In this document: positions 1-64,000 of the stretch, piece by piece
How the letters are laid out: each line of letters opens with the position of its first letter
Position numbering within the stretch: position 1 is the first letter of the stretch
DNA from: Ostreococcus lucimarinus
Lineage: Eukaryota
NCBI GenBank assembly: GCA_000092065.1
Contig: CP000587.1
Reading direction: 5' to 3' (one strand)
DNA length: 64,000 bases
Notes under the pieces: model-generated
Told to the model about the DNA's origin: nothing
The model's input: only the letters and a program-made list of their open reading frames with translations
Database searches by the model: none
Program-made: the position numbers and the translations under genes

Positions 1-248
1 GTCTCTCGTCGCGCCGTCGCGCGTCGCAGACGGCGCGCCCATCGTCTCGCCGCCGTCGGCGTCGCGCGCGTCAGCATCGCGTCGCCGCGCGTCGCTCGCG
101 CGTCGCGCCGCGCCGTCGCGCGTCCGTCGCGGTCGTCCGAGACGTTCGAGACGCTCGGCGCGCTCGCTCGGCGCGCGCGCGTCTCGCGGCGGCACTTCGC
201 GGCGCGACGCCTCGCGCGTCGGGCGATTTTCCGCAAAGCGAGCGCCCC

Positions 249-2024
249 ATGGCGCCCGGCGCGAACGCGAGCGTCATCGACGCCGTGCGGCGCGCGAGAG
301 AGGCGTCGCGGACGTGGATCATCGATCTCGACGCGCGGTGCGCCGCGAGCGACGCGAACGCGTCGTCGCTCACGGGATGGATGCTGAACCTGACGGCGGT
401 GGCGGAGCGCGCGCCGCTGCGCGCGTACGTCCCGCGGTGGACGCCCGAGCTCTGGGTGCGGATGACGTGCACGGTGACGGCGGCGCTGATCGGCGCGCAG
501 TGGGTGCTGGTGAAACTGGTGCGGTTGCGACGGGCGCAGCAGGGGTGGTGGTATTACCTGAGACGGTCGCGACACGCGCGGTTGATTTTACCGCCCGAGT
601 GCGTGACGGAGGCGCCGATGCGATCGCCGCTGAACCGGGTGACGAGGAAGATAAACAAGTACATAAAAAAGAAGGGTGGACCGTTGGGACGAATGTCGAG
701 CGGTGTGGACGCGTATTCGCCGATTTTGAGCGTGGACACGGAGGCGTTGCCGGAGGACGCGATGCCGCTGTTGGTGTTCGTGAACTCGAAGAGCGGGGGG
801 CAGATGGGAACGTACATGCTCGAGTCGCTGCGGTCGAATTTAAATCCGCTGCAAGTGGTGGATTTACACAACACCGGTCCAAAGGCGGCGTTGAAGCTCT
901 TCGCCAACGTGCCAAACGTACGAATTTTAGTCGCGGGGGGAGACGGAACGGTGGCGTGGATTTTGCAAACGCTCGACGAAATCGACGTTCCGAAGAAGCC
1001 ACCGGTGGGTGTTTTGCCTCTGGGCACCGGGAACGACTTGGCGAGAGTACTGGGATGGGGTGGTGGGTACTCGAACGAGCTCATCTCTGAACTTTTAGTG
1101 CAAGTGCTCGAGGCGCACCCCGCGCTGCTGGATCGCTGGCAGGTGGAAATCACCGCCAACGAGCCGCCGAAAACGCCAAGCAAGTTCGCATCCGCGGCTG
1201 GGTTACCGGCGGCGCCGCCCTTGCCGAAGAAGAAGGAGATTGTTTTCCAAAACTATCTCGGCATCGGCGTAGACGCGCAGGCGGCGCTGCGCTTCCATAG
1301 AACTCGCAACTTGCGACCTCAATTGTTTTTTAGCGCGATGACGAACAAACTGCTGTATGGAGCGTTCGGGGCAAAAGATGTCCTCGAGCACTCTTGCGCA
1401 GGTTTGCACCGAAGCATTAGAATTTACGCCGATGGCGTGCGACAGACGATTCCGCCCGAAGCCGAGGGAATCATTTTGCTCAACATCAACTCCTTCGCGG
1501 GCGGCGTGCGGATGTGGGAACGCGACGGGTCGTACGGTGTGTCTTCGATGCAGGACGGCATGGTGGACATCGTCGTCGTGCACGGTGCCTTGCACTTGGG
1601 TCAGCTGAACATTGGCGTCGACAAACCCGTGCGCATTTGTCAAGCGCGGGAAGTCCGCGTCGTCGTCGATCGCAAAATCCCCATGCACGTCGACGGCGAG
1701 CCGTGGGAGCAACCCGCGTGCACGATGGATATTAAACTGAGAAATAAAGCCACGATGCTCCGTCGAACCGCGGACGTGCGCGGGATGACGGTGATCGAGA
1801 TGCAAAACACCCTCGATTGGGCGTGCAAAGAGGACATAATCTCCGAGCCCCAGCGCGAGCAAATCATGGTCGAAGCCTACCGCCGCGCCGACGCCCGCTC
1901 GATGGAAAACGGCCATCGCCGTTCGGGTTTGCACCGCCGATCGGGCAGCATCGGCAACCTCTTAAACGCCAAGAGTTCGTCTTACAGCCAGCTCTTCGCC
2001 GGCGACGGCTTCGGTCTCGGGTAG
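249..2024 (+). CDS. Diacylglycerol kinase (catalytic and accessory domains, no C1 domains; plant-type DGK)
   Basis: ORF 591 aa with ATG at 249. The LLVFVNSKSGG...ILVAGGDGTVAW...LPLGTGNDLARVLGWGGGY region matches the DAGK catalytic motif, and an accessory-domain-like segment follows. The N-terminal 100 aa are low complexity and contain one hydrophobic segment. The true start is uncertain. Confidence 0.8.
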   Translation: MAPGANASVIDAVRRAREASRTWIIDLDARCAASDANASSLTGWMLNLTAVAERAPLRAYVPRWTPELWVRMTCTVTAALIGAQWVLVKLVRLRRAQQGWWYYLRRSRHARLILPPECVTEAPMRSPLNRVTRKINKYIKKKGGPLGRMSSGVDAYSPILSVDTEALPEDAMPLLVFVNSKSGGQMGTYMLESLRSNLNPLQVVDLHNTGPKAALKLFANVPNVRILVAGGDGTVAWILQTLDEIDVPKKPPVGVLPLGTGNDLARVLGWGGGYSNELISELLVQVLEAHPALLDRWQVEITANEPPKTPSKFASAAGLPAAPPLPKKKEIVFQNYLGIGVDAQAALRFHRTRNLRPQLFFSAMTNKLLYGAFGAKDVLEHSCAGLHRSIRIYADGVRQTIPPEAEGIILLNINSFAGGVRMWERDGSYGVSSMQDGMVDIVVVHGALHLGQLNIGVDKPVRICQAREVRVVVDRKIPMHVDGEPWEQPACTMDIKLRNKATMLRRTADVRGMTVIEMQNTLDWACKEDIISEPQREQIMVEAYRRADARSMENGHRRSGLHRRSGSIGNLLNAKSSSYSQLFAGDGFGLG

Positions 2025-2035
2025 TCTTTCAGCGT

Positions 2036-2040
2036 TGTAA
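2036..2040 (+). promoter_or_regulatory. TGTAA motif 12 nt after the DGK stop
   Basis: agcgttgtaacatatc. Confidence 0.25.
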
Positions 2041-2110
2041 CATATCTCGGCTCTCGCGCGCGCCGTCCGCGCCTTCGTCTCCTCTCGAGCGCCAGACCAA
2101 CCCTCGCGCG

Positions 2111-2701
2111 ATGGCGAAGTGGGGCGAGGGCGACAGCCGATGGATCGTCGACGAGCGACGCGACGGCACGAACATCAACGGTTGGCACTGGGAGGTGCGT
2201 CCTCGACGCGCCGCGCTCGGATCGCGCGTCGAACGCGCACTGACGACGAACGAACGACGACGACGACGACAGGAACGAAACATGATGAAGTGGTCTCGAG
2301 AACGCATCGAAAGCTTGCTCGTCGGCGTCGATCTCGACGTCCCGGTGAGCGAGGGTCGAGCGACGGTGACGGAACTGTCGAAATTCGAGGGAGACTCGAG
2401 CGTGAGCACGCGCAAGGGAGGTAAAAAGTTTGGATGCTTTGACCTGAGCTTCACGGCGAAGTGGCGCGGCGTCGTCGGCGTCGCGGCGGATTCGACGGAG
2501 GATGAAGACGAGGTGAAGGGGGAGATTGTGGTGAAAGAATTTTGCTCGACGAATGATGAGGATGAATACGACTTCGCGGTGTCGGCGAAGGATGGGAAGT
2601 CCGAGTCGAAGGCGTTGTTGAAATCTCGCGTCGAAAAGAGCGTCGAGGCTATTTTGCTTCCAAAGCTTCGCCAGTTTTGCGAAGAGTTGAAGGAGATGTG
2701 A
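2111..2701 (+). CDS. Aha1 N-terminal domain protein (activator of Hsp90 ATPase N-domain only, Hch1-like), 2 exons with an in-frame intron at 2195..2272
   Basis: MAKWGEGDSRWIVDERRDGTNINGWHWE matches the start of the Aha1_N domain. Removing a 78-nt GTGCGT...ACAG intron (branch ACTGAC at 2239..2244) joins WHWE directly to ERNMMKWSRERIESLL, which restores alignment to human AHSA1 (WHWTERDASNWSTDKLKTLF). There is no Aha1 C-terminal domain. Stop TGA at 2699..2701. Confidence 0.75.
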   Translation: MAKWGEGDSRWIVDERRDGTNINGWHWEVRPRRAALGSRVERALTTNERRRRRQERNMMKWSRERIESLLVGVDLDVPVSEGRATVTELSKFEGDSSVSTRKGGKKFGCFDLSFTAKWRGVVGVAADSTEDEDEVKGEIVVKEFCSTNDEDEYDFAVSAKDGKSESKALLKSRVEKSVEAILLPKLRQFCEELKEM

Positions 2702-2834
2702 ACGACTGAACGACATAGCGATCGGAATTAGCAACGAAGATCACACCACGATTATTTACCGTATAGCACGTTGTACATGTTATTTTCTTTGATTAAAAGA
2801 AAAGCGCGGCTACAAGGGTACAAGCGCGGCGTCG

Positions 2835-3752
2835 CTAGAGGGTCGCCTTGAGACTATCGCTCAGGCTTTCCACGTTCGTATCGTCGCTGTCTCCGCTATC
2901 GCTGCGCGTGCGTTGATTGCGCAATCGAACCTTGGTGCGTTCAGCGTTGATCTCGAATTTATCGCGATGCGAGTCGAAAAATTCCAGATACGTCTCCGGC
3001 ATCGTCACGGGCTTGCGACATCTGCCGCTCACGCCAGTCTTGCTTTTAATCGCCATCCACTCCCCATCTCCCACCTCCTTGAACAAAAATCCGAAGACCC
3101 TGTCCAGATACTCATCTCTCGCCGACCGGAACGCCGCACCGGTAAATTTAATCGCCGGCTGCGCTTGCTTGGCGTCCGCGCGGTTGCCAAAACTCGTCCC
3201 GCTTCTCGGATGAGGAAGCGAACCGGGCTTGAACGTCGCGCGATCACCGCGCGGAGGTCGCCCGGCGAACGCGCCGTTCCCTCCCCGAGCGCTCCCCGCG
3301 CTCGTGGCGTACGAATACACCGCCACGGGAGGTGAAGACGCAGACCGCGGCGACACGCTCTTGTCGCGTCCGTCTCCGTAACTGCTTCCGAGTTGACCGT
3401 CGCCAAAGCTCGGAGGCTTGAGCGCCGATTGCGGCGAAAGCGTGTACGACGGAGAGTCTTCGATCGATCGTTTTGATCCACTCGTCATCTCCCCCCCGCG
3501 CAAGTGCGGGGGCGTGTTCATCATGATATCGCTCGGCGAGGAAGTTTCCGGAACGAAGCGCTTCAGAGGCCCCGGCGAGCCCGCGCACTCGCGCACCACC
3601 TCCAAATCCGCCACCGTGATCCCCCGCGCCGACGGCGCCGCGCACAGCGCTTGCTCCATCGACGGCGCCTCCTCGAATAAATCATCGGGCAAATGACTCA
3701 CCAAATCATCATCGCGCCCCCTCGAAGGCGCGCTTCGACTCAAATACGCCAT
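2835..3752 (-). CDS. Hypothetical protein (S/P-rich N-terminal half, conserved-looking C-terminal 90 aa)
   Basis: ORF 305 aa with a real ATG at 3752..3750 and high GC3. The C-terminal segment IKFTGAAFRSARDEYLDRVFGFLFKEVGDGEWMAIKSKTG is not low-complexity. I recognise no domain. Confidence 0.4.
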   Translation of the reverse strand: MAYLSRSAPSRGRDDDLVSHLPDDLFEEAPSMEQALCAAPSARGITVADLEVVRECAGSPGPLKRFVPETSSPSDIMMNTPPHLRGGEMTSGSKRSIEDSPSYTLSPQSALKPPSFGDGQLGSSYGDGRDKSVSPRSASSPPVAVYSYATSAGSARGGNGAFAGRPPRGDRATFKPGSLPHPRSGTSFGNRADAKQAQPAIKFTGAAFRSARDEYLDRVFGFLFKEVGDGEWMAIKSKTGVSGRCRKPVTMPETYLEFFDSHRDKFEINAERTKVRLRNQRTRSDSGDSDDTNVESLSDSLKATL

Positions 3753-3780
3753 CTCGCTCGCCTCGCGTCGCCCCTCGTCC

Positions 3781-4173
3781 TCACACCCAACGCCCCTCCC
3801 TCGCGTTCGCGTCCCCTACCTCCGCCTTCGCTTCGGCGCGTCGTTCAATCTCCACCGTCAGCGCGTAAATCTCTCCCTGATGCCTCGATATCGCCCTCGC
3901 GTTCTCTCGCAGCGCGTCCTCGTACGTCTCCTTATCCGCCCTCGTCGTCGCGTCGTCCGCCGCCGCCTCCTCCAGCGCCTCGCACGACCGCTCCAGGTGT
4001 TTCACCGCGTTCACCAACCTCGAGCGCTCGCGCGTCAGCGCCTCCGCGTCCCGCGTCTCCGTCGTCGTCGTCGTCGCGCCTCCGCGTCGCTTCGCCGTCG
4101 TCGTCGCGTCCGTTTCAAACCGCGCGTCGTCGTCGTCGTCGTCCGTCCCGAAGCGCGTCGTCGTCGCGCGCAT
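3781..4173 (-). CDS. Hypothetical small coiled-coil protein
   Basis: ORF 130 aa with ATG at 4173 and strong GC3 bias on the minus strand. The LVNAVKHLERSCEALEEAAADD...GEIYALTVEIERRAEAKAE segment is heptad-like. No homolog recognised. Confidence 0.3.
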   Translation of the reverse strand: MRATTTRFGTDDDDDDARFETDATTTAKRRGGATTTTTETRDAEALTRERSRLVNAVKHLERSCEALEEAAADDATTRADKETYEDALRENARAISRHQGEIYALTVEIERRAEAKAEVGDANAREGRWV

Positions 4174-4415
4174 CCACCGGCGCGATGCCGACGCGCGCCG
4201 TCCGTCGAGCGCGTCGCGCGAATCGCGCCGCGCGAATCGCGCCGCGCGTCGGCGTCGCGCGTCGAAGCGGCGTCGCGCGTCGCGCGAGGTGCCGACGCGA
4301 ATCCGTGTCCGTGTGGTGCGCCACGCGGGAGGGTTTTTGTTTGACCCGTAACAACGGATTGGGATCGCCGAATGCCGATCGACGCGCGACGCGGCCGCGC
4401 ACCGACGCGCGCGGG

Positions 4416-7310
4416 ATGGAGACGCTGCCGAAACGCGCGCCCGCGACGACGCTCGCGGACGTCGTCGAACGCGTCGCGCGCGCGTGCCACGTCGAGCTTC
4501 GGCAGCTCGTCGAGCGATGCGCGGGCGCGGACGCGCGCGCGCGCGCGGCGGAGCTCGCGCGGTACGCGCACCGCGCGCGGCAGCGACTCGTCAGGTGCGC
4601 GATCGTCGAGCGGTGGTCGCGGAAGAGCGCGAAGATCGCGACGGTGGCGACGAACGCGCACCTGACGCTGCGCGCGCACGAGGAGGCGTTCGCGAAGCTC
4701 GCGGATGGGCTGTTTCATTTGCACCAACAAATCGAGTGGGCCAAGGCGCCGGCGTGGGATCTGGCGGGGGCGCTGAACGTGCTGTGCGACGGGGACTACG
4801 AGCTGGGGAGGGAGATATCGGAGATCGGCGTCGGGCGAGTCGCGGCGACGGAGGAGACGGAGGAGACGGAGGAGACGCGCGAGCGGAGGTTGGACTTCGA
4901 ACGGAGATTCGAGGAAGAGATGACGGAGCGATTGGTGCGATCGAAGACGCACGGATGCGCGACGAGGGACGATCACTCGGAGTGGCCGAATGAAAAATTC
5001 AAGGTGTTCGCGATCGGGGGGGGGAAAGTCGAGGTGGGGGTCGAGGGAGAGTATCGCGCGACGCTCTCGCTCGGAGGACCCGTGGCGCCGAACGCGACGG
5101 AGCAACCGCGGTACGGAGGGTGGCGCGTAGAAACGATAGAGATGTTGGCGGGGGACGAGAAAGGGGCGAAGTTCGAGCTGAACAAAGCCGAGACGCGAAA
5201 GTTGGCGGACATGGCGTGCGCGAGCATGGTCGGGCTGCCTCCGTTTGGTCAAAAGCTCGCCGACGACGCGCCGCCGTTGGAGCCGTTACATCTCAAAGGT
5301 TTGCACGGCGTCGCGAGCGATGCGGTGCTGCTGAAATCCGCCGCCGCAATTCTCGCGCAGGCTGGAGCGCTGAAGGACGCCGCGGAGCGTGCGAACTCTG
5401 AGTCGCGCTGGTCTCGAAACGCCGTCAAGGTTGAAATCGTCAAGGGCGAAGCGGCGGGTATTTTAAAGGGCGTACGCGTGGCTTTTTGGCGTCAAAACGT
5501 CGCCAGCGCCGACGAGGCGGGAATGTTGGACGTTTCGTTCAACCCCGAGACCGCGGATTTGCGCGCCAAGGCGCGGGCGCCGGGTGAGGCTGAGTTTTTC
5601 GATTTGCCCGTCAATTACGCGCGCGTCGATTTGGAAGCCATCCTCGTCGAAGCCATCCGTATAGCGTCTAGTAAGAAATTGCACTCGGTCTCGACCGAGG
5701 TGAGCGGGGAAAAATCGTTCACGACTGTCGTGGAAGAGTCGATGACCGCGGAGGAGTGCGCGTGCTCAGAAGACGAAGACGCGTGGGGAACCGACGCTCG
5801 ACCCGCGATTCGTCTCGAGATTTCGAAATTCACGAACATATTCATCACCTGTCGAATTTCTGACGGTACTTTGATCCTGCACGGTGCGGGTGAGCTCGTA
5901 CCGTCCGCAACGGAGGCAGATCTTTCAAAGAGATTAGCTCTTGAAGGGCACGACGCCATCGTCAGCATCGTCGAAGAAGTCTCCGTCGCCGTCGAGCAGC
6001 AAGAGCTCAAGGGTTTGCTTCGCACGTCCGGGACGTCGGTGCATCCTGCGCCAAAAACCTTAGGCGGCGAACCGTGGAGTACTTCGGATGCAGTCCCGAG
6101 CGGCGTTGCGCCGACTGCCTTGGTACCCGTCGTGCCGAGCGACGGCGGCGTCTTCGTCGCGACTTGGATGGGAGCGACGCCGACTTTCGCCCTTGTCAGA
6201 GCGCATCGAGTTAACCCGGCGTCGAGATACATCGCGCATTCAGTCGAAAAGCTCAATCTCGGGGCGCGAAAAGGCTCAAAGGCTGATGTCGTCGTGAAAA
6301 TGATTGGTGAGGCGTGTCGCGACTTGAGCGTCGACGCGCAACGCTCAGCGTTGATGCGCGCCTTGAAAGAGCAGCGCGTCCCCTTCGTCGACATTCGGCC
6401 GACATCGAAAGGAACGAAAAAAGCCGCAAACACCGTGAGTTTTGAGATCGTAAACACTTCGCGTTGGGCGCAAAGTAAGTACAAACGTGCGATAAAGCAG
6501 AAATCTCCGCTCAAGGCGCACGTCACGCTACGAGGCATCGACGGCTTGTCGGCGAGCATCGGTGGCGAAACGCGCGCTTACGAGCACTCCGAGTTCATGA
6601 TACACGCCTTTCTAGCGGACGTCCGGCGTATCGCCGCGGCGCAAGGGTTTTTATCGGCGTTATCTGATAATGATTCCGGAGTAGATTTCGCCAAGCTCGG
6701 ATGCAAGTTGAGCCGCCAAGCCGCCGATGTGGTTTCAATTTCGTACAAAGACTCCATCGAATGTACCATCGAATGGCGCCATAGTGGGTATCTTGGTCCG
6801 GGTTTGTACGCCGACGGCGAACGACTCAGCTCGTCGGCCAAGCGCGCGCTCAGCGTCGCCGCGCGTGATGGCCGATGTGAGATTTTTGCGTGCGCGCTTC
6901 GCGCCGTCGAAGCGGCGGCGAGCCATTTTGCTCAACTCCACGGTGACTTCCAACTCACCTTTGGTGCACCGAGTGTTTTATCAATCGTGAGAATCATCGG
7001 TGTCAGCGCGATGCGGGTGTGTTCGATTGGATTCAGACTCGACGGTTCGGTCTCCTTCGTCGTCGGTCGAGGAGGAGACGGCGCTCACGACGACGGCTCC
7101 ACGAACGATGACGAGATGAACATCACGGACGACCACGAAGCGCTCATTCCCACGCGCCCCGAAGGCTTGACGCAGTATATCGACGAGATATCCGCCGCCT
7201 TGGAAGGACCACTGGGGTCGAAACCAAAGCACGGAGACGCCGTCGTCGCGAACGCGTCGTCGGCGTCGCCGGCGCTCGCGGCGCTCGCGAAATCAGTCGT
7301 GGCGAAGTGA
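4416..7310 (+). CDS. Mediator complex subunit MED14 (Rgr1)-like protein
   Basis: ORF 3693..7310 is 1205 aa. Its first 240 aa translate GC-rich low-complexity sequence, and I take the first plausible ATG at 4416 (METLPKRAP). The segment LVRCAIVERWSRKSAKI...HLHQQIEWAKAPAWDLAGALNVLCDGDYELGREI resembles the MED14 N-terminal domain, and the length fits MED14. Confidence 0.5.
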   Translation: METLPKRAPATTLADVVERVARACHVELRQLVERCAGADARARAAELARYAHRARQRLVRCAIVERWSRKSAKIATVATNAHLTLRAHEEAFAKLADGLFHLHQQIEWAKAPAWDLAGALNVLCDGDYELGREISEIGVGRVAATEETEETEETRERRLDFERRFEEEMTERLVRSKTHGCATRDDHSEWPNEKFKVFAIGGGKVEVGVEGEYRATLSLGGPVAPNATEQPRYGGWRVETIEMLAGDEKGAKFELNKAETRKLADMACASMVGLPPFGQKLADDAPPLEPLHLKGLHGVASDAVLLKSAAAILAQAGALKDAAERANSESRWSRNAVKVEIVKGEAAGILKGVRVAFWRQNVASADEAGMLDVSFNPETADLRAKARAPGEAEFFDLPVNYARVDLEAILVEAIRIASSKKLHSVSTEVSGEKSFTTVVEESMTAEECACSEDEDAWGTDARPAIRLEISKFTNIFITCRISDGTLILHGAGELVPSATEADLSKRLALEGHDAIVSIVEEVSVAVEQQELKGLLRTSGTSVHPAPKTLGGEPWSTSDAVPSGVAPTALVPVVPSDGGVFVATWMGATPTFALVRAHRVNPASRYIAHSVEKLNLGARKGSKADVVVKMIGEACRDLSVDAQRSALMRALKEQRVPFVDIRPTSKGTKKAANTVSFEIVNTSRWAQSKYKRAIKQKSPLKAHVTLRGIDGLSASIGGETRAYEHSEFMIHAFLADVRRIAAAQGFLSALSDNDSGVDFAKLGCKLSRQAADVVSISYKDSIECTIEWRHSGYLGPGLYADGERLSSSAKRALSVAARDGRCEIFACALRAVEAAASHFAQLHGDFQLTFGAPSVLSIVRIIGVSAMRVCSIGFRLDGSVSFVVGRGGDGAHDDGSTNDDEMNITDDHEALIPTRPEGLTQYIDEISAALEGPLGSKPKHGDAVVANASSASPALAALAKSVVAK

Positions 7311-7369
7311 AACTCCAGCGAAGTGAAACGGTAGGCGTGACAAAAAATAAACTAGTTATTGCATTTCAA

Positions 7370-7857
7370 TCAGTCGGTCGCAAACGTAAACTTGATTCCA
7401 GAATCGCCCACCGGCGCGTCGGCCTCCGCGCTCTTGTCCTTGCCGAACGACCGCTCGTACTCGCTTCGTTCCTTTCTCGAATCGTCTTCCGCGCACGAAT
7501 CGCTCGCGCACACGCACGACGCCCCGAGCACCTTCACGACCTTCAGCTCGTATCCCTCGCCGCACGCACCGCCGCCTTGCTTGAACAACGATTCCGCGCT
7601 CAGCGCCGGCGCGCTCTCGGCGTCTCGCTTCCTGTCCTCCTCCATCTGCCGCATCATCTCCGCGTACGCGTCGTTGTTCCCGCTCTTATTCAGCCCCGCG
7701 CTCGCGACGGGCGTCATCGTCAGCGCCATCGCCGCCGACGCCGCGAGCGCGACGCACGCGCGCGCCAACGCGCCGTCCTCCTCACCGCGTCGTCGCGTCG
7801 TCGTCGCGCGCATCGTCGTCGTCGCGCGCCTCGCGCGCGTCTTCGTCGTCCGCACCG

Positions 7858-7890
<33 letters not shown>

Positions 7891-7903
7891 ACGTCGTCGC
7901 CAT
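7370..7903 (-). CDS. Hypothetical protein (poly-Thr N-terminus from a (GTC)n microsatellite, Cys-containing C-terminus)
   Basis: ORF 177 aa with ATG at 7903. It has high GC3 on the minus strand, and its C-terminal half (GEGYELKVVKVLGASCVCASDSCAEDD...) is not low complexity. It sits between MED14 and the Rieske gene. Confidence 0.3.
7863..7890. repeat. (GTC)n microsatellite, about 9 units
   Basis: A perfect trinucleotide run, read directly. It encodes the poly-Thr of the minus-strand ORF 7370..7903. Confidence 0.9.
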
Positions 7904-8055
7904 CGCGCGCGCCGTCGCGTCGCGCTCTGTCGTCGCCCGCCGCGCGCGCGCGTCGTCCTTATCCGCTCGTCGCGATCGCGACGCACACGTCGACGCGTCG
8001 ACGCGCGACCGCTCGCGCGCGCCGACCGCGCGCGTCCCCGATCGCGTCGTCCGCG

Positions 8056-9216
8056 ATGGCGCGCGCGACGCCGGCGCCGGCGCCGGCGCCGGCGACGGCG
8101 CGCGCGCGCGCGGAGGCGCGCGGCGACGCCGGTCGGCGGTCGGTCGCGGCGCGCGCGCGACGCGCGCGGGCGCGCGCGCCGGTCGGCGCGGTGGTGGACG
8201 ACGCGACGACGCGCGCGCGCGGCGCGCGCGGCGTCGACGGCGCGCGGCGAACGCGAGACGCGCGCGACTATTGGTTTCCGGTGTGCTTCTCGGGGAATCT
8301 GCGAGATAAGGACGCGCTGGTGGCGTTTGATTTGTTCAACGTGCCGTGGGTGCTGTTTCGGGGGCGCGACGGCGAGGTGGGGTGCGTGAAGGATGAGTGC
8401 TGTCATCGCGCGTGCCCGCTGTCGCTCGGGAAGGTGGTGGACGGACGGGTGCAGTGCCCGTATCACGGGTGGGAGTACGAGACGAACGGCGAGTGCGCGA
8501 AAATGCCTTCGTGTAGTTTTTTGAAGAACGTCTTCGCGGACGAGCTCAGGGTGATCGAGAGGGATGGGATGATATTCGTTTGGGCCGGAGAAAGCGATCC
8601 CGCGGACTTTGTTGGACCGGAGGCGGCGTGCGAGTCTTGGGACGAGGACGTGTACGAAGCCAACGAACCGGGGATGTTCACGACGGGCGAGGGATTCGTG
8701 ACGATGGCGGAAGTCATCGCGGACGTGAAACTTGACAGCGATGTCGTGGTGGAACGGTTGTTAGACATCACCGAGCGCGCGCGGCGGGAACCGGTGTCGG
8801 TGAAGAATCGCGGTCGAGGCGCACTCTTTCCGGTGGACGGCACGCGGTTGATTTCAAAAGTCTTGCGGATCGGTTACGACGCGGTACCGCAGAGCGTGGT
8901 TTTCAAACCGTCGTGCGTGATCGCGAGCACGATCGCGCTGAGACCGCGCGTAGGGGGTGGAGATGGGACTTCGATGCAAGTAGAGCAGTTGCACGTGTGC
9001 TTGCCCGCCAAGCCGGGGCTCACGCGCGTCCTGTTCCGCATGGCTTTCGATTTCGTCCCGGAGGGTGCGCAAAACGCGGCGGGTGACGTGTGGAAGAACT
9101 TAGCAATGCAGGTCCTACAAGAAGAGCTCGAAGACGTGCGAAGCGCGGGGCTGAAATCGGAAACGACATCCATAGCGGTTGAATCGTTTCGCGTCTTCAA
9201 GAGAGGAGACAAGTAG
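8056..9216 (+). CDS. Rieske [2Fe-2S] domain protein of the PAO/CAO/Tic55 oxygenase family, lacking a mononuclear-iron motif
   Basis: ATG at 8056. It has the complete Rieske ligand set, CHRACPLSLGKVVDGRVQCPYHGW (CxH-x16-CxxH), preceded by YWFPVCFSGNL, as in chlorophyllide a oxygenase and pheophorbide a oxygenase. No E/N-x2-D-x2-H-x4-H motif appears in the remaining 200 aa. The N-terminal 75 aa look like an A/R-rich transit peptide. Confidence 0.75.
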   Translation: MARATPAPAPAPATARARAEARGDAGRRSVAARARRARARAPVGAVVDDATTRARGARGVDGARRTRDARDYWFPVCFSGNLRDKDALVAFDLFNVPWVLFRGRDGEVGCVKDECCHRACPLSLGKVVDGRVQCPYHGWEYETNGECAKMPSCSFLKNVFADELRVIERDGMIFVWAGESDPADFVGPEAACESWDEDVYEANEPGMFTTGEGFVTMAEVIADVKLDSDVVVERLLDITERARREPVSVKNRGRGALFPVDGTRLISKVLRIGYDAVPQSVVFKPSCVIASTIALRPRVGGGDGTSMQVEQLHVCLPAKPGLTRVLFRMAFDFVPEGAQNAAGDVWKNLAMQVLQEELEDVRSAGLKSETTSIAVESFRVFKRGDK

Positions 9217-9268
9217 ACACTAAAATTCTATTTTATTAATACACGCGCCGCTGACAGAAACGTCATCA

Positions 9269-9843
9269 TCACGCCGTCTTCAACGCGATCCCGAGCGCGC
9301 GATCCCTCTTCGCGCCCATGCGCGCGCTCGCGCTCGCCAACGGCTTCGCCGCGTTTCGTCCGACGGTTTTCGTCCAAACGATGAACTGATACGACAACCA
9401 AAGTTTCCCCCCGAACGTGATGGGCTTGATGCATCCCCGGAAAAACAGCGACTCCGCCAACGACAGCGTCAATCTCTCCGCGTTCGCCGCTCGCAGCGCC
9501 GGCACGCGCGTCGTCGCTTTCGCCGTCTGCTTCGCCGCCGCCGCGAGCGTCTTCCGAAACAGCGGCGCCGCCTTCTCGGCCACCTTCGTCTTCGCGAGCG
9601 GCTTCAGCACCGTCCGCGACGGTTCGATCGCGTACGCCGCGATCCACGTCGACGCCGCGAACGCCACGGATATCACCTCGTGAAACCTGCGCGCGCGTCG
9701 TCGAGTCCGAGTCAGTCTTCGCGTCGTCTTCGCTTTATCCGCCTCCTTCGCGCGTCGCTCGCGCGCGTCACGCACACGAACGCCGGAACGACGTCCGTCG
9801 GGGTGAGTCCTTTATCGACGAAGTACTCGCGCGCGCGTCCCAT
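9269..9843 (-). CDS. Small hydrophobic protein, 2 exons (9843..9776 and 9686..9269); function unknown
   Basis: The supplied ORF 9269..9775 starts at GTG and has no internal ATG, yet its GC3 is about 90 percent. An exact intron signature lies at its 5' end on the minus strand: donor GTGCGT at 9775..9770, ACTGAC at 9716..9711, and acceptor CAG at 9689..9687. The upstream exon carries ATG at 9843 (MGRAREYFVDKGLTPTDVVPAF) and joins in phase to V-FHEVISVAFAASTWIAAYAIEP. Confidence 0.45.
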
Positions 9844-9908
9844 CGCGCGCGCGCGCGGCGGTTCGAAGTGACGCCCCTGGGCACCTCGACGTCACTCTCG
9901 AGCGCGCG

Positions 9909-10091
9909 ATGTCGACGGCGCGGTGCGCCCGCGCGCCGCGCGTCGCGCCCGCGCGCGCGCCGAGCGCGAGCGCGACGACGAAGCCGCGCGCTCGCGCGCG
10001 CGCGACGCGAGCGAGGGCGTTTTGGGATCGCTTCGGTGTTTCGAAGACGGATGACGTCCCGAGCGGTGAAAACGTCGACGCGGACGCGCGA

Positions 10092-10124
<33 letters not shown>

Positions 10125-11549
10125 CGCGCGGCGAAACCCACGGCAGAAGACTCGCTGAGCGCGCTGAGCGCGCTGCTCGGCGAGGACGAACGCGAGGCGA
10201 AAGCGGCGAGAGAGCTCGAGGAGGCGGACGCGCGGCGAGCCGAGGCGCAGGCGAGGGAACGCGAACGCAAGGAAGCCGGCGCGGCTCGACGACGCGAATT
10301 CGTCAAGGCAGACGCGGCGACGACGAGGATTCAAAGATTGCAGGCGGTGTTTTTAGACGTTCCGCTGGGGATGATGGATTTTTCGACGATGAAGGACAAG
10401 ACGCCGGGGGGCGAGGCGCTGGGGCCGGAACCGGAGTGGTTCAAGCTTCCCACGGAGGTGTTCGATAAGGTCACGGGCGAGCGGTTCGTGGTGGAGGAAG
10501 AGAGCGACAGTGGGCTGGAGTTGAAGCCCAAAGGCAGCGGCGAGAGCGAGGGAGACTCGGGCGAGATCGTGCGATTACCAGGAGAGTTTCAACTTCCCGT
10601 AATTCCGTACCCATTCGTGGCGACGCCTGGGACGTACGTGAGATTGAACTTGTTTGAGCCGCGTTGGTTGACGCTGTTCTCGAAGCTCATCCCGGGCGGT
10701 GACGAGAGCGCGACGGATAAAGCGACGGAATCACGACCGTCGAGCGAGGTGAAGACGGACGAGGACGGTTTCGGCGCGAGCACAGTTCGCCGACGCGTGT
10801 TGCGCGGAATCGATGGCAAGGCGAAAATCGATCTCAACGCTTTGCCAATCATCGAGGCGTACGAAACCGGCGCGCGCTCGTTCGACATCGTTCCCGGTTT
10901 CGGGCGATTGCCCGAGGACGAATTCGTCGACACGAACGCTTTCGGTGCGGTGTTTCGTGGGTTGGATGGGCAAATCGCGAGCGTGGGCACCACGATGGAG
11001 GTGCAAGCGCACGACGTCGTCGTCGACGGTCGTTTGTTGAGCGTGTGCGCCAAAGGAACGCGGCGTTTCAAGGTTTTAAGAGTGGCGCAGACCGAACCGT
11101 ACGTCATCGTCGACGCCGTGCCGATCGAAGACGACGACCAGTCTTCGGTCGTGACGCCAGACCAGGCGTCGGCGGAGGCGGTGAACGAGGTGTTCGATTT
11201 AATGAAAGTGGTCGACCCATATTACATGGAGGCGATCGGTTTAGAGGACGTCTCCAAGAGTGACGTGAAAGATATGACCGAGTTCGACTTAGCGAACGTC
11301 ATGTACTACACCCATCCGACGCTCGCGTTGAAGCTCTTGGCGTCGAAGGACTCCGCGCTGCGCAAGCGCGTCGTCCTCGCCTCGGCCAAGAGTTTCAAGC
11401 GCGCCATCGAGCTCGGGTTCACCCCTCGCAAGAGTCGACTATTATCGTCCTTCGTCAATTTGGCGTTATTATTCGGCGTCGGTTTCACCATTCTCGCCAT
11501 TAAGAACGCGCTCGAGGGCGACCCGTCCGGGTTGGATGATTTTTACTAG
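9909..11549 (+). CDS. Lon protease N-terminal (substrate-binding, PUA-like) domain protein with a C-terminal transmembrane segment
   Basis: ATG at 9909. FQLPVIPYPFVATPGTYVRLNLFEPRWLTLF and the later DVVVDGRLLSVCAKGTRRFKVLRV match the LON_substr_bdg pattern. No AAA or protease domains are present. The C-terminal LALLFGVGFTILAI segment is hydrophobic. Confidence 0.6.
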
Positions 11550-11694
11550 GCGACGGGCGACGACGCGCAGACGCGCCCGCGCAGCAGCACGCACGCACGA
11601 CGTAGATTTATCACTCACACACGATGGATTTATCATTCACACGCGCCGCGTCTACCCCACCCCCATCGCATCGCGCGCCGTCCGCCGCCCGCGC

Positions 11695-12078
11695 TCAGTT
11701 CCCGACGACCACCATCCACGGCCTGATCGCGTACCTCGGCACGAGCCCCGCGACGTAGTACGCGTCCGCCTTCACGAACGCCTCGATCTCCTCGCGCTCG
11801 CAATTCTTAAACACGAACACCCCCTGATCGACGGGATCGAGCAACGCGCCCGCCATGACCACCTTCCCCTCCTCGTGCGCGCGCCGCGCGCCCGCGAGGT
11901 GCGCCTCGCGATGCGGCGCGCGCTTCTCGAGCATCCCGTCGACGTAGTCGAGCGTCAGCAGCGCGTACGCGTTCGAACCGTCCGCGTTCGCCGCCATCGC
12001 GACGACACCGCGTCGCGCGCGCGCGACGCGTCGCGGCGGCGCCGCGACGACGGCGCGCGTCGACGCGCGAAGCGCCAT
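11695..12078 (-). CDS. YciI-like (Dabb-fold) protein
   Basis: ORF 127 aa with ATG at 12078. YALLTLDYVDGMLEKRAPHREAHLAGARRAHEEGKVVMAGALLDP resembles the YCII-related domain. Confidence 0.65.
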   Translation of the reverse strand: MALRASTRAVVAAPPRRVARARRGVVAMAANADGSNAYALLTLDYVDGMLEKRAPHREAHLAGARRAHEEGKVVMAGALLDPVDQGVFVFKNCEREEIEAFVKADAYYVAGLVPRYAIRPWMVVVGN

Positions 12079-12539
12079 CGAGTGGCGCCGCGCGCGTTTT
12101 CCGCATATTCTATTATATTATCGCCTAGGTATGGGTAATTAGCGCGCGCGAATAACGACCCTGGAACGCGCGAGGGGGGGGTCGACGACGAGTCGCGACC
12201 CGTCGCGAACGGTTTTCCGCGACCGCCGTCGAATCCCGCGGATCCCGGCCGCCGGACGTCGGGGCGCTCGGGGCGCTCGGCACCGCACACCCGCGCGCAC
12301 GGAATCGCGCGCGACCGAACGCGCGCGCGCGCTTCGCCCGAGCGACGCGCGACGAACGACGCGCGTCGTTTTTCTTCGCTCGACGGCGTCGACCGCGTCG
12401 CGCGCGCGTCGACGGCGACTCGGCGTCGACGGCCGACGCGTCGCGAAGCATCGATCGCGGATTCGTTCGCGAAGGGTGACGAATCCGAATCGCGACGCGC
12501 GCGCGCGTCGAGCGCGCGGGCGCGGCGCGGTCGAGCGCG

Positions 12540-14282
12540 ATGGCGACGACGACGATGGTTGGGTGCGGTTTTAAGGCGGCGAACCGCCGGGGCGCGAGCT
12601 TCGCGCGTCGCGCGCGCGTCGGCGAGGCGCGCGTCGCGCGCGCGCGGTTCGCGACGCGACCGATGCGCGCGGCGGCGGTGGACTCGGGCGCGGGATTCGC
12701 GGAAGCGGTGCGTCGGCGAACGCGCGAACGCGACGAACGCGAGCGCGCGCGATTCGCGAAAACTGTGCGCGTCGAGCGCGCGTCGCGCGCGGCGCGGGGG
12801 GGGACGCGCGCGACGACGCGAGGCGCGAACGCGAGGCGGTGGGGGAACCACCGCGTCCCTAGGCGAAAGGATAGGATGGGTTTTGCGGCGCGACGCGCGG
12901 GCGAGCGAGGAGACGCGACGGAGGCGGTGACTGACGAACGCGCGGTGTTTTGGATGAAACAGGAAGGCACGGCGAAGGAGCGATCGTTCGATGCGTCGAT
13001 GCGCGTGCCGACGAGCATGGCGAGAATCGGGCGGCAGCTCGGCGGCGGCGGCGCGGCGACGCTGGAGAAGGCTGGGCTGAGCATGCAGCAACAGGCGCAG
13101 GTGTCGAGCCCGAAGCTCGCCGACGGCGGCGGTGGTGGGAATAACGGTGGTAAGATTAACAACGGTGGTGGTGGCGGTGACGGCGACGAAGGGGACGACG
13201 ATGATTACTTTGAGGAGGGGGACGACGACGACGGCGAGGAGGGATTTTTTAGCACGAGGGCGGCGATCGGAGAGACGTTTGACAGAAAGGCTATTCAGGC
13301 GGTTTTGTCTGAGTGGTTCAAGACCATGGAATCGCTTCCAGGTGGTATTCGCATGGCGGTGGAGATGGGCATCGTGTCCTCTCTCGCTCTCGTGCGTTTC
13401 ATGAGCGTCAACGTGCGCCCGAGCGTGGTGCGCGCCGTCTCGCGCGGAACGCCGCAAGCGTTTTCCCGCGCCTTTGTCGGTCGCCTCATGGCTGATCCCG
13501 CGTTCTTGTACAAACTCGCGTTCGAGCAAGTGGTGACGATCGGTGCGGCGACGATGTACGAAGTCGCCCATCGTGGCGAGCGTTTGAAGTCGGAGTGGGA
13601 CCTCGCGCTGAGCAACATCATGCAGTTGTCCCTCGCGAACGCCTTGACGGTTTGGTGCTGCACGCCGGTGCGATCCTTCGGGTCGTCCGCGACGAACGGT
13701 TTCCAAAAGTTCATGGCGACCATGCCGAACAACGCGTTCGACCGTGCTGGTCCTTTGCGCCAGTACACCAACGCGACTCGTGGGTTGAGCGTCGTCACCA
13801 AAGCCGCGGAATTATCCGCCGTGGGCGTGTTGACGGGCGGGGCGTTCTCCGCCATCAACACTGGGTTGTTGGCCTTGCACAAGAACAAGAAGGGCGAGCA
13901 ATGGGAACCGGCGATTCCGGTCCCGGATCTCAAGACTTCGGCTCTCGGCATGGGCGCCTTCCTCGGCATCTCGTGCAACTTGAGATACCAGCTCCTCGGC
14001 GGCGCCGATCGGTGGATGACGGAGCACCTCACGTCGTTGGCGTCCTCCGTGTCCGCCACCGCGTTAGGCCGCGTCATCAACAACCAGCTGGGTGAGCCCA
14101 CGCGATTGTTCGCGTTGGGTCTTCCCATGCACGCGTCGTTGGCGCAAACCGCCGGCTCAGCCATTCCTCAGTTGACCAAGAAGAAGGTGGTCAAGAAGCG
14201 AAGAAAGGTTGCGAAGAAGCGCGTCGCGGCGGCGGCGGCGACGACGACGGCGACGCCCGAAGTCCCGATGGCCACCGCTTAA
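12540..14282 (+). CDS. RETICULATA-related (DUF3411) plastid envelope protein; candidate intron at 12765..12962
   Basis: ATG at 12540. The C-terminal 300 aa (LSEWFKTMESLPGG...FQKFMATMPNNAFDRAGP...NTGLLALHKNKKGEQWEPAIPVP...GISCNLRYQLLGG) match the RETICULATA/RER DUF3411 family. A GTGCGC donor at 12765, ACTGAC at 12930..12935 and a CAG acceptor at 12960..12962 would remove 66 low-complexity codons in frame. Confidence 0.7.
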   Translation: MATTTMVGCGFKAANRRGASFARRARVGEARVARARFATRPMRAAAVDSGAGFAEAVRRRTRERDERERARFAKTVRVERASRAARGGTRATTRGANARRWGNHRVPRRKDRMGFAARRAGERGDATEAVTDERAVFWMKQEGTAKERSFDASMRVPTSMARIGRQLGGGGAATLEKAGLSMQQQAQVSSPKLADGGGGGNNGGKINNGGGGGDGDEGDDDDYFEEGDDDDGEEGFFSTRAAIGETFDRKAIQAVLSEWFKTMESLPGGIRMAVEMGIVSSLALVRFMSVNVRPSVVRAVSRGTPQAFSRAFVGRLMADPAFLYKLAFEQVVTIGAATMYEVAHRGERLKSEWDLALSNIMQLSLANALTVWCCTPVRSFGSSATNGFQKFMATMPNNAFDRAGPLRQYTNATRGLSVVTKAAELSAVGVLTGGAFSAINTGLLALHKNKKGEQWEPAIPVPDLKTSALGMGAFLGISCNLRYQLLGGADRWMTEHLTSLASSVSATALGRVINNQLGEPTRLFALGLPMHASLAQTAGSAIPQLTKKKVVKKRRKVAKKRVAAAAATTTATPEVPMATA

Positions 14283-14469
14283 ACAGGATGGAAGAAACAA
14301 AACGAAATTGCTAGATACTCGCGCAGCGTTCGCGTCCGCATTCGGACTCGGACATAGTCAGAATCTTGTGTGTTGTAAAGAACCGTCAGAAACCTGGCTC
14401 GACGCCGCGTCGCGCCTCGCTCGCCCTCGTCACTCCGCGCCGCGCGTCCGCCGCGCGACGTCGCGCGCG

Positions 14470-16437
14470 ATGTCGGCCGCGTCACCATCGCGCGCGCTCG
14501 CGCGCGCGCGCGCGGCGAGCGCGTCCTCGACCGCGCCGTCGTCGTCGACGGAATCGCCGCCGGCGTCGCGACGACCTCGCGCGCGTCCGCGCCGCGCGCG
14601 CGCCGCGACGCTTCGCGCGGTGACGCCGCGCGACGCCGAAATCATGACCCGCGTGTGCGAGCTCGCGCGCGCGCGCGAGGGCATCGCGGCGCCGCACCCG
14701 CTGAGCGCGTGCGCGGTGACGCGAGGCGACGGCGACGTCGTCGTCGAGGCGACGCACGCGGGACAAGGGTCCACGCGGGCGGAAATCGCGTGCGCGGACG
14801 AGATGCGGCGACGGGGCGCGACGCTGAACTCGAGCGATCGAGGGACGGTGTACGTGAACCTGGAGCCGGCGCACGGGGAGGTGGCGGGGGAGACGCGGAG
14901 CGTGGAGGCGCTCGCGGCGACGGGGGCGACTCGCGCGGTGGTCGGGATGTTGCATCCGCTCCCAGGATTGCGAGGACGCGCGGTGCGAGCGCTGAGAGAG
15001 CGAGGGATAGAGGTGTGCGTGCTCGAGGGCGAGGCCGAGGGGTTCGAGGGCGAGGCGGCGCGAGCGTGTCGAGAGACGAACGAGGCGCTGTTGTATCGCG
15101 TCGCCACGGGTTTGCCGTTTAGCGTGTACAAGTACGCGATGACGCTCGATGGGAAGATTGCGACTGATACGGGACATTCGTCGTGGGTGACCGGTGCCGA
15201 GGCGCGCGAAATGGTGTTTCGCGAGCGGAAGCGTGCGGACGCTGTGGTCGTCGGCGGCGGAACGGTGCGGAAGGACAATCCGAGGCTGACGTGTCGCGAA
15301 GAGACTGGGTTCCAACCTGCTCGAGTCGTTCTCACTCGATCTCTCGACTTGCCCGAAGACGCAAAGCTGTGGAATGTCCGCGGTGTGGCGCCGACGATAG
15401 TGTGCACCACGAAGGGCGTGAAACCGGAATTCCAAAACGCGCTGCGCGCCAAGGGCGTCGAAGTGGTGGAATTCGATGAACTCACACCCCTCGCCGCGGC
15501 GCAGTACATGTTCAAGAGAGGATTTTTGAGATGCTTTTGGGAGTGCGGCGGTGGTCTCGCAGCGCCGGCGATGAAGAGCGGAGTGTTTCACGAGGTTCTA
15601 GCATTCATCGCGCCAAAGCTTGTTGGCGGCGGCGCGCTCGCGCCGACGCCTCTGGGCAACTTGGGCATAGAAGCCATGCACGACGCGTTGCCATTATCCG
15701 GCGTGCGTCTCGAAATATACGGGCGTGACATTCTCATTCGTGGCTACGTCCCGAACTCGCACAGCACGGGACGACTAAGCCAGCTCGCGAGCGCCGGATA
15801 TAGCGTTCGCGGGTTGGAGTTCAACGTCGGTGAGAGCTCGGACGACGATGAACGCACCGATGATGGATCACTCATTTCCGTCGAGCGAGCGGTAGCATCA
15901 CTCGTGAACGACGATGAAGTTTGCGATATGGATAATCTTCCACCGGTTAAATTTTACAAAGCCTGGGACGAGTATGGAGCGCTGAGCAACTTTTCCCCGT
16001 TTCCCGTGAGCGTCGACGGCGTGGAATGGCCCACGGTTGAACATTACTATCAGGCACAAAAGTTCGCCGGCGTGCACAACGACATCGCACGCGAGTCGTT
16101 TGAGAAAATCAAACTCGCAGAATCACCTGAGGCGGCAGCAAAAATCGGTCGAAGCGCTCAAGCCGCTCATCCCGAAAGCGTTCGAAAGGATTGGGACGAT
16201 GTCAAGGTTGACGTCATGCGACGAGCGCTGACGGAGAAGCTAGTAAGGTATGAAGGACCAAGGACGTTGCTCATGGAATCTGTTTGCACCGATGGTCGTG
16301 TGCGCGTCATCGAAGACTCCCCGGTTGATGGCGTATGGGGCGCCGGTCGAGACGGAACTGGCCAAAATTTACTGGGGGCGCTGCTCGTGAATATCAGAGA
16401 AGATCTCGTGAGCGGGCGTTTAGACGTTGAAAAATGA
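14470..16437 (+). CDS. Riboflavin biosynthesis RibD-like deaminase/reductase fused to a C-terminal DUF1768 (YbiA-like N-glycosidase) domain
   Basis: ORF 14209..16437 overlaps the upstream gene, so I take ATG at 14470. It carries a cytidine-deaminase-like region (EIACADE...VYVNLEPAHG), a RibD C-terminal reductase region (FSVYKYAMTLDGKIATDTGHSSWVTG...VVVGGGTVRKDNPRLTC), and a DUF1768 region (FSPFPVSVDGVEWPTVEHYYQAQKF), as in plant PHS1/PYRR-type fusions. Confidence 0.8.
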   Translation: MSAASPSRALARARAASASSTAPSSSTESPPASRRPRARPRRARAATLRAVTPRDAEIMTRVCELARAREGIAAPHPLSACAVTRGDGDVVVEATHAGQGSTRAEIACADEMRRRGATLNSSDRGTVYVNLEPAHGEVAGETRSVEALAATGATRAVVGMLHPLPGLRGRAVRALRERGIEVCVLEGEAEGFEGEAARACRETNEALLYRVATGLPFSVYKYAMTLDGKIATDTGHSSWVTGAEAREMVFRERKRADAVVVGGGTVRKDNPRLTCREETGFQPARVVLTRSLDLPEDAKLWNVRGVAPTIVCTTKGVKPEFQNALRAKGVEVVEFDELTPLAAAQYMFKRGFLRCFWECGGGLAAPAMKSGVFHEVLAFIAPKLVGGGALAPTPLGNLGIEAMHDALPLSGVRLEIYGRDILIRGYVPNSHSTGRLSQLASAGYSVRGLEFNVGESSDDDERTDDGSLISVERAVASLVNDDEVCDMDNLPPVKFYKAWDEYGALSNFSPFPVSVDGVEWPTVEHYYQAQKFAGVHNDIARESFEKIKLAESPEAAAKIGRSAQAAHPESVRKDWDDVKVDVMRRALTEKLVRYEGPRTLLMESVCTDGRVRVIEDSPVDGVWGAGRDGTGQNLLGALLVNIREDLVSGRLDVEK

Positions 16438-16471
16438 TTAGCTAAACTAGGAATTTGTTCACGACAATTGT

Positions 16472-18370
16472 CTACGTTGAACTCAGCATGCTATGGATTT
16501 CGCGTAACAGAGCCTTGGCCGCGTGTTTCGCCGGTCCCGGCGCGTCCAAGAGGCGCACGCACGCGGCTTCGGCTTCTTCGAGTCGTCGCTCCTTCTTATA
16601 AAACTGAGACAAAAACTCCAACGCCTCGATCTTCTCGTTACTATCGGCGTCTAAGACCTCGGCGTCTAAGCGCTTGAGATTGAGGAGATAGTAATGCGCC
16701 GCCGCCTTTTCATTCTTCTCTCTGTGGAGAGTGGCAAGTTTGGATAGTGCGATGCCTTCGCGCTCGTTGTTCGCCACGGCGCGTTGATAGCATCGGATCG
16801 CGGACTGAAACAAACGGAGCTGGTCGGACTCGTAGCACTGACCCATCGCACACCACATTCGTGGATCCGACGGACGAAGTTTGACCGCTTGTTGGTAGTA
16901 GTAGAGCGCGTAATAAGGCATTTGTAAGATTTCGTACGTCTGTCCCAAGCCGTACCACGCGCGATAATCGCGCGGGTTGATGTCCACTGCGTGTCTGTAC
17001 GCGTCGATGGCCGCCGCCGGGTTTTTCATCTCCACGTACTCGTGTCCCATCAAAGTCCAGGCGCTCAAGTATCGCGGGTTGAGCTTCAGCGCGCGCTTGA
17101 AGTACACCACAGCCTTGGCGTGCATCGATTTCAGCGAGTAGTAATTGCCGACGACGCAACAAGTCTCGGGGGTGTACTTATCGGTGGCGACTAAGTGATG
17201 CGCCAAGTGCGAGAGCTCGGCGAACGATTCCTTCACGTACAGGACGTTTGAATAATTATCCATGCCATCGATACGATACGGATCCAAATCTCGAATGTCC
17301 TTGTAAATTTCCTGCGCCTCATCGAATTCGCGCAAGTTGTAGTGCGCCTCCGCCATGTGTCCCAGCAACAGCTTACTCTGCGGGAATTCTTTCCCGAGCG
17401 ACACGAAGGTGTCCAAGCTTTCTTTGTTCTTTTGCATTTCGAGTTGAAAGACGCCGATGAACCAGCGATAGACCCAATGCTCGCGCGGAAGATCGAGCGC
17501 CTGCTCTTCCTCCTCGCTCGTCAACATCGGAATCAACGCCTGCCACGCGCTCCAATTGAGCGGGTACTTCCGACACGCCTCCGCGAGCAAATCTTTCGCC
17601 TGCGTCGGCTGTCCACTCTCCCGACAGACGATGCCGTGAAGATAGGTCAAAAACCCATCCTTCGCTCCCGAATAATCCTGCGCGCGAAGCCACTCGCTCA
17701 ACGACTCGAGCTCGGCGTTCGTCCCCGCGTTCGGCTCTGGCGCTTGTTTCCGCGCCCCGATCGACGGCGTCTGCGACGAATCCACCGCACCCGCCCCCCC
17801 ATCGACGTCCCCCCCCCCCACCGCGCTCGCCTGCCCCTTACTCTTCTCCCCCGCTAAAAACGTCGCGTACTCTCGCAAAAACGTCTGCAACGGCGCGTTC
17901 GCCTCTCGCAGCGCGTGCGCGCACCGCCTGTACTCCCCCAGATCAAAATACGCCTTCGCGAGCGAGTACGCGTCGTCCATCATCGCCTCGTCCTCGTCCT
18001 CGTCCTCGTCCATCGCCGCGCTCGTCGCCGTCGCGCCGTCCGCGTCCGCGTCCGCGCGCGCCGTCTCGAGTCCACACAGCTGTTCGCACGCCCACGCCGC
18101 CGCGCGCGTCAGCCCGCGCGCGCGACACCTCGCGATCGCGTCCCTGAGTTCGCGCGCGCGTCCCGCGTCGCCGCTCGCGTCGCCGCGGCGTCCCATCGCC
18201 ATCGCGTCGCCGACCGACGGCGCGCGCGCGTTTGAATCGCGGCGCCGCGCGGGGCGACCGACCGCGCGGGCGTCCGATTTTTTAACGTCTTCGCGCCGCG
18301 CGGCGTCGTACACCGAGACGCGCGAACGCCATCGGCGTCCGCGCGTCCGCGCGTCCGAGCGATCCGCCAT
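16472..18370 (-). CDS. CDC23: Anaphase-promoting complex subunit 8 (CDC23), TPR protein
   Basis: The ORF's first codon at 18373 is GTG, and the real ATG is at 18370. It has the typical APC8 N-terminus (YSLAKAYFDLGEYRRCAHAL) followed by multiple TPRs (YRAWYGLGQTYEILQMPYYALYYYQQAVKLRPSDPRMWCAMGQCYE). Confidence 0.85.
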   Translation of the reverse strand: MADRSDARTRGRRWRSRVSVYDAARREDVKKSDARAVGRPARRRDSNARAPSVGDAMAMGRRGDASGDAGRARELRDAIARCRARGLTRAAAWACEQLCGLETARADADADGATATSAAMDEDEDEDEAMMDDAYSLAKAYFDLGEYRRCAHALREANAPLQTFLREYATFLAGEKSKGQASAVGGGDVDGGAGAVDSSQTPSIGARKQAPEPNAGTNAELESLSEWLRAQDYSGAKDGFLTYLHGIVCRESGQPTQAKDLLAEACRKYPLNWSAWQALIPMLTSEEEEQALDLPREHWVYRWFIGVFQLEMQKNKESLDTFVSLGKEFPQSKLLLGHMAEAHYNLREFDEAQEIYKDIRDLDPYRIDGMDNYSNVLYVKESFAELSHLAHHLVATDKYTPETCCVVGNYYSLKSMHAKAVVYFKRALKLNPRYLSAWTLMGHEYVEMKNPAAAIDAYRHAVDINPRDYRAWYGLGQTYEILQMPYYALYYYQQAVKLRPSDPRMWCAMGQCYESDQLRLFQSAIRCYQRAVANNEREGIALSKLATLHREKNEKAAAHYYLLNLKRLDAEVLDADSNEKIEALEFLSQFYKKERRLEEAEAACVRLLDAPGPAKHAAKALLREIHSMLSST

Positions 18371-18513
18371 CACTTTTTATCGACGACGCGCGTGCGCGAT
18401 CATGGGCTTAAATGCGCGTTGAATGCGGACGTCGATCGCGACCGTCGATCGCGGTGGTCGATCGCGCGATCTCGCGCGCGCGATCGGCATTCCTGCACAC
18501 GCACATTTCTGCA
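18371..18513. promoter_or_regulatory. Divergent (bidirectional) promoter region between CDC23 (minus) and LHC (plus), 143 bp
   Basis: The two start codons face away from each other. The intervening sequence is GC-rich with no ORF. Confidence 0.35.
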
Positions 18514-19590
18514 ATGTCTGCCCTTCTCGCTTCCTCCTTCGTCGGCCGCGTCGCCGCCTTCAAGGCGACCAAGATCCAAGTGCGTATTTTTTCGAGCGCG
18601 CGCGCGACGCGCGGACGCGCGGCGCGGCGCGGAGGCGTCGCGCGACGCGCGCGAACGCGGGGCGGGCGCGGATGCGTATCGTATCTCGCGGGCGCGCGCG
18701 TGGGCGCGCGTGGGCGCGCGCGGGCGCGCGGACGGGCGCGGGGGGGGGGAGAAACGAGCGAGTGGGAATGTTTCGCGTCGTTCGCGGGCGCGGCGGGCGC
18801 GGCGGGCGCGGCGCGCGCGCGTGGGGGGGTGGATACGCGCGCGCGGTGGATGCGCGGATACGATACGGTTTTCGGGGAGATCTTTCCGGGGGCGACCGAC
18901 CGACCGATTGGATGACCGAGAGACTGACGACTATGATTTTTCGCTCGATCGCAGGCCAAGTCTGTCTCCACGACCGTCAAGGCTGACATCTACCCGGAAT
19001 TCGGTACCTACCCGGGCGGTGGCGAATCCCCGATCATCCCGTTCGGCGATGAAAAGAACGCCGAGCGCGAAGTGATCCACGGCCGCTGGGCGATGCTCGG
19101 CGTCACCGGCGCGTGGGCCGCCGAAAACGGCACCGGCATCCCGTGGTTCACCGCGGGTACCTTGTGCACCCCGGATGACTGCACCGCCGTCGCGGACAAG
19201 TTCCCGGGCGCCGTCGCCCCGCTCGCGCCGGAAGGCTCTGGCTACCCGTCCTTCTGGAACGTTCTCATCATCGAGATCGTTCTCGTCGGCGCCGCGGAAG
19301 CGTACCGTACCGGTATCTCCGACTCTCCGTTCGATGATGGCCTCACCGTCGGTGACGTCAACCCGGGTGGACGCTTCGACCCGCTCGGCCTCGCCGAGTC
19401 TGGCGACCTTGAAGAACTCAAGATCAAGGAGCTCAAGCACTGCCGCTTGTCCATGTTCGCGTGGTTGGGCTGCATCTTCCAAGCGCTCGCCACCCAAGAA
19501 GGCCCGATCGCCAACTGGCAATCCCACGTTGCGGACCCGGTTCACTCCAACGTCCTCACCAACGCGGCCAAGGGCTTCGGCTTCTACTAA
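18514..19590 (+). CDS. Light-harvesting chlorophyll a/b-binding protein (prasinophyte Lhcp-like), 2 exons with an intron at 18580..18954
   Basis: Exon 1 (18514..18579, MSALLASSFVGRVAAFKATKIQ) ends at donor GTGCGT. A 375-nt G-rich intron has ACTGAC at 18923..18928 and an acceptor CAG at 18952..18954. Exon 2 reads AKSVSTTVKADIYPEFGTYPGGGESPIIPFGDEKNAEREVIHGRWAMLGV...ELKIKELKHCRLSMFAWLGCIFQA, giving LHC helices 1 and 3. Stop TAA at 19588..19590. Confidence 0.85.
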
Positions 19591-19694
19591 ATCCTACGAC
19601 TTAGACCATTCGTTTAGTCTCAGTAGTCGACAACGAGGATGATAAACATACATGCGTCATGTCTTCCGAATAACACTCATCTGTTGTAACAATC

Positions 19695-19699
19695 TGTAA
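19695..19699 (+). promoter_or_regulatory. TGTAA motif (green-algal-type polyadenylation signal candidate) about 105 nt after the LHC stop
   Basis: caatctgtaaaatg lies in the AT-rich convergent intergenic region. The same pentamer follows the stops of six other genes. Confidence 0.3.
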
Positions 19700-19744
19700 A
19701 ATGATGCAGTTTAATTAATTATTGCATACGCGCACTGTGGCTAT

Positions 19745-22700
19745 CTAATTGTTCGATGCATCTCTCAACACTCGGCGTCGTTTCGCCACACGGGCCGCGA
19801 GCGGCGCCTCAGACATTTTCTTGGCGCGCGTTTGTCGTCGCTGGCTCAACGCCACCGGCGCCGGGGCCGCGTGTTTTGTCACCTTCTTCGGCGCGGCTTC
19901 TGTTGCCTTCGCTGGGGGCGCGACCGCCACAGCTGGTTTTTTCCGCGCAGACACTTTTGCGGGAGGCGCGATCGTTGATTTTTCGACGATCGGCTTCTTC
20001 GTACTAAACTTCTTCGTCGTTTTGCCGCGAAGAGCGAGCACTTTTTCGAGCGCCGCCCCTGTGGGCAAGGACTTTCTTCCGAACAACAAGTGCGCATCCA
20101 ACGCCGTTTCGGGCGTGGACACCCACGACTTGAAGAACTCGGGAGACACGACGACGACGTCACCGCCGCATTCGAGAAGTGGTTCGAGACGAGGGACAGC
20201 CGCCGGCGACGATGCGTCGACTTGATCAGAGACGACGAAGTCGGCGACGTCGGCTTGAGTAAGACAAACGTCGCCTTTGGACGACACTGAAGATAGTGAA
20301 GCGCCACCAGCTCGCAAAACTGTGTCGAGCATTTTCTGCTCGAGTTTGGCGCTCGGGGCAAATGGTAAAATTGCGATGGAAAGCCCGTCGAACGCGCTCG
20401 CGCCCGGGACGTTGGACCAGTGCGCCGCGGCGTCGCTCGAGATCACACCCATCTCGGCGCCGCGACCTCCACGCCAAATGTATTTGGCAGTCACCGGCAA
20501 CACTTCGCCAGCGGACGCGCACGCGTCCAAATAAGAAATATCAAGTAGAGAAGCACCGGAGACCGCACCAGCGAGGAATTTAATTGAACGACTCCCGCGC
20601 TCGCCGAAGACAACGTGCGTTGTCGACGGTTCCCATTCGTGGCCGGGGCACAACACTGCGCCAATTCGACGAACAATGGAGGAATACTTCTTGATTCCGG
20701 CGGAGCTAAAGCCACTGAGCGTGATATGCGCTTTCGGATTCGTCACGAGGACAGCTTCGGCGGCGCGCGTCGACACTTTGGGCGTAGTCTTTTTCACTTT
20801 CGCGGTCTTCTTTGGCTTCGCCGCAGGTACGGGTTTCTGCCTGGACGTCGATGCTTCCACGGCCGTGGTGCGTGTGCGGGTCGGTCGAGCCTCTGGTGTC
20901 GCTCTCCTCGCCTGTCTTTCCGCCAGCGAAGTTGCGCGTGCTTCTTCTGCGATCTCGACATCGGCTGGAGCCGCCGCCGACACCGCCGCCGCCGCAGGCT
21001 CGCTCACGTCGGCTTCTCCCATCTCGAGTTGATGCGGCAACTCTTCCCCTTCCTCCTGCCTTTTCTCTTCGCGCGCTATTTCTTCTTCCTCCTCCTCCTC
21101 CTGTTCTTCGTTTTCTTCTTCTTCCAACTCCAATTGAGATAGCGGATGCTGACTCAGCGGAGCTTGCTGAGTTGGATCCGGTTCAGTCGGGCCGGCGAGC
21201 AGCTCGTACAATCCAGCGAGAACATCTCTCAACGACCTTTGTACTTCTTTGAGCAAAATACCTCGAAGATTTCCGGGCGCTCTAGCGGGAAGAGTGATAA
21301 TCGTATCTGCATTGACGAGGGTACCATCTCCATTGAAAAGTTGCGCCTGGTCGGTCTCTGAAAAGTTGTGAGCAAGTGCCAAGTAGGCGAGGAACGTCTT
21401 CAAGAGAGCATTCGGCCCTGGCTTGATTTGTTCGCCTTCCCTCACAGGCTGTTTCGCCGTCTCTACGCGTAACATTGCATGGATCAGCGAGCCAAGCGGC
21501 CCTTGTTGCTGCTGCATCTCCAACGTGTCCACAAGCTGCACTATCTCTTCGCAATATTCGCGATGAAGCTCGGACACCAAGACCACAGTGCCGCTGTACA
21601 ACGTTTGAATAATCAAGCCGCTCCCCGGACGTACCACCTCCTCTTCGCGAGCTTCTGAAATCCCCATGTCGAATACGTCGAAACGTGTTTCACCAGCCTT
21701 GATCCGACGCATCTTTTCTTCCGTATCGCCCGAGCTTCGCTGACCTCGTGCGACGAGAGCGTAAAAGTCATCCAGAGTCGTCATATCCGTCAACGGTTCC
21801 TGGTCGGCGTCGTCAAAGAAGCTAAACCACGCGTTTGCAGGCGCGAATCGTCCACCGAAAGCCATTTCCACGTCATTCGGGCTCCCAATCAGACCCGTAA
21901 ACACCGCTTCCGGTTGGCTCGTGCCCTCTTGCAAAGCTCTCTGAATGCTCGGGTCGATTCTGTTCCGAGCGCTCCTCGCCACGTGCGCGCCTCGCTTCAC
22001 CTCTTCTTCCCAGTCAGGCGATCGGAACGAAAGTTTTTGAGAGCTTCGTGATTTTGACGCAGACTTACTGCGATCACTTCTTACGGTAGAGGGTGTTTTC
22101 TTCGTGACGGTCGACGGCGCGCCTTGCGACGCGCCGGCGACGGCGAGCAACGTGTTCGCGTCGCTCGTGGATTTCCATTTCTTCGCACTCGTCGTGCCGT
22201 CGACAAGGCTGTCTGGGATGACGGATACTTCATTTGCCACATCTTCAACCTCATCCTCGCTATCCGGAACCACGCCCTGCGCCGCTAATTCATCTTCCTC
22301 CTTCCCGCTCCGGCTCGCGTACGACGCCTCGTTGGCTCGCGTCCACGTTCTGATGGAATCCTCCAACCATCGATGATTCACGATGTACGCGCTTCCGATG
22401 TCGCGTGCGCGCTCCCATTTCGCACCCGCGAACTCGTACGTCACCAGATGCGTCACCGAACGATCGAAAGCCTTTTGAAACTTCCCCCCCAGCACCCTCG
22501 TCATCGTCTCCACGTCTCGCCTTCGCGCCCCCGCGTATCCGGTCACGCACACCACGCAATCCCGCATCTCCTTCACCCCCTCCATCGTCTCCGGCGGCCT
22601 ATAAAGCACATTCTCATCCACGCTCAACACTCGTTTCGCGTGCACACACGCGCGCACCCACTCAGGATGCGCCGTCTCCGCGCCTCTCGCCCTCGCCCGC

Positions 22701-22918
22701 GTCGCCGTCGTCCCGCGCGCGCTCGCCAGCAACGCGTGCGTCACCCCTCCGTCCTCGACGTTCGCCCGCACCCGTCCACCGTGATGCACGACGAGTTTTT
22801 CGATCTCTCGTATCCTCTCCTCGTCCAGCGCCTCGCGCAGGCCCTCGCGCGCGCACACGACGACGTCGCGCAGGAACGGTTCACCGAGCTCGACGACCAA
22901 GCTCGGTTGGCTCGCCAT
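19745..22918 (-). CDS. BRCT-repeat protein with 2 N-terminal and 2 C-terminal BRCT domains (TopBP1/Dpb11-like DNA damage or replication scaffold)
   Basis: ORF 1057 aa with ATG at 22918. The BRCT folds are at aa 1-120, aa 125-215 (CVVCVTGYAG...SVTHLVTYEF...YIVNHRWLEDS), aa 735-830 (HITLSGF...THVVFGE...ISYLDACASAG) and aa 850-950. The acidic poly-E middle region is low complexity. Confidence 0.6.
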   Translation of the reverse strand: MASQPSLVVELGEPFLRDVVVCAREGLREALDEERIREIEKLVVHHGGRVRANVEDGGVTHALLASARGTTATRARARGAETAHPEWVRACVHAKRVLSVDENVLYRPPETMEGVKEMRDCVVCVTGYAGARRRDVETMTRVLGGKFQKAFDRSVTHLVTYEFAGAKWERARDIGSAYIVNHRWLEDSIRTWTRANEASYASRSGKEEDELAAQGVVPDSEDEVEDVANEVSVIPDSLVDGTTSAKKWKSTSDANTLLAVAGASQGAPSTVTKKTPSTVRSDRSKSASKSRSSQKLSFRSPDWEEEVKRGAHVARSARNRIDPSIQRALQEGTSQPEAVFTGLIGSPNDVEMAFGGRFAPANAWFSFFDDADQEPLTDMTTLDDFYALVARGQRSSGDTEEKMRRIKAGETRFDVFDMGISEAREEEVVRPGSGLIIQTLYSGTVVLVSELHREYCEEIVQLVDTLEMQQQQGPLGSLIHAMLRVETAKQPVREGEQIKPGPNALLKTFLAYLALAHNFSETDQAQLFNGDGTLVNADTIITLPARAPGNLRGILLKEVQRSLRDVLAGLYELLAGPTEPDPTQQAPLSQHPLSQLELEEEENEEQEEEEEEEIAREEKRQEEGEELPHQLEMGEADVSEPAAAAVSAAAPADVEIAEEARATSLAERQARRATPEARPTRTRTTAVEASTSRQKPVPAAKPKKTAKVKKTTPKVSTRAAEAVLVTNPKAHITLSGFSSAGIKKYSSIVRRIGAVLCPGHEWEPSTTHVVFGERGSRSIKFLAGAVSGASLLDISYLDACASAGEVLPVTAKYIWRGGRGAEMGVISSDAAAHWSNVPGASAFDGLSIAILPFAPSAKLEQKMLDTVLRAGGASLSSVSSKGDVCLTQADVADFVVSDQVDASSPAAVPRLEPLLECGGDVVVVSPEFFKSWVSTPETALDAHLLFGRKSLPTGAALEKVLALRGKTTKKFSTKKPIVEKSTIAPPAKVSARKKPAVAVAPPAKATEAAPKKVTKHAAPAPVALSQRRQTRAKKMSEAPLAARVAKRRRVLRDASNN

Positions 22919-23429
22919 CGCGCGCGCCCGCGTCGCCGCGCGTCGCTCGCGCGCGTTTATCTCTCGCGCGTCGCGTCGAGACGTCGCGCTCGCGCGCGTC
23001 GCTCGCGCGGCGTCGCGCTCTCGCGTCGCGGCGTCGCGGGCGGAATTTGAATTCGCGTATCCGAATGTCCGAATACCGCACGCGCAGAATTTAATGCCTG
23101 TTTACCCATACACCACGCATCGTGAGCCAGTCACGCGCGCGCCTGGATTTAATGGACCTCCGACTGTTTGCGCACGCGCGCGCGCGCGCGCCCCGCGCGG
23201 GACGTCGGGACAACCGCCGCGTCGGCCGATCGCCGCACATCGACGCGCGACGCGCGAACGAGCGACGTCGGCGCGCGCGCGCGAGGACCGCGCGCGACGA
23301 ATCGACGCGCCCGAGCGACGGTAGACGTCGAACGAGACGCGCGCGGAACGACGACGCGCGCATTCCTTTGACGCGGGAAGAGGACGTTTTTGAAATTTAA
23401 ACGCGGCGCGACGCGGCGACGGCGGCGCG

Positions 23430-24950
23430 ATGAGCGAGAACGACATGGCGGTCGCGAACGCGCCGGTGGACGCGTCGTGCGCGAAGAGTGCGATCGAGGG
23501 CGCGAGCGGCGACGCGCGAGCGGCGGCGGCGGTGCCGGCGTGGATGGCGGATGACGACGACGACGGGTTGACGGAGGAACAGCGAAGGGTGATCGCGGAG
23601 CGGGTGGCGGCGTTGCAGAATCGATTTAAGAAGTTTGAGGAGAAAACGACGCGGGAGAAGGTGGAGGAATTGATGCTCGGGAACGCGGATAAGGGGTTGA
23701 CGGAACGAGAGGCGGACATGGTGCTGAGAGTGTGTAACGGGAACGAGTTCGAGGCGAGCGACCGCCTCGGCGAGGCGGAGGATGGGGAATCGTTTTTGAT
23801 GTCTATTCGGTTCATGATTCAGGAAGAGGACGCGCTGAAACGACGTTCGCAGAGCTCAAAAGCGGCACAGACGGCGAACGAGCGGTTTAACAAGCGCATC
23901 GAGCGCTTGCGTAAGCGTCGGATGTCGTTCGGCGGCGACGAAGAGGACGAGGAAGACGCGGGCGAGCCGGAGGAGTTCTTCGAGACGGAGTACATTTTAG
24001 AAGAGAGTCTCGGCGTACAATTCGTGCGTCACACGAAGAAGCACGTGAATGTGAAACGTTTGCGTCTAGACGACGCCATCGCGCGCGCGCAAGTGGCGGA
24101 AGAGCTCGCGGAGCCGGAGGTCAACCCGTACGAAGGATGGTCCGAGGCGCGTATCAAGGCGTGGAAGAATCGCGAAAAGAATGAAAATCAATACTATTAT
24201 CGATTCAACGAACCGGGAGAGATGCAAGCGAACGGGAAATGGACGGACGAAGAACACCAAAAGTTCATGGATATCATCGCCTCTCTTCCTGGCGGCAAGG
24301 CGAACTACGAATGGGGCACGTTTTCCAAAGGTATCCCAGGCCGCGTCGGTTACCAGTGCTCGAATTATTACCGAACCTTGGTCAAAAACAATATCATCCA
24401 AGACGAAAACTATATGGTGGACCCGGTGTCGGGTGACCTGCGATTCAACTTCAAGAACAAGGGCTTCACGCGCGCCGAACCCGTCGAGGGTGAACCGCGC
24501 ATGGTCATGGTTAAGAAGGTCATCAAGCAGAAGAAACCGAAGGCCCCGAAGCAGCCGAAGAAGGCGAAGAAGAAGGTGAAGAAATCGGACGACAAGGCGT
24601 TCCACTGCACCATCAGAGCGGGTCCCGTGCGTTCGAGCGGTCGAGCGACTAAGAAGACGTACACCGACGGCGGCGACGACGACGAGGATTTCGACGATGA
24701 ATTCGAGGAACTTCCAGTACTCCCGGGATTCATCGATCCCATCACTCGCATGGCCATCGAAGAACCGGCGATTTCGCCGTACGGCCACGTCGCAGGTTAC
24801 GAGACGTGGTGCAAGATTCTTCGCCAACCCGAGGCACCGGACACGTGTCCGTTCACGAAGCAACCGTTAAAACGTCGCGAGCTGATCAAGCTCACGCACG
24901 AAAACATCGACCAATACCGCTCGAAGATCGTCGAAAACCAACAGACGTAG
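23430..24950 (+). CDS. SANT/Myb-like domain protein with a C-terminal U-box-like domain and a basic NLS stretch
   Basis: ATG at 23430. The Myb/SANT region is KWTDEEHQKFMDIIASLPGGKANYEWGTFSKGIPGRVGYQCSNYYRTL. The U-box consensus without zinc ligands is DPITRMAIEEPAISPYGHVAGYETWCKIL...TCPFTKQPLKRRELIKL (compare CPITxELMxDPVI...TCPxTxQPL). A K-rich linker lies between the two. Confidence 0.6.
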   Translation: MSENDMAVANAPVDASCAKSAIEGASGDARAAAAVPAWMADDDDDGLTEEQRRVIAERVAALQNRFKKFEEKTTREKVEELMLGNADKGLTEREADMVLRVCNGNEFEASDRLGEAEDGESFLMSIRFMIQEEDALKRRSQSSKAAQTANERFNKRIERLRKRRMSFGGDEEDEEDAGEPEEFFETEYILEESLGVQFVRHTKKHVNVKRLRLDDAIARAQVAEELAEPEVNPYEGWSEARIKAWKNREKNENQYYYRFNEPGEMQANGKWTDEEHQKFMDIIASLPGGKANYEWGTFSKGIPGRVGYQCSNYYRTLVKNNIIQDENYMVDPVSGDLRFNFKNKGFTRAEPVEGEPRMVMVKKVIKQKKPKAPKQPKKAKKKVKKSDDKAFHCTIRAGPVRSSGRATKKTYTDGGDDDEDFDDEFEELPVLPGFIDPITRMAIEEPAISPYGHVAGYETWCKILRQPEAPDTCPFTKQPLKRRELIKLTHENIDQYRSKIVENQQT

Positions 24951-25002
24951 ATTCCTCACCTTGTGATGAATACCTTTTGTACCTCACTTCCGTCCGCTCG
25001 CC

Positions 25003-25305
25003 ATGGCATCATCCCGCGCCGCCGCGCCCCCGAGTGGAGAAAACGCGCAAGTGCGCCATCTCGGGCGCGGCAACCGCGTGCGCACGCCTACGCATCCGAC
25101 GAAGGGCGACTATTTGAGCATCAAGACCGAAGAAGTCATCTTCGGCATCTTGTTCGCGTTCATGGCGTGGAAACTGTGGCAGAGCGTGCGCGGTTTATTT
25201 AGATACTGGAAGTACGTGCGCGCGCCGAACGCGCCGGAGACAGAGCTCGAGGCAGGGGCGATCGCGTTCGAGGAAGATGACGATGAGAACGAAAAGATTG
25301 ATTGA
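25003..25305 (+). CDS. Hypothetical small single-pass membrane protein
   Basis: ORF 100 aa with ATG at 25003. It has one hydrophobic helix (VIFGILFAFMAWKLWQSV) and moderate GC3. It lies between two convergent genes. Confidence 0.25.
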   Translation: MASSRAAAPPSGENAQVRHLGRGNRVRTPTHPTKGDYLSIKTEEVIFGILFAFMAWKLWQSVRGLFRYWKYVRAPNAPETELEAGAIAFEEDDDENEKID

Positions 25306-25378
25306 TTGATGGAGCGGGAAGGGTGGGACGGGACGTCGCGTAGGAATTAGTGTGTTGTAGTGTATCTATCGGTTCGGT

Positions 25379-25383
25379 TTACA
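25379..25383 (-). promoter_or_regulatory. TGTAA motif (minus strand) immediately after the SMC6 stop
   Basis: Plus-strand ggtttacaaattt reads taaatttgtaaacc on the minus strand. Confidence 0.25.
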
Positions 25384-25386
25384 AAT

Positions 25387-28300
25387 TTAAGACGGACGAG
25401 CGGCGATCATCTTTTGCACTTTGACGTCTGGGTCGTCGGCGTTGATGGCGCTCAAATCCTGCGGCGTGATGAACAAAAACTGTTTGTTTGAGTGATTGTC
25501 GCTTCTCGCAAATTCAAGAAGCGTCTTCATAGATATTCTACGGTTCACGGCATCCATGAATACGTCGAACTCATCCATCGCTCGGAAAGGCGAGTCAGAT
25601 TCATCGCCAAGCGCGAGGTTGAACGCGAGCGTGGAATACGATCGTTCACCACCACTCAAGGCGCGAGTGTCTGTGATAGCTCTCGTGTTCGTGCCATCCT
25701 TGAGCTTGATGATCAACTGCGATTCCTCGTAGTTGACTTCAATTTGACCCGCTTGCCCTTTCGCTTGCATATGATAGTTGAATCTGTGCGATACGTTGGC
25801 GGCGGTCTGGCGCGCTTGTGTTACCATCGTCTCCCGGCGCTTTCTGACGCCCACTCTGAGCTTTTGGAAAATCTTCTTTGAGCTCTCCACACCGTGTTCG
25901 AGTTTGATGAGCTTTCGCTTTCGGTCCGATAATTCATCGTTCACTTCTTCGTATGGTCTCTTGTGTCGACTCTCTTCCTTCTTCATCGATTCTTTCGTCT
26001 TTTCGTACAAGCGTTGCAGCTGTGTCGGTAACAAAGTGATATCGCCTGCGTGCTCTGCGACTTCGCGGTCACAAATTTCTTTCTTCGTTTTGTCGGCCAG
26101 CTCTTCGCATTCCGTCTTCATCGCCTGTATACTAGTTTCGCAGTCTTCGATGAGATTATCTGCTTGTTGAAGCCGCTCCACGCAAGTTTCAACTTGTTTC
26201 TCTGCCTTTTGACGTTCCGAATCAATCTTCTGCATTGCTTTGGCGTATTGCTCCACTTCTGCCTTGTACGAATCGGCGAGTGAGAGTTTCTCATTGATGA
26301 CGTTCTCTGCAATATCATGTGCCTCTTTAGCTTGCGTGAAAGCGAATTCGGCTTCTTTAAGACTACTTTGATGCTTGGATAAGTCGACATTGAGGCTGTC
26401 GAGCTCCTCCTGGAGCGTACTCACGTCAACCCCAGTGCCGCTCGAGTCTTCGGCGTCAAGTTTCGCTTGCTGCAAATCACTGAACGCCTTCTGAGCGTTC
26501 TTATTGAGAGTACTGAATTCAGCTTCTTTTTTCTTGATCATATTCGCAATGTCCTTGACGGCTCGCATGCACGCAGCCTCGTCGTTGCTGAGCAATTTGA
26601 TTTCAGATTGCTTTTCCTTGACTCGATTTTCCATCGACGCAATCTGCGCTTTCGGATCCGTTCCGAGTCGTTGTGCTTGATTGTAGCTTTTGAAGGCTTC
26701 ATCTCGCACGACTTGACCTGTCATGAAGATTTTACGATGGAAAGTATACGCCACCGCGACTTGCTTTTGTTTCGCGGCGCCGGAATAGAACATGCCTCTC
26801 GCCTCGCGTTCGTCTTTCATGAGCACGGCTCGTTCGATGCCGGCGCTATCGACGAGGAAGTTGAAAACCACGTCGTGTTTGCATTCCAGGACACTTTCGA
26901 TGGACGTGAATTCGGTTTGATTGGGTACCTTTTCAACAGGGATGTTGTATCTTCCACGGTTGAAGTCGACGCTTTGAATGCTTAAATTGTTCATGCCACA
27001 TTCTTTGCTGATTTGGCGCAGCTTATCCATGTCTTTCGGGCTTGAGACCAAAAATGTCGTCATAGATTGACCGAGAGCTTCTTCAACCGGAACAATCCAA
27101 CTTTGATCTTTGAGAGTGACGTGCATACCGACGGGTCCAATTGGAGGCTTGGAAAACTCACCCAGTCGCCTTTGCACCGTGTCGACGAGTCGTGGCATTT
27201 GCTGTCCGAAAAGCACCAACCTGTTGCTTGACGTCTGCTTCAGAGTGGAGATATGCTTGCGAATGTCGTTGATCTCATTCTCAGCAAACTTCTTTTGTCG
27301 CGCGAAGTTACTCTGTGCTCGCTGTTTGTCTTCCTGTCCGGCCTTCAATTTCTCTATATCGCCCGAGCACGTCTCAATCTCAGCCTTGGCAGCCACGAGG
27401 TTCGAGCTCAGTTTTTGCAATCGCCTATCAGTCTCTGTCGTGTCGCCTCGCTGCGCCTCCAACGACCGTTGAATCTTTGACTCCGTGTCGGACACGCGCT
27501 TCGAAAGCTTCCGCACGCTCGTTTCCTCGCTCAGTTTATCCGTCTCGGCCTTTTGCAATTGTCGCCCCGCTTCTCTACGCTCATTCTCAGCCTGACGACG
27601 CTCCGCGCTAAGCTCTTGAAGCTTTCTACTGAAATCTTCTGACTGTCGCCCAAACTCTTCGTTGTCTATGGCCGCCTTTTCGAGCGTCGCTTGCGCGGTG
27701 CCAAGTTTGGCTTGAAGTTCCCCTCTCTTCTGCACATACACCTGTTGTGCCTCCTTTTCTTCTTCCAACTTCTTTTCCGCCTCGACCACCTTCGACCACG
27801 CCAGACGATTCCTAAAATCGATCGCCTTCGATCGTAGCTCTTGCACGCGCTCAAACGAATGGAGCTCGTGCGTCAATTCTGCCACTTCCTCTCTAAGTTT
27901 TGGAATCGTTTCCAAGTGCTCGTTCAGCACGTCCTTCATCTCGTTTGACTTATTCTTTGCAATCTCTTGCAGCTCCATCAAATCCGACAACAGCGTCGCA
28001 TCGATGAAAAACTGATACTTCTTAGTCGCATCACCGGTGTGCAAGAACTTCTTCGCCATGTCCTGCGTCATCACCGTGATGGGATTATCGACGTCGATGC
28101 AAAAGTGGTCCGCGAGCTTATTCAACTCGTCCACCCGCGTCCCGACCGTTTCCCCGCTCTCGCTCTTAATCTTCAGCGAATTCGCCCCCGTCGCGTTCAA
28201 CACCTTCTCAACCGTGATCGATCGTCCGAACACATCCGGTTTAAACGCATCCTCTCCATCGTTCGAGATCACGACGACGACGCGCGCGAAGCTCGCCCCC

Positions 28301-28569
28301 GTCTTGATCATCCCTTTCGCGCTCTTCGTGCTCGACCGTCCGATGGATTTCATCTTCGCCCCGAGCGCGACCGCCAACGCGGTCAAAATCGCGCTCTTCC
28401 CGCTCCCGTTCTCGCCCGTGACGTAATTGATTCGCGGTCCGAGCTCAACCTTTGCGTTCGCGTGGCACATGAAGTTGTGCATGGTGACGCGAACGAACGC
28501 CCCGGCGACGCCTGGGAAGTGCGTCGGGGGCTTCGTTTCGGCGCCCTTGCGCTCCGTCTTCGCCACCAT
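25387..28569 (-). CDS. SMC6: Structural maintenance of chromosomes protein 6 (SMC6)
   Basis: ORF 1060 aa with ATG at 28569. It has the N-terminal Walker A head (FMCHANAKVELGPRINYVTGENGSGKSAILTALAVALG), long coiled coils, a hinge, and a C-terminal signature and Walker B head (ALSGGERSYSTLAFNLALG...MDEFDVFMD). SMC6-specific spacing. Confidence 0.85.
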   Translation of the reverse strand: MVAKTERKGAETKPPTHFPGVAGAFVRVTMHNFMCHANAKVELGPRINYVTGENGSGKSAILTALAVALGAKMKSIGRSSTKSAKGMIKTGASFARVVVVISNDGEDAFKPDVFGRSITVEKVLNATGANSLKIKSESGETVGTRVDELNKLADHFCIDVDNPITVMTQDMAKKFLHTGDATKKYQFFIDATLLSDLMELQEIAKNKSNEMKDVLNEHLETIPKLREEVAELTHELHSFERVQELRSKAIDFRNRLAWSKVVEAEKKLEEEKEAQQVYVQKRGELQAKLGTAQATLEKAAIDNEEFGRQSEDFSRKLQELSAERRQAENERREAGRQLQKAETDKLSEETSVRKLSKRVSDTESKIQRSLEAQRGDTTETDRRLQKLSSNLVAAKAEIETCSGDIEKLKAGQEDKQRAQSNFARQKKFAENEINDIRKHISTLKQTSSNRLVLFGQQMPRLVDTVQRRLGEFSKPPIGPVGMHVTLKDQSWIVPVEEALGQSMTTFLVSSPKDMDKLRQISKECGMNNLSIQSVDFNRGRYNIPVEKVPNQTEFTSIESVLECKHDVVFNFLVDSAGIERAVLMKDEREARGMFYSGAAKQKQVAVAYTFHRKIFMTGQVVRDEAFKSYNQAQRLGTDPKAQIASMENRVKEKQSEIKLLSNDEAACMRAVKDIANMIKKKEAEFSTLNKNAQKAFSDLQQAKLDAEDSSGTGVDVSTLQEELDSLNVDLSKHQSSLKEAEFAFTQAKEAHDIAENVINEKLSLADSYKAEVEQYAKAMQKIDSERQKAEKQVETCVERLQQADNLIEDCETSIQAMKTECEELADKTKKEICDREVAEHAGDITLLPTQLQRLYEKTKESMKKEESRHKRPYEEVNDELSDRKRKLIKLEHGVESSKKIFQKLRVGVRKRRETMVTQARQTAANVSHRFNYHMQAKGQAGQIEVNYEESQLIIKLKDGTNTRAITDTRALSGGERSYSTLAFNLALGDESDSPFRAMDEFDVFMDAVNRRISMKTLLEFARSDNHSNKQFLFITPQDLSAINADDPDVKVQKMIAARPS

Positions 28570-28694
28570 CGCGCTTCTCTTCGCTCGCGTCGCGTCTCAC
28601 GACGTTCGCGGCGCCGCGCGCGGCGCGATGGCGTCGTCCGTCGCCGGCTGTCGAAATTTGAATCGCGTCGACGCGCGCCGCACACGGCGTCGCG
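28570..28694. promoter_or_regulatory. Divergent promoter region between SMC6 (minus) and the CDP-alcohol phosphotransferase (plus), 125 bp
   Basis: Head-to-head ATG codons at 28569 and 28695. Confidence 0.35.
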
Positions 28695-29924
28695 ATGCTC
28701 GATTACGTGCGGCGCTCGCGCTTGCACCTCGTCACCGGCGGACACGACGCCGCGGAGGAGACGCCGTGCGCGCACTGCGCGCGCGGGCGCCACGTCGGCG
28801 CGAACGCGCGACGGTGCGCGCAGGTGCGCGCGTACGCGTACTCGAGCCCGAACCTGTCGCTGTGCGAACGACTGTTCCTGAACGCGTTCTGGGACGGCGC
28901 GGTGCGGCGATCGTGCCCGACGTGGATCGCGCCGAACCTCATGACCGCGCTCGGGCTGCTCGCGATCGCGGTGGCGTACGCGCTGATTTGGACGCTGAGC
29001 CCGAATTTAGCCTTCGAGGCGCCGCGGTGGACGTACGCGGCGTGCGCGGCGTTGGCGTTCGCGTATCAAACCGCGGATGGGATGGATGGGAAACAGGCGC
29101 GAAGGACGAAATCTGGATCGCCGTTGGGTGAGGTGGTGGATCACGCGTGCGACGCGCTGTCGATGTGCATTTATCCGTTGATAGTGATGGATATCTTTGG
29201 CGTCGGGCATCGCTCGCGAGACGCTCGGGCGATTTGTACGACTATGATGATGACGGGAAGGGCGATGTTTGTGGTCGATACCGTGTCGTCGACGTTTACC
29301 GGGGTGTTACCCGTGAGCGAATTTTTGGATTCGCAGGAGATTCAGCTCATTTGTCAGACGTTGATGCTTTGCGTGGCGTTTTCGGGATCGAACGCGTTCT
29401 TGTACGCGCCGGTCACCGTCCCGTTCGTGGGCGCAACCACGCTCGGACGCGCGGGCGCGGTGTTTTGCATCACCACGGGCGCGATCTCGCGCGTGGGGAC
29501 GTTCGTTAACACCGTGCTGAAAGCGAACAAAAAAGAGGCGCCGCCACATTGGCCGGCGTATAGGAAGCCGCTTAGCATCGCGGCGAGGTGCGCTCTCGTT
29601 GAAGCGTTTCACGGACTTTGCCTGTACAAGGCGAAGAATTTCGCGTACGCGCACGCGACGAGCTCTATCTTATTCGGCGAGTCGGAAGCGCGCATCATGA
29701 GCATTCGCGTGTCCGATCCCGACTTCCCAGTCACGAACTGGTTAGCTTTGTTCATCATGGCGCTCACGACTGTCGTTCCCGAGGGCGACGCCTTCGTGAG
29801 CGGCATGCTCATGGGCGCCGCCCTCTTCATGCTGCTTCATCGAGGGTCGTGTTTGGCGGCGCAAATCACGGGATGCTTAGGCATGCATCCAAACATTTTT
29901 ATCATCAGGCCGAGAGATGCATAG
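28695..29924 (+). CDS. CDP-alcohol phosphotransferase (choline/ethanolamine phosphotransferase, AAPT/EPT type)
   Basis: ATG at 28695. YAYSSPNLSLCERLFLNAFWDGAVRRSCPTWIAPNLMTALG aligns to the AAPT N-terminus. The CDP-alcohol motif is DGMDGKQARRTKSGSPLGEVVDHACD, and multiple TM helices follow. Confidence 0.85.
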   Translation: MLDYVRRSRLHLVTGGHDAAEETPCAHCARGRHVGANARRCAQVRAYAYSSPNLSLCERLFLNAFWDGAVRRSCPTWIAPNLMTALGLLAIAVAYALIWTLSPNLAFEAPRWTYAACAALAFAYQTADGMDGKQARRTKSGSPLGEVVDHACDALSMCIYPLIVMDIFGVGHRSRDARAICTTMMMTGRAMFVVDTVSSTFTGVLPVSEFLDSQEIQLICQTLMLCVAFSGSNAFLYAPVTVPFVGATTLGRAGAVFCITTGAISRVGTFVNTVLKANKKEAPPHWPAYRKPLSIAARCALVEAFHGLCLYKAKNFAYAHATSSILFGESEARIMSIRVSDPDFPVTNWLALFIMALTTVVPEGDAFVSGMLMGAALFMLLHRGSCLAAQITGCLGMHPNIFIIRPRDA

Positions 29925-29972
29925 CTTTGTAGATGAATCGAATTCGATTAATTAAAACTTTGTCGCGTTAAA

Positions 29973-30980
29973 TTAAACACGCTCGCATTCGAGAAGGCGG
30001 GAGAAGTAGAAGGACGTCGCGGTCATTTCGCGGCGCTTCACCTTGAAACCGGCAGCCTTGAGCGCGATTTCAACATCAGCTTCGTCGTGGAGGTACGCGC
30101 GGGTCGCCTTGGACGGTCCCGGGAACAACTCGCCGACGCGCTTCAAGATGAGGTACGCCAACGTCTTCGGCGCGAAGGAGATGATGAGCTTCTTGCTGCT
30201 CAAGCTCGCCAAGTGGTTGATCATACCGTCGACGCGGTCCTTCGGGTAGTGAATCATGACATCGATGCACGTCACCATGTCGTACTTGCCCGTGGCTTCT
30301 TCGAGGCCCATGGCGTCAAACTTGGGCTCGGTCGCCGGCGCCTTGGCGCCGTTCGCCACCAATTCCTTGTATCGGCGCTCCGCTTCGCCGACCATCGAGC
30401 TAGAGATATCACTCGCGCTCACGTTCGCCCCCTGAAGCGCCAACGGAATCGCCAACGACCCCGTCCCGCACCCAGCATCGCACACCGTCACGCCCTCCAA
30501 ATCGTCGTTCTTCACCCACGCCAAAACCTTATCAACCGTTTGTTGATGTCCCTCGCGAATGTCGAGCTGCACCTTATTCACGTCCTCCGTCTCTCCGTAA
30601 ATCTTATTCCACCGTTCGAACCCGGTGGTGTCGAAATAATTCTTCACGCTCGCCGCTTCGTCGCCGCCAGTCTCCGCCATCATCCCCTCGCGTCTTTTGC
30701 TCGGATCCGTCAGCACCAACGCCGCGCCCGCGCCCGCGATCGCCAGCGCGCCGCCGATCGCCAGTCCCGCGCCCTCGGCCGTCTGCGCGATCTCGCTCGC
30801 GCTCGCCGCGCTCGCGCCGAGCGCGCCGAGCGCCGCCGTCACCGCGGGCGCCGTCGTCATCGCCGACGCCTTATCGCGCGCGCGCGCCATCGTCGTCGTC
30901 TTCGCGCGCGGTTTCGTCGCGCGCGCGCGAGGGGCGACGCGCGCGCGCGGGCGGCTCGTCATCGCTCGCGTCGCGCGCAT
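29973..30980 (-). CDS. CHLM: Magnesium-protoporphyrin IX methyltransferase (chlorophyll biosynthesis)
   Basis: ORF 335 aa with ATG at 30980. There is strong identity across the whole ChlM catalytic region (FDTTGFERWNKIYGETEDVNKVQLDIREGHQQTVDKVLAWV...VCDAGCGTGSLAIPLA...MVTCIDVMIHYP). The N-terminus is an A/R/T-rich transit peptide. Confidence 0.9.
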   Translation of the reverse strand: MRATRAMTSRPRARVAPRARATKPRAKTTTMARARDKASAMTTAPAVTAALGALGASAASASEIAQTAEGAGLAIGGALAIAGAGAALVLTDPSKRREGMMAETGGDEAASVKNYFDTTGFERWNKIYGETEDVNKVQLDIREGHQQTVDKVLAWVKNDDLEGVTVCDAGCGTGSLAIPLALQGANVSASDISSSMVGEAERRYKELVANGAKAPATEPKFDAMGLEEATGKYDMVTCIDVMIHYPKDRVDGMINHLASLSSKKLIISFAPKTLAYLILKRVGELFPGPSKATRAYLHDEADVEIALKAAGFKVKRREMTATSFYFSRLLECERV

Positions 30981-31166
30981 CGTGTCGCGTAAAACGCGCG
31001 CTCGCGTGTGCGGCGCGCGCGCGGTGACGCGAACGATGACGAAAGGCGATCGCGTCGAGGGCCGCTTTGAGATCTTTATCCATCCGGTCGGTTACGGAGA
31101 ATTGCCGAATCGAGGCGCCCGATTGTCGCGACGCCGCGCCGTCGTCACTCTCGCGCGCGCGTCGCC
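30981..31166. promoter_or_regulatory. Divergent promoter region between ChlM (minus) and POLD4 (plus), 186 bp
   Basis: Head-to-head ATG codons at 30980 and 31167. Confidence 0.35.
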
Positions 31167-31601
31167 ATGCCGCCTCGAAGCGCGCGACGACCGCCCTCGG
31201 CGACGACGATCGACGCGCTGTTCAGGTCGACGAAACCGGGCGCGGCGAGACCGGGCAAGACGAAAGGTGCGCCGCCGACGTCGGGATTTCCGACGCGCGC
31301 GCATCGCCGTCGTTCGACGCGACTGACGACGCGCGCGCGCGCAGGCGCGAACGTCGCGATCGAGGACGACGACGCCGAGACGATCGACGACGACGACGCG
31401 GTCGAGCGCGACGCGCGCGAGCTGAAGACGTTTGACTTGACGTCCAAGTTTGGGCCGTGCTGCGGATTGACGCGAATCGAGCGATGGGATCGCGCGCGCG
31501 CGCTCGGTTTAGACCCGCCGAAGCGCGTGTTAGAGATTCTGCATCGTCGCGGCGAGGCGAGCGCGCGATGGAGAGAGTGCGTGTGGCACGGACGGGTGTG
31601 A
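31167..31601 (+). CDS. POLD4: DNA polymerase delta subunit 4 (p12)
   Basis: ATG at 31167. The C-terminus LKTFDLTSKFGPCCGLTRIERWDRARALGLDPPKRVLEILHRRGEASARWRECVWH aligns residue by residue to human POLD4 (LRQFDLAWQYGPCTGITRLQRWCRAKQMGLEPPPEVWQVL...CSLWH). Confidence 0.8.
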   Translation: MPPRSARRPPSATTIDALFRSTKPGAARPGKTKGAPPTSGFPTRAHRRRSTRLTTRARAGANVAIEDDDAETIDDDDAVERDARELKTFDLTSKFGPCCGLTRIERWDRARALGLDPPKRVLEILHRRGEASARWRECVWHGRV

Positions 31602-31835
31602 GCGAGAGCGAGGGACGCCCCGGCGTCGAGCGGCGGCGGTGCCGGGTATCGCGACGACGCGATCGAACCGCCGATCGGTCGTCGCGACGACGAGCGCGAC
31701 GATTGAATTGTAAGATACGAAGATGGATTGACGCGATCTCGCCGTTCGCGCCGCGCTCGCGAGGTTTCGCGTCGACCGCCCTCGGCGTCCTATCCGTCCG
31801 CAGACGCCGCCTCGGCTCGGCGCTCTCGCGCGACC

Positions 31836-33362
31836 ATGCTCGCCCCGCTCGCGCCTCGCGACGCGCATCCGCCGTGGTTCTTGGCGTTATTGGTGCTCCT
31901 CAACGTCGTCGACGCGTTTCACCTGAACATCGTGTGGCCGATGCTTCCGTTCGCCGTGCGAGACTTTGGCGTCGCCGAAATCGACGTCGGCTTTTACTGC
32001 GGCGTGATAGGCGCCGCCGCGCCGCTGGGCGCGCTGCTCAGCGCGTATCAGTGGGGAAGAATCTCTGACAGATACGGACGACGCCCGGCGCTGATCGCCG
32101 GGAGCGCGCTGAGCACGATGAGCGTGTTCGTGTTCGGGACGGCGAAGAGCGTCCGCGCCGCGGCGCTCGGCCGCTGGATGTCCGGGCTTCTCAACGGGAA
32201 CGCCGCCATCGTGAAGACGTATTTGGGCGAAACGTCCACGAAAAAGGCGCAGAGCGAAGCTTTCGGAGTTCTGGCGTTCGGTTACGGGTTGGCGTCGACG
32301 TTAGCGCCGGCCGCGGCGGGATTTTTACAAAGGCCCGCGCGTCGTTGGCCAGAGACGTTCGCGGGGACGGCGTTCGATACGTATCCGTATCTCCTGCCGA
32401 TGTGCGTCGCGGCGTGCCTGACGGGACTCGGGGCGGTATTAGGGGTGTTATTGTTACCCGAAACAGCGTCGTTCGTGCGACGCGCCGAGGCTAAGGCGAT
32501 GGCGCGAAACGGCGACGAGGAAAAGCGTCTCGTCAAGTTGGCTTCGGCGGGCGACTTGCGAGCGATAGAGTTGCGCGACGTGGACGAGTGGTCGGACGTC
32601 GCCGGTGACAAGGGTGAATCTGACGACGTCGAAGATGTGGCACCGAAAGAAGTCCTATTCACGCCCGAGACGACTCGCGCTGTCGCGTGCTACGCCGTCC
32701 TCGCCGCCATCGCGATCGGGTACGACGAGATGCTTCCGGTGTTCTTAAAGACCTCGCACGAGTTAGGAGGGTGCGAATTCGCGCCGCGAGATATCGGTAT
32801 TTTGTTGGTGTGCGGTGGTGTCACGCTTTTGGTCTTTCAATTGGTGTTGTATCCGCGAATCGCCGACGCGCTCGGCGCCGTGCGCGCATTCAGATTCGGC
32901 GTCGCGCTCTTCGCCGCCGTGTCCATGCTCGCGCCGTTCGCGTCGGTGATGCCGAACGAACCCATGCTGTGGACAGTCGCACTCGTGTCGCAGTGCACGA
33001 AAATTTGCGCATTGGGGATCGGATTCGTAAGTATCACCATCGTGGTGAATAACTCGTGCGAGGACGCCGTCAAAGCTCGCGTGAACGGCATCGCTGGCAC
33101 CACGTCGGCGTTTGCGCGCATCGTCGCCCCAGTCATTTGCGGCTGGACATTTGCCGGCGCCATGCGATTGACTTTTCCGGCGCGGCAATTCCTTCCATTC
33201 GCCTTCATCTGCGCCGTCACGGTCGCGCTTCGCGTCATCGCCGAACGCCTGCCGACGGCGCTGGACAGCCCCACATCGTCCGTCGCCGACGTCGATACTC
33301 TTCCATCCGACGACCCCGCGCCCGTCGCGCCCGTCGCATCAAATTTAGATTCGCCCTGTTAG
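31836..33362 (+). CDS. Major facilitator superfamily transporter
   Basis: ORF from 31728, with the plausible ATG at 31836 (MLAPLAPRDAHPPWFLALLVLLNVV). It has the MFS signature GRISDRYGRRPALIAGSALSTMSVFVFG and 12 predicted TM segments. Confidence 0.75.
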   Translation: MLAPLAPRDAHPPWFLALLVLLNVVDAFHLNIVWPMLPFAVRDFGVAEIDVGFYCGVIGAAAPLGALLSAYQWGRISDRYGRRPALIAGSALSTMSVFVFGTAKSVRAAALGRWMSGLLNGNAAIVKTYLGETSTKKAQSEAFGVLAFGYGLASTLAPAAAGFLQRPARRWPETFAGTAFDTYPYLLPMCVAACLTGLGAVLGVLLLPETASFVRRAEAKAMARNGDEEKRLVKLASAGDLRAIELRDVDEWSDVAGDKGESDDVEDVAPKEVLFTPETTRAVACYAVLAAIAIGYDEMLPVFLKTSHELGGCEFAPRDIGILLVCGGVTLLVFQLVLYPRIADALGAVRAFRFGVALFAAVSMLAPFASVMPNEPMLWTVALVSQCTKICALGIGFVSITIVVNNSCEDAVKARVNGIAGTTSAFARIVAPVICGWTFAGAMRLTFPARQFLPFAFICAVTVALRVIAERLPTALDSPTSSVADVDTLPSDDPAPVAPVASNLDSPC

Positions 33363-33497
33363 TCACGTAGTGTTGTAGTGTGTAGTTGCGTTTGCGTTTG
33401 CGTTTCCGCGCCGCCGCCGCCGCCGCCGCGCTCGACTTCACGACTTCGCGACTTCGACGCGCGCCACCTCGCCGCACACCTCGCCTCGTCCGCGGCG

Positions 33498-35051
33498 ATG
33501 CGCGACGACGACGCGACGTTCGACGTCGCGTACGACGTCGCGCGAACCGCGTCGTGGATCCGCGACGGCGCGTTCTCGCGCGTCGCCCTGCAGTTACCCG
33601 ACGACAAGCTTCCCGACGCCGCCAGGCTCGCGCGCGCGCTTCAAACCGCGCTCGCGCGCGACGACGACGCCGCGCGAGCGTCGCGCGAGGTCTTCGTCCT
33701 CGCGGACACGACGTTCGGGTCGTGCTGCGTCGACGAAGTCGCGGCGGCGCACCGGGACGCCGACGCCATCGTACACTTCGGACGCGCGTGCTGCTCACCG
33801 ACGAGCCGAACGCCGGCGCGGTTGGTGTTCGATCGTAAAGAAATCGATTGCGCTCGATGCGCGCGCGCGCTCGAGGCGCACGCCGCGGCGTCGGCGAGGC
33901 GCGGGGCGCGCGCGGTGGTGGCGCTGTGCGACCAGGAATACTTTTGGGCGCTCGACGAGTTGAAGCGAGCTTCGACGAGCTCGACCGCGAACGTTCAGGG
34001 CGCGGAGATCTTCATCGCGGACGCGGTTGAGGTCGAAGTCGATCCGAGCCGCGATTCGAGAGTGCGAGGGAGGGATGAGGACGCGTCGACGACGCGAGTC
34101 GGCGCGTCGCGATTTCGACCGCCGAATGGGACGACGAACGAGGATTGCGCGTACGTGTGGATCGGTGCGACGGGGCCGGCGATGACGCATGCGATGCTGG
34201 TTTTGGGCGATTGCGCGGCGAAGTTCGGTGGGATGGCGCAGTACGATCCATCGGTGGATGGCGACGCGGTGCGCGTCGAGGCGGACGGCGCCGGCGAAGC
34301 CGCGAGGGCGTTGAAGCGAAGGAGATTCTTGATAGCGAAGGCCAAGGAAGCCAGGGTGGTTGGCATCATCGCCGGTACTTTAGGTGTCGCGGGTTACCGC
34401 GAAATGATCGAAAACTTGCGCAAGTTGATTGCGAATAGTGGGCGTAAGAGTTACACCGTCGTCGCGGGAAAGCCGAATCCGCAAAAGTTGGCCAACTTCC
34501 CCGAGATTGAGGTCTTCATAATGGTGAGCTGCGAGTTGACGGCGTTGATGGACGGGCGCGATTACATGCAACCGATCATAACCCCGTACGAGGCCACGAT
34601 CGCGTTCACGCCGGGAAAGATGTGGATGGGCGAAGTCAAGCTCGATTTCGCGTCGGTGCCGACGTTCGAAGACGTCGTCGCGAATGGCGACGACGACGAC
34701 GACGTTCAACCAGAGTTCAGCCTCGTTTCTGGCACGTACATATCACCGGTGAACGCCTCGTCGTCCGCGCACGACGCCGACGACATCGACGCCCTCACCG
34801 GCACCGAGCTCGCTCGCCGCGCCGAGGGCGCGCTCTCCCTCCGCGCCTCCGGCGTCTCCGACGCCGTCGTCACCTCCGGCGCCGAATACCTCATCTCCAA
34901 GCGCACGTACACCGGTCTCGAGCCCGGCCCGAAGCGCGACGACGAAACGGGCGCCATCGCGGACGCCCCGCTCGAAGCCGCGCGCGGTCTCTCCGGCCGC
35001 GCCAAATCGTACGCCGACGAGTCGCCCGCGTCCGCCGCCACCGACCCCTAG
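33498..35051 (+). CDS. DPH2: Diphthamide biosynthesis protein 2 (DPH1/DPH2 family)
   Basis: ORF from 33378, with ATG at 33498 (MRDDDATFDVAYDVARTASWI). The matches are FSRVALQLPDD...VFVLADTTFGSCCVDEVAA...DAIVHFGRACCS and RVVGIIAGTLGVAGYREMIENLRKLIANSGRKSYTVVAGKPNPQKLANFPEIEVFIMVSC, which aligns to human DPH2 (ARVVGLLAGTLGVAQHREALAHLRNLTQAAGKRSYVLALGRPTPAKLANFPEVDVFVLLAC). Confidence 0.8.
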   Translation: MRDDDATFDVAYDVARTASWIRDGAFSRVALQLPDDKLPDAARLARALQTALARDDDAARASREVFVLADTTFGSCCVDEVAAAHRDADAIVHFGRACCSPTSRTPARLVFDRKEIDCARCARALEAHAAASARRGARAVVALCDQEYFWALDELKRASTSSTANVQGAEIFIADAVEVEVDPSRDSRVRGRDEDASTTRVGASRFRPPNGTTNEDCAYVWIGATGPAMTHAMLVLGDCAAKFGGMAQYDPSVDGDAVRVEADGAGEAARALKRRRFLIAKAKEARVVGIIAGTLGVAGYREMIENLRKLIANSGRKSYTVVAGKPNPQKLANFPEIEVFIMVSCELTALMDGRDYMQPIITPYEATIAFTPGKMWMGEVKLDFASVPTFEDVVANGDDDDDVQPEFSLVSGTYISPVNASSSAHDADDIDALTGTELARRAEGALSLRASGVSDAVVTSGAEYLISKRTYTGLEPGPKRDDETGAIADAPLEAARGLSGRAKSYADESPASAATDP

Positions 35052-35277
35052 CCCTCCGAGCGCGTTCCGACGCCCGCGCGTCGTTAAACCATCCCATCAT
35101 CCCATCGTCCCGTCATCGCGCGTTCCGAAGCGCGTTTCCCGCGTTCGCCCGTTCCCGCGTCTCCGCGCGTCCGCGTTGACCGTCCCGCTCGCGCCGACGC
35201 CTCTCATCCATCGTCGTCCGTCCGTCCCCCACACGCGCGCGCGCCGTCACCGCTCGAACTCACCGCGCGCTCCTTCG

Positions 35278-36072
35278 ATGTCCGCGCCCTCCGCGCCGAC
35301 GACGGACGTCCCGCCGCCTCCCGCGTCCGCGCGCGCGCCCGCCGACGCCGCCGCGCCGACCTCGACGGCGGCGGTTGACTCGACGCCCGCGACCGCGCCG
35401 CGCGCCGAGTCGACGCCCGCGCGCCCCGTGACGCTCGGTCCCGTGACGTTCGACACCGGCGACGACGTGATGCGATACTTCGGCGCGCTTCGAAACGAGC
35501 TGACGCTGGATCAAAACATGAACGAGTACGAAGCCGCGACGACGGAGGCGCTGCTGCGACTCGGCCACGAGGACGCGGCGAAGAAATTCGGCAGCGGCCT
35601 GCGCGCGTTCCAGGTCAGGAATCATCCCGTGCACAACACGCGATGCTTCATGATCGTGCGCACCGACGGGACGATGGAGGACTTTTCGTATCGAAAGTGC
35701 GCGGCGCGGTTGTTTCCGGGATACGACCCGGCGACGTTTCGCGAAAAGACGGGCGCCGCGCGAAGCGGCGGCGGTCGCGGTGGTCGCGGCGGTGGTGGGC
35801 GCGGCGGTGGGCGCGGTGCTCGCGGCGGTGGTCGCGGCGGTGGTCGCGGCGGTGGTCGCGGCGGTGGTCGCGGCGGTGGTCGCGGCGGTCGCGGCGGTCG
35901 CGGCGGCGGCCGCGGGAATTTCGGCCGCGGCGGCGGTCGCGGCGGCGGCCGCGGGAATTCCGGTCGCGGCGGCGGTCGAGGCGGTCCCGATCGCGGCGGC
36001 GATCGTTTCGGCGGCGGCGCCGATCGCGGCGGCGGCGGCGGCGACCGACCGCGGTTCGGCCGTCCGTATTAG
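35278..36072 (+). CDS. DCL (DUF3223) domain protein with a long C-terminal RGG/GAR repeat
   Basis: ORF from 35176, with ATG at 35278. The N-domain GDDVMRYFGALRNELTLDQNMNEYEAATTEALLRLGHEDAAKKFGSGLRAFQVRNHPVHNTRCFMIVRTDGTMEDFSYRKC matches DCL proteins (CLFLVRTDDVWIDFSYRKC). A C-terminal 95-aa run of GGRGG repeats is encoded by a 15-nt tandem repeat. Confidence 0.6.
   Translation: MSAPSAPTTDVPPPPASARAPADAAAPTSTAAVDSTPATAPRAESTPARPVTLGPVTFDTGDDVMRYFGALRNELTLDQNMNEYEAATTEALLRLGHEDAAKKFGSGLRAFQVRNHPVHNTRCFMIVRTDGTMEDFSYRKCAARLFPGYDPATFREKTGAARSGGGRGGRGGGGRGGGRGARGGGRGGGRGGGRGGGRGGGRGGRGGRGGGRGNFGRGGGRGGGRGNSGRGGGRGGPDRGGDRFGGGADRGGGGGDRPRFGRPY
35770..36060 (+). repeat. Coding tandem repeat of a 15-nt unit (GGCGGTGGTCGCGGC-like) encoding the RGG/GAR box
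   Basis: Repeated ggtcgcggcggtggtcgcggc units are visible over about 290 nt inside the DCL-domain gene. Confidence 0.85.
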
Positions 36073-36307
36073 ACTTCGTCGCGACTTCGACGCGAAGACG
36101 ACGCCGCGATTGTTGATTGATGATGCATGATCGATGACCTCGCGCCTCACATCGCCGCGCGTTTCGCGACTTCGATCGCGAGCGGCGCGTCGCATCGCGC
36201 TCGCCGCGCGCGCTCGCGACGCGCTCGCGACGCGCCGGTGAATCGATTCGATCGCGACCGGGACAATCCGCGTCAGCACTGCGCGCTCGAAATCGCTCGC
36301 GACGACC

Positions 36308-37804
36308 ATGGTCGCGCGCGACGTCGTCGCCAAGGCGGCGCGCTCGCAGCTCGTGAAAACCGCGGGCGCGAAACTGCTCGACGCGCGACCGAAGATGATC
36401 GCGCTGAGCGGACCGGGAGGCTTCCTGGGCGCGCGGGTGCTGGACGCGGTGCTGGACGCGCACGATTATCGACGAGCGCACGGATTAGAGAGCGGCGAGG
36501 CGCTGCTGCTGTCGGCGTCGCCGGGCAATTTGATGTCGAGATTGACGAAACAGTACGGGGCGGAGCGATTGCGAGGGGTCAGGGCGTCGAGGGTGGATTA
36601 TTATTATCAACACGACGTGGATTCGTGGCAGGACCAGTTGGGGTCGCTCGGGATGGCGGGGTGTAACTCGGTGTTCATGAATCTCGCCGGTCTCGCGGGG
36701 CCGGTGTCGGGGAAGGCGAACGCGATGATGGCGGTGAATTATCTCGCGCCGGTCGCCGCGGCGCGCGCGTGCGAACGATTGGGTTTCGGGCACTTTATTC
36801 AGAGCAGCACGCAAGCCACGAAGGCGGAGCGCGCGGGACAGGTGCCGTACAGTCGGTGGAAGGCGATGGCAGACTTTTCGTTGGCGCGGTTGGAAAAATT
36901 GCCGGTGACGGTGTGCGCGCTCGGAATGTTGTACGATAAAGACCAAGGCGTCGTCGGTCAGCGTGGGGACTTACTGAATATGATTGACTTGACGCTCCTA
37001 CCGCTGACGCCGATTATGGGCGACGGTTCGGCGCCGCTGCAGCCGCTCGAGGTCGCGGACGCGGCGAGTCGGTTGGCGTTTCTGGGTCTCACTGAGGTTG
37101 CGGACCTACCCGCGTCGAATCTACCGTGTCAGGAAGAGGGCGCGTGGAATCGAGAATCGTGGTCGGGCACCGATTCCATTTGGAGTCGCGAATCTTGGGC
37201 GCGCATAGTGACGCAGAATGAAAAGCGGCAGTACACGCTGCGCATGTACGACGCCGTGGGTCCGGAGACGATGAGCATGCTCGAACTTAACAAAAAGTTC
37301 GCCCAATTGAACAATCGAAAGCTTCGAGCGGTGCACGTGGACTACCGCAACTTTGAGCGCGTGCTGAACGTCGCGTCGCTCGGGAACTTGAATAGACAAT
37401 TCGTATCGCTCTTGCGAAGCGAGCAAGACGCCGAACACCCAGTCGTTGGGAATTCGGATGCTTTTGAGAAAATACTCGGCCCCGACGCCAAGCTCTGCGC
37501 GCTCGGTGATCTCGATCGAGTCACACAGCGGCGCCGATTCCCGTACTCGGCCACGCTCGGATGGGCGATGCACAACTACGGCGTCATCTGGCCCGGTATT
37601 CTCCTCGGCACAGAAATTCTCGTCACCTACCTATTCGGTCAAAAATACTCCACGGATGACTACTGGAAGTACACTCGTCTGAGTTTCAAAGCCGTCTTCC
37701 TCGCGTGCGTCGTCGGCGGTGGAACGTACTTTGGCGGCGAATCGGCGACTCATCTCCTCGAACTCGTTCGCAACACGCTTCCGCCGCCTCCGCCGTCACC
37801 GTGA
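36308..37804 (+). CDS. NAD(P)-binding Rossmann-fold protein (epimerase/dehydratase-like) with a C-terminal hydrophobic region
   Basis: ATG at 36308. It has a glycine-rich dinucleotide motif (IALSGPGGFLGARVLDAVL) and a C-terminal segment YGVIWPGILLGTEILVTYLF. I cannot assign a specific family. Confidence 0.5.
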   Translation: MVARDVVAKAARSQLVKTAGAKLLDARPKMIALSGPGGFLGARVLDAVLDAHDYRRAHGLESGEALLLSASPGNLMSRLTKQYGAERLRGVRASRVDYYYQHDVDSWQDQLGSLGMAGCNSVFMNLAGLAGPVSGKANAMMAVNYLAPVAAARACERLGFGHFIQSSTQATKAERAGQVPYSRWKAMADFSLARLEKLPVTVCALGMLYDKDQGVVGQRGDLLNMIDLTLLPLTPIMGDGSAPLQPLEVADAASRLAFLGLTEVADLPASNLPCQEEGAWNRESWSGTDSIWSRESWARIVTQNEKRQYTLRMYDAVGPETMSMLELNKKFAQLNNRKLRAVHVDYRNFERVLNVASLGNLNRQFVSLLRSEQDAEHPVVGNSDAFEKILGPDAKLCALGDLDRVTQRRRFPYSATLGWAMHNYGVIWPGILLGTEILVTYLFGQKYSTDDYWKYTRLSFKAVFLACVVGGGTYFGGESATHLLELVRNTLPPPPPSP

Positions 37805-37883
37805 TTCAACCATTCCATCACGCCGCATCGCTTGTTGTACGCTTGTTGTAAAATATCATTCTTCATCGTTCGCACGACGCTCG

Positions 37884-37935
37884 TCGGCTCGAATCCGAAT
37901 CGAATCGAGTTCGAGTTCGCCTTCGCCTTCGCCGA
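37884..37935. repeat. Cascade of short tandem duplications (GAATC x3, GAGTTC x2, GCCTTC x2) in the NSE1 5' flank
   Basis: gaatccgaatcgaatcgagttcgagttcgccttcgccttcgcc, read directly. Confidence 0.6.
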
Positions 37936-38011
37936 AATTCAATTTTTGAAAACCGCCAGCCGACGCCACCTCGCGGCATTTCTCGCCGCACCGCCGCGCG
38001 CGCCCGGCGTC

Positions 38012-38861
38012 ATGCCCCCGGCGGCGGCGGCGAAGAGGAAAGCAAAACCACTCGCGGCGACCTCGCCGTCGCCCGTGAAGAAAAATGCCAAGACCACGGC
38101 GCCCGCGGCGTCGAACGACGACGCCAGCGCGCTGTCGGTGCAGCAGCAGTGTTTCCTTCAGGCGCTTCTGTCGCGCGGGATCGTCGAAAGCGAGGACGCG
38201 GAGGCGTTGTACAGGTGCGGTCGTGTCGCACACGCGCGATTTCGACGATGAAGCGCGAAAAGAAGGCGCTCGCGGGACTGACAAATGAGCGTCGATCGCA
38301 CGCGCGGCGCGCAGAGAAATCGTCGAAGACGACGCCGCGAACGAGTTCACGCGATTCTGGGGCGAAATCGCCGTCGCGTTGAAATTTTTAGATTTAGACA
38401 TACGAACGGGTAAATTCGAGGGCGATGGGAAGACGTACATGGCGGTGGTGAACCAAGGGACGACGGAAGTGGCGAAATTGGCGACTCGGATGACGCCGGC
38501 GGAAATCGCGCTGTTTCGAGTCGCGATGTTGGAAATTCTGCGCGATGATTCGAGCGCCGAGCGCGGGATCGATTTCATGAGCGCGTTGAATTCGACCGAG
38601 TTACAATTGACGCAAGACGCGTCGACGCAGGACGGGGCGACGCAGATGACGCAACTGGAGAAGCAAACGCAGACGGTGCAAAAGATGAGCAAGGTCGTCA
38701 AGGACGCCGCGCTCAACGACCTCGTCGCCGAGCGATGGCTCGAGCGCGTCGACGACGGCCGTCGTCTGACCCTCGGTCCTCGATCATTCCTAGAGCTCAG
38801 AGAATTCATCCTAGCCCAAGCTCCCGAGCGCGCGCGCGCGAGGTGGGATAAATTGTTGTGA
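38012..38861 (+). CDS. NSE1: Non-SMC element 1 (NSE1) winged-helix region of the SMC5/6 complex, 2 exons with an intron at 38215..38314, no RING-like domain
   Basis: Exon 1 (38012..38214) ends ...QQQCFLQALLSRGIVESEDAEALY. Exon 2 (38315..38861) reads R-EIVEDDAANEFTRFWGEIAVALKFLDLDIRTGKFEGDGKTYMAVVNQGTTEVAKLATRMTPAEIALFRVAMLEIL...RLTLGPRSFLELREFILAQAPERA. It aligns with human NSMCE1 (HRRFLQLLMTHGVLEEWDVKRL...LEDFINNINSVLESLYIEIKRGVTEDDGRPIYALVNLATT...FTLHGRAILEMEQYIRETYPDAV). The donor is GTGCGG, ACTGAC is at 38277..38282 and the acceptor is CAG. The stop comes where the RING-like domain would begin. Confidence 0.6.
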
Positions 38862-38946
38862 CTTGTGACGAACCGTCCGCCGTCCTCGCCCTCGCGCGTC
38901 CCGCGCCGCCCCACATCGCGTCGCGCCGTCGCGCGTCGCGCGCGCG

Positions 38947-40125
38947 ATGTCTCACGCGCGCGGTTCCATGCTCGCGTGCGCCGACGCACCGTCGACGACG
39001 GCGTCCGCGTCGCTCGACGCGCCGCCGCCGCCCGAGCGCGTCGTTCGCGACGGCGACCTCGTCGTCGTCGTCGAGGGCTTCAACGCCGCCGTCGCCGAGC
39101 GCGTGCGAAGCGGCGGCGTGTACGCGTCCAAGTACGGGACGTTTCACCACGACGATTGGATCGGGCGCGCGTTCGGCGCGCGCGCGCGCGAGCGGGACGG
39201 GAGAGGGTTCGTGTGGCTGTGCGCGCCGACGCCCGAGTTGTGGACGAAGGTGCTGGAACATCGCACGCAAATCCTGTACGCGGCGGACATATCGCTGGTG
39301 TGCGCGGAGATGGAACTGACGCCGGGGAGCGTGGTGATGGAGAGCGGGACGGGGTCGGGAAGCCTGACGCACGCGCTGGCGCGGTGCGTCGCGCCGACGG
39401 GACGAGTGTGGACGTACGAGTTCAACGAAACGCGCGTGAAAGCGGCAAAGGAAGAGTTCGCGCTGAATGGGATATCGGAGTACGTCACCGTGACGCACAG
39501 AGACATCGAACGGGATGGATTCCCGAAGGAGATGGCGGGACGCGCGGACGCGGTTTTTTTGGACTTGCCGGGGCCGCACAAGTGCGTGGGGAGCGTCGCG
39601 CGTAGTCTTCGCCCGGACGGCGTGCTCTGTTCGTTTTCGCCGTGCATCGAACAGGTGCAGAAAACTATTTTAGAGATGAAAAAGCACGGGTTTGCGGACG
39701 TCAAGACGGTGGAGTTGTTGGGGCGCGAATACGACGTCGAGGGAAAGCGGTTGCAGAGAGACTTGTCGGCGCCGCTGAGCAAGGCGACCAAGGTGGGATG
39801 GCGGAAGGACACTAAGCGCCCGCGTGACGCGCCGGTGGACGATGGCGACGACAACGTAATGACGCAGCACGTCGTCACATTTCCGCGACAGCGCCTGCAG
39901 TCGCACACGGCGTACCTGACGTTTGCCCGTCTCGTGCCCGAGCCCGAAGGTTGGGCGAAGACGCTCGCCGAGCGCTCGAAGAATGGCGTGGGTGGAGACT
40001 TGTTAGCGCGCGCGGCGGAGGTGTTGCAGAGGAATCGACGCAGTGGGCGCGACAGTCCAGCGCCACGGGCACCGAAAGCGCCGAACAAAAACATGCTCTC
40101 CAACCCGGGCGAGTACTCCGATTAG
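38947..40125 (+). CDS. TRM61: tRNA (adenine58-N1)-methyltransferase catalytic subunit
   Basis: ATG at 38947. There is identity to TRMT61A along the full length (WLCAPTPELWTKVLEHRTQILYAADISLVCAEMELTPGSVVMESGTGSGSLTHALARCVAPTGRVWTYEF...CSFSPCIEQVQKT...GYLTFAR). Confidence 0.85.
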   Translation: MSHARGSMLACADAPSTTASASLDAPPPPERVVRDGDLVVVVEGFNAAVAERVRSGGVYASKYGTFHHDDWIGRAFGARARERDGRGFVWLCAPTPELWTKVLEHRTQILYAADISLVCAEMELTPGSVVMESGTGSGSLTHALARCVAPTGRVWTYEFNETRVKAAKEEFALNGISEYVTVTHRDIERDGFPKEMAGRADAVFLDLPGPHKCVGSVARSLRPDGVLCSFSPCIEQVQKTILEMKKHGFADVKTVELLGREYDVEGKRLQRDLSAPLSKATKVGWRKDTKRPRDAPVDDGDDNVMTQHVVTFPRQRLQSHTAYLTFARLVPEPEGWAKTLAERSKNGVGGDLLARAAEVLQRNRRSGRDSPAPRAPKAPNKNMLSNPGEYSD

Positions 40126-40198
40126 TCGCTCTAGCGAGCTTTGCTATCGATAGAACTAAACCTTGCTATGCGCTACGCATACATGTAGCAAATATACG

Positions 40199-40990
40199 CT
40201 ATTTCTTCGCGTTCCTACCGCTCGACCCCATCCACGGCGCGAAAAACGCGTTTTGCACCCCCCACACGACGTCTTGCGTCTCCACGAACGCGTCTATCAC
40301 GGCGCCCCGTCCGTCGCCCGTCGACAGCCGTTTCGCCGCCGCCGCCCCCGCCGCGGGCACCGCCGCCAGCAAAGTCGGTCCCACCGACAGCGCCAACGCT
40401 GCGCGTTGTCCTAAATCCAGCTCAACCGGCTCGTACGTCTCCAACGCGTCCAAACGCGCGATCCACGCCTCGTCCAGACCGTGAAACCGCGCGCCTTCCC
40501 GCAGGAGCGTCGCGTATCGCAGCGACGGCGCTCGTTCGCCAAAATTCTTCAGCGTACGATGCGTCAGCGTCTTGCATCGCAGCTTTCGCCCATCGTACGC
40601 GTCGCAATCGACGTCCACGACGTCGTACGACCCTTCCGTGGTGACTAAGTACTCCCACTCGTCGCGCGTGATGCCGTGCGCGACGCCGTGGCACTCGGCC
40701 CCCTCGCGCGCGACCGCGCTCGCGAACGCCGGTTCGACGTACGGCACGCCGGGCACGTTGAACGCGAGCTCGAAGCCGCGCAGGACGCACGGCGTGGACG
40801 ACGTCGGGCGCATGCCGCGAACGCCGTCGAACGTGCTGGGATTGAGATTGCTGCCGTAGCAGAAGTAAAGAACGTCCGCGCCGCTCGACGACGCGCGCGC
40901 GGACGCGCGCGCGGACGACGGCGGTGTCGTCGATCGCGCGGCGCGCGGCGCGGGCGCGGCGCGCGGCGCGGGCGCGGCGGTGGCGAACAT
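40199..40990 (-). CDS. Gamma-glutamylcyclotransferase / AIG2-like protein
   Basis: ORF 263 aa with ATG at 40990. It has the LYFCYGSNLNPSTF N-terminal motif and the downstream acidic TTEGSYDVV, as in the GGCT fold. Confidence 0.65.
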   Translation of the reverse strand: MFATAAPAPRAAPAPRAARSTTPPSSARASARASSSGADVLYFCYGSNLNPSTFDGVRGMRPTSSTPCVLRGFELAFNVPGVPYVEPAFASAVAREGAECHGVAHGITRDEWEYLVTTEGSYDVVDVDCDAYDGRKLRCKTLTHRTLKNFGERAPSLRYATLLREGARFHGLDEAWIARLDALETYEPVELDLGQRAALALSVGPTLLAAVPAAGAAAAKRLSTGDGRGAVIDAFVETQDVVWGVQNAFFAPWMGSSGRNAKK

Positions 40991-41099
40991 CGCTTAGGGG
41001 AGGCTCGTTGTGTCGTCGTCGCGGCGACGAGCCGCGTCTCGTTTCATCTAAAATCTACTGTCACAGTAGTGTACTGTGCGATTCTACGGTCGTTTTGAG

Positions 41100-43214
41100 T
41101 CACGGAGGAGGAGGAGGCGGTGGTACGTTCATGCGCACCGGTTGCTGGGCGCCGGAAAGCGTCGCGATCAAACCGGCGAGATCTTGCGCTTGGAACGCCG
41201 GCGGCGCGGCGGCGGGCGGCGGCGGCGGGGGAACTTCTCGAAGAGTTTGGGGGGGCGCGAGCGGCGCCATCTGCGCTGAGGGTGGCGGTGGTGGCGGAAC
41301 CTCCATGAATTGCGCCGGTGGCGCGTTGGGCGCGTACTCATCCTCGTCGACGTGCTCTTCGACGCGCGTCTTCTTTGATCGATGAAGTTCCTTCGAGTCG
41401 ACTTTCCTTGGACCGATGCCTCGCGGATGAATCACCATTCCAATCATCCCCGTCGACGGTGGGACGTGTCCCGGGATAAGGTCGACGGTTAAGATGACTT
41501 TATCCGCGTGCTGACCGCGAGGCGCGAGATACAGCTCGATGCCATCCTCCGTTTTCGCCACGCCGCATCGCTTGCGCTCGCGATATTGTTTGACGATCTT
41601 CGCCATCGCCGCTTCCGCGTCGTCTCCGCCGCTCGGCGCGCTCGAGATATGCACGAGCGTCACCGCGCGCGACGTCGACGAGCGGTGGACTTGCTTGACG
41701 AAAGATTGCATGGCTTTGTAGTCGACGCGGCCTTTGATGTGCAAACTCTCGGGCAAGATGTCGCCGACGTGGGCGCCTTCGCCGCCGATGGGCACCGCTC
41801 GCAGCTGAAGCGTAGGCAGTCCTGGAACATCTACGGTGCCTTCCCACGCACCTTCGGGAAGAGGAACATCTATCGGGTCGTCGGCGGGATTGTATTCTTC
41901 TTCTTCCACCTCATCCGCCGTAGTCGCTTCCGGGTCGTACTCAGGTTCGTCCTCCGGTTCGTACTCGGGCTCTGGCTCGTATTCCGGCGCGGCGTCTTCC
42001 TCGTCTTCCTCTTCTTCCTGCTCCTCTTCCTTGTCTTCTTCGCCTCCATTCGCAAACTTTTCGAAAGAAAGCATTTCTGAATCATCACCGTCGACGTTCA
42101 TCGGTGCGGCTTCTTCGTGCTCCTCGTCTGACAGTTGGTCGTTCCCAGACGTCACGTCAATCTCGGTGACTTGCGTCGGCTCTTCCTCGACGCTCGGCGT
42201 TTGTTCCACGGGCTTCGACGGCGCCGGTTCTTCTGGCTTCAGCTCGACGTGAATTTCATTCTTCCCATCTTTCTTCACCACTATATCCTCAAGCGCGATT
42301 CCCTTCATAAAGGCACCCTCGCCCGCGATTTCCTGTCGCGCCTTGCGCCACTCGACGAGCTCCTTGTTGGCCAACTGCAGCGGAGACATGTCCACGAGTT
42401 GTGAAGCTTTCAAATCGTTCGCGAGCACGCGCGCCCGTAATTGAGGGTTGCGCACGTCCTGTAAGTTGGATTTTAAAGACCGCGCGCGCGTTCTGTACTC
42501 TTTGTCAGCCGAACCGCATTTTTTATACAGCGCCGATTCGACCGCCGCGGCGACTTCGCTCGGCGTTCCATTGGCTTCGTCGTGCCCGCTCGCTTTCGTC
42601 TCCTCCGCCGCCATCTCCATCGCCTTCAAAATGAATTCACGAACGGTACTGCGAATCTTTTCCTCCTCCGCCTTCGCCGCCTCCATCTCCGCCATTCGTT
42701 TACGATTCGGTTGCTTTGTCCGTTCCCGCTTCGCGCCTCGCGCCTCTTGCGCGTCTCGTCGCGCCATCATCTCCCTCGCGTGCGCCTCGTCCCTGTACAC
42801 CGGCCACGACACCTCATCGTCTAAAATCGCTTCCTCGAGATTGATCGACTCGCGTTCGCCCTCCTCCGCGTCCGGGCCGAGCGAATCCGGGTACCACAGC
42901 GTCGCCGTTCTCGCCTTCGCGTCGATCTCCATCACCTTGGCGTCGTACCACACCCCCGTCTCCGGCCACGCCACGGACACGTACTTCCCTGTCGTTTCGA
43001 ACCGCACGCGCGTCAGTGTCGTTCGTTCGCGCCCGTCGTCGTCGTCGTCGCGCGCGCCGTCGCGTCGCGCCGTCGCGAAACGCGTTCGAGCAATCATCGC
43101 CGTCTCGACCAATCGACCCACGAACGACCGTCGATTCGCGTCGAAAGCGCGTCGCGCACCTCGCAACCGCGAGCTGATGTCATCCAGCGTCAACAGCTTG
43201 CGCTTGTCTCGCAT
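41100..43214 (-). CDS. TFIIS central-domain protein with an N-terminal Tudor/agenet-like region and acidic repeats (PHF3/Bye1/SPOC-type transcription regulator)
   Basis: ORF 704 aa with ATG at 43214. The TFIIS-M domain is ALYKKCGSADKEYRTRARSLKSNLQDVRNPQLRARVLANDLKASQLVDMSPLQLANKELVEWR. The C-terminal half resembles a SPOC domain. There are poly-E/D linkers and proline-rich tails. Confidence 0.6.
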   Translation of the reverse strand: MRDKRKLLTLDDISSRLRGARRAFDANRRSFVGRLVETAMIARTRFATARRDGARDDDDDGRERTTLTRVRFETTGKYVSVAWPETGVWYDAKVMEIDAKARTATLWYPDSLGPDAEEGERESINLEEAILDDEVSWPVYRDEAHAREMMARRDAQEARGAKRERTKQPNRKRMAEMEAAKAEEEKIRSTVREFILKAMEMAAEETKASGHDEANGTPSEVAAAVESALYKKCGSADKEYRTRARSLKSNLQDVRNPQLRARVLANDLKASQLVDMSPLQLANKELVEWRKARQEIAGEGAFMKGIALEDIVVKKDGKNEIHVELKPEEPAPSKPVEQTPSVEEEPTQVTEIDVTSGNDQLSDEEHEEAAPMNVDGDDSEMLSFEKFANGGEEDKEEEQEEEEDEEDAAPEYEPEPEYEPEDEPEYDPEATTADEVEEEEYNPADDPIDVPLPEGAWEGTVDVPGLPTLQLRAVPIGGEGAHVGDILPESLHIKGRVDYKAMQSFVKQVHRSSTSRAVTLVHISSAPSGGDDAEAAMAKIVKQYRERKRCGVAKTEDGIELYLAPRGQHADKVILTVDLIPGHVPPSTGMIGMVIHPRGIGPRKVDSKELHRSKKTRVEEHVDEDEYAPNAPPAQFMEVPPPPPPSAQMAPLAPPQTLREVPPPPPPAAAPPAFQAQDLAGLIATLSGAQQPVRMNVPPPPPPP

Positions 43215-43285
43215 CGCGACGCGTCGCGCCGGCGCGCGCGTCGTCGAATCGCGACGACCGCGCGGCGTCAGACGAAGACGCGCGG
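43215..43285. promoter_or_regulatory. Divergent promoter region between the TFIIS-domain gene (minus) and V-ATPase subunit e (plus), only 71 bp
   Basis: Head-to-head ATG codons at 43214 and 43286. Confidence 0.3.
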
Positions 43286-43385
43286 ATGGGGTTCTGGTTC
43301 ACCACGCTCGCGTTCGCCGCGCTCGAGGGGGTGTTCTACGCCTACGTCCAGGGCTCGGCGCCCGCGGCGCGACGATCGTGCGTGA

Positions 43386-43416
<31 letters not shown>

Positions 43417-43621
43417 ACGACGACGGATGGCTCGGTCGACGGCTGCACGAGTGAACGAAAGGATGACGACGATGACTGACGGCACGACGCGCGGACGACG
43501 CAGTTTCCTGCACGTGATGTACGGCACGAGCGTGTTCTGCTGTTGGTTCATGTGGGCGGTGATTTACATGGCGCAGATGACGCCGCTGGTGCGGCCGGTG
43601 TTGCAGGCGAAGGAGTCGTAG
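43286..43621 (+). CDS. V-type ATPase subunit e (Vma21/ATP6V0E-like), 2 exons with an in-frame intron at 43378..43503
   Basis: Exon 1 reads MGFWFTTLAFAALEGVFYAYVQGSAPAARR. A 126-nt GTGCGT intron (ACTGAC at 43475..43480, acceptor CAG) joins it to S-FLHVMYGTSVFCCWFMWAVIYMAQMTPLVRPVLQAKES. The spliced 70-aa product aligns to human ATP6V0E1 ([54 protein letters not shown]). Confidence 0.7.
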
Positions 43622-43875
43622 CGGATTCGATTCGACTCGATTCGAGACGCGGGACGAGGGCGAACGCGCGCCGAAGCGTCGGTCGGTGCGCACGTAGGTT
43701 TAGAATATGTAGAATGTCTGTAATCGCGGAGAGAGAAAACGCTTAGAATGGTGAGGGATCGTCGTCGTCGTCGTCGTCTTTAGTGTCGCAGGATGTTTGG
43801 TAGCGAAGTAATGTATTCGGCAAAGCCCGTTCGAGTTCTAGGTTCCTAATACCGGACTACCGATGCCGCGATTGG

Positions 43876-45289
<1,414 letters not shown>

Positions 45290-45419
45290 GCGTCGACGAT
45301 CGAACGACGACGACCATGAGGTGTTTTGTGAATGAAATATGAATGAATTGCGACTGTGACTTGTATGAATCCGCGACGGTGTCATAAATTATGAATTTTG
45401 AGTATTAATATTAAAACGT

Positions 45420-46850
45420 TTACGTGTCACCCGTCCATTCGAACGCGACTCGATCCCGCTCGAGCGACGTGCGAACGATGGAGTTCACGCGATCGCGCAA
45501 ATCTTTTCCCGGTAAGCGGCTGATGACGTCGACGCCGAAACCGCTCACCAAGAGCGAGCGGGCGGTCTCCGCGCTCAAACCTCGCGAGCGAATGTAGAAC
45601 AACTCCTCCTCTTCCAAATCGCTCACGGTGCACCCGTGCGTGCACTTCACGTCGTCCGCTATGATTTGCAAATTCGGCTTGACGTTAACCGTCGCCTTAG
45701 GAACGAGTAACAAGTTACGCGAAAGCTGCTGCGCGTCCGTGCGCTGTGCCATGCGGTTCACCTGAACGTTGCCGTCGAAGACGCCTTTACCGCTCGCCGC
45801 GCTCACGATGCACTTGTGCACCTGATTGCTCGAACCTTCTTCGTGATCTAACTGCAGCTTGCTGTGTAAGTCTAAGGTTTGATTCGAACCAGCGAGGTTG
45901 AAGCATCCGAGGACGGTTTCCGTGCGCGGACCGAGCTGCTTGATGTTCAAATCATGACGCGCCGTCTTGCCGCCGACGGAAATCTCATTCACCTCGTACT
46001 TCGAATCTTCCGCCTGCGTCACGAGCGTCGTGCGCGTGTGCGTGGCCCCGCGGCCGTGGTTCTGAATGAGCGCATGCTTCATCGACGCTCCCTTTTCGAC
46101 GGCGATTTCGCAGACGCCGTTTTGCCAGTACTCGGTTTCGCCCTCGCCCGCGAAATCTTCGACGACGCACAACTCGCCCTCTTCCTCCACCACGATGGTG
46201 ATTCGCGGCGCCGAAACGCGCGTGGCACCGTTTTCACCACCCGTAGACATCGTCACGATATGGACCGGCGACGCGCACTTCACGCCCTTGGGCACGCGAA
46301 CGACGACGACATCCGCCGCGCTCGCCGAGTTGATGGCGGCGAAAACGTTACCCCGCGTCGCGCTCTGCTTTCCAGTCGTCGCATCCGCCGCACCGACGCT
46401 GATTTTAATCCCAGCCTTCGCCGCGCCTTCAAAGTCACTCTGCGTGGCATCCAACACGCCGTCCACCAAAACGACAGTCGCGCACGCATCCTCCACGCGC
46501 GTCGCGCTCGCGTCCGCGCTCGCCCCCTCCTTCGGCCCCACGAGCGTCGCCGTCGTCAACGCGCTGAAATCCGTGAATCGATACTCTTCCGCTCGGTTCG
46601 TCGGCGCGCGCGCCGATCGCAGCGCAACCACCTCATCCGTCTTCGCCAGCGTCCCCGGTCGCGTCGTCGCCGTCGCCGCGCGTCCGACGAAGCCGTCGTC
46701 GTACGCCGCCGCCTCCGTCGCCTCCGTCGCCGCCGCCGCGCACCGCACCCCTCGCGCCGTCGCGCTTCGTCTCGCGCGCGCCTCCCTCCGCGACGTTCTC
46801 GCGCATCGCGCGACGTTCGCGCGCGCGATCGCGCGCGTCGTCGTCGCCAT
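45420..46850 (-). CDS. SUFD: Fe-S cluster assembly protein SufD (plastid SUF system)
   Basis: ORF 476 aa with ATG at 46850. It has a beta-helix SufBD domain with the conserved C-terminal region (DDVKCTHGCTVSDLEEEELFYIRSRGLSAETARSLLVSGF). An A/R-rich transit peptide precedes it. Confidence 0.85.
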   Translation of the reverse strand: MATTTRAIARANVARCARTSRREARARRSATARGVRCAAAATEATEAAAYDDGFVGRAATATTRPGTLAKTDEVVALRSARAPTNRAEEYRFTDFSALTTATLVGPKEGASADASATRVEDACATVVLVDGVLDATQSDFEGAAKAGIKISVGAADATTGKQSATRGNVFAAINSASAADVVVVRVPKGVKCASPVHIVTMSTGGENGATRVSAPRITIVVEEEGELCVVEDFAGEGETEYWQNGVCEIAVEKGASMKHALIQNHGRGATHTRTTLVTQAEDSKYEVNEISVGGKTARHDLNIKQLGPRTETVLGCFNLAGSNQTLDLHSKLQLDHEEGSSNQVHKCIVSAASGKGVFDGNVQVNRMAQRTDAQQLSRNLLLVPKATVNVKPNLQIIADDVKCTHGCTVSDLEEEELFYIRSRGLSAETARSLLVSGFGVDVISRLPGKDLRDRVNSIVRTSLERDRVAFEWTGDT

Positions 46851-46903
46851 CGCGCGTCGCGCGCGCGCGTTTCGTTCGCGCGCGCCGCGGAAACCCCTCC
46901 CTC

Positions 46904-46955
46904 GCCTTCGCGACGCCTTCGCGACGCCTTCGCGACGCCTTCGCGACGCCTTCGC
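46904..46955. repeat. 11-nt tandem repeat (GCCTTCGCGAC) of 4.5 copies in the SufD/kinase divergent promoter
   Basis: There are four perfect copies and a partial one. The period is not a multiple of 3 and the region is intergenic. Confidence 0.85.
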
Positions 46956-47121
46956 GCGCGCGCGTCGCTCGCGCGCGCTCTAAACCTTTACCGCGACGCG
47001 TTCGACGCGCGTTCGCTCGCTCGACGTCGCGCGTCGCGCTCTGCCGCGCGTCGTCCCGCTCGACGCCGACTTTATCCATTCATCCCTCGCGCCGACGTCC
47101 GTCACACGGCGCCGCGCGAGC

Positions 47122-48729
47122 ATGGACGACGCGACGACCGCGCGGTCGACGCGTGGGTTTTCGCTGTCGCCGACGCCCGCGCGCGCGGCCGGCGACGCGC
47201 GCGCGCACGCGGACGCCGTCGCCGAGGCGTGGGCGCTGAGCGGGCTCGCCGCGCCGCCGCGCGCGACGTCGCCCGCGGACGCGCGCGCGCTGAGCCGATC
47301 GAGCAGCGGGGCGTGCGATGAGGAAGCGATCAACGCCGCGCGCGATGCGGACACGCCGTCGCCGTCGCTGAAACGGAGCGGAAGCTCGTCGCTGAGCATG
47401 CTGAGCCAAGGCTTGCGAAGGATCGACAGCGGACTGCTCATCGACGTCGCGCCGAGCGCGCCGAAGAAGAAACTCACGCCCGATGATTTCGATATATTGA
47501 AATTGGTCGGACAGGGCGCGTTCGGGAAGGTGTTTCAAGTGAGGAAAAAAGATAGCGGGGCGATATACGCGATGAAGGTGATGAAGAAGGAACGCATCGT
47601 GGAGAAGGACCAAGCCGAGTACACGAGAGCGGAGCGAGACATTTTGACGGCGGTGACGCATCCGTTCATCGTGAGTCTGCGGTATTCGTTCCAGACGACG
47701 AGTAAATTGTACTTGATTTTAGAATTTATTAACGGCGGGCACTTGTTTTTTCAGTTGTATCAGCAAGGGACGTTCGGGGATGAGCTGACCAAGTTTTACA
47801 TTTCGGAAATTTGTCTCGCCATCGGGCACTTGCACTCGCTGAGCATCATGCATAGGGATTTGAAACCGGAGAACATATTGGTCGATCACGATGGACACGT
47901 GAAGATTACGGATTTCGGGTTGGCGAAGAGGATCGTTGACGATAAGCGCGCGAATTCGCTCGCGGGATCGATCGATTACATGGCGCCGGAAATCTTAAAC
48001 GCCAAGGGACACGGCAAGACGGCGGATTGGTGGTCCGTGGGAGTGCTGATGTTCGAGATGTTGTCCGGCACGCTGCCTTTCAAGGGGAAGAACAAGCAAG
48101 CGGTGCAAAAGGCAATCTGCAGCGAAAAAGTCAAGGTGCCGAATTACTTCCAACCCGAAGCCGTGGGGCTCATCAAGGGTTTATTGGCGAAAGATCCGTC
48201 GATGCGCCTCGGTCGCGGCGACGACGGCACGGCGGATATCAAAAGTCACAAATATTTTAAAGGCGTGGACTGGGCGAAGATCGCCGCAAAGGCGAATCCT
48301 CCACCGTTCAAGCCGAACGTTCACGGCGAGCACTGCACCGCAAACTTCGACACGCGATGGACGGATGTCGATCCCGTGGACTCCGTCGCCGCGACGCCCG
48401 TCTCCGGCGAACAAGAAAAATTCCTCGGATTCACCTTCGTATCGAGTTTCATGGAAAAGGCGATGGCCAAACTCGGTCGCGTCGTGCACGGTGACGAAGA
48501 CAAAGACGTCACGAACGCCGAAGACGACGACGACGACGACGACGACGACGACCAGCGCGCGCTCGAAACCACCATGGACGAGCTCGAACTCTCCGACGGC
48601 GAAGACTCGTCGCCCCAGAAACGCGCCGATTCCGGCGCCGCCGCGCCGACGCGCGCGATGGACGTGGCCCTGAAAAAGCCACCGCTCCTCCGCTCGGACG
48701 CCCCGTCGTTCGTTCCCGGCCGCTTTTAA
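47122..48729 (+). CDS. AGC-family serine/threonine kinase (p70 S6 kinase-like)
   Basis: ATG at 47122. The kinase domain is FDILKLVGQGAFGKVFQVRKK...YAMKVMKK...HRDLKPENILVDHDGHVKITDFGLAK...DYMAPE. The AGC C-terminal tail has FLGFTFV. An acidic (GAC)10 insertion lies near the C-terminus. Confidence 0.85.
   Translation: MDDATTARSTRGFSLSPTPARAAGDARAHADAVAEAWALSGLAAPPRATSPADARALSRSSSGACDEEAINAARDADTPSPSLKRSGSSSLSMLSQGLRRIDSGLLIDVAPSAPKKKLTPDDFDILKLVGQGAFGKVFQVRKKDSGAIYAMKVMKKERIVEKDQAEYTRAERDILTAVTHPFIVSLRYSFQTTSKLYLILEFINGGHLFFQLYQQGTFGDELTKFYISEICLAIGHLHSLSIMHRDLKPENILVDHDGHVKITDFGLAKRIVDDKRANSLAGSIDYMAPEILNAKGHGKTADWWSVGVLMFEMLSGTLPFKGKNKQAVQKAICSEKVKVPNYFQPEAVGLIKGLLAKDPSMRLGRGDDGTADIKSHKYFKGVDWAKIAAKANPPPFKPNVHGEHCTANFDTRWTDVDPVDSVAATPVSGEQEKFLGFTFVSSFMEKAMAKLGRVVHGDEDKDVTNAEDDDDDDDDDDQRALETTMDELELSDGEDSSPQKRADSGAAAPTRAMDVALKKPPLLRSDAPSFVPGRF
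48523..48552 (+). repeat. (GAC)10 microsatellite encoding a poly-Asp tract in the AGC kinase
   Basis: A perfect trinucleotide run inside the CDS (NAEDDDDDDDDDDQRALE). Confidence 0.9.
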
Positions 48730-48769
48730 GCTTTGAAGCTCGGCTCTCGCGCCGTCTGTATATAGCACC

Positions 48770-48774
48770 TGTAA
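48770..48774 (+). promoter_or_regulatory. TGTAA motif about 41 nt after the AGC kinase stop
   Basis: agcacctgtaaagcgcg. Confidence 0.3.
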
Positions 48775-48853
48775 AGCGCGTACGCACTTAGCCATCGTCC
48801 CTCAAAGCGCGCCGCGCCGCGCCGCGCCGCGCGCGCGGAGCGTCGCCGCGCCG

Positions 48854-49504
48854 ATGCTCCGAGTCACCGTGGACGTCATCGCCGTCCCCGACGCGCCGCT
48901 CGACGCGCGACGCTTCGTCGTGGACGCGCCGGAGGACGTCACGTTCGCCGACTTGCGCGAAATCTTGGCGACGCGCGCGCGCGTCGACGCGTCCACCGTG
49001 CGCGTGCACGTCAAGGGAAAGGCGTGCCGAGACGACGACTCGCCGCGAAAACACGCGACGCGCGATGGGCGGTTGCGGGTGAGCGTGATGCCGGATCCAG
49101 CCGCGCGACGCCGCGCGATGGATGCGGAGCTGCGGCGACTGCGCGACGAACAAAAGCGAAAGTTCGCCGAAGCGCGGAGCGACGAGAATTCTTCAGACGA
49201 CGCCGCGGCGAAGCGGAGAGCGACGACGGCGATCGATGATAAGACGCGAGAGTGCGAACGCCTGAGCGCGGAGGTGGACGCGCTGGAACGATTCGGATCG
49301 GACGGCGCGCGAACGCGCGAGCGGTTACACTTTTTGAGCGACGCGTTCGAGCGAGCGTTGGTGCACTTGGACGGGATCGATAGCTTGGGCGATGACGACG
49401 TGCGCGCGGCGCGCAAGCGCGCCGTGCGGTTTGTGGACGCGCTGGCGGAGCGAGTCATAGACATGAAGAGTCGTCTCGCGGAGGGAGGCGAAGCCGGAGC
49501 GTAA
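48854..49504 (+). CDS. BAG-family co-chaperone with an N-terminal ubiquitin-like domain
   Basis: ATG at 48854. The ubiquitin-like N-terminus is MLRVTVDVIAVPDAPLDARRFVVDAPEDVTFADLREILATRA. The C-terminal helical BAG-like region is LHFLSDAFERALVHLDGIDSLGDDDVRAARKRAVRFVDALAERV. Confidence 0.65.
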   Translation: MLRVTVDVIAVPDAPLDARRFVVDAPEDVTFADLREILATRARVDASTVRVHVKGKACRDDDSPRKHATRDGRLRVSVMPDPAARRRAMDAELRRLRDEQKRKFAEARSDENSSDDAAAKRRATTAIDDKTRECERLSAEVDALERFGSDGARTRERLHFLSDAFERALVHLDGIDSLGDDDVRAARKRAVRFVDALAERVIDMKSRLAEGGEAGA

Positions 49505-49523
49505 CCGACGCGACGAACGCGCC

Positions 49524-49616
49524 GAAGAACAGTCCCTTCGAAGAACAGTCCCTTCGAAGGTAGTGCCTTTGAAGATAGACCCATCGTAGATAGCTCGATC
49601 GTAGATAGCCCCATGG
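49524..49616. repeat. Array of about 6 diverged 15-16-nt units (GAAGAACAGTCCCTTC-like), relatively AT-rich, in the BAG-gene 3' region and F-box promoter
   Basis: gaagaacagtcccttc x2 is followed by gaaggtagtgccttt, gaagatagacccatc, gtagatagctcgatc and gtagatagccccatgg. Confidence 0.7.
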
Positions 49617-49622
49617 AAAAGA

Positions 49623-51725
49623 ATGTTGCATTCACAGCGCGCGTTTCCGGTGGCGCTTCGTCGCCGACGCGTCCCGCACACGATGCCTCGCGCCTCGCGG
49701 CGCGCCGCGTCCTCCTCCGACGCTTCGTCGGAGGAGGACGTCGCGTCCGCGGCGGCCGAGCGTGTTCGTGACGAACACGCTCCATCGCTCAAGTACGTTC
49801 CCGGTTCGAGTGGTAAAGCGCAGCGCGCGCGCGCGAAATTGCTTCGTAACGCGTCGAGACGCAAGCGAGAGCAGCGCGCTGAGCGACGCTCACCGTCGGC
49901 GTCGCCGTCGGAATCGTCGCCGACGCCGCGCGACGCTCGCACCGCGACGAATGTCGTCGAACTGCGCGCGCTGCTCGAGCGAATCAGCCTGACGGAGCTC
50001 GAGCGCGAGACGTTCGTCGCGCGCCGCGGCGAGGACGGCGACGTCAAAGTCTGCGAAGCGAGCGCGTTCGTCGAGTCAGTGCGACGGAATGAGGCGCGAC
50101 TGCGGGACGTCGAGCGAGTGGAGATGCTCGGAAACGACGACGATGATGATGGTTATGTAATTTGGCCCAGGAATGATGGGACGGCGCGACAGATGCGGTA
50201 CGAAGACGCGACGGCGGCTCGATGCGCGTTGGACCACGCGCCGAGCGAAGTCTGGGAGCGGATTTTCGGCTTTCTTAATCTGCGAGATGCGGTGCGATTG
50301 GCGGCCACGTGTAAATCGACGTGGATATTGTCCCAGCGAGAATTCATGCGGGACAAGCGGTATGAGTCGATGTTTGGTCGCGCGCGGGCGTCGGCGGAGG
50401 AGGGTGCCGACGGCGACCGCGCGATGGTGGTTTCATTTCTCTCCAGCGAGCGGTGGCTCGGGGAATCCCACGTGGGCGAGACGAAGTTTCCGAAACCCGT
50501 CCATTTTGGCGTCGGTCCGAGTTTTGTGCGCGGATTGATCGCGGACGAAACGACGGTGACGTCGTTCGATCGGGAAAAGGTGAAGATTTGGTACCACGGC
50601 GCTCGCGGCGACGACGACGCGGGCGGGCGTTTGGCGTCGTTATTCGTCGAGAAGAAGAGTTCGGCAACGCGCGGACTTACCGCATTAGCTATCAATCAGT
50701 CGAGCATCGTCGCGGGGGACGACGGCGGTCGATTACGGATATGGCAGAGCGACACATTGGAGTACGTGCAGCGCAGAGCGCACGCCATTGCAAACGATTA
50801 CGCCGTAACGGCGCTTTGCGGCATTCCTGCGACGTCGCTCGTAGTTTGTGCTAGCGCGAAGAGTACAAATTTAGAAATTTGGGACACCGAAGAAGTCGCG
50901 AGCGTGACTTCAATCGCGCTTGGGGACCTGGTGCACGATGGCGATGGCGGTAACGCGCATCACGGAGCCACATGCATGAGCATGTTCGGCGGAAACTCCT
51001 ATTCAAACCGCTCGTACATCGGCGGCGCCACGTCTCGTCTCTGGGCTGGAACGACTTTTCAAAAAGTCGTGGGCGTTGACTTGAATCGCGCGACTTTTGT
51101 CGATACGCTCAATCTTCCCGAGTCGTATGCAAGCGAGGCAGAGATCCGAGCCATCGCGGTGAATGGTCCGTTGATAGCCGCCGTCGTGGCGGATGGCGCC
51201 GTGATGTGGGATCGCAGAGCCATGCCACACGAACAAGTTGTCGCGACGTTTGCGTCGCCGTTTTCGCACATTGCGGGCGCGTCGGAGCAATCAAGTTGCA
51301 TCGATTTGGAAGATTTCGCGCTTTGGATGTCGAATCCAGGAGACCCAGGGGTGAGCATGTTTGACATTCGAAAAACGTTCGGGCCGCCGCGCAAGCAAGA
51401 ACGATGGGTATCGTCGCTGACGACGAACGCAGTCACAAATATCTTGCGTCCTCGCGCACGCACGCGTGGATTTAGTGAAGAGGTCAACGTCGGATGTTTT
51501 GCGCGCGTTGCCGGCGCTCCTGGTGCAGTGATCGTTGCACCCGACTCTGACTCCAGCGAGGCGCGATGTTCGATATTTTTGCACAAAAACGAGATGCCCT
51601 CGATGGTTGACATCGAGACCATGGCGAACGAGTTCGACGATCAGTGGCGTTCGAGACGAGCTCGCAAGCAAGGCAAGCCGCCTCAACCGAAATCGCGCGG
51701 TCGATATCCGAAGAGGAGCAGTTAA
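49623..51725 (+). CDS. F-box protein with a WD40-like beta-propeller region
   Basis: ATG at 49623, with an alternative at 49683. The F-box is HAPSEVWERIFGFLNLRDAVRLAATCKSTWIL. The C-terminal 400 aa have repeated blade-like segments (ITALAINQSSIVAGDDGGRLRIWQ). Confidence 0.6.
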   Translation: MLHSQRAFPVALRRRRVPHTMPRASRRAASSSDASSEEDVASAAAERVRDEHAPSLKYVPGSSGKAQRARAKLLRNASRRKREQRAERRSPSASPSESSPTPRDARTATNVVELRALLERISLTELERETFVARRGEDGDVKVCEASAFVESVRRNEARLRDVERVEMLGNDDDDDGYVIWPRNDGTARQMRYEDATAARCALDHAPSEVWERIFGFLNLRDAVRLAATCKSTWILSQREFMRDKRYESMFGRARASAEEGADGDRAMVVSFLSSERWLGESHVGETKFPKPVHFGVGPSFVRGLIADETTVTSFDREKVKIWYHGARGDDDAGGRLASLFVEKKSSATRGLTALAINQSSIVAGDDGGRLRIWQSDTLEYVQRRAHAIANDYAVTALCGIPATSLVVCASAKSTNLEIWDTEEVASVTSIALGDLVHDGDGGNAHHGATCMSMFGGNSYSNRSYIGGATSRLWAGTTFQKVVGVDLNRATFVDTLNLPESYASEAEIRAIAVNGPLIAAVVADGAVMWDRRAMPHEQVVATFASPFSHIAGASEQSSCIDLEDFALWMSNPGDPGVSMFDIRKTFGPPRKQERWVSSLTTNAVTNILRPRARTRGFSEEVNVGCFARVAGAPGAVIVAPDSDSSEARCSIFLHKNEMPSMVDIETMANEFDDQWRSRRARKQGKPPQPKSRGRYPKRSS

Positions 51726-51762
51726 ATTATAGCGTAGCGCAGCTGTTGCAAATCTCTAGAAA

Positions 51763-52626
51763 TTAGAAAACCGGCGCCTCGGTTTCGATCACGAGTGGTT
51801 TACCGTCCAAGTCGATCTGTCTCGTGCGTTCACCCTTTCCTTCCTTCACTCGATTTTCCTTGATCAATTTATCCCCCTTTTTCGCCACGTACATGTACGT
51901 CAAATTTCCCGATCCCACCTCGAGGACGATTTGATATCGATCCGCGCCGACGCGTTGCATCGCGATCGGCCTCTCGATCGCCGAGTCATCCCCTACTACG
52001 GCTAACCCGACGCCATCCGGCAGCGCGCACTGCGTCGCCAGCGTTATCTTCACCGGCGGTCCCTTCGCTTTCGGCGCCCGCGCCGTCGCTTTCGACTCAA
52101 CCGCCGCCGTCGGTTTCGTCGCCGGTTTCGCCATCGCGCGCGTCGGCATCACCACCTCCCGTTTCTTATTGCTCGCCACCGGAATGTCCATCACATTCGT
52201 CCTTCGTCGCATCTCCGATCGCGCCTCTCGCTTCGCCGCCACTGCGTCCGCGCGCAGCATCCCGTCCCGTCTTCCGTCGAGCGCGCTCGCCGCGCGCGTC
52301 TTCGCTCCCAGCGCCGCCGCGCGCCGACGCTCTGCGATGTTCTGCGCCCGCACGTCCAGCGCAATCTTATACAACGCCAGTGGCAGACCCAGGACTAAGC
52401 CACACTTGAACGCGAACACCTGCGCGGGCGTGAACTGCGCGGGAGGCGCGAGCGCGCGCGTGGACGTCGCCGCGATTTGAAAACAATCGTTTTCCTGTCG
52501 CGGACGCGGTTTGAGGTCGGCGCGCGGCGCGGAAGGCGTTCGCGGGGCGCATCGCGTCGACAGCGCGCGGCGAGACGCTTGTGGCGTCGTCCGCGGACGC
52601 GCGGGCGCGGACACGCGGGCGAACAT
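51763..52626 (-). CDS. Hypothetical protein with a C-terminal carbohydrate-binding-module-like (CBM20-like) region
   Basis: ORF 287 aa with ATG at 52626. The C-terminus VKITLATQCALPDGVGLAVVGDDSAIERPIAMQRVGADRYQIVLEVGSGNLTYMYVAKKGDKLIKENRVKEG loosely fits the starch-binding-domain pattern. The assignment is weak. Confidence 0.35.
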   Translation of the reverse strand: MFARVSAPARPRTTPQASRRALSTRCAPRTPSAPRADLKPRPRQENDCFQIAATSTRALAPPAQFTPAQVFAFKCGLVLGLPLALYKIALDVRAQNIAERRRAAALGAKTRAASALDGRRDGMLRADAVAAKREARSEMRRRTNVMDIPVASNKKREVVMPTRAMAKPATKPTAAVESKATARAPKAKGPPVKITLATQCALPDGVGLAVVGDDSAIERPIAMQRVGADRYQIVLEVGSGNLTYMYVAKKGDKLIKENRVKEGKGERTRQIDLDGKPLVIETEAPVF

Positions 52627-52729
52627 GACGCAGAGTGACGCCGAGGCTGGACGACGCCGCGGCTTCGGGACGACGGATGAGACGCGAGCGGTCGGCTCGG
52701 ATTTTCTACAACAAGTGCGCTCGTGTCGC

Positions 52730-53722
52730 TCATAACGTCATGATTTCCTTCTCCTTCGCCGCACATCGCTGCGTGATCTTTCCCACGATGTCGTCGGTGA
52801 GCGCTTGTAAATTCTTCTCCGCGCGCTTTCGATCGTCCTCCGACATTTCGGCGCGCTTGATTCGCTTTTGCGCCTTGTGCCGGATGTTGCGCGCGGCAAT
52901 CTTGGCCGTCTCGCCGAGCTTGCTCGCGAGCTTGCACACCTCTTTCCTCGTATCCTGTGTCATCGCTGGAATGGGCACGATCAAACCATCACTGGACTCT
53001 TTGGGAACGAAACCGAGCGGCGAGTTCACGATGGCTTTCTCCACGCTCGGCTTGGTGCTCGGATCGAACAGCGTGACGGAGAGCGTCTGCGCATTTGGCG
53101 CCGTGATCGTGCCCAAGTGCGAGAGTGGCGTCGGTTCACCGTATACATCGACAATAATGTGATCAATCATCCCCGCCGACGCGCGCGCCGTGCGCAACTG
53201 CGACAAATCGACATCCAACGCGTGCAACGCCGCGTCAAATTTACTATTCGCGACGTCCGCGTCAGTCGTGCATTCGCGCGCGCATCACCGCGCGCATCGA
53301 GTGCGCGCCCTCGCATCGACGTACCTCTGCCACTCTTTCGCGTCGTACTCCACGACGTCGCCTTCCTCGCCACCGTCGCCGTCACCGTCCTCGTCGCCGT
53401 CGCCGTCTTCGTCGCTCGCCGCCGCCGCTCTTTGTTTCTGCTTCTTCTTCTTGCTATACGACCTCGCGGCGACGTCCCGCGCTGCCGCCGGCGTCGACGC
53501 GCGCATCGAGAGCAGACACCAGCGCATCGCCGTCCCGCCTCGCGCGTCGTCGAACGACGCCGTCGTCGCGACGTCACCGCGCGCGCGCATCGTCGAAAGT
53601 TGTCGTCGCGGTGCGGCGTCGCCACGCGCGACGGCGTCGCCGAGCGCGGACGATGCGCGAGCGCCGTCGAGGATTGCGCGCGCGGCGCGCGCGCGCGCGG
53701 CGAATCGGCGTAGGCCTGACAT
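52730..53722 (-). CDS. Ribosome recycling factor (organellar type), with an intron at 53244..53324 and a long N-terminal extension
   Basis: The downstream exon (53243..52730) encodes S-KFDAALHALDVDLSQLRTARASAGMIDHIIVDVYGEPTPLSHLGTITAPNAQTLSVTLFDPS...SEDDRKRAEKNLQALTDDI...KEKEIMTL, which is classic RRF. The supplied ORF's M at 53227 is actually TTG. The minus-strand donor GTACGT is at 53324..53319, ACTGAC at 53266..53261 and the acceptor TAG at 53246..53244. The intron contains the in-frame TGA. The upstream exon runs to ATG at 53722 (a transit-peptide-like segment plus an acidic stretch). Its extent is uncertain. Confidence 0.65.
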
Positions 53723-53826
53723 GGCGCGCGGGTGTGTGCGGCGAGTGGCGGCGACGAATATCGCTACGTTACAACGCGAATGGATCGTTTCGTTCCGTGC
53801 GCGACTGGTCTGAATCAGACGGGGAA

Positions 53827-56800
53827 TCAAAGTCGGAAAAGCTTTCGTTTGGGTTGCGTGTGCTCGCCAACCACCCGCGGGCGCGCCGAGGCGTCGGTCA
53901 AGGGTGACGAGAAATTCGGCGCGGGCGCGAGCGAGAAATGCTTCGAAGGCGAGTACGGTTCGCGAACGTACTTGATGCCCGAAGATGGTGGCGGTGCGTT
54001 CATGGCGGCGTCGTAGCCGTTGGAGGACATGAATTTACGATCGTACATGTAATCAGCGTGCACGCCCACCGGGGCGGCGTTTTGATTGGTGGACTCTCGC
54101 GGCGGCGGCGCGAAATGCGGCGGCGGCGCGTACATCCTGTCGTACATCATCCGCTGCATCATCTCACGCATCGTCGCGAGTTCAGATTCGAGCGCTCCAA
54201 TTTTTGTCACCATGTACTCATGTTCTTTCACTGGAACGGTCACGAGGTCGCCGGATATAGCCACGGGCTGCTCCACGCGCATCTTTGACTGCGGCGTATC
54301 GTCGCTCGGCGATCGCGCGACGGCGTACGGCTTTCCACCACCGAGGCTTTCGCTCTGCGGGGACTCAATTATCGGTGGCTTAGCGTATCGGGCGACAGGT
54401 GGTTTTGTGTGCGACTTTCGCTCGGCTTCCTCAGGGCTGGAAACCGGCTTGATCGCCACGGATGGGAGGTTCATTGACTCAGCCTTGACGGGAGACTTAG
54501 CCAGCGGTCCGACAAACTCGCCTCGACTCCATCTTCTGCATTCATCCTCAAAATGTTCTTCCACGTGATCGCGAATGAGAGAAAATCGCGGGAAAACTTT
54601 GTCATCCAGTTTGAACTTATACTGACGATGACCCGTGTACTCGACGAACTCAGCCAAGAAGCCGTTGATGTCTCCCAGTTCCAACTTTTTCACAGACGCC
54701 TGCACCTTAACTTGCGCTGGTGGCGGTTTCGACTTTTCGCGCGGTGGCTCGCGTGGCACAATGACAGTTTCTGTCGTTGCCTCGACTATATCGTCGTGTT
54801 TGACGATGGCAACCTCTTCTTCCTCTTCAAAGACTTCGTTTGATTCCTTGGAATTCGTCAACGACGCCAATTTCTGCAACGCTTCTTGCACGCTATCTTT
54901 GCGCTGTTTTTTCGCACTATCACGAAGCGCGTCAAAACTAATTTTCAAGAGCGGGTCGACATCTGCTGATTTTGTTGGAGTCGTCTCCGCAGACTTCGCA
55001 GCGATTTCTTCATACTGCGCGACTTTGACCTTCACTACACCGCTCTGTTTGACTTTGTTGAGCTCGGCCGTGATGAGTTTGATCGCTTCGAGCACCACTT
55101 GCGTGCCTGGATGATCGAGTCCGAACTTTTGCACTCTGATATCTTTCGCGCGAGTGTAACACGGTAGTGCCTCACCCCACTCTTTCATTTCCATCAACAA
55201 CTCACCCAACTCGACACATCGCGTAGCAATGTTGGTGTGCGCCGCGTCGAACTCGCCCTCAGCGATTTTCAGCGCCTGCTCGAAACACGCCTTCGCCTTA
55301 AGTGTTCTACCTTGTGATCTATAACATCTCCCGAGATTGATCAAGTAAGTTTCAAGCTCTGAACTAGCGTGGAAATCATGTTCGGCGATTTCGACAGCAC
55401 GGCTGTACAGAGGTTCGGCTCTTTGGGCTTGGTCCATACTCTTGTATTTTTCAGCCAAGGAATTTAGACTCGCAGCGAGTCCTGGGTGCACAGTTTCATT
55501 CGTTTCTTTGAGAATGGCTTCCGCCTCTTTGTATTGACGGAGCGCTTCGAGATTTTCACCACGCGCTCTTAGAACACTCGCGAGATATATTTGATGCACA
55601 GCGAGGTTGGGGTGATTTCGCCCGAAAAGTTGCGTATCCACGTCGAGTGCTTTCGTGTATAAAGCCTTCGCTTGATCGAAGTTACGTAACTCTAAGTGCA
55701 TAGACGCTAAATCACTCAATCTTTCAGCTGTTCCATGATGCAAATCTCCAAATCTTGACTTGGTGATGTTGAGCGCCTTGATGAACGTTTGCTTTGCCTC
55801 TTCGGGCTTTTTCAGTTTACGCAGAACACGCGCGTGCTCGGTGAACACGCTGGCGAGAAGTTCCAAAAGCAATGGTTGACCGTTTGAATCGGTGACACAC
55901 TCCATCTCCTTCGTCACGTCTTCGTAAACCTCTCGAGCGCTGACTAAATCATTTTTCATAACGTACACTTTCGCGAGGGATCTCAAATTCTCAAGCAGTC
56001 CTAGAGAACGATCCGGGTACGCGTCGACGCAATGTTTGAGTGCTTGCTCCATGCAGAATTCACTTTTATCCCATTCTCCATGCCTAGCGTAGACCGCACT
56101 CAATCGAAGCATCTCGCGATATATAGCGTCGTGATCAGCACCGAGCTTGTTTTCCAACTCGTCCATCAGTTGTTCGTGTATTTCGATTTCCTTCAAGCCT
56201 TTACCCTTCAACCCATACAACGTCGCTACATTCATTGTTACGCAAGCGGCGTGATTGAATACTTCCTTCACGCTCTTGTCTTTCATGCAGACTCGCCACG
56301 CCGCTAAGGACGCCTCTGCACTCTCTAGAGCGTCGTTAATGAATTCCTCGACTTCACCCTTCGTCCCTCGCAGGTTATGATTATCGAGGGTAATTTCTTC
56401 ATCCTTTGTGCGCACCAAGCACAGACTCTCTTCGTTCATGATCATCGCACCTAAAGGTGTATTTCCATTGAAGTTTGCTGACTCGAACTTCCGAGCGAGC
56501 TTTGCCACACTCGCCGCTTTTTCCCAATCCGCCGTCTGACGCAAAGCATTTGCGTACTTCATGTTGAGCGACGCTGCATGTTGCAGCTGAAACGTTGCTC
56601 GACTACACGCGAGATCGCACACCGCGATGACGCTCGTGTAATCTGAAATCCACTTCATGAAGTCGGCGATAGATTCAGCACACGAGTCCCGCGTGCGATC
56701 GTTCATTCTTCCGAGGCGAGTGAGAATCGACTCCATGGGGGTGCGCTGGACAACGTCCGATACTTGCGTCGCCGTCGCAATTTTCCAACTCAATACCAGC

Positions 56801-58515
56801 TCGTTGATATATCGCTGTTTCCACAAGAAATGAATCACCTGTGGATCTGTGATGTAGCCCATGAACTGATCCCTAGCGACCAACCACTCACCGTTTCTCA
56901 CAAAATGCAGTAACTCGAGGACGTGGTGCACGTTGAAATCACCACTCGTGTCGGAAAACTTGCGCAGGAAGTACGTCATGGCGTCGCGTTGAATGTTATT
57001 CTTTGCTTCATCCTTCACCAAGTACCTGCTGCGTACATAGTCGATGACTACCGATGATCGTAGGACGAGCGCATCTTGCGGCATCTCAGGCGCTCGCGCG
57101 CCGTCTTCTTCATAGCACCAGCAAAGATGCGCGACGTCATCCGTGAGCGCCAAGAACGACGAAGACGTCCTACCGACCTCGATAATATCGGCGATTTCAT
57201 TCGCTGAAAGGCCAGCGCGTGAAGAAGCCATGAGCGTGAACAATTGACGCACCACATTATGGCCGTGGTTGTACTCTAATCCTTCGAATATATACCTTAA
57301 CAACTGCTCGATCGTCTCAGGTATTTGTCTCAACTCGTGCGCGACGTCCAGAGGTGCGTCGACTCTGCGCTGACTCAATTTTACCCGTCGACGCATTTCA
57401 TGCGCGACAAGATAGATATAAGTCGGCGAACTCGCGTCCTTGTAGCTATATATTGGCTCAAACAGATCACTCGTGATTTCTCGCTCGTCGTTTCGGCTGA
57501 AAAGGCCGCGAGCGAGCTGCGTGCGTTCCTTGATGCCGAGCGGTGGCAACCGCTTCCTCGCAACGGCTGCCGCGTTTTCACCGCCGCTCGCTAAATAATT
57601 CACCGCATCTCCTTTCGTTCGCGCGCCAATGATCACACGAACGTCTGACATCATAGAAGACGGCAACCAGTCGGACATTTTCACCGAGCCGAGCTCCGCC
57701 GCCGCGTCTAAATCGTCTACGACAAGCACCACCACGCTCGATGTTGTCAGCGCCAATTCCTCCATCAATCGAACGAACACTCGTCCCGTCTCTTCCGCGG
57801 TCACCGGCATGTTTGTAAATCTCGCTTGTCCGAGCATCTTTCGCACGCGTTCGCACATCGTCCACAGCACATGCCTCAAATCGCACTCCCCCGGCGTCGG
57901 TCCTCGACAGCACACGTGCAACGCCAGCGGTTTCTTCCCCATCACCCTCTCACCCGTCACCTCCTCCTCCTCTATCATTCTCGCCGTGCGTTCGCGCAAA
58001 TCTTTAACGAACTCGCTCAGCACCGAGCTCACGCCGCTCCCTCGTTCGCCCTCGAGCACGAACACGTTCGGCGCGTCGTCTCGCAGCGCGTGCGCGCGCA
58101 GCTTTTCCAGCGTCTCTGCCCGTCCGACAAACTTCCCTCGCGCATCTCTTCGCGATATCGCAGCGCTCGCGCGTTCAATTATCACTGATCGCGCCTCTGC
58201 GTCTTCGGTTCCGTCGATCGCGACGCGTCGCGTCGTCGGCAGGCGCAATTCTCGTCGCTCGAGGTCGGTGAGCGAACCGACCGCGGGCGCGCTCGAGGGC
58301 GGCGAATTGGCGGGCGCGGACGCCGCGCGCCGCGCGCGGTCGGGTTTGAGGATGGATTTGGGCGCGCTCGACGCGCCGGGAGCGGCGCGCGCGCTCGAGG
58401 GCGGCGACGGGGGCATCGCGCGCGTCGCGATGTGCGGCAGTGGTCGTTGGCTCGGGCGCTCGCGCGGCGCCGCGGCGTCTGTCGCGCGCCGATTCCGATC
58501 GAAAGCGCGACGCAT
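53827..58515 (-). CDS. STAND-class P-loop NTPase (NACHT/NB-ARC-like) with kinesin-light-chain-type TPR repeats and an uncharacterised C-terminal region (NPHP3-like architecture)
   Basis: The ORF's first codon at 58560 is TTG, and the first ATG is at 58515. The NTPase core is VFVLEGERGSGVSSVL (Walker A lacking the lysine), VVVLVVDDLD (Walker B), VRVIIGART and LPPLGIKERTQLARGLF (GLPL-like). About 10 TPR_12-type repeats occupy aa 800-1150. They are followed by roughly 400 aa with a conserved-looking module (FLAEFVEYTGHRQYKFKLDDKVFPRFSLIRDHVEEHFEDE) and proline-rich tails. Confidence 0.7.
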   Translation of the reverse strand: MRRAFDRNRRATDAAAPRERPSQRPLPHIATRAMPPSPPSSARAAPGASSAPKSILKPDRARRAASAPANSPPSSAPAVGSLTDLERRELRLPTTRRVAIDGTEDAEARSVIIERASAAISRRDARGKFVGRAETLEKLRAHALRDDAPNVFVLEGERGSGVSSVLSEFVKDLRERTARMIEEEEVTGERVMGKKPLALHVCCRGPTPGECDLRHVLWTMCERVRKMLGQARFTNMPVTAEETGRVFVRLMEELALTTSSVVVLVVDDLDAAAELGSVKMSDWLPSSMMSDVRVIIGARTKGDAVNYLASGGENAAAVARKRLPPLGIKERTQLARGLFSRNDEREITSDLFEPIYSYKDASSPTYIYLVAHEMRRRVKLSQRRVDAPLDVAHELRQIPETIEQLLRYIFEGLEYNHGHNVVRQLFTLMASSRAGLSANEIADIIEVGRTSSSFLALTDDVAHLCWCYEEDGARAPEMPQDALVLRSSVVIDYVRSRYLVKDEAKNNIQRDAMTYFLRKFSDTSGDFNVHHVLELLHFVRNGEWLVARDQFMGYITDPQVIHFLWKQRYINELVLSWKIATATQVSDVVQRTPMESILTRLGRMNDRTRDSCAESIADFMKWISDYTSVIAVCDLACSRATFQLQHAASLNMKYANALRQTADWEKAASVAKLARKFESANFNGNTPLGAMIMNEESLCLVRTKDEEITLDNHNLRGTKGEVEEFINDALESAEASLAAWRVCMKDKSVKEVFNHAACVTMNVATLYGLKGKGLKEIEIHEQLMDELENKLGADHDAIYREMLRLSAVYARHGEWDKSEFCMEQALKHCVDAYPDRSLGLLENLRSLAKVYVMKNDLVSAREVYEDVTKEMECVTDSNGQPLLLELLASVFTEHARVLRKLKKPEEAKQTFIKALNITKSRFGDLHHGTAERLSDLASMHLELRNFDQAKALYTKALDVDTQLFGRNHPNLAVHQIYLASVLRARGENLEALRQYKEAEAILKETNETVHPGLAASLNSLAEKYKSMDQAQRAEPLYSRAVEIAEHDFHASSELETYLINLGRCYRSQGRTLKAKACFEQALKIAEGEFDAAHTNIATRCVELGELLMEMKEWGEALPCYTRAKDIRVQKFGLDHPGTQVVLEAIKLITAELNKVKQSGVVKVKVAQYEEIAAKSAETTPTKSADVDPLLKISFDALRDSAKKQRKDSVQEALQKLASLTNSKESNEVFEEEEEVAIVKHDDIVEATTETVIVPREPPREKSKPPPAQVKVQASVKKLELGDINGFLAEFVEYTGHRQYKFKLDDKVFPRFSLIRDHVEEHFEDECRRWSRGEFVGPLAKSPVKAESMNLPSVAIKPVSSPEEAERKSHTKPPVARYAKPPIIESPQSESLGGGKPYAVARSPSDDTPQSKMRVEQPVAISGDLVTVPVKEHEYMVTKIGALESELATMREMMQRMMYDRMYAPPPHFAPPPRESTNQNAAPVGVHADYMYDRKFMSSNGYDAAMNAPPPSSGIKYVREPYSPSKHFSLAPAPNFSSPLTDASARPRVVGEHTQPKRKLFRL

Positions 58516-58629
58516 GCGGGGCGAAAGAGTGCGTAAATAATGCGAGATGTTGATTAACAACGTTCGAGGGATGAGAGCGTACCTAACGGGCTACGGCGTC
58601 GATGGCCGAAAATGCGCGCGCGAGCGGTG

Positions 58630-60903
58630 TCATCGAGGAGACGCCGTCGCGTCCGCAGACTTGGCCGGCGACGGGGTAACTTCTTGCGAAAGTAAGAAGA
58701 CGTTGACCACGCGCGCGGCGATGCGTTCGGCGAGACCGGTGGCGACGTGTTGGACGAAGATGCTCGCGCTCGGTTTGCGCAAAGCTTCGGTGAAGGGCGT
58801 CAGCGTCTGCGGATCAAAGCCTTTGCTCGACGAAAACATTTCGACGATGCGTAGTACTTGCTCACGCTTTTCCAAGAGCTTGGCTTCTTGCTTGGCGTTG
58901 CCGAACGTGAGCGGTGGTAAAGCGCGGAGTTCCGCCGGAAGGGCGGCTACGATGGGCGCCAAAGCGTCGGACTTGGCCGAATCCATGGCCGAGCCGAGAA
59001 GGATGGCTTCGAGCACCTTCACGGTTTCTGCCTCGATAAGCGGACGAAGGGTGTTCTTCGCCTCACCCGGCTTATCTTCACCGATGGCGAGTTCGATGAG
59101 CGGCGGCACTACAGCTGCGGCGTCGTAGTCATCACTCTTGCTGCCCTCGCGCAGCAAGTTTTCGAGACGATTCCATCGAAACTTGCCATCCTGGAAGAGC
59201 AGCTCGGCGAATGAATCTCGAAGTTGCGGGCGAGGATCTGTGAGCAAACGCCGCGCCATATACGGGTACGCCTTGGCTAAGACCTTAAATTTTGGATCCG
59301 TCGTGAGCGCCAAGCCTTCAAGCACGGTGAGGGAGCGCAAAATAAGCGCGTAGTAACCTGGCACGTTGAACGGGTACTTGTACAACACCGCCCCGAGCCC
59401 ATCCGTGATAGTCTTGAAGTTCAACTCGTCTACGGTAGCTTCAAGCACATCATCGAAGAATTCTTCGAGCGCCGGCACGATTGGTGTCACGTCTACGCTT
59501 TCATCTAAAAACTCCAAGGCGTAGTAATCGTTTGCCATCTCGACGTAGTCGCGGTTCACCAAGTGAACGACGTGATCGATGATGGCGTACCGCGCGCTCT
59601 CCGGCATCTCACTCATCATCCCGAAATCTAAGAACGCCAATCGACCGTCTGGAGTGGCGAGTAAGTTTCCTGGATGCGGATCTGCGTGAAAGTAACCAAA
59701 CTCTAAGAGTTGTCTGAGCGAACACTGAATACCGGAATCTACGAGCGCGAGCACGTCCAAGCCTTGCGCCTTGAGCGATTCTTGGTCGCTTAATTTCGTT
59801 CCTTCAATCCACTCCATGGTGATGACACGGGGCGACGTGGTTTCCCACTCGATCCCCGGAACGACGATGTCTGGTCGATCTCCGTACAGTCGCGCAAAGC
59901 GCTCGGCGTTGCGACCCTCTTGTACGTAATCCAACTCTTGGAACACTCTCGCGGCGAATTCATCCACGAGCTCAACCACAGACGTGTTCAAAGACGTCAC
60001 GAGCTTGTCGATCACCACCGCACCCGAACGAATCAGGAAAAAATCTAAATCTAAGCCCCCCTCTATGCTCGGCCGTTGCACCTTGAGCGCGACATCCCGA
60101 CCCTCCATCGTCACCGCCTTATAAACCTGTCCGAGACTTGCCGCTGCGATTGGCGACGGCGATATCTTTTGGAACATCGTCTCTAAAGGTCGTCCGAGTT
60201 CCTTCTCTACCAACGCGAACGCATCTGCATCCGCGAACGTCGGCAACGCGTCTTGTAGCGTGCTCAGCTCTTCCAGATACTGCGTCGGCAACAAATCCGG
60301 TCGCGTACTAAGCGCCTGTCCGACCTTCACGAACGCCGGTCCGAGTCGCGTGAGTTTCTCTCTCAACTCAGCCGCACGTTTCCTCGCGTTCTCCTCCACG
60401 GTGCCTCTTTGATAATCCAACGCCACGCTCGCCGCGAACGAGCTCAGACTCGTCGCGATGTCCGCCGCGCGCGCCGCCACTCGCACCGGATCCTTGGTGA
60501 ACTTCGCCGCGCTCGCCTCCGGCGCGTACCGCAGCGGCGATTGACTCCGCATCGCCGCCCGGCGCTGCGCGTCCGTGGTCGGGACCTCGCCATCGCCCGC
60601 GCCGAAGGATGATTTCGACGTCGTGACGTCGATGCGTTCGTCGCGTTCGTCGCGCTCGAACGTCGACGCGCGAGGCGGTTCCGCGATCGCGTTCGCGCGC
60701 ACGTCTCGAGCGCGCGCGTCCGGCGAGCTTTGCGGAGCCGCGACGCGCGCGCGCGGCGCGGCGTCGGCGCGCGCGGCGACGAAGGCGCGCGCGGGGCGTC
60801 CCCGCGTGGGTTTCGCGTCGACGTTGCGGCGCCGACGCGCGCGCGCGGTGGCGACGTTGACGACACCGTCGGCGCGGACGCGCGGTGATGCGTTCGAACG
60901 CAT
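58630..60903 (-). CDS. ABC1/ADCK-family atypical kinase (plastid ABC1K-like)
   Basis: ORF 757 aa with ATG at 60903. The ABC1 domain is LGPAFVKVGQALSTRPDLLPTQYLEELSTLQDALP...AAASLGQVYKA...VALKVQRP...FHADPHPGNLLATPDGRLAFLDFGMM. Confidence 0.85.
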   Translation of the reverse strand: MRSNASPRVRADGVVNVATARARRRRNVDAKPTRGRPARAFVAARADAAPRARVAAPQSSPDARARDVRANAIAEPPRASTFERDERDERIDVTTSKSSFGAGDGEVPTTDAQRRAAMRSQSPLRYAPEASAAKFTKDPVRVAARAADIATSLSSFAASVALDYQRGTVEENARKRAAELREKLTRLGPAFVKVGQALSTRPDLLPTQYLEELSTLQDALPTFADADAFALVEKELGRPLETMFQKISPSPIAAASLGQVYKAVTMEGRDVALKVQRPSIEGGLDLDFFLIRSGAVVIDKLVTSLNTSVVELVDEFAARVFQELDYVQEGRNAERFARLYGDRPDIVVPGIEWETTSPRVITMEWIEGTKLSDQESLKAQGLDVLALVDSGIQCSLRQLLEFGYFHADPHPGNLLATPDGRLAFLDFGMMSEMPESARYAIIDHVVHLVNRDYVEMANDYYALEFLDESVDVTPIVPALEEFFDDVLEATVDELNFKTITDGLGAVLYKYPFNVPGYYALILRSLTVLEGLALTTDPKFKVLAKAYPYMARRLLTDPRPQLRDSFAELLFQDGKFRWNRLENLLREGSKSDDYDAAAVVPPLIELAIGEDKPGEAKNTLRPLIEAETVKVLEAILLGSAMDSAKSDALAPIVAALPAELRALPPLTFGNAKQEAKLLEKREQVLRIVEMFSSSKGFDPQTLTPFTEALRKPSASIFVQHVATGLAERIAARVVNVFLLSQEVTPSPAKSADATASPR

Positions 60904-61082
60904 CGCTCGCGCGACCGTTCGCGCGTGCGAGCGTTCGTCGGGAGTGGAACTGTGTGGATAGAGTGGCGACGGGGCCCTGTGGCGGCGAGCGGGACGGCGA
61001 CGCGGGAGCCGACGGGCGAAACGGCGCGCGCGTGGGATATCACTGAGAATAACGCTGGATATTGAATGCTAGGTCTTCTAAA

Positions 61083-61120
61083 ACGTTTAAGACGTTTAAC
61101 GTTTACGCATGACGTTTAAG
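61083..61120. repeat. Short AT-rich tandem motif (ACGTTTAAG x3 with variants) in the GlyRS 3' flank and ABC1K promoter
   Basis: acgtttaagacgtttaacgtttacgcatgacgtttaag, read directly. Confidence 0.6.
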
Positions 61121-61130
61121 ACGCGCTCGA

Positions 61131-63403
61131 TTACTCGTCCGCCGCGGTGGCTTGCTTTTCGAAGCCCGCTGTGGCGGTTTCCCAGTCGACGGTCATCTTG
61201 CACAACCGACCGAGAAGGCCAGGAACTTCGGGAATCGGCACGCGAACTTGACCGCACGAATCGCGCTCGCGAACGGTGACGGTGTTCTCGGTGACGGATC
61301 TGTGATCGACGGTGACGGCGAACGGGACGCCGAGCTCGTCGGTGCGCGCGTATCGCTTGCCGACGGAAATCGCGGTGGCGTCGAGCTTGGCGCTGATACC
61401 GTTCGTGGTCAACATCTTGTTCATTTCGGCTGCAATGGCGTTCAATTTGTCATCGTTCACGAGCGGGAAGATGGTGGTCTTGATCGGCGCGACGACCGGG
61501 GTGAGGCGGAGCACGGTTTTCTGTTCGTCATCCGGACGAATGTAAAAGGCGTGCTCGAACATGCAGTACATGATGCGGCCGATACCGAAGGATGGCTCGA
61601 TGACGGACGGAGTGTAGTTGCGCCCGTTCACCGTCTTCGTGACTTTTTCCACGGTGAACATGTCAGCCGCGATCTGTTGCTCACCGTTCTCTGTTTGAAG
61701 CGGAGCCGAACCATTCGCCGCGCACGCGTCTTGCAAAGCAAAAGCATCAGCTTCACTCAACGCAAGGAGCGCATCCGTGACGGGCTTCGCGTCTTTCTTG
61801 AAAGCCTTGCCGAGCACCTTTTTGTTCGGCGTGATCTCCACGACCGTCTCTTCGATCGGCTTGTCGAAGCGTTCGTACGCCACCAAATCCACCTTAGACT
61901 TGTCCGAGTGCGCCTTGAGATCGAACGCCGAACGATCGGCGAGCCCGACGCACTCAATCCAACCGTACGAACACTGAATTTCAGCGTCCCAGCAATCGGC
62001 GGCGTAGTGCGCCATCTCGTGCTTCAGGTGTTGACGGAAGCGAAGACGATTGGTGTCGATGCCAATTTGAACAAGGAACAAGTGGCATCGAGCAATGAAA
62101 TAACCCAAAGTTTCGTTCGCGATGATGCCCTTGCTCACGGCCTCGCCCACAGTCATCGGGAACGGCTTCTTCACCTCACCCAGCTGTGCGTCCTGGCTAA
62201 AGAGACTGAGAACGGTGTCCGCAACTTCGGCAAATCGTGGGTGCTCCTTGTGCTCCGGATGCACAAAGTGCTCGATTTCCGCTTGCGTAAACTCACGCAC
62301 GCGCAACAATCCAGCGCGCGGTGCGATCTCATTACGGAAGCTTTGACCAATCTGCGCCGCGGCAAACGGGAGCTTGCCACCGTTGTAGTAGAGCAAATCT
62401 CTAAAGTTGACAAAGATGCCCTGCGCGGTTTCGGGGCGCAAGAAACCCTTTACCGCCCCGGACGGACCAATTTGCGTCGGGAACATCAAGTTAAACGGAT
62501 ACGGCTCGCTCAAATCGTTGCCTGTGACCGGTGCCTTGGTGTTGGTGTCCTTGAGCGCCGCAGACATTTGTTCAACGTTGAGCTCGTCGATGCACGCTTG
62601 CAAATCTTCCAACTCGCGTCTGCGGTCGGCCTTCAACATCGGGTCACGCAACAGCTCCTCCACCACTTCTTCGAGCAAGTGATCGGCGCGGAAGCAATCT
62701 TTTGTCACGACATCGTTCACCATGAGATCAGTGAACTTTTCGACGTGCCTGGGATGATGGATAAAAATATCGTCAGTCTCGCGTCGCCCGGTCGTCGTCT
62801 TCGTGTCGCATCTCGTTCGACATTCGACGCAAAAACCTCAGCGGTTTGAGTGCGTTAAGCTTAATAATCACGGTTTACTCAGCGATAGCTGGAACTTAAT
62901 TGATTCGTCACAGGTAATCGGTCGAATGTCTCCGAAGTCGGCTCAAGTTCGCGTTTTGGATATCGTTCTCGCTCGTCGCGCACGTACCCCGAAGCCCTCA
63001 GCACTGGTTCCGGCGTCACCGCCGGGCACTCCACCTCCAACATGCTCTCCTCGAGCACGAAATGTTGCCTCCAAAACTGCTGCACGTTCGATTTCACCGC
63101 GCACCCCGGCGGCCCGTAGTCGTACAACCCCGCCACGCCGCCGTAAATCTTAAACGACGGAATATAAAACAGCCGGCCCTCGAGCAACTGCCCGAGTTTC
63201 GCGCGGAACTCTTCCTTCGCTTTCGCCTCGGCGTTCCCCGCCTCCTTGAGCGCGTTCAGGTCCTTCTCCAGATCGACTTTCAGTCGCTTCAGCTCGGCGA
63301 TGGCGGCTGCGATCGCATCCGCGTCGGCGTTTTGCGCCTTGAGCGCGCGCACCTGCGCGCCCGCCGCGTTCACCTCCTCTTGCTTTTGCTCCAGGGCGTC
63401 CAT
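61131..63403 (-). CDS. Glycyl-tRNA synthetase (eukaryotic dimeric type, with an N-terminal WHEP domain), 2 exons with an intron at 62749..62987
   Basis: Exon 1 (63403..62988) carries the WHEP region (MDALEQKQEEVNAAGAQVRALKAQNADADAIAAAIAELKRLKVDLEK) and LFYIPSFKIYGGVAGLYDYGPPGCAVKSNVQQFWRQHF...PEPVLRASG. The donor is GTACGT. The 239-nt intron has ACTGAC at 62777..62772 and a polypyrimidine tract TTTTTATCCATCATCCCAG. Exon 2 (62748..61131) continues G-HVEKFTDLMVNDVVTKDCFRADHLL...RPETAQGIFVNF. The junction exactly restores SGHVDKFADFMVKD of human GARS. The spliced product is about 677 aa. Confidence 0.85.
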
Positions 63404-63676
63404 GCGTGCTCGGCGTCCGCGTCGCGCGCGTTCGTGTGACGCGTCGATCGCGGCAAAACGCGACGCGGTGATTTCCACTCATGACGACCTCGCGCGCTCG
63501 ATAACGCGCGCGCGACGCGATCGCGGCGGCCATGCGAACGATACGACATCATTACATCGCCAGCGGCACGCGCGATGGACGAGAGGTGCGCGCGCGCGAC
63601 GCGGCGGGACGTCGATGATTAAGTGAATAAAGCGACTCGAAGGCGACGACTGACGACGCTTCGACGACGACCGCAG

Positions 63677-64000
63677 CGCGCGTGCGCGACGCTGGTGCGA
63701 GAGCTCATTCGAAACGATGTCGCGACGTGCGTGTTCGCGGACGATCGAATGGCGATGGATTTGGTGATGGAGCTCGTTCGAGAGGCGGCGCGAGACGCGA
63801 ACGTCGACGCGTTCGCGCCGCACGACGACATGGCGACGTTCGCGCGAGAGCGAGACTATAACGACTGGCTCGCGCGATCGTACGGTGACGATCGCACGAC
63901 GCCGATGTTGGTGACGACGGACGCTTTCTCGTCGCCGACGCCGGCGCGGACGCGGTGTCTCGTGCACTTTGATTTTCCGCGAGACGCGTCGCAATATCGC
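63677..64000 (+). CDS. Partial exon encoding a DEAD-box helicase C-terminal-domain-like segment with degenerate motifs; runs off the window end
   Basis: The frame is open from 63623 to the window end. LVRELIRNDVATCVFADDRMAMDLVMELVRE...APHDDMATFARERDYNDWLARSYGDDRTTPMLVTTDAFSSPTPARTRCLVHFDFPRDASQY follows the spacing of the eIF4A helicase-C domain (VIFCNT...HGDMPQKERESIMKEFRSG..VLISTD..ARG.D...V.LVINYDLP...Y), but the motif V ARGxD is replaced. No N-terminal RecA domain can fit upstream, because GlyRS occupies the space. An ACTGAC (63648..63653) plus CAG (63674..63676) signature sits just 5' of it. Confidence 0.3.

Follow-up and report, generated by a model that had tools for sequence, protein, structure and literature searches.

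Strict donor and probable branch-point signals in the introns of a 64-kb stretch of Ostreococcus lucimarinus DNA

Strict splicing signals are a known pattern of intron-poor eukaryotes; in the Saccharomycotina yeasts, introns have a GUAUGU donor and a UACUAAC branch point. In the green alga Ostreococcus lucimarinus, ACTGAC was found in 87.15% of EST-confirmed introns outside chromosome 2 and the extended form GACTGACG in 66.5% of these, together with a 5' splice-site consensus of GTGCGTG at 4.8 bits; in the portion of chromosome 2 where introns are plentiful, the share with ACTGAC was about 5% (Irimia & Roy 2008, PLoS Genet 4:e1000148; PMC2483917). The big outlier chromosome region of the Mamiellales (BOC1, chromosome 2) harbors small introns, which are 40-65 bp long, AT-rich and without detectable branch or splice-site motifs. 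The introners of Micromonas have a GacUGAC branch point and a CAG acceptor (Simmons et al. 2015; PMC4540971), and the donor preference of Mamiellales occurs with a standard U1 pairing region (Roy & Bowser 2022, bioRxiv 10.1101/2022.06.08.495308).

We examined a stretch of 64,000 nucleotides (the window) in which an original prediction, made from the letters alone, had placed nine introns and had presented their common grammar as notable. In its core, the prediction was right: These are spliceosomal introns, and the grammar of their donor and branch point is unusually strict. The grammar is neither new nor surprising, however; a 2008 description of O. lucimarinus introns already had the same ACTGAC or GACTGACG with GTGCGTG. 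The finding is correct and ordinary; because the combination of GTGCG, ACTGAC and CAG was published for this very species, and has since been extended to related algae, it is already known and carries little weight as a discovery.

Splicing signals in the window

Each of the nine predicted segments has a donor of the form GT[GA]CG, a single exact ACTGAC and a YAG acceptor. As predicted, the donor reads GTGCGT, GTGCGC, GTGCGG or GTACGT, and a CAG or TAG end follows the ACTGAC, of which there is exactly one on the sense strand, at 17-33 nt in every segment; lengths (78-375 nt) also agreed, and GC contents are 0.50-0.76. Four additional introns of the same grammar (marked "added" below) bring the window total to 13:

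2195..2272, plus strand: intron of an Aha1-like gene; 78 nt; GTGCGT, ACTGAC, CAG; putative branch A 29 nt from the 3' end
9687..9775, minus strand: intron of a gene for a 161-aa protein; 89 nt; GTGCGT, ACTGAC, CAG
12708..12962, plus strand: intron of a RETICULATA-related gene; probable donor GTGCGT (255 nt); putative branch motif ACTGAC at 12930 and CAG acceptor at 12962, both in agreement with the prediction
18580..18954, plus strand: intron of a prasinophyte LHC gene; 375 nt; GTGCGT, GACTGACG, CAG
31267..31344, plus strand: intron of the DNA polymerase delta subunit 4 gene, added; 78 nt; GTGCGC, GACTGACG, CAG
38215..38314, plus strand: intron of the NSE1 gene; 100 nt; GTGCGG, GACTGACA, CAG
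42989..43159, minus strand: intron of a TFIIS_M/SPOC-domain gene, added; 171 nt; GTGCGC, CACTGACG, CAG
43378..43503, plus strand: intron of the V-ATPase subunit e gene; 126 nt; GTGCGT, GACTGACG, CAG
44434..44571, minus strand: intron of the Rab6 gene; 138 nt; GTGCGC, GACTGACG, CAG
44765..44962, plus strand: candidate 5'-UTR intron of RPA3, placed by motif only, added; 198 nt; GTGCGA, GACTGACC, CAG
53244..53324, minus strand: intron of the ribosome recycling factor (RRF) gene; 81 nt; GTACGT, GACTGACG, TAG
62749..62987, minus strand: intron of the glycyl-tRNA synthetase (GlyRS) gene; 239 nt; GTACGT, GACTGACG, CAG
63586..63676, plus strand: candidate intron after codon 18 of a gene running off the window end, placed solely from the motif and the continuity of the ORF, added; 91 nt; GTGCGC, GACTGACG, CAG

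Boundaries are GT...AG in all 13, with the donor beginning GTGCG in 11 and GTACG in two, and with T or C at donor position +6 in 11. ACTGAC is present in 13 of 13, a figure to be read in light of the fact that six were placed partly via the motif itself, and it places the presumptive branch A 18-34 nt from the 3' end; GACTGACG is carried by eight (62%). The introns are 78-375 nt long, and their GC content ranges from 0.50 to 0.76, as against 0.615 for the whole window (0.50-0.69 in 2-kb windows). Intron density is about 0.3 per gene, and a polypyrimidine tract is almost absent between branch point and acceptor. We are highly confident that the segments are U2-type (GT-AG) spliceosomal introns of O. 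lucimarinus CCE9901, belonging to the main part of its genome, which is GC-rich and has few introns. In this GC-rich, intron-poor green alga, the donor and branch-point grammar is unusually strict. The prediction that every intron shares it, with an invariant branch motif, thus stands within the window (13 of 13) but not genome-wide, where the published shares apply.

How these signals would act can be proposed from general knowledge of splicing and the papers cited. GTGCGY or GTACGT would serve as the 5' splice site, recognized first by U1 and then by U6 snRNA, and (G)ACTGAC(G) as the branch-point sequence, bound by SF1/BBP before pairing with the GUAGUA box of U2 snRNA. The second A of ACTGAC would be bulged as the lariat nucleophile, with its G pairing by wobble. 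For the 3' splice site, the YAG that comes first downstream of the branch A, at 18-34 nt, would be used. The position of the motif and its likeness to the CTRAY/UACUAAC consensus point to this adenosine as the branch point; and since a polypyrimidine tract is nearly lacking, 3' recognition probably depends mainly on the near-invariant branch motif, as it does in budding yeast. No snRNA genes were found within the 64-kb window.

Excision, annotation and divergence

Spliced models are identical to NCBI proteins of O. lucimarinus CCE9901, annotated on a 783,246-bp record, in eight of ten cases, and precise excision is seen in public RNA-type contigs for four of the 13 introns (2195..2272, 9687..9775, 43378..43503 and 44434..44571). 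Of the eight introns outside RNA-type contig coverage, five match annotation or protein homology, and homology is continuous over the junctions of NSE1, V-ATPase e, Rab6, GlyRS and RRF. Relatives that are 94-97% identical have frame-breaking indels and excess substitutions within the introns, with donor, ACTGAC and CAG conserved. The introns evolve as non-coding sequence.

Exactly the 78 nt of the Aha1-like intron are absent from six independent public contigs (L002-L007), and the spliced product (170 aa) equals XP_001418697.1. The segment 9687..9775 is missing from a contig (L001) otherwise 100% identical to the window; its spliced product is XP_001418932.1 (the 161-aa protein had no Pfam match), and in a relative (L019) the intron has seven substitutions and a 9-nt insertion versus one substitution in 120 nt of exon. 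Contig L018 has exact excision of the V-ATPase subunit e intron (69-aa product, XP_001418714.1; Pfam ATP_synt_H match crossing the junction) and lacks the Rab6 intron (XP_001418939.1; Pfam Ras match at residues 15-172 crossing the junction at residue 20). Within the former, L013 has a 5-nt deletion; the latter differs in L014 and L017 by numerous substitutions and an indel of net -1 nt.

The spliced LHC product (233 aa) equals annotated O. lucimarinus LHC proteins (e.g., ABO96997.1). The intron of DNA polymerase delta subunit 4 was located via a census of ACTGAC, and its spliced 118-aa product is XP_001418707.1. Spliced NSE1 is XP_001418712.1, with a Pfam SMC_Nse1 match (residues 46-229) crossing the junction at residue 67, and spliced GlyRS (677 aa) is XP_001418945.1, with a gap-free alignment of human GlyRS over the junction. 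At the candidate 5'-UTR intron of RPA3 (coding sequence, XP_001418715.1), the CAG acceptor lies 2 nt upstream of the start-codon context, and the signals are kept in L013 and L014, the latter with a 6-nt deletion.

Three genes are less straightforward. The first Met of RRF exon 2 falls inside the RRF domain, and E. coli RRF aligns gaplessly over the junction, with just four aligned residues from exon 1; an exact annotated or RNA match to the spliced model was not found. Nor was an exact annotated match to the spliced TFIIS_M/SPOC model found, and the spliced RETICULATA-related product was not found on record. Because no public protein is identical to any spliced or unspliced variant tried for these three genes, their annotated models may deserve a check.

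The RETICULATA-related intron is the least secure among the nine originally predicted. Multiple GTGCG donors can precede one branch site, leaving the 5' boundary ambiguous; here, the sequence comparison favors GTGCGT at 12708 (255 nt), which is probably the donor, over the predicted GTGCGC at 12765 (198 nt), which is probably 57 nt too far 3'. In alignments with a related intron-less sequence (P0154/L043), which scored 276, 258 and 247, the 12708 model fitted best. The signals are kept in L019 and L020, with a +1 indel within the intron in L020. Eight contigs, two of them with adapter sequence, start at 12970-12987, just 3' of the acceptor, which could reflect transcription start there.

In-frame introns and other explanations

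Lengths are multiples of three in nine of the 13 introns (binomial P of about 0.009, in a post hoc test on 13 introns), including six of the original nine, as predicted, and six coding introns of such length are stop-free in frame. The claim that the six predicted ones all lack stops holds for four, the LHC and RRF introns having in-frame stops. Some stop-free segments might be facultative, staying in a sizable fraction of the mRNAs and being translated into in-frame, exitron-like inserts, in which case they would be more than plain introns. Besides the length pattern, this idea draws on 42989..43159, a stop-free multiple of three that is retained in RNA-type contig L018 while its two neighbors are spliced; however, L018 could derive from pre-mRNA or DNA. 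Moreover, relatives have frame-breaking indels in 42989..43159 (net +10 nt in L014 and -5 nt in L017, confined to the intron, with all three signals kept), 43378..43503, 44434..44571 and 12765..12962 (L020), so the inserts cannot be conserved coding sequence. We therefore regard facultative retention as unlikely. Equally doubtful is that an excess of in-frame introns holds genome-wide, such that the alga would tolerate or use in-frame retained-intron isoforms. If true, this would be the opposite of the situation in organisms such as Paramecium, whose introns are depleted of lengths divisible by three and where nonsense-mediated decay polices retention.

The unusual GTGCGY donor might also owe its function to compensation in the splicing machinery, namely a U1 snRNA that has evolved along with it and pairs with it, and not to mismatches that are tolerated. 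Entamoeba and Mastigamoeba are reported to show co-evolution of this kind, and in Mastigamoeba a preference for GUGCGC goes with a matching ACGUAC U1, but in the five Mamiellales genomes searched every U1 candidate recovered had the standard pairing region, the 5' end reading ACUUAC (Roy & Bowser 2022, bioRxiv 10.1101/2022.06.08.495308), which makes this explanation very improbable for the alga.

Still less probable is that the introns are copies of a mobile family, like the Micromonas introners, and owe their motifs to common descent instead of selection on splicing signals. Introners do have the same GacUGAC motif and CAG acceptor, and most window introns lie near gene 5' ends and are similar in size; yet their lengths spread from 78 to 375 nt, and an all-against-all comparison of the 13 gave matches of at most 20 nt, comprising (GAC)n, GC-repeats and the signals. 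Near-identical whole-intron copies, which define introner elements, are absent among them.

That chance in GC-rich sequence produced the motif combination, the segments being coding or intergenic, is scarcely credible: Although ACTGAC is unremarkable in overall count (17 copies on both strands versus about 15 expected), 13 of the 17 fall inside 1,962 nt of intron (1.5% of the strand-sequence), with four in the remaining 126,038 strand-nt (Poisson P of about 3e-26), and exact excision, annotated spliced products, continuous homology and indels confined to the segments all speak against it. Chance is already refuted for the majority of introns; for 44765..44962 and 63586..63676, the case is built on motif and ORF considerations.

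Chance does limit motif-only intron finding, which is less powerful than had been claimed. The composite of donor, ACTGAC and YAG occurs 12-14 times versus 3.3-4.8 in dinucleotide shuffles (about 3-5 chance matches per 64 kb), one shuffle reached 14 with a loose donor, and the match at 54621 is a false positive, lying antisense within a 1,577-codon ORF. Introns that are stop-free multiples of three were also said to be invisible in an ORF track; this holds, and prokaryote-style callers read through them, but NCBI annotation already splices at least eight of the introns. On metagenome contigs, such callers have yielded read-through products of 580 and 704 aa, and exon-only fragments of 139, 173 and 530 aa stand in public collections. 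The practical value of the grammar is real but modest. With prokaryote-style callers, genes in marine metagenomes are read through, or cut short, at these introns; a step that takes the signals into account would give better Ostreococcus gene models for metagenome-assembled genomes.

Comparison with described intron systems

Two intron classes can be set aside. U12-type introns, of the minor spliceosome, have RTATCCTT as donor, and their branch site, TCCTTAAC, precedes the acceptor by 10-15 nt, whereas those in the window have GTGCG or GTACG donors and ACTGAC at 18-34 nt. The BOC1 small introns share genomes and spliceosome with the window introns, which differ in being longer (78-375 nt), 50-76% GC and strict in their motifs.

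The Saccharomycotina yeasts resemble the alga in their intron-poor genomes, near-invariant branch-point hexamer, weak or absent polypyrimidine tract, introns biased to gene 5' ends and a donor atypical at +4 without U1 compensation. They differ in having ACUAAC rather than ACUGAC (a G.U wobble) and a GUAUGU rather than GUGCGU donor, and they are a lineage separate from this green alga with its GC-rich introns. The strictness that the two share is convergent, not homologous.

Closer are the Micromonas introners and the introns of Mamiellales, which share with the window the GacUGAC branch point, CAG acceptor and G/C-rich donor preference, standard U1 snRNA being reported in Mamiellales despite the +4C donor; introner elements, however, form sequence families of many copies and have GYRaGu as donor, and the window introns share only their signals. 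The closest system is the non-chromosome-2 class of O. lucimarinus itself. The window encodes O. lucimarinus proteins, is not of low GC, and has GTGCG-type donors with ACTGAC near the intron 3' end; its ACTGAC share (13 of 13) is compatible with 87% genome-wide (P of about 0.16 at a true rate of 0.87), and GACTGACG stands at 62% against 66.5% published. Species, ACTGAC, GACTGACG, GTGCGTG donor and intron-poor, GC-rich setting are the same, and there is no material difference between the two.

Splice signals of the introns

The original prediction held that nine introns of this window obey a rigid grammar, and both its reading of the sequence and its interpretation of the segments as introns proved correct. 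When read on the sense strand, all nine segments begin with GTGCGT, GTGCGC, GTGCGG or GTACGT; each contains precisely one copy of ACTGAC, and each terminates in CAG or TAG 17–33 nt past that motif, which places the branch A 18–34 nt from the intron end. Their lengths of 78–375 nt are as described, and intron GC content ranges from 0.50 to 0.76 (window, 0.615). Between branch site and acceptor the introns have no polypyrimidine tract (T fraction 0–0.39, zero in three introns); (GAC)n or GC-rich sequence often fills this spacer. Two further introns and two candidates had been missed.

Introns of the window (coordinates, strand, location), with frame-breaking indels in relatives; the last four entries are the additions, which share the architecture, ACTGAC included
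2195..2272, plus, Aha1-like gene
9687..9775, minus, gene of a 161-aa protein (9269..9845)
12765..12962, plus, RETICULATA-like gene; indel of +1 nt in relative L020
18580..18954, plus, LHC
38215..38314, plus, NSE1
43378..43503, plus, V-ATPase e; indel of -5 nt
44434..44571, minus, Rab6; indel of net -1 nt
53244..53324, minus, RRF
62749..62987, minus, GlyRS
31267..31344, plus, DNA polymerase delta subunit 4 (POLD4)
42989..43159, minus, TFIIS_M/SPOC-domain gene; 171 nt, stop-free, multiple of 3; indels of net +10 and -5 nt
44765..44962, plus, candidate in the 5' UTR of RPA3, ahead of its start codon
63586..63676, plus, candidate in a gene running past the window end

The claim that every intron found carries the signature holds for 13 of 13 in the window, but six of these were placed at least partly by motif, so that the count is not independent. 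ACTGAC is not enriched window-wide (17 copies on both strands, where a Markov model predicts about 15 and shuffles give about 19), but its placement is extreme, with 13 copies within the 1,962 nt of introns and four in the other 126,038 strand-nt (Poisson P about 3e-26). Those four (16837 and 39315, plus; 54621, plus; 50080, minus) are in coding regions or on their antisense strand. As an intron finder, the composite pattern (donor, ACTGAC and the first YAG 11–34 nt on, with a length up to 500 nt) is enriched, occurring 12–14 times in the window vs. 3.3–4.8 times in 200 dinucleotide shuffles, but it is not specific enough to serve alone; the match at 54621 is a false positive.

Having built a map of about 40 genes, we found no introns without ACTGAC in the four largest non-coding gaps or by a one-mismatch branch scan of the window's non-coding sequence. 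The scan gave two matches, one in a 3' UTR and one intergenic, which we judged implausible and attribute to chance. The four gaps contain divergent promoters or small genes, the latter characterized by eye.

Small genes in the largest gaps
7370..7903, minus, 177-aa ORF with an apparent twin-arginine, lumen-type presequence
25004..25305, plus, 100-aa ORF, apparently membrane-spanning
48854..49504, plus, ORF resembling a ubiquitin-like/BAG-domain protein

A longer ORF antisense to the last (48802..49785, minus) looks spurious. The 10-mer TTACCCATAC, which may be a promoter element, has exactly two copies in the window (12129..12138, minus, and 23102..23111, plus), each in a long divergent-promoter gap; two matches with at most one mismatch were reached in 7 of 100 shuffles.

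Removal from RNA and divergence among relatives

Several lines of evidence bear on whether these segments are spliced. With regard to retention in mature RNA, four introns are instead removed exactly in RNA-type contigs, public sequences 99.5–100% identical to the window that skip the introns precisely: 2195..2272 is absent from six independent contigs (L002-L007), 9687..9775 from L001, and both the V-ATPase e intron (43378..43503, plus) and the Rab6 intron (44434..44571, minus) from L018. This last contig retains 42989..43159 (minus) of the adjoining SPOC/TFIIS_M gene, which could reflect inefficient splicing, i.e., intron retention, or a contig assembled from mixed precursor and mature RNA. 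These same RNA-type contigs cross two or three adjacent genes, opposite strands included, with introns removed, which suggests that neighboring transcription units overlap or abut in this compact genome.

When spliced candidates were looked up by exact protein sequence, eight of ten exactly matched NCBI entries for Ostreococcus lucimarinus CCE9901 encoded on a 783,246-bp record (Aha1-like, LHC, NSE1, V-ATPase e, Rab6, GlyRS, POLD4 and the 161-aa protein), and therefore at least eight introns are already spliced in public annotation with precisely the same boundaries. The RPA3 coding sequence also equals an NCBI protein, and no contigs encoding the POLD4 protein are on record. Homology is in agreement: Pfam matches span the junctions of NSE1, V-ATPase e and Rab6, and human GlyRS aligns across the GlyRS junction without gaps.

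In relatives (metagenome contigs L013, L014, L017, L019 and L020, 94–97% identical), frame-breaking indels are confined to introns, and in all introns with such indels the GTGCG donor, ACTGAC and CAG are conserved. Thus, even stop-free introns whose length is a multiple of three are non-coding. Most of the observed indels are copy-number changes of the short tandem repeats (GACGC)n and (GAC)n within introns (e.g., 43378..43440, plus), whose copy number differs among closely related populations (L013, L014 and L017).

The original prediction that six of the nine introns are stop-free multiples of three stood for length, but only four of the six are stop-free in frame, since the LHC and RRF introns hold stops. 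Over the full set, nine of 13 lengths are multiples of three (binomial P about 0.009), or eight of 12 without the 5'-UTR intron (P about 0.019), a post hoc result from a small sample; six of the coding introns of this kind are stop-free in frame. This excess and the single retained intron in L018 are residual oddities resting on small samples. The introns also show a strong 5' bias: Ten of 12 coding introns fall in the first 75 codons, seven of these in the first 33.

Gene models that differ from public annotation

Least secure among the nine is the intron of the RETICULATA-like gene, whose branch site and acceptor seem correctly placed; its donor is probably the GTGCGT at 12708 rather than 12765. 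In a related Ostreococcus contig (L043), the encoded protein (P0154) has an uninterrupted N-terminus, and of the three versions compared the 12708 model fits it best ('AAVDGAMGYGHAEESTTDERGFNASM' vs. 'AAVDSGAGFAEA|EGTAKERSFDASM'), with scores of 276 for this model, 258 for the 12765 model and 247 for the unspliced sequence. Moreover, 12708..12764 diverges in L019 at the same pace as the intron. In the protein family, the conserved block already begins before the Met at 12999, which speaks for an exon upstream. Eight independent public contigs (L024-L031) begin at 12970–12987 (plus), 8–25 nt past the acceptor at 12962, five of them at 12970 and two at 12979, where Illumina adapter sequence immediately precedes them; these ends could reflect transcription initiation there or a break in assembly at the splice junction. 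Exact-sequence look-ups returned no spliced product of this gene on record. Its spliced junction, and that of Aha1 used as a positive control, each had zero matches in metagenome contigs, an uninformative result in that the collection evidently lacks both transcripts.

Across the RRF junction, E. coli RRF aligns without gaps, but exon 1 contributes only four aligned residues. The gene requires an upstream exon, given that its intron contains an in-frame stop and that exon 2 has its first Met within the RRF domain. All ten RRF contigs seem unspliced, as judged by gene-call spacing. Contig L042 contains no other intron and could derive from RNA or DNA.

For RRF (52730..53637, minus), the RETICULATA-like gene (12540..14282, plus) and the SPOC/TFIIS_M gene (41100..43214, minus), none of 22 exact-sequence variants (19 of them with alternative starts or donors) equals an NCBI O. 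lucimarinus entry. Among the 19 alternatives, the only matches were to metagenome read-through or exon-only ORF calls, with no NCBI model. The public models of these genes must therefore differ from ours, and they may merit re-examination.

Published introns and predicted recognition

This grammar is an already-published property of O. lucimarinus, re-derived here. Of 319 introns outside chromosome 2 of the same genome that ESTs confirm, 87.15% have ACTGAC and 66.5% have GACTGACG, with a strong 5' splice site of 4.8 bits and an "atypical consensus GTGCGTG", and chromosome 2 introns are without these signals (Irimia & Roy 2008, PMC2483917). In our window, GACTGACG occurs in eight of 13 introns (62%). 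Introns of the outlier chromosome are motif-less and 40–65 bp long (Moreau et al. 2012, PMC3491373). The Mamiellales donor preference was noted by Roy & Bowser (2022, bioRxiv 10.1101/2022.06.08.495308), who reported that U1 candidates of five species retain the standard pairing region. Introner elements of Micromonas carry GacUGAC and CAG (Simmons et al. 2015, PMC4540971); we reject an introner family here because the 13 introns have nothing in common in sequence but signals and low-complexity repeats.

The signals are those of U2-type splicing, with snRNA and protein contacts that we predict from general knowledge; an Rfam scan of the window gave no match to snRNA genes. The 5' splice site reads GUGCGY, differing from the canonical GUAAGU by its +3 G and +4 C. 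The ACUGAC branch site could pair with the GUAGUA box of U2, with its penultimate A bulged and its G in a wobble pair, and the acceptor is the first YAG 18–34 nt downstream. With no pyrimidine-rich tract ahead of the acceptor, 3' recognition probably relies mostly on the branch motif, as in budding yeast.

Follow-up and report, generated by a model that had tools for sequence, protein, structure and literature searches.

The gene at positions 8056 to 9216 of the window, the 64,000-nucleotide stretch of DNA from the marine picoalga Ostreococcus lucimarinus analyzed here, encodes, with high confidence, one subunit of a heteromeric chlorophyllide a oxygenase (CAO), namely, the one that accepts electrons through a Rieske [2Fe-2S] cluster; this function is assigned to it in this species by orthology. 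The original prediction had described its product as the Rieske-only half of a split CAO whose mononuclear-iron partner should be encoded elsewhere in the genome. The Rieske subunit of a split CAO is indeed what the protein appears to be, but not a truncated half: it is a full-length paralogue of the CAO catalytic core with a dead iron site. This prediction, along with that of an Fe-bearing partner encoded elsewhere, is supported by the grouping of the protein with CAOs, the complementary motifs of the two types of proteins, the presence of Fe-type paralogues in the relatives of O. lucimarinus, and the gene pair listed for this species in Table S1 of a recent preprint (10.1101/2025.02.10.637544).

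The gene is complete and consists of a single exon on the plus strand (as do all the features described below), an uninterrupted open reading frame (ORF) of 386 codons that runs from ATG to TAG and codes for a protein of 386 aa (the “window protein”), with a GC content of 0.65 and a GC3 value of 0.79. Position 8056 is the earliest start codon past the in-frame stop at 7582, and a wrong choice of the start was rejected on the grounds that no earlier ATG is found in this frame after that stop. Two longer versions in the databases, P0002 (460 aa) and P0012 (509 aa), look like gene-calling artefacts; their upstream part corresponds to overlapping ORFs in alternative frames (7307-8389 and 7359-8309) in GC-rich DNA. 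The window protein matches end to end the O. lucimarinus strain CCE9901 protein XP_001418699.1/ABO96992.1 (UniRef A4S086), encoded on a 783,246-bp contig and titled simply “predicted protein” in GenBank. Its 90% identity cluster has 86 members, and the same or near-identical variants are found on many environmental contigs. The neighboring genes are ordinary nuclear ones, coding for MED14, a LON-substrate-binding-domain protein, diacylglycerol kinase, a RETICULATA-like protein, APC8/Cdc23, a BRCT protein, and an SMC-like ATPase; together with the identity to XP_001418699.1, these nuclear-type neighbors identify the window as a piece of an Ostreococcus chromosome and not of a Micromonas one. 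The “Rieske domain” gene listed for O. lucimarinus in Table S1 of the preprint is the chromosome 7 model jgi|Ost9901_3|35581|e_gwEuk.7.272.1 (10.1101/2025.02.10.637544), which is very probably the gene described here.

The N-terminal extension of the window protein (aa 1-69; positions 8056 to 8262), which precedes the conserved core, is rich in Ala and Arg (23 and 17 residues, respectively, of the total of 69) and is presumed to be a chloroplast transit peptide. The conserved core begins at D71-YWFPV, and the long N-terminal regulatory domain of the plant and chlorophyte CAOs is missing. The Rieske [2Fe-2S] domain (aa 73-156; positions 8272 to 8523) is recognized by the Pfam profile PF00355 with an E value of 6.4e-23. 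Its ligand box CCHRACPLSLGKVVDGRVQCPYH (aa 115-137; positions 8398 to 8466) has the form C115-C-H117-x16-C134-P-Y-H137 and retains all four ligands, so that the canonical CxH-x16-CxxH center noted at the outset is reproduced exactly. In a six-frame scan of the 64-kb window, the CxH-x15-20-CxxH pattern occurred only once, at 8398-8466. Members of the Ostreococcus clade have CCH in place of CAH in the first Rieske box.

The catalytic domain, by comparison, has kept its outline and lost its metal ligands. In the multiple alignment, the mononuclear-iron motif ENLLDLAHAPFTH of CAO corresponds to the degenerate ERLLDITERARRE (aa 233-245; positions 8752 to 8790), in which Glu stands at both His ligand positions and Arg in place of the Asn, with the Asp unchanged. 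The third iron-ligand site, GEDLRLV in CAO, is aligned to QEELEDV (positions 9118 to 9138), in which the ligand Asp is replaced by Glu; the same position is occupied by Gln in a 75%-identical homologue and in the P0034/P0038 proteins. Between these two sites lies a PaO-like stretch (aa 283-339; positions 8902 to 9072) that holds the conserved QLHVCLPAKPGLTRVLFRM block in common with CAO and gives a weak, sub-threshold match to the PaO profile PF08417 (19.6 bits, with the cut-off at 27). The C-terminal YRRWR(N) motif of CAO has degenerated to FRVFKR (positions 9187 to 9204), and an 11-residue segment found in CAO just upstream of it is missing; the window protein ends at the same position as its orthologues. 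The absence of the iron motif from the roughly 200 C-terminal residues was thus correctly noted in the original prediction, but these residues are not a featureless tail: they form a recognizable degenerate copy of the CAO catalytic domain.

The whole window protein contains only three histidines (H117, H137, and H313), of which H117 and H137 are Rieske ligands and H313 is the only one outside the Rieske box, so that a 2-His-1-carboxylate iron site is impossible and not just unrecognized. The pattern DxxHx3-5H is found nowhere in the protein, all three iron-ligand positions of which are substituted, and the broader pattern [N/E/D/Q]xxDxxHx3-5H is absent from all six frames of the 64-kb window. 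Judging from its sequence, the protein is a homologue of the alpha subunits of Rieske oxygenases that cannot be a self-sufficient one. The residues that occupy the former His/His/Asp positions are E/E/E in the window protein, E/E/Q in the 75%-identical homologue, Q/N/E in Bathycoccus, and G/T/Q in the P0034/P0038 proteins. The Glu/Glu/Glu triad was considered as a conserved alternative metal site and rejected: these residues give way to Q, G, T, or N in the orthologues of the Bathycoccus and P0034/P0038 types, and already to Q at the third position of the 75%-identical homologue, and such variability among lineages argues against any conserved metal site at the former ligand positions.

An AlphaFold2 model of the window protein, built from an alignment of 40 sequences, is confident, with a mean pLDDT of 83.7 and a pTM of 0.84. 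In Foldseek comparisons, this model matched the alpha3 Rieske oxygenases dicamba monooxygenase, GxtA/SxtT, and NdmA with E values from 1e-14 to 2e-17 and TM scores of 0.53-0.61 over ∼340-370 columns, and a sequence search of the PDB found the same alpha3 enzymes, with an E value of 1e-16, through the Rieske domain only. In the predicted structure, the two-domain fold (Rieske plus helix-grip catalytic domain) is present and the catalytic metal site alone is gone. The window protein would share its two-domain fold with DdmC (3gb4/3gob), SxtT/GxtA, and NdmA, but these enzymes, which are only 14 to 22% identical to it in sequence, carry both metal centers in one chain and form homotrimers.

The full-length matches of the window protein that carry a functional name are CAOs, found in green algae, bryophytes, and seed plants, with E values from 1e-48 to 1e-57, 33 to 42% identity, and 71 to 92% coverage; the “CAO/PAO-like context” noted originally is real. 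When the CAOs from Nephroselmis and Tetraselmis were used as tblastn queries, the matching region (aa 70-358 or 42-358 of the window protein) covered the whole catalytic core, with E values from 1e-55 to 1e-56. NCBIfam has no CAO model, and its Rieske models gave sub-threshold matches only. The similarity to the single-chain CAOs (such as those of Arabidopsis, Chlamydomonas, and Prochlorothrix hollandica) extends over the whole core and includes the shared motifs WFPV, CxHRACPLSLG, and QLHVCxP..G.TR.L.RM. However, the window protein has neither the 2-His-1-carboxylate ligands nor the YRRWR motif of these enzymes, its N terminus is devoid of their regulatory and degron domain, and its C-terminal domain is only 25 to 30% identical to theirs.

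The family placement was examined in distance-based neighbor-joining trees, built for the core and for each domain with 500 bootstrap replicates and with the bipartitions counted explicitly. The outgroups were two bacterial oxygenases and eight proteins outside CAO that combine Rieske and PaO domains, which came from an exhaustive HMMER search and were assigned by their Pfam domains, not as verified PAO, PTC52, or TIC55 proteins. The split that separates the CAOs, the Fe-type proteins (see below), and the Rieske-type proteins (the window protein and its relatives) from the PaO-type and bacterial proteins was recovered in 99% of the replicates for the core, 96% for the C-terminal domain, and 77% for the Rieske domain. 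Sequence identities follow the same division. In the Rieske domain, the window protein is 48 to 57% identical to the full-length CAOs, 37 to 41% to the PaO-type proteins, and 36 to 38% to the bacterial ones; in the C-terminal domain, the respective values are 25 to 30%, 12 to 19%, and 18 to 21%. A position outside CAO, which had been named as an outcome that would speak against the proposed identity of the gene, was not found; instead, the protein joins the CAOs with 99% neighbor-joining support against outgroups that are Pfam-assigned.

The position of the Rieske-type clade within this group varies with the domain. In the Rieske-domain tree, it is nested among the CAOs, and monophyly of the full-length CAOs to the exclusion of the Rieske-type clade was seen in only 4% of the replicates. 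In the trees of the whole core and of the C-terminal domain, it forms a long branch that is sister to all other CAOs, including the cyanobacterial ones, with 65 to 72% support (72% for the C-terminal domain). This sister position could reflect either long-branch attraction or a deeper origin; relaxed constraint on a degenerate C-terminal domain would yield just such a long branch, and the identity between Rieske-type proteins of different genera is 36 to 39% in the C-terminal domain versus ∼60% in the Rieske domain. A whole-length neighbor-joining tree rooted on the bacterial oxygenases only was uninformative (long branch, 39 to 46% support) and was superseded by the per-domain trees.

A word-indexed database search revealed three groups of relatives that are nearer to the window protein than the full-length CAOs. 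The close group, with 70 to 99% identity, is taken to represent Ostreococcus clades; the two others are the group of the Bathycoccus prasinos protein XP_007514845.1 (43 to 48%) and the P0034/P0038-type group (43 to 46% in this search). The P0034/P0038-type proteins, presumed to be orthologues of the Micromonas-type Rieske subunit, are 40 to 45% identical to the window protein overall and ∼60% in the Rieske domain. All three groups combine an intact Rieske box with a substituted iron motif, and ERLLDITERARRE itself is unchanged in independent homologues of 72 to 75% identity. The B. prasinos protein, annotated as “iron-sulfur cluster-binding protein, Rieske family,” resembles the window protein in having an intact Rieske box and in the loss of the iron motif (here ERLFTLTQRAVNK), and an Fe-type gene is present in the same Bathycoccus genome. 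Its identity to the window protein is ∼42 to 47%, and it extends at the C terminus into a long tail rich in acidic residues and Ser that the window protein lacks. For Bathycoccus, the “Rieske domain” CAO gene given in the preprint is Batpra1 3905 (XM_007514783.1) (10.1101/2025.02.10.637544).

The mirror image of this protein type was found by using the C-terminal half of the Nephroselmis CAO as the query, followed by a profile of the first matches. The resulting Fe-type set is large and consists of proteins of ∼340 to 420 aa with PaO and VanA_C domains and without the Rieske domain. In these proteins, ENLLDLAHAPFTH, GEDLRLV, and YRRWRN are perfectly kept and the CxH...CxxH stretch is deleted or unrecognizable. 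The named members include XP_003060874.1 (“chlorophyll a oxygenase”) from Micromonas pusilla strain CCMP1545 and several B. prasinos entries (CAL64xxxx). An Ostreococcus-like member, P0501, belongs to a cluster that is 80 to 83% identical to the K-rich P0180 type; the assembly collection contains it in 354 blocks, including one with a 540,025-bp JGI contig, and its core is 25% identical to that of the window protein (E value of 5e-21). Every lineage with a Rieske-type protein that can be named also has an Fe-type CAO without the Rieske ligands, and no single-chain CAO from Mamiellophyceae was recovered in our database searches. Within the 64-kb window, tblastn with two full-length CAOs and the six-frame motif scan detected no second CAO-like sequence besides the gene itself. 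The Rieske-type and the Fe-type gene each have a 132-aa gene next to them, but these two neighbors showed no similarity, and segmental duplication was rejected as the origin of the pair. The “Fe-binding domain” gene listed for O. lucimarinus in Table S1 of the preprint is jgi|Ost9901_3|5015|gwEuk.12.214.1, located on chromosome 12, and the two-gene CAO is reported there in 7 of the 7 Mamiellophyceae genomes, with Ostreococcus tauri, O. lucimarinus, and Bathycoccus mentioned by name (10.1101/2025.02.10.637544).

The properties described above closely parallel those of the Rieske-bearing subunit of M. pusilla, in which the N terminus is likewise short and lacks a regulatory domain, the Rieske box is intact, the iron motif has degenerated, and the Fe-type partner is encoded by a gene of its own. 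Micromonas belongs to the same class, Mamiellophyceae, but is a different genus, and the substitutes for the iron ligands vary with the lineage (E/E/E here versus Q or G elsewhere). The stoichiometry originally proposed for the two-gene CAO was reportedly that of a heterodimer, and the MpCAO1/MpCAO2 numbering in the 2013 abstract by Kunugi, Takabayashi, and Tanaka is said to be the opposite of the one used in the preprint. In the preprint, MpCAO1 denotes the Fe subunit and MpCAO2 the Rieske subunit (10.1101/2025.02.10.637544). Both gene products are needed in Micromonas according to Kunugi et al. (2013), as cited in the preprint and in the paper by Liu et al. (10.1101/2025.02.10.637544; PMC9615114). 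Liu et al. purified the two-chain CAO of M. pusilla, observed the formation of chlorophyllide b in vitro with VanB/NADPH, and, having weighed a heterodimer against a trimer of dimers, proposed the latter (Liu et al., 2022; PMC9615114). The two-polypeptide CAO of Micromonas, which the original prediction had invoked, is borne out by a purified enzyme that is active in vitro.

Retention of the full-length core around a dead iron site suggests that a single-chain CAO gene was duplicated in an ancestor and that each copy then lost what the other retained: the copy in the window would have given up the 2-His-1-carboxylate iron site but not the Rieske cluster, and its counterpart, reportedly on chromosome 12, the Rieske ligands but not the iron site. 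As established with naphthalene dioxygenase and the alpha3 enzymes, the two metal centers within one chain of a Rieske oxygenase are too distant for electron transfer; the electron instead passes between subunits, from the Rieske cluster to the iron of the adjacent chain, via the Asp residue of the DxxH motif. Such inter-subunit transfer makes the two metal sites separable, as a heteromer of a Rieske-only and an Fe-only chain keeps one complete path per pair. Electrons would then pass from a reductant to the Rieske cluster of the window protein and on to the Fe(II) of its partner, where O2 would be activated and the C7 methyl group of chlorophyllide a converted into the formyl group of chlorophyllide b. 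By analogy with Micromonas, both products would be required and active in Ostreococcus as well, in a heteromer of the geometry proposed here. The dead catalytic-fold domain has most likely been retained as the surface to which the partner binds. A more active role for this domain, whether by binding chlorophyll(ide) or another ligand and gating the heteromer in place of the N-terminal regulatory domain or, in the Ostreococcus clade, by binding another metal through the Glu/Glu/Glu residues, appears unlikely.

A Rieske subunit of a heteromeric CAO is not the only conceivable interpretation of such a gene. It might code for a stand-alone Rieske protein unrelated to chlorophyll b, i.e., an electron carrier or a pseudo-oxygenase regulator derived from a gene of the CAO/PaO family. 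The dead catalytic domain would be compatible with this view, as would the fast divergence of the C-terminal domain between genera and the long branch that the clade forms outside the other CAOs in the tree of that domain, but the corresponding gene pair of Micromonas is reported to be needed for chlorophyll b synthesis and to be active in vitro (PMC9615114; 10.1101/2025.02.10.637544). Further, the Fe-type CAO with which the Rieske type is paired in all lineages that can be named has no Rieske ligands and could not receive electrons on its own; our database searches recovered no single-chain CAO from Mamiellophyceae, and the preprint reports heterodimeric enzymes for 7 of 7 species. A function apart from chlorophyll b is therefore very improbable. 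The related point in the original prediction, namely, how unusual a Rieske domain with no iron partner would be should the gene not belong to a split CAO, does not arise.

Loss of the catalytic ligands, of the YRRWR motif, and of the 11-residue C-terminal segment could also be read as the decay of a duplicate that is on its way to becoming a pseudogene and has no present function. That reading is hard to reconcile with an intact frame, with the retention of the gene, its four Rieske ligands unchanged throughout, in three or more lineages of genus rank, with the stronger conservation of the Rieske domain than of the rest of the protein, with the many environmental contigs and the size of the 90% identity cluster, or with a GC3 value that is typical for a coding gene of this genome, and we see hardly any room for it. 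For an incomplete gene model, in which the iron motif of an ordinary single-chain CAO would be hidden in an overlooked exon or by a frameshift or an error in the sequence, no support was found. A missed downstream exon had been named beforehand as the finding that could overturn the prediction, but the ORF runs without interruption across the position of the motif, where the residues are substituted and not missing; ERLLDITERARRE recurs in the independent homologues mentioned above; the C terminus coincides with that of the orthologues; no frame of the window holds an iron motif or a second CAO-like stretch; and the next gene begins, on the opposite strand, only ∼12 bp downstream of the ORF. 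The chance that the gene model is incomplete is thus practically negligible.

The two-gene organization of CAO and the O. lucimarinus gene pair are already known and have been tabulated (10.1101/2025.02.10.637544). The present analysis adds confirmation and a point of annotation: the “predicted protein” XP_001418699.1 would be better described as “chlorophyllide a oxygenase, Rieske subunit.” To our knowledge, CAO is the only known enzyme for chlorophyll b, and its two genes in these algae offer a clean natural case in which a single enzyme has been duplicated and each copy has lost a different one of its two metal centers, a split that can work only because electron transfer in Rieske oxygenases takes place from subunit to subunit and not within one. 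Those who described the two-gene CAO are said to see a link between this arrangement, along with the missing regulatory domain, and the antennae rich in chlorophyll b that low-light marine picoalgae possess.

The CAO-type (chlorophyllide a oxygenase) Rieske protein encoded at window positions 8056-9216 (plus strand) has an unusual first Rieske box. In the alignment, this protein and its 75%-identical homologue carry C-C-H at this site (aa 115-117; window 8398-8406), whereas all other aligned CAOs, Rieske-type subunits, and outgroups have either C-A-H or C-P-H, which leaves an extra Cys residue adjoining a cluster ligand. Among the aligned sequences, this additional Cys is specific to a part of the Ostreococcus clade.

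Directly upstream of this gene, on the opposite strand, lies a 177-aa ORF (7370-7903, minus strand) with a run of 11 Thr residues close to its N-terminus and no Pfam match. An independent metagenome contig carries a gene call for its 176-aa equivalent (L005, 2318-2848), and the trinucleotide run of the Thr tract differs in sequence between the window and the environmental variant represented by P0002. Two long alternative-frame ORFs on the plus strand (7307-8389 and 7359-8309) overlap the 5' end of the CAO-type gene; ORFs of this sort, rich in Arg or Val, typically occur in GC-rich DNA. In the databases, certain gene models, namely P0002 (460 aa) and P0012 (509 aa), join upstream sequence of this kind to the CAO-type protein; their extra length appears to be an artefact of gene calling.

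The Rieske-type gene and the Fe-type CAO gene (the latter at locus L006) each adjoin a minus-strand gene for a 132-aa protein (window 9228-9647 and L006 8084-8482, respectively). The equal length could have been a trace of segmental duplication, but this was ruled out, as comparison of the two proteins revealed no similarity; the shared length is thus a coincidence. Elsewhere in the window, GC content is clearly lower at 24000-28000 and 54000-58000 (0.50-0.54, versus 0.60-0.69 in the remainder). Both stretches coincide with long minus-strand ORFs, which encode, respectively, a 1060-aa SMC/Rad50-like ATPase (25387-28569) and a 1577-aa NPHP3-like protein that combines AAA_16 with multiple TPRs (53827-58560).

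The subunits of the Micromonas two-gene CAO were reportedly numbered in a 2013 abstract in the order opposite to that of a 2025 preprint. In the latter (10.1101/2025.02.10.637544), MpCAO1 is the Fe-bearing and MpCAO2 the Rieske-bearing subunit, and two-gene CAO is also described outside Mamiellophyceae, in Chloropicon, Caulerpa, and Bigelowiella. The tight Mamiellales-like Fe-type clade does not include two Rieske-less, Fe-type CAO proteins, P0195 (with a Val/Gly-substituted 'VPVDVG' block) and P0209, and their position fits this wider distribution.

At its C-terminus (aa 378-383; window 9187-9204), the Rieske-type protein has FRVFKR where CAO has the YRRWR motif, so that Tyr is replaced by Phe; the motif is perfectly retained in the Fe-type partners. 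YRRWR has been discussed as a tyrosyl radical site in a 2026 review (PMC12963167). If such a radical is real, it would belong to the Fe-type partner subunit.

Follow-up and report, generated by a model that had tools for sequence, protein, structure and literature searches.

The tandem winged-helix domains of NSE1 (a "kite") elsewhere have NSE3 as their partner and secure the NSE4 kleisin at the heads of SMC5 and SMC6. Canonical Nse1/NSMCE1, as in human, Xenopus, S. pombe, S. cerevisiae and Arabidopsis, also contains a C4HC3 variant RING (vRING; Pfam family PF08746). This RING has been described as a eukaryotic innovation (bioRxiv 10.1101/2024.01.07.573240), and the literature consulted treats it as a universal feature of SMC5/6. 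In S. pombe, the vRING adds stability to Nse1/3/4 and acts as a Ubc13/Mms2-dependent E3; in yeast, its role is hard to dissect because the trimer too loses stability when the domain is deleted (PMC8750328). Nse3/MAGE and the prokaryotic kites (ScpB, MukE and JetB) are kleisin partners of the same tandem winged-helix build and have no RING.

Here, an NSE1 gene of the green alga Ostreococcus lucimarinus is described from a 64-kb stretch of contig CP000587.1 (64,000 nt, hereafter the window). We are fairly confident that it encodes a naturally RING-less NSE1 with a helical tail, which would derive from one loss on the chlorophyte stem and have no built-in ligase, and that the nearness of SMC6 reflects local gene order. 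No published description of a RING-less chlorophyte NSE1 was found in the literature.

The NSE1 gene and its product

The features of the NSE1 locus are as follows.

38012..38861, + strand: NSE1 gene, ATG at 38012, one 100-nt intron, 249 aa
38012..38214, + strand: NSE1 exon 1, codons 1-67 and two bases of codon 68
38215..38314, + strand: NSE1 intron, 100 nt, GT..AG
38315..38861, + strand: NSE1 exon 2, remainder of winged-helix A, winged-helix B, tail, TGA at 38859-38861
38799..38858, + strand: NSE1 tail, REFILAQAPERARARWDKLL, residues 230-249 (20 residues), in place of the RING-like domain
38862..38946: spacer from the NSE1 stop to the TRM61 start, 85 nt, too small for a RING exon
38947..40125, + strand: TRM61/GCD14, tRNA m1A58 methyltransferase subunit (PF08704, E 1.2e-85, profile positions 1-246 of 247)

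Exon 1 encodes a basic, low-complexity N-terminus followed by the start of winged-helix A, and its residues "QQCFLQALLSRG" match human and Xenopus NSE1 at the N-terminus in alignments to PDB sequences. Removal of the intron makes continuous a match to PF07574 (SMC_Nse1) over residues 46-229, which spans profile positions 2-194 of 194 (E 3e-39, 135.4 bits, cut-off 23.3) and ends 20 residues before the stop. The annotated O. tauri NSE1 gene is 846 nt long and encodes 241 aa, which would leave about 120 nt for an intron, and one homologue (P0010, 276 aa) looks like an NSE1 gene model with the intron retained.

The AlphaFold model of the protein has a pLDDT of 85.9, and its tandem winged-helix fold is superposable on solved Nse1 structures, with Foldseek matching chains 7dg2_A (E 3.6e-10, TM 0.59/0.63) and 5hvq_C (E 3.4e-9). 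Chains of JetABC, MukE, ScpB and Nse3 are also matched, at lower scores. In domain content, the algal protein is back to a plain kite, as are Nse3/MAGE and the prokaryotic kites, yet its nearest named matches are annotated Nse1 proteins from O. tauri and other green algae, and by sequence it clearly classifies as a true NSE1 orthologue, i.e., as Nse1 rather than Nse3 or a prokaryotic kite. The algal protein would be expected to bind NSE3 and NSE4, neither of which is encoded in the window.

Absence of the RING-like domain

Algal NSE1 shares with the canonical proteins the tandem winged-helix kite fold, the full PF07574 domain and, following winged-helix B, the linker helix ("FLELREFIL" in the alga, "ILEMEQYIRETYP" in human). 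It differs in what follows. In the alignment to PDB sequences, residues 189-240 pair with human NSE1 "...FTLHGRAILEMEQYIRETYPDA", after which just nine residues (ARARWDKLL) remain, so that the initial annotation, which placed the stop exactly at the start of the RING, was right to within about ten residues. At E<=1, the Pfam search of the protein returned PF07574 alone, with PF08746, the Nse1 RING-like family, unmatched. The only Cys of the 249-aa protein, C47, lies near the N-terminus of the winged-helix region and the tail has none; Pfam, the Cys positions and a RING HMM with regular expressions agree that the eight zinc ligands of the C4HC3 domain are absent after winged-helix B.

It might be supposed that the RING is only apparently missing, either through an overlooked downstream exon or through read-through or recoding of the stop. 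The window stop is a potentially leaky TGA, and many database homologues are gene models called automatically from metagenome contigs, with visible errors at the 5' end in some (e.g., 192-aa models that begin within the NSE1 intron). However, the 85 nt between the stop and the ATG of TRM61 leave no space for a RING exon, as the initial annotation had noted, and a search for such an exon in the window found none. RING-like coding sequence was not detected by regular expressions or by the RING HMM in six frames of the 64-kb window and of five NSE1 loci (L001-L005), where the best HMM score was E 0.33; the HMM, built from 47 RING segments, matches 57 control proteins. In nine loci, which represent several Mamiellales lineages, the stop lies at the identical aligned codon, and it may be TGA, TAA or TAG. 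The sequence that read-through would add is Cys-free and unrelated between the nine loci, and in the window it is Arg/Pro-rich. The gene 3' of NSE1 also varies by lineage (TRM61, ribosomal S16 or Sec1), the order NSE1-GCD14 being common to O. tauri, other Ostreococcus contigs and one low-GC relative. In addition, transcript-derived chlorophyte ORFs terminate at the same place, including an MMETSP ORF labelled "type:complete" in the Dunaliella salina cluster and Trinity ORFs of Neomeris, and conservation of the tail reaches the stop. With this evidence, an overlooked exon or a recoded stop is extremely improbable.

A truly RING-less NSE1, one of the two readings offered by the initial annotation, is strongly supported by the shared stop in nine loci, the RING-negative scans and the transcript ORFs. 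Its restriction to "this lineage" was too narrow, as the comparison of orthologues proposed there found no contiguous RING in sister species and extended the architecture to five chlorophyte classes.

The C-terminal tail

The NSE1 tail is kept in all Mamiellales homologues, and all 81 close homologues examined have PF07574 alone with the same C-terminal motif. Tails of equivalent form were found in 57 representative clusters, 43 of which place a Trp exactly five residues from the end (W-x4-stop). AlphaFold predicts tail helices at residues 230-236 and 239-248, with a block pLDDT of 94-96. This conserved helical tail of about 20 residues takes the place of the C4HC3 variant RING, and it may also assume the structural task that the RING performs in fission yeast, which is to stabilise the trimer.

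In a tree of the winged-helix region, the streptophyte proteins of Chlorokybus atmophyticus (P0104) and Zea mays (P0121) are the closest relatives that have a RING. Streptophyte and algal NSE1 have the motif "G.RSF.EL" in common. The streptophyte linker "LD(I/L)P", which precedes the first RING Cys pair, is also present in core-chlorophyte tails (Scenedesmus "FDLP", Dunaliella "LQLP"), while Mamiellales, including the window NSE1, have "QAPE" at this position. Streptophyte NSE1 then runs on into a complete C4HC3 RING ending in C-x2-C-x3-W, whereas the window NSE1 and those of the named chlorophytes do not. One possible route is that an in-frame excision of the zinc-binding core left a 20-residue helical cap made of the flanking linker and the Trp that follows the RING. 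The best reading is that RING loss left NSE1 as a purely structural kite subunit.

Distribution of RING-less NSE1 in green algae

Among 147 cluster representatives, 57 lack the RING and have a complete tail, and another 57 are RING-positive. The RING-less representatives end 15-26 residues (nearly all 18-23) beyond the G.R.FLEL motif, and the majority of their clusters consist of metagenome or transcriptome sequences. Named members, some of which are transcript assemblies, belong to the Mamiellophyceae, Pedinophyceae, Trebouxiophyceae, Ulvophyceae and Chlorophyceae, and include Ostreococcus tauri, Pedinophyceae sp. YPF-701, Chlorella sorokiniana, Chlorella sp. A99, Neomeris dumetosa, Monoraphidium, Scenedesmus, Dunaliella salina, Edaphochlamys debaryana, Pleodorina starrii and Chlamydomonas eustigma. 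The named RING-positive sequences comprise Chlorokybus atmophyticus, Zea mays (PF07574 plus PF08746) and Blastocladiella. Every named chlorophyte found, across the five classes, is RING-less, and the named streptophytes keep the RING.

In a neighbour-joining tree of the winged-helix region alone, a crude tree without support values, the RING-less forms fall in one cluster adjoining the streptophytes, with one fungal RING-positive sequence inside it. Because the RING-less architecture is common to all named chlorophytes and absent from streptophytes, these comparisons suggest a single loss of the RING on the chlorophyte stem as the most likely origin. The identified matches do not include Prasinodermophyta and several prasinophyte classes, which bears on the exact node of the loss. 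The broader proposal, that the whole phylum Chlorophyta runs SMC5/6 without the NSE1 variant-RING ligase, its core having been lost once on the chlorophyte stem, is one that we favour with some reserve.

SMC6 and its distance from NSE1

The following features lie on the 5' side of NSE1.

25387..28569, - strand: SMC6, single exon, 1060 aa (PDB phmmer and motifs)
28695..37804, both strands: seven unrelated genes between SMC6 and NSE1

The initial annotation had recognised both SMC6 and NSE1 as SMC5/6 components, and the profile match of NSE1 given above and the following evidence for SMC6 bear this out. The SMC6 translation contains a Walker A motif (GENGSGKS), a signature motif (LSGGE) and a Walker B motif (DEFDVFMD). 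In phmmer searches of PDB sequences, it matched human SMC6 over residues 19-1044 (E 8e-98), yeast SMC6 (about 2e-73) and the S. pombe SMC6 hinge (8e-18), and SMC5 more weakly (8e-23 to 3e-11). The protein thus fits the SMC architecture of an N-terminal Walker A, coiled coils, a hinge and a C-terminal signature and Walker B, and among SMC proteins, SMC5 included, SMC6 is its best match. The intact SMC6 in the window shows only that the SMC5/6 complex is retained.

Two subunits of one complex are 9.4 kb apart here (28569 to 38012), which could point to functional clustering or co-regulation of SMC5/6 subunits, all the more as other replication/repair genes lie nearby (a BRCT protein, POLD4 and RPA3) and as the arrangement recurs at 7.9 kb in one more Ostreococcus-like lineage (L029/L034), with just 50% identity in SMC6. 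However, the seven genes that separate the pair encode a CDP-alcohol phosphatidyltransferase, Mg-protoporphyrin methyltransferase, DNA polymerase delta subunit 4, an MFS transporter, a diphthamide synthesis protein, a DUF3223 protein and a 498-aa protein without a Pfam match. Less than 10 kb between NSE1 and SMC6 was seen only in the window species and the L029/L034 lineage: there is no SMC6 within 10 kb of NSE1 in GC-rich relatives (L002-L005) or in a low-GC relative (L010/L011), and no NSE1 within 10 kb upstream of SMC6 at Bathycoccus-like loci (L057, L081, L085). By a rough estimate for 6-8 subunits and a genome of about 13 Mb, the chance that some pair lies within 10 kb is 2-4%, which is unremarkable because there are hundreds of complexes per genome. 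Functional clustering is therefore very unlikely. The linkage is a conserved local gene order limited to Ostreococcus-like lineages and not a functional cluster, and the caution of the initial annotation that it may be chance was well placed, given its absence from Micromonas-like and Bathycoccus-like relatives.

Ubiquitin-ligase function

Since the E2-binding domain is missing, Ubc13/Mms2-dependent ubiquitin transfer by algal NSE1 is expected to be absent, by analogy with the S. pombe protein (PMC8750328). Chlorophyte SMC5/6 would then have no built-in NSE1 ubiquitin ligase, and the loss of ligase activity drawn from the missing RING by the initial annotation is one that we likewise infer.

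As the vRING elsewhere serves in structure as well as in catalysis (PMC8750328), it would be notable for the activity to be lost altogether, and the function might instead be supplied in trans, by a RING encoded as a separate gene or by another E3 recruited to SMC5/6. A candidate for the latter lies next to SMC6.

23430..24950, convergent (tail-to-tail) with SMC6: protein of 506 aa, Myb domain (E 2.9e-7), borderline U-box (E 3.9e-4)

This Myb/U-box protein also adjoins SMC6 on Bathycoccus-like contigs and in several clades of Ostreococcus. Nevertheless, its U-box match falls under the Pfam threshold (21.0 bits vs a cut-off of 21.4), the adjacency was not seen in GC-rich (Micromonas-like) contigs, and no link between the protein and SMC5/6 was found. 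Conserved neighbours are common in such compact genomes; the CDP-alcohol phosphatidyltransferase, unconnected to SMC5/6, is kept beside SMC6 even more widely. For a separate RING gene, the scans of the window and the five NSE1 loci gave no candidate. A ligase acting in trans is thus improbable, if less so than functional clustering of the subunits.

Implications

The linkage of SMC6 and NSE1 does not carry weight comparable with that of the RING loss. A phylum in which the RING has been swapped for a short conserved tail, with SMC6 and the rest of NSE1 kept, would be a natural separation-of-function experiment, in which the structural job could be done by about 20 residues. It makes testable, in Chlamydomonas and Ostreococcus, the question of whether NSE1-dependent ubiquitination is dispensable or done by something else. 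Surveys would be wrong for chlorophytes if they recognise NSE1 by its RING or take E3 activity for granted on the basis of orthology. If the phylum-wide loss is true, a major eukaryotic lineage either can dispense with RING catalysis or has handed it over to an unlinked E3, and Chlamydomonas and Ostreococcus would be natural "RING-delete" systems.

Gene structure and identity of NSE1

The NSE1 gene has two exons and is followed closely by TRM61/GCD14:

38012 (+), start ATG of NSE1
38012..38214 (+), exon 1
38215..38314 (+), intron with GT..AG boundaries
38315..38861 (+), exon 2, with the TGA stop at 38859-38861
38947 (+), start of TRM61/GCD14 (PF08704, E 1e-85), 85 nt past the NSE1 stop

The spliced product of 249 aa is 72% identical to the O. 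tauri protein and matches Pfam PF07574 (SMC_Nse1; E 3e-39), the profile being covered in its entirety (positions 2-194 of 194) by residues 46-229; the Pfam scan of NSE1 found no other family. When phmmer was run against PDB sequences, human and Xenopus NSE1 were matched (E ~3e-10), and the end of the window protein, '...LTLGPRSFLELREFILAQAPER', was aligned to human '...FTLHGRAILEMEQYIRETYPDA' with nine residues left, at the point where human NSE1 continues into its C4HC3 RING. The initial annotation, which had NSE1 stopping before its RING-like domain, was correct in all material respects, as judged from the end of PF07574, the human alignment, and the nine-residue remainder, and the position of TRM61 just past the stop, with no room for an exon, is confirmed.

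Metagenome gene callers mis-model several homologous proteins (P0001-P0008 and P0010), with the 3′ end correct. The 192-aa models begin at an intron-internal ATG ('MRIDRR...'), and the 276-aa model runs on through a retained intron.

Absence of the RING domain

An exon would not fit in the 85-nt spacer between NSE1 and TRM61, and reading through the NSE1 stop yields an Arg/Pro-rich sequence with zero Cys. Regular expressions for C4HC3, C3HC4, and C3H2C3 fingers had no match in the six frames of the 64-kb window and of five relatives' loci (L001-L005). A RING profile HMM, made from 47 Nse1 RING segments, reached a best E of only 0.33 over all stop-to-stop frames of the same sequences; as a positive control, it detected 57 of the 228 homologues collected. 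In nine loci, which come from distinct lineages, the stop aligns to a single codon position, written as TGA, TAA, or TAG. NSE1 is followed by TRM61 in Ostreococcus species and in a low-GC relative, and in GC-rich relatives by ribosomal protein S16 or, after a 1-kb gap, by Sec1. All 81 close homologues in a collection of 5.8 billion proteins carry PF07574 only and end in '...LG.R.FLEL+.F.L..APE.....W....*'.

Therefore, three artefactual explanations are rejected: a missed 3′ exon, by the short spacer and the RING-negative regular expressions and HMM; recoding or read-through of the TGA, by the nine-locus stop alignment; and an error in the gene model, by these results together with the read-through translation, the varied neighbours, and the homologue ends. 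Neither a spliced downstream RING exon nor a contiguous RING in sister species, both raised initially as ways in which the domain might be present, was found.

Distribution of RING-less NSE1

A profile of eight Mamiellales sequences gave 687 matches (E<=1e-3) among 1.84 billion cluster representatives. The best 150 of these were listed and the 147 new ones classified; the top of the ranking is occupied mostly by RING-less forms.

Classification of the 147 new matches among the best 150 of 687
RING-less, ending 15-26 (nearly all 18-23) residues past the G.R.FLEL motif: 57/147
RING present: 57/147
Fragment or unclear: 33/147

Species were named via cluster look-ups and source names.

Named species with RING-less or RING-bearing NSE1
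RING-less, Mamiellophyceae: Ostreococcus tauri
RING-less, Pedinophyceae: Pedinophyceae sp. YPF-701
RING-less, Trebouxiophyceae: Chlorella sorokiniana, Chlorella sp. A99
RING-less, Ulvophyceae: Neomeris dumetosa
RING-less, Chlorophyceae: Monoraphidium, Scenedesmus, Dunaliella salina, Edaphochlamys debaryana, Pleodorina starrii, Chlamydomonas eustigma
RING-bearing: Chlorokybus atmophyticus, Zea mays (PF07574 and PF08746), the fungus Blastocladiella

Several of the named RING-less sequences come from transcript assemblies, and one of them, an MMETSP ORF from the Dunaliella salina cluster, carries the label 'type:complete'. A search with a 50-sequence Nse1 alignment returned mostly the same Mamiellales matches among those listed, in which the only new names were Edaphochlamys debaryana (RING-less) and Zea mays (RING-bearing). 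Thus, the initial reading of a RING-less NSE1 gains support and a much wider scope, from Ostreococcus to named chlorophytes of five classes. A pseudogene or a decaying complex is rejected: conservation of NSE1 runs from Mamiellophyceae to Chlorophyceae, the protein is evidently constrained throughout a phylum, and the genome that encodes it has an intact SMC6.

Chlorokybus belongs to an early-diverging branch of the streptophytes. In a neighbour-joining tree without support values, built from the winged-helix columns only (tail and RING removed), all RING-less sequences form one cluster adjoining the streptophyte RING-bearing cluster, the lone exception being the RING-bearing Blastocladiella sequence, which is placed among the RING-less ones. 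The simplest reading of these sequences would be that the RING was lost once, on the chlorophyte stem, after chlorophytes and streptophytes had parted.

The C-terminal tail

Conservation extends over the 20 residues past winged-helix B. In 43 of the 57 RING-less clusters, the fifth residue from the C-terminus is a Trp (W245 in the window, 38844..38846), and in RING-bearing Nse1 a Trp occurs at +4 past the last Cys pair (C-x2-C-x3-W) in 44/48. An AlphaFold model of NSE1, based on a 50-sequence alignment (mean pLDDT 85.9, pTM 0.77), predicts two helices in the tail, 230-236 and 239-248, with a block pLDDT of 94-96. Its best PDB matches are the Nse1 chains 7dg2_A (E 3.6e-10, TM 0.59/0.63) and 5hvq_C, followed by yeast Nse1 and then by other kites, namely JetABC, MukE, Nse3, and ScpB. 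The window protein is an Nse1 orthologue whose kite fold is intact and which has no RING.

In Chlorokybus and plant NSE1, an 'LD(I/L)P' linker comes just ahead of the RING's first Cys pair and resembles the 'LDLP' of core-chlorophyte tails. Because of this likeness and the matching Trp offsets, it is suggested that the tail may have arisen by in-frame excision of the zinc-binding core with both flanks kept. A tail HMM was run on artificial derivatives of RING-bearing proteins; the differences in score were slight and non-discriminating, both overall (13.0 bits for 'deleted' vs 12.2 for 'truncated') and in a 14-protein subset (11.1 vs 10.6 bits for a downstream-shifted control). Since deletion and truncation are not told apart by these scores, in-frame excision is put forward as a hypothesis, for which the Trp offsets are only suggestive.

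Genomic context of SMC6 and NSE1

The window has a G+C content of ~63% and densely packed genes. Among ~40 genes, those for replication, repair, and the cell cycle appear concentrated locally at 16472..45289:

16472..18370 (-), APC8/Cdc23
19745..22918 (-), BRCT-repeat protein, 1057 aa
25387..28569 (-), SMC6 ORF, 1060-aa SMC protein
31167..31601 (+), DNA polymerase delta subunit 4 (POLD4)
38012..38861 (+), NSE1
44966..45289 (+), RPA3

The ORF at 25387..28569 is SMC6, as identified from its translation, which contains a Walker A (GENGSGKS), a signature motif (LSGGE), and a Walker B (DEFDVFMD), and from its matches to PDB sequences, where human SMC6 (E 8e-98) and yeast SMC6 (~2e-73) stand ahead of the weaker SMC5 (8e-23 to 3e-11). 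Copies of the SMC6 protein with 100% identity occur in many marine and estuarine metagenome contigs (L012-L015, L090-L095; 630 index blocks), and the window species is an Ostreococcus-like alga of high abundance. G+C falls to 0.50-0.54 at 24001..28000 and 54001..58000, vs ~0.63 elsewhere. The first dip is at the position of SMC6 and probably reflects Lys/Glu-rich coiled-coil composition; the second corresponds to a gene at 53827..58515 (-), whose 1562-aa product combines TPR repeats with an AAA_16 ATPase domain.

SMC6 and NSE1 are separated by seven unrelated genes, encoding a CDP-alcohol phosphatidyltransferase, Mg-protoporphyrin methyltransferase, POLD4, an MFS transporter, a diphthamide synthesis protein, a DUF3223 protein, and an unknown protein. 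A tblastn screen of 78 metagenome loci around SMC6 homologues revealed a block (diphthamide-synthesis gene, Mg-protoporphyrin methyltransferase, CDP-OH transferase, SMC6, and a Myb/U-box gene) common to Ostreococcus clades and Bathycoccus-like contigs (GC 0.45-0.50), which is an old microsynteny; in GC-rich Micromonas-like contigs only CDP-OH transferase and SMC6 persist. NSE1-TRM61 is a second conserved pair. The block and the pair abut only in the window species and a further Ostreococcus-like lineage (L029/L034; 7.9 kb between the genes). In O. tauri and one other Ostreococcus contig, the visible 10 kb upstream of NSE1 had no SMC6 call, and SMC6 is absent within 10 kb of NSE1 in the GC-rich and low-GC relatives. 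Therefore, the SMC6-NSE1 linkage, of which it was said initially that it may be chance, is an ordinary matter of local gene order, and nothing points to a functional meaning.

The order NSE1, TRM61/GCD14, and an opposite-strand AIG2/GGACT-like gene (38012..40990), with spacers of only ~85-250 bp, is kept from Ostreococcus to a 41.5%-GC relative (L001, L006, L008, L010) and is a microsynteny older than the SMC6 linkage. In O. tauri and a second Ostreococcus species, a gene for a mechanosensitive channel of ~800 aa separates the Mg-protoporphyrin methyltransferase gene from POLD4 (L001 700..3132; L006 1..2383); the window species lacks it at the corresponding 30980..31167.

Tail-to-tail with SMC6 lies a gene for a 506-aa protein (23430..24950, +) that carries a Myb/SANT domain (E 2.9e-7) and, at its C-terminus, a borderline U-box (E 3.9e-4, narrowly missing the Pfam cut-off). 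By tblastn, the two genes are also neighbours in several Ostreococcus clades and in Bathycoccus-like contigs, and were not seen side by side in GC-rich Micromonas-like contigs. That a putative E3 stands beside SMC6 where NSE1 has no RING is probably a coincidence.

Functional implications

The vRING has been described as a standard part of Nse1 (PMC8750328, PMC10954462, PMC5441860) and, by comparison with archaeal kites, as an acquisition of eukaryotes (bioRxiv 10.1101/2024.01.07.573240). In S. pombe, it gives Nse1 its Ubc13/Mms2-dependent E3 activity, and it stabilises the Nse1/3/4 trimer (PMC8750328). We infer that algal NSE1 would still pair with NSE3 and clamp the NSE4 kleisin at the SMC5/6 heads, that the tail may stand in for the trimer-stabilising role of the vRING, and that the chlorophyte complex would be without Ubc13/Mms2-dependent E3 activity of its own. 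Alternatively, an E3 for chlorophyte SMC5/6 may be supplied in trans.

A literature full-text search for the Nse1 RING with Ostreococcus, Chlamydomonas, or algae returned nothing relevant, and evolutionary surveys of SMC complexes score Nse1 as present or absent and do not score its domain content. Public domain databases presumably show the RING-less architecture, and no description of it was found. RING-less NSE1 represents a solid case of domain loss throughout a phylum, in a complex that has been well studied; it introduces no new mechanism, is directly testable, and would be of interest to SMC5/6 specialists.
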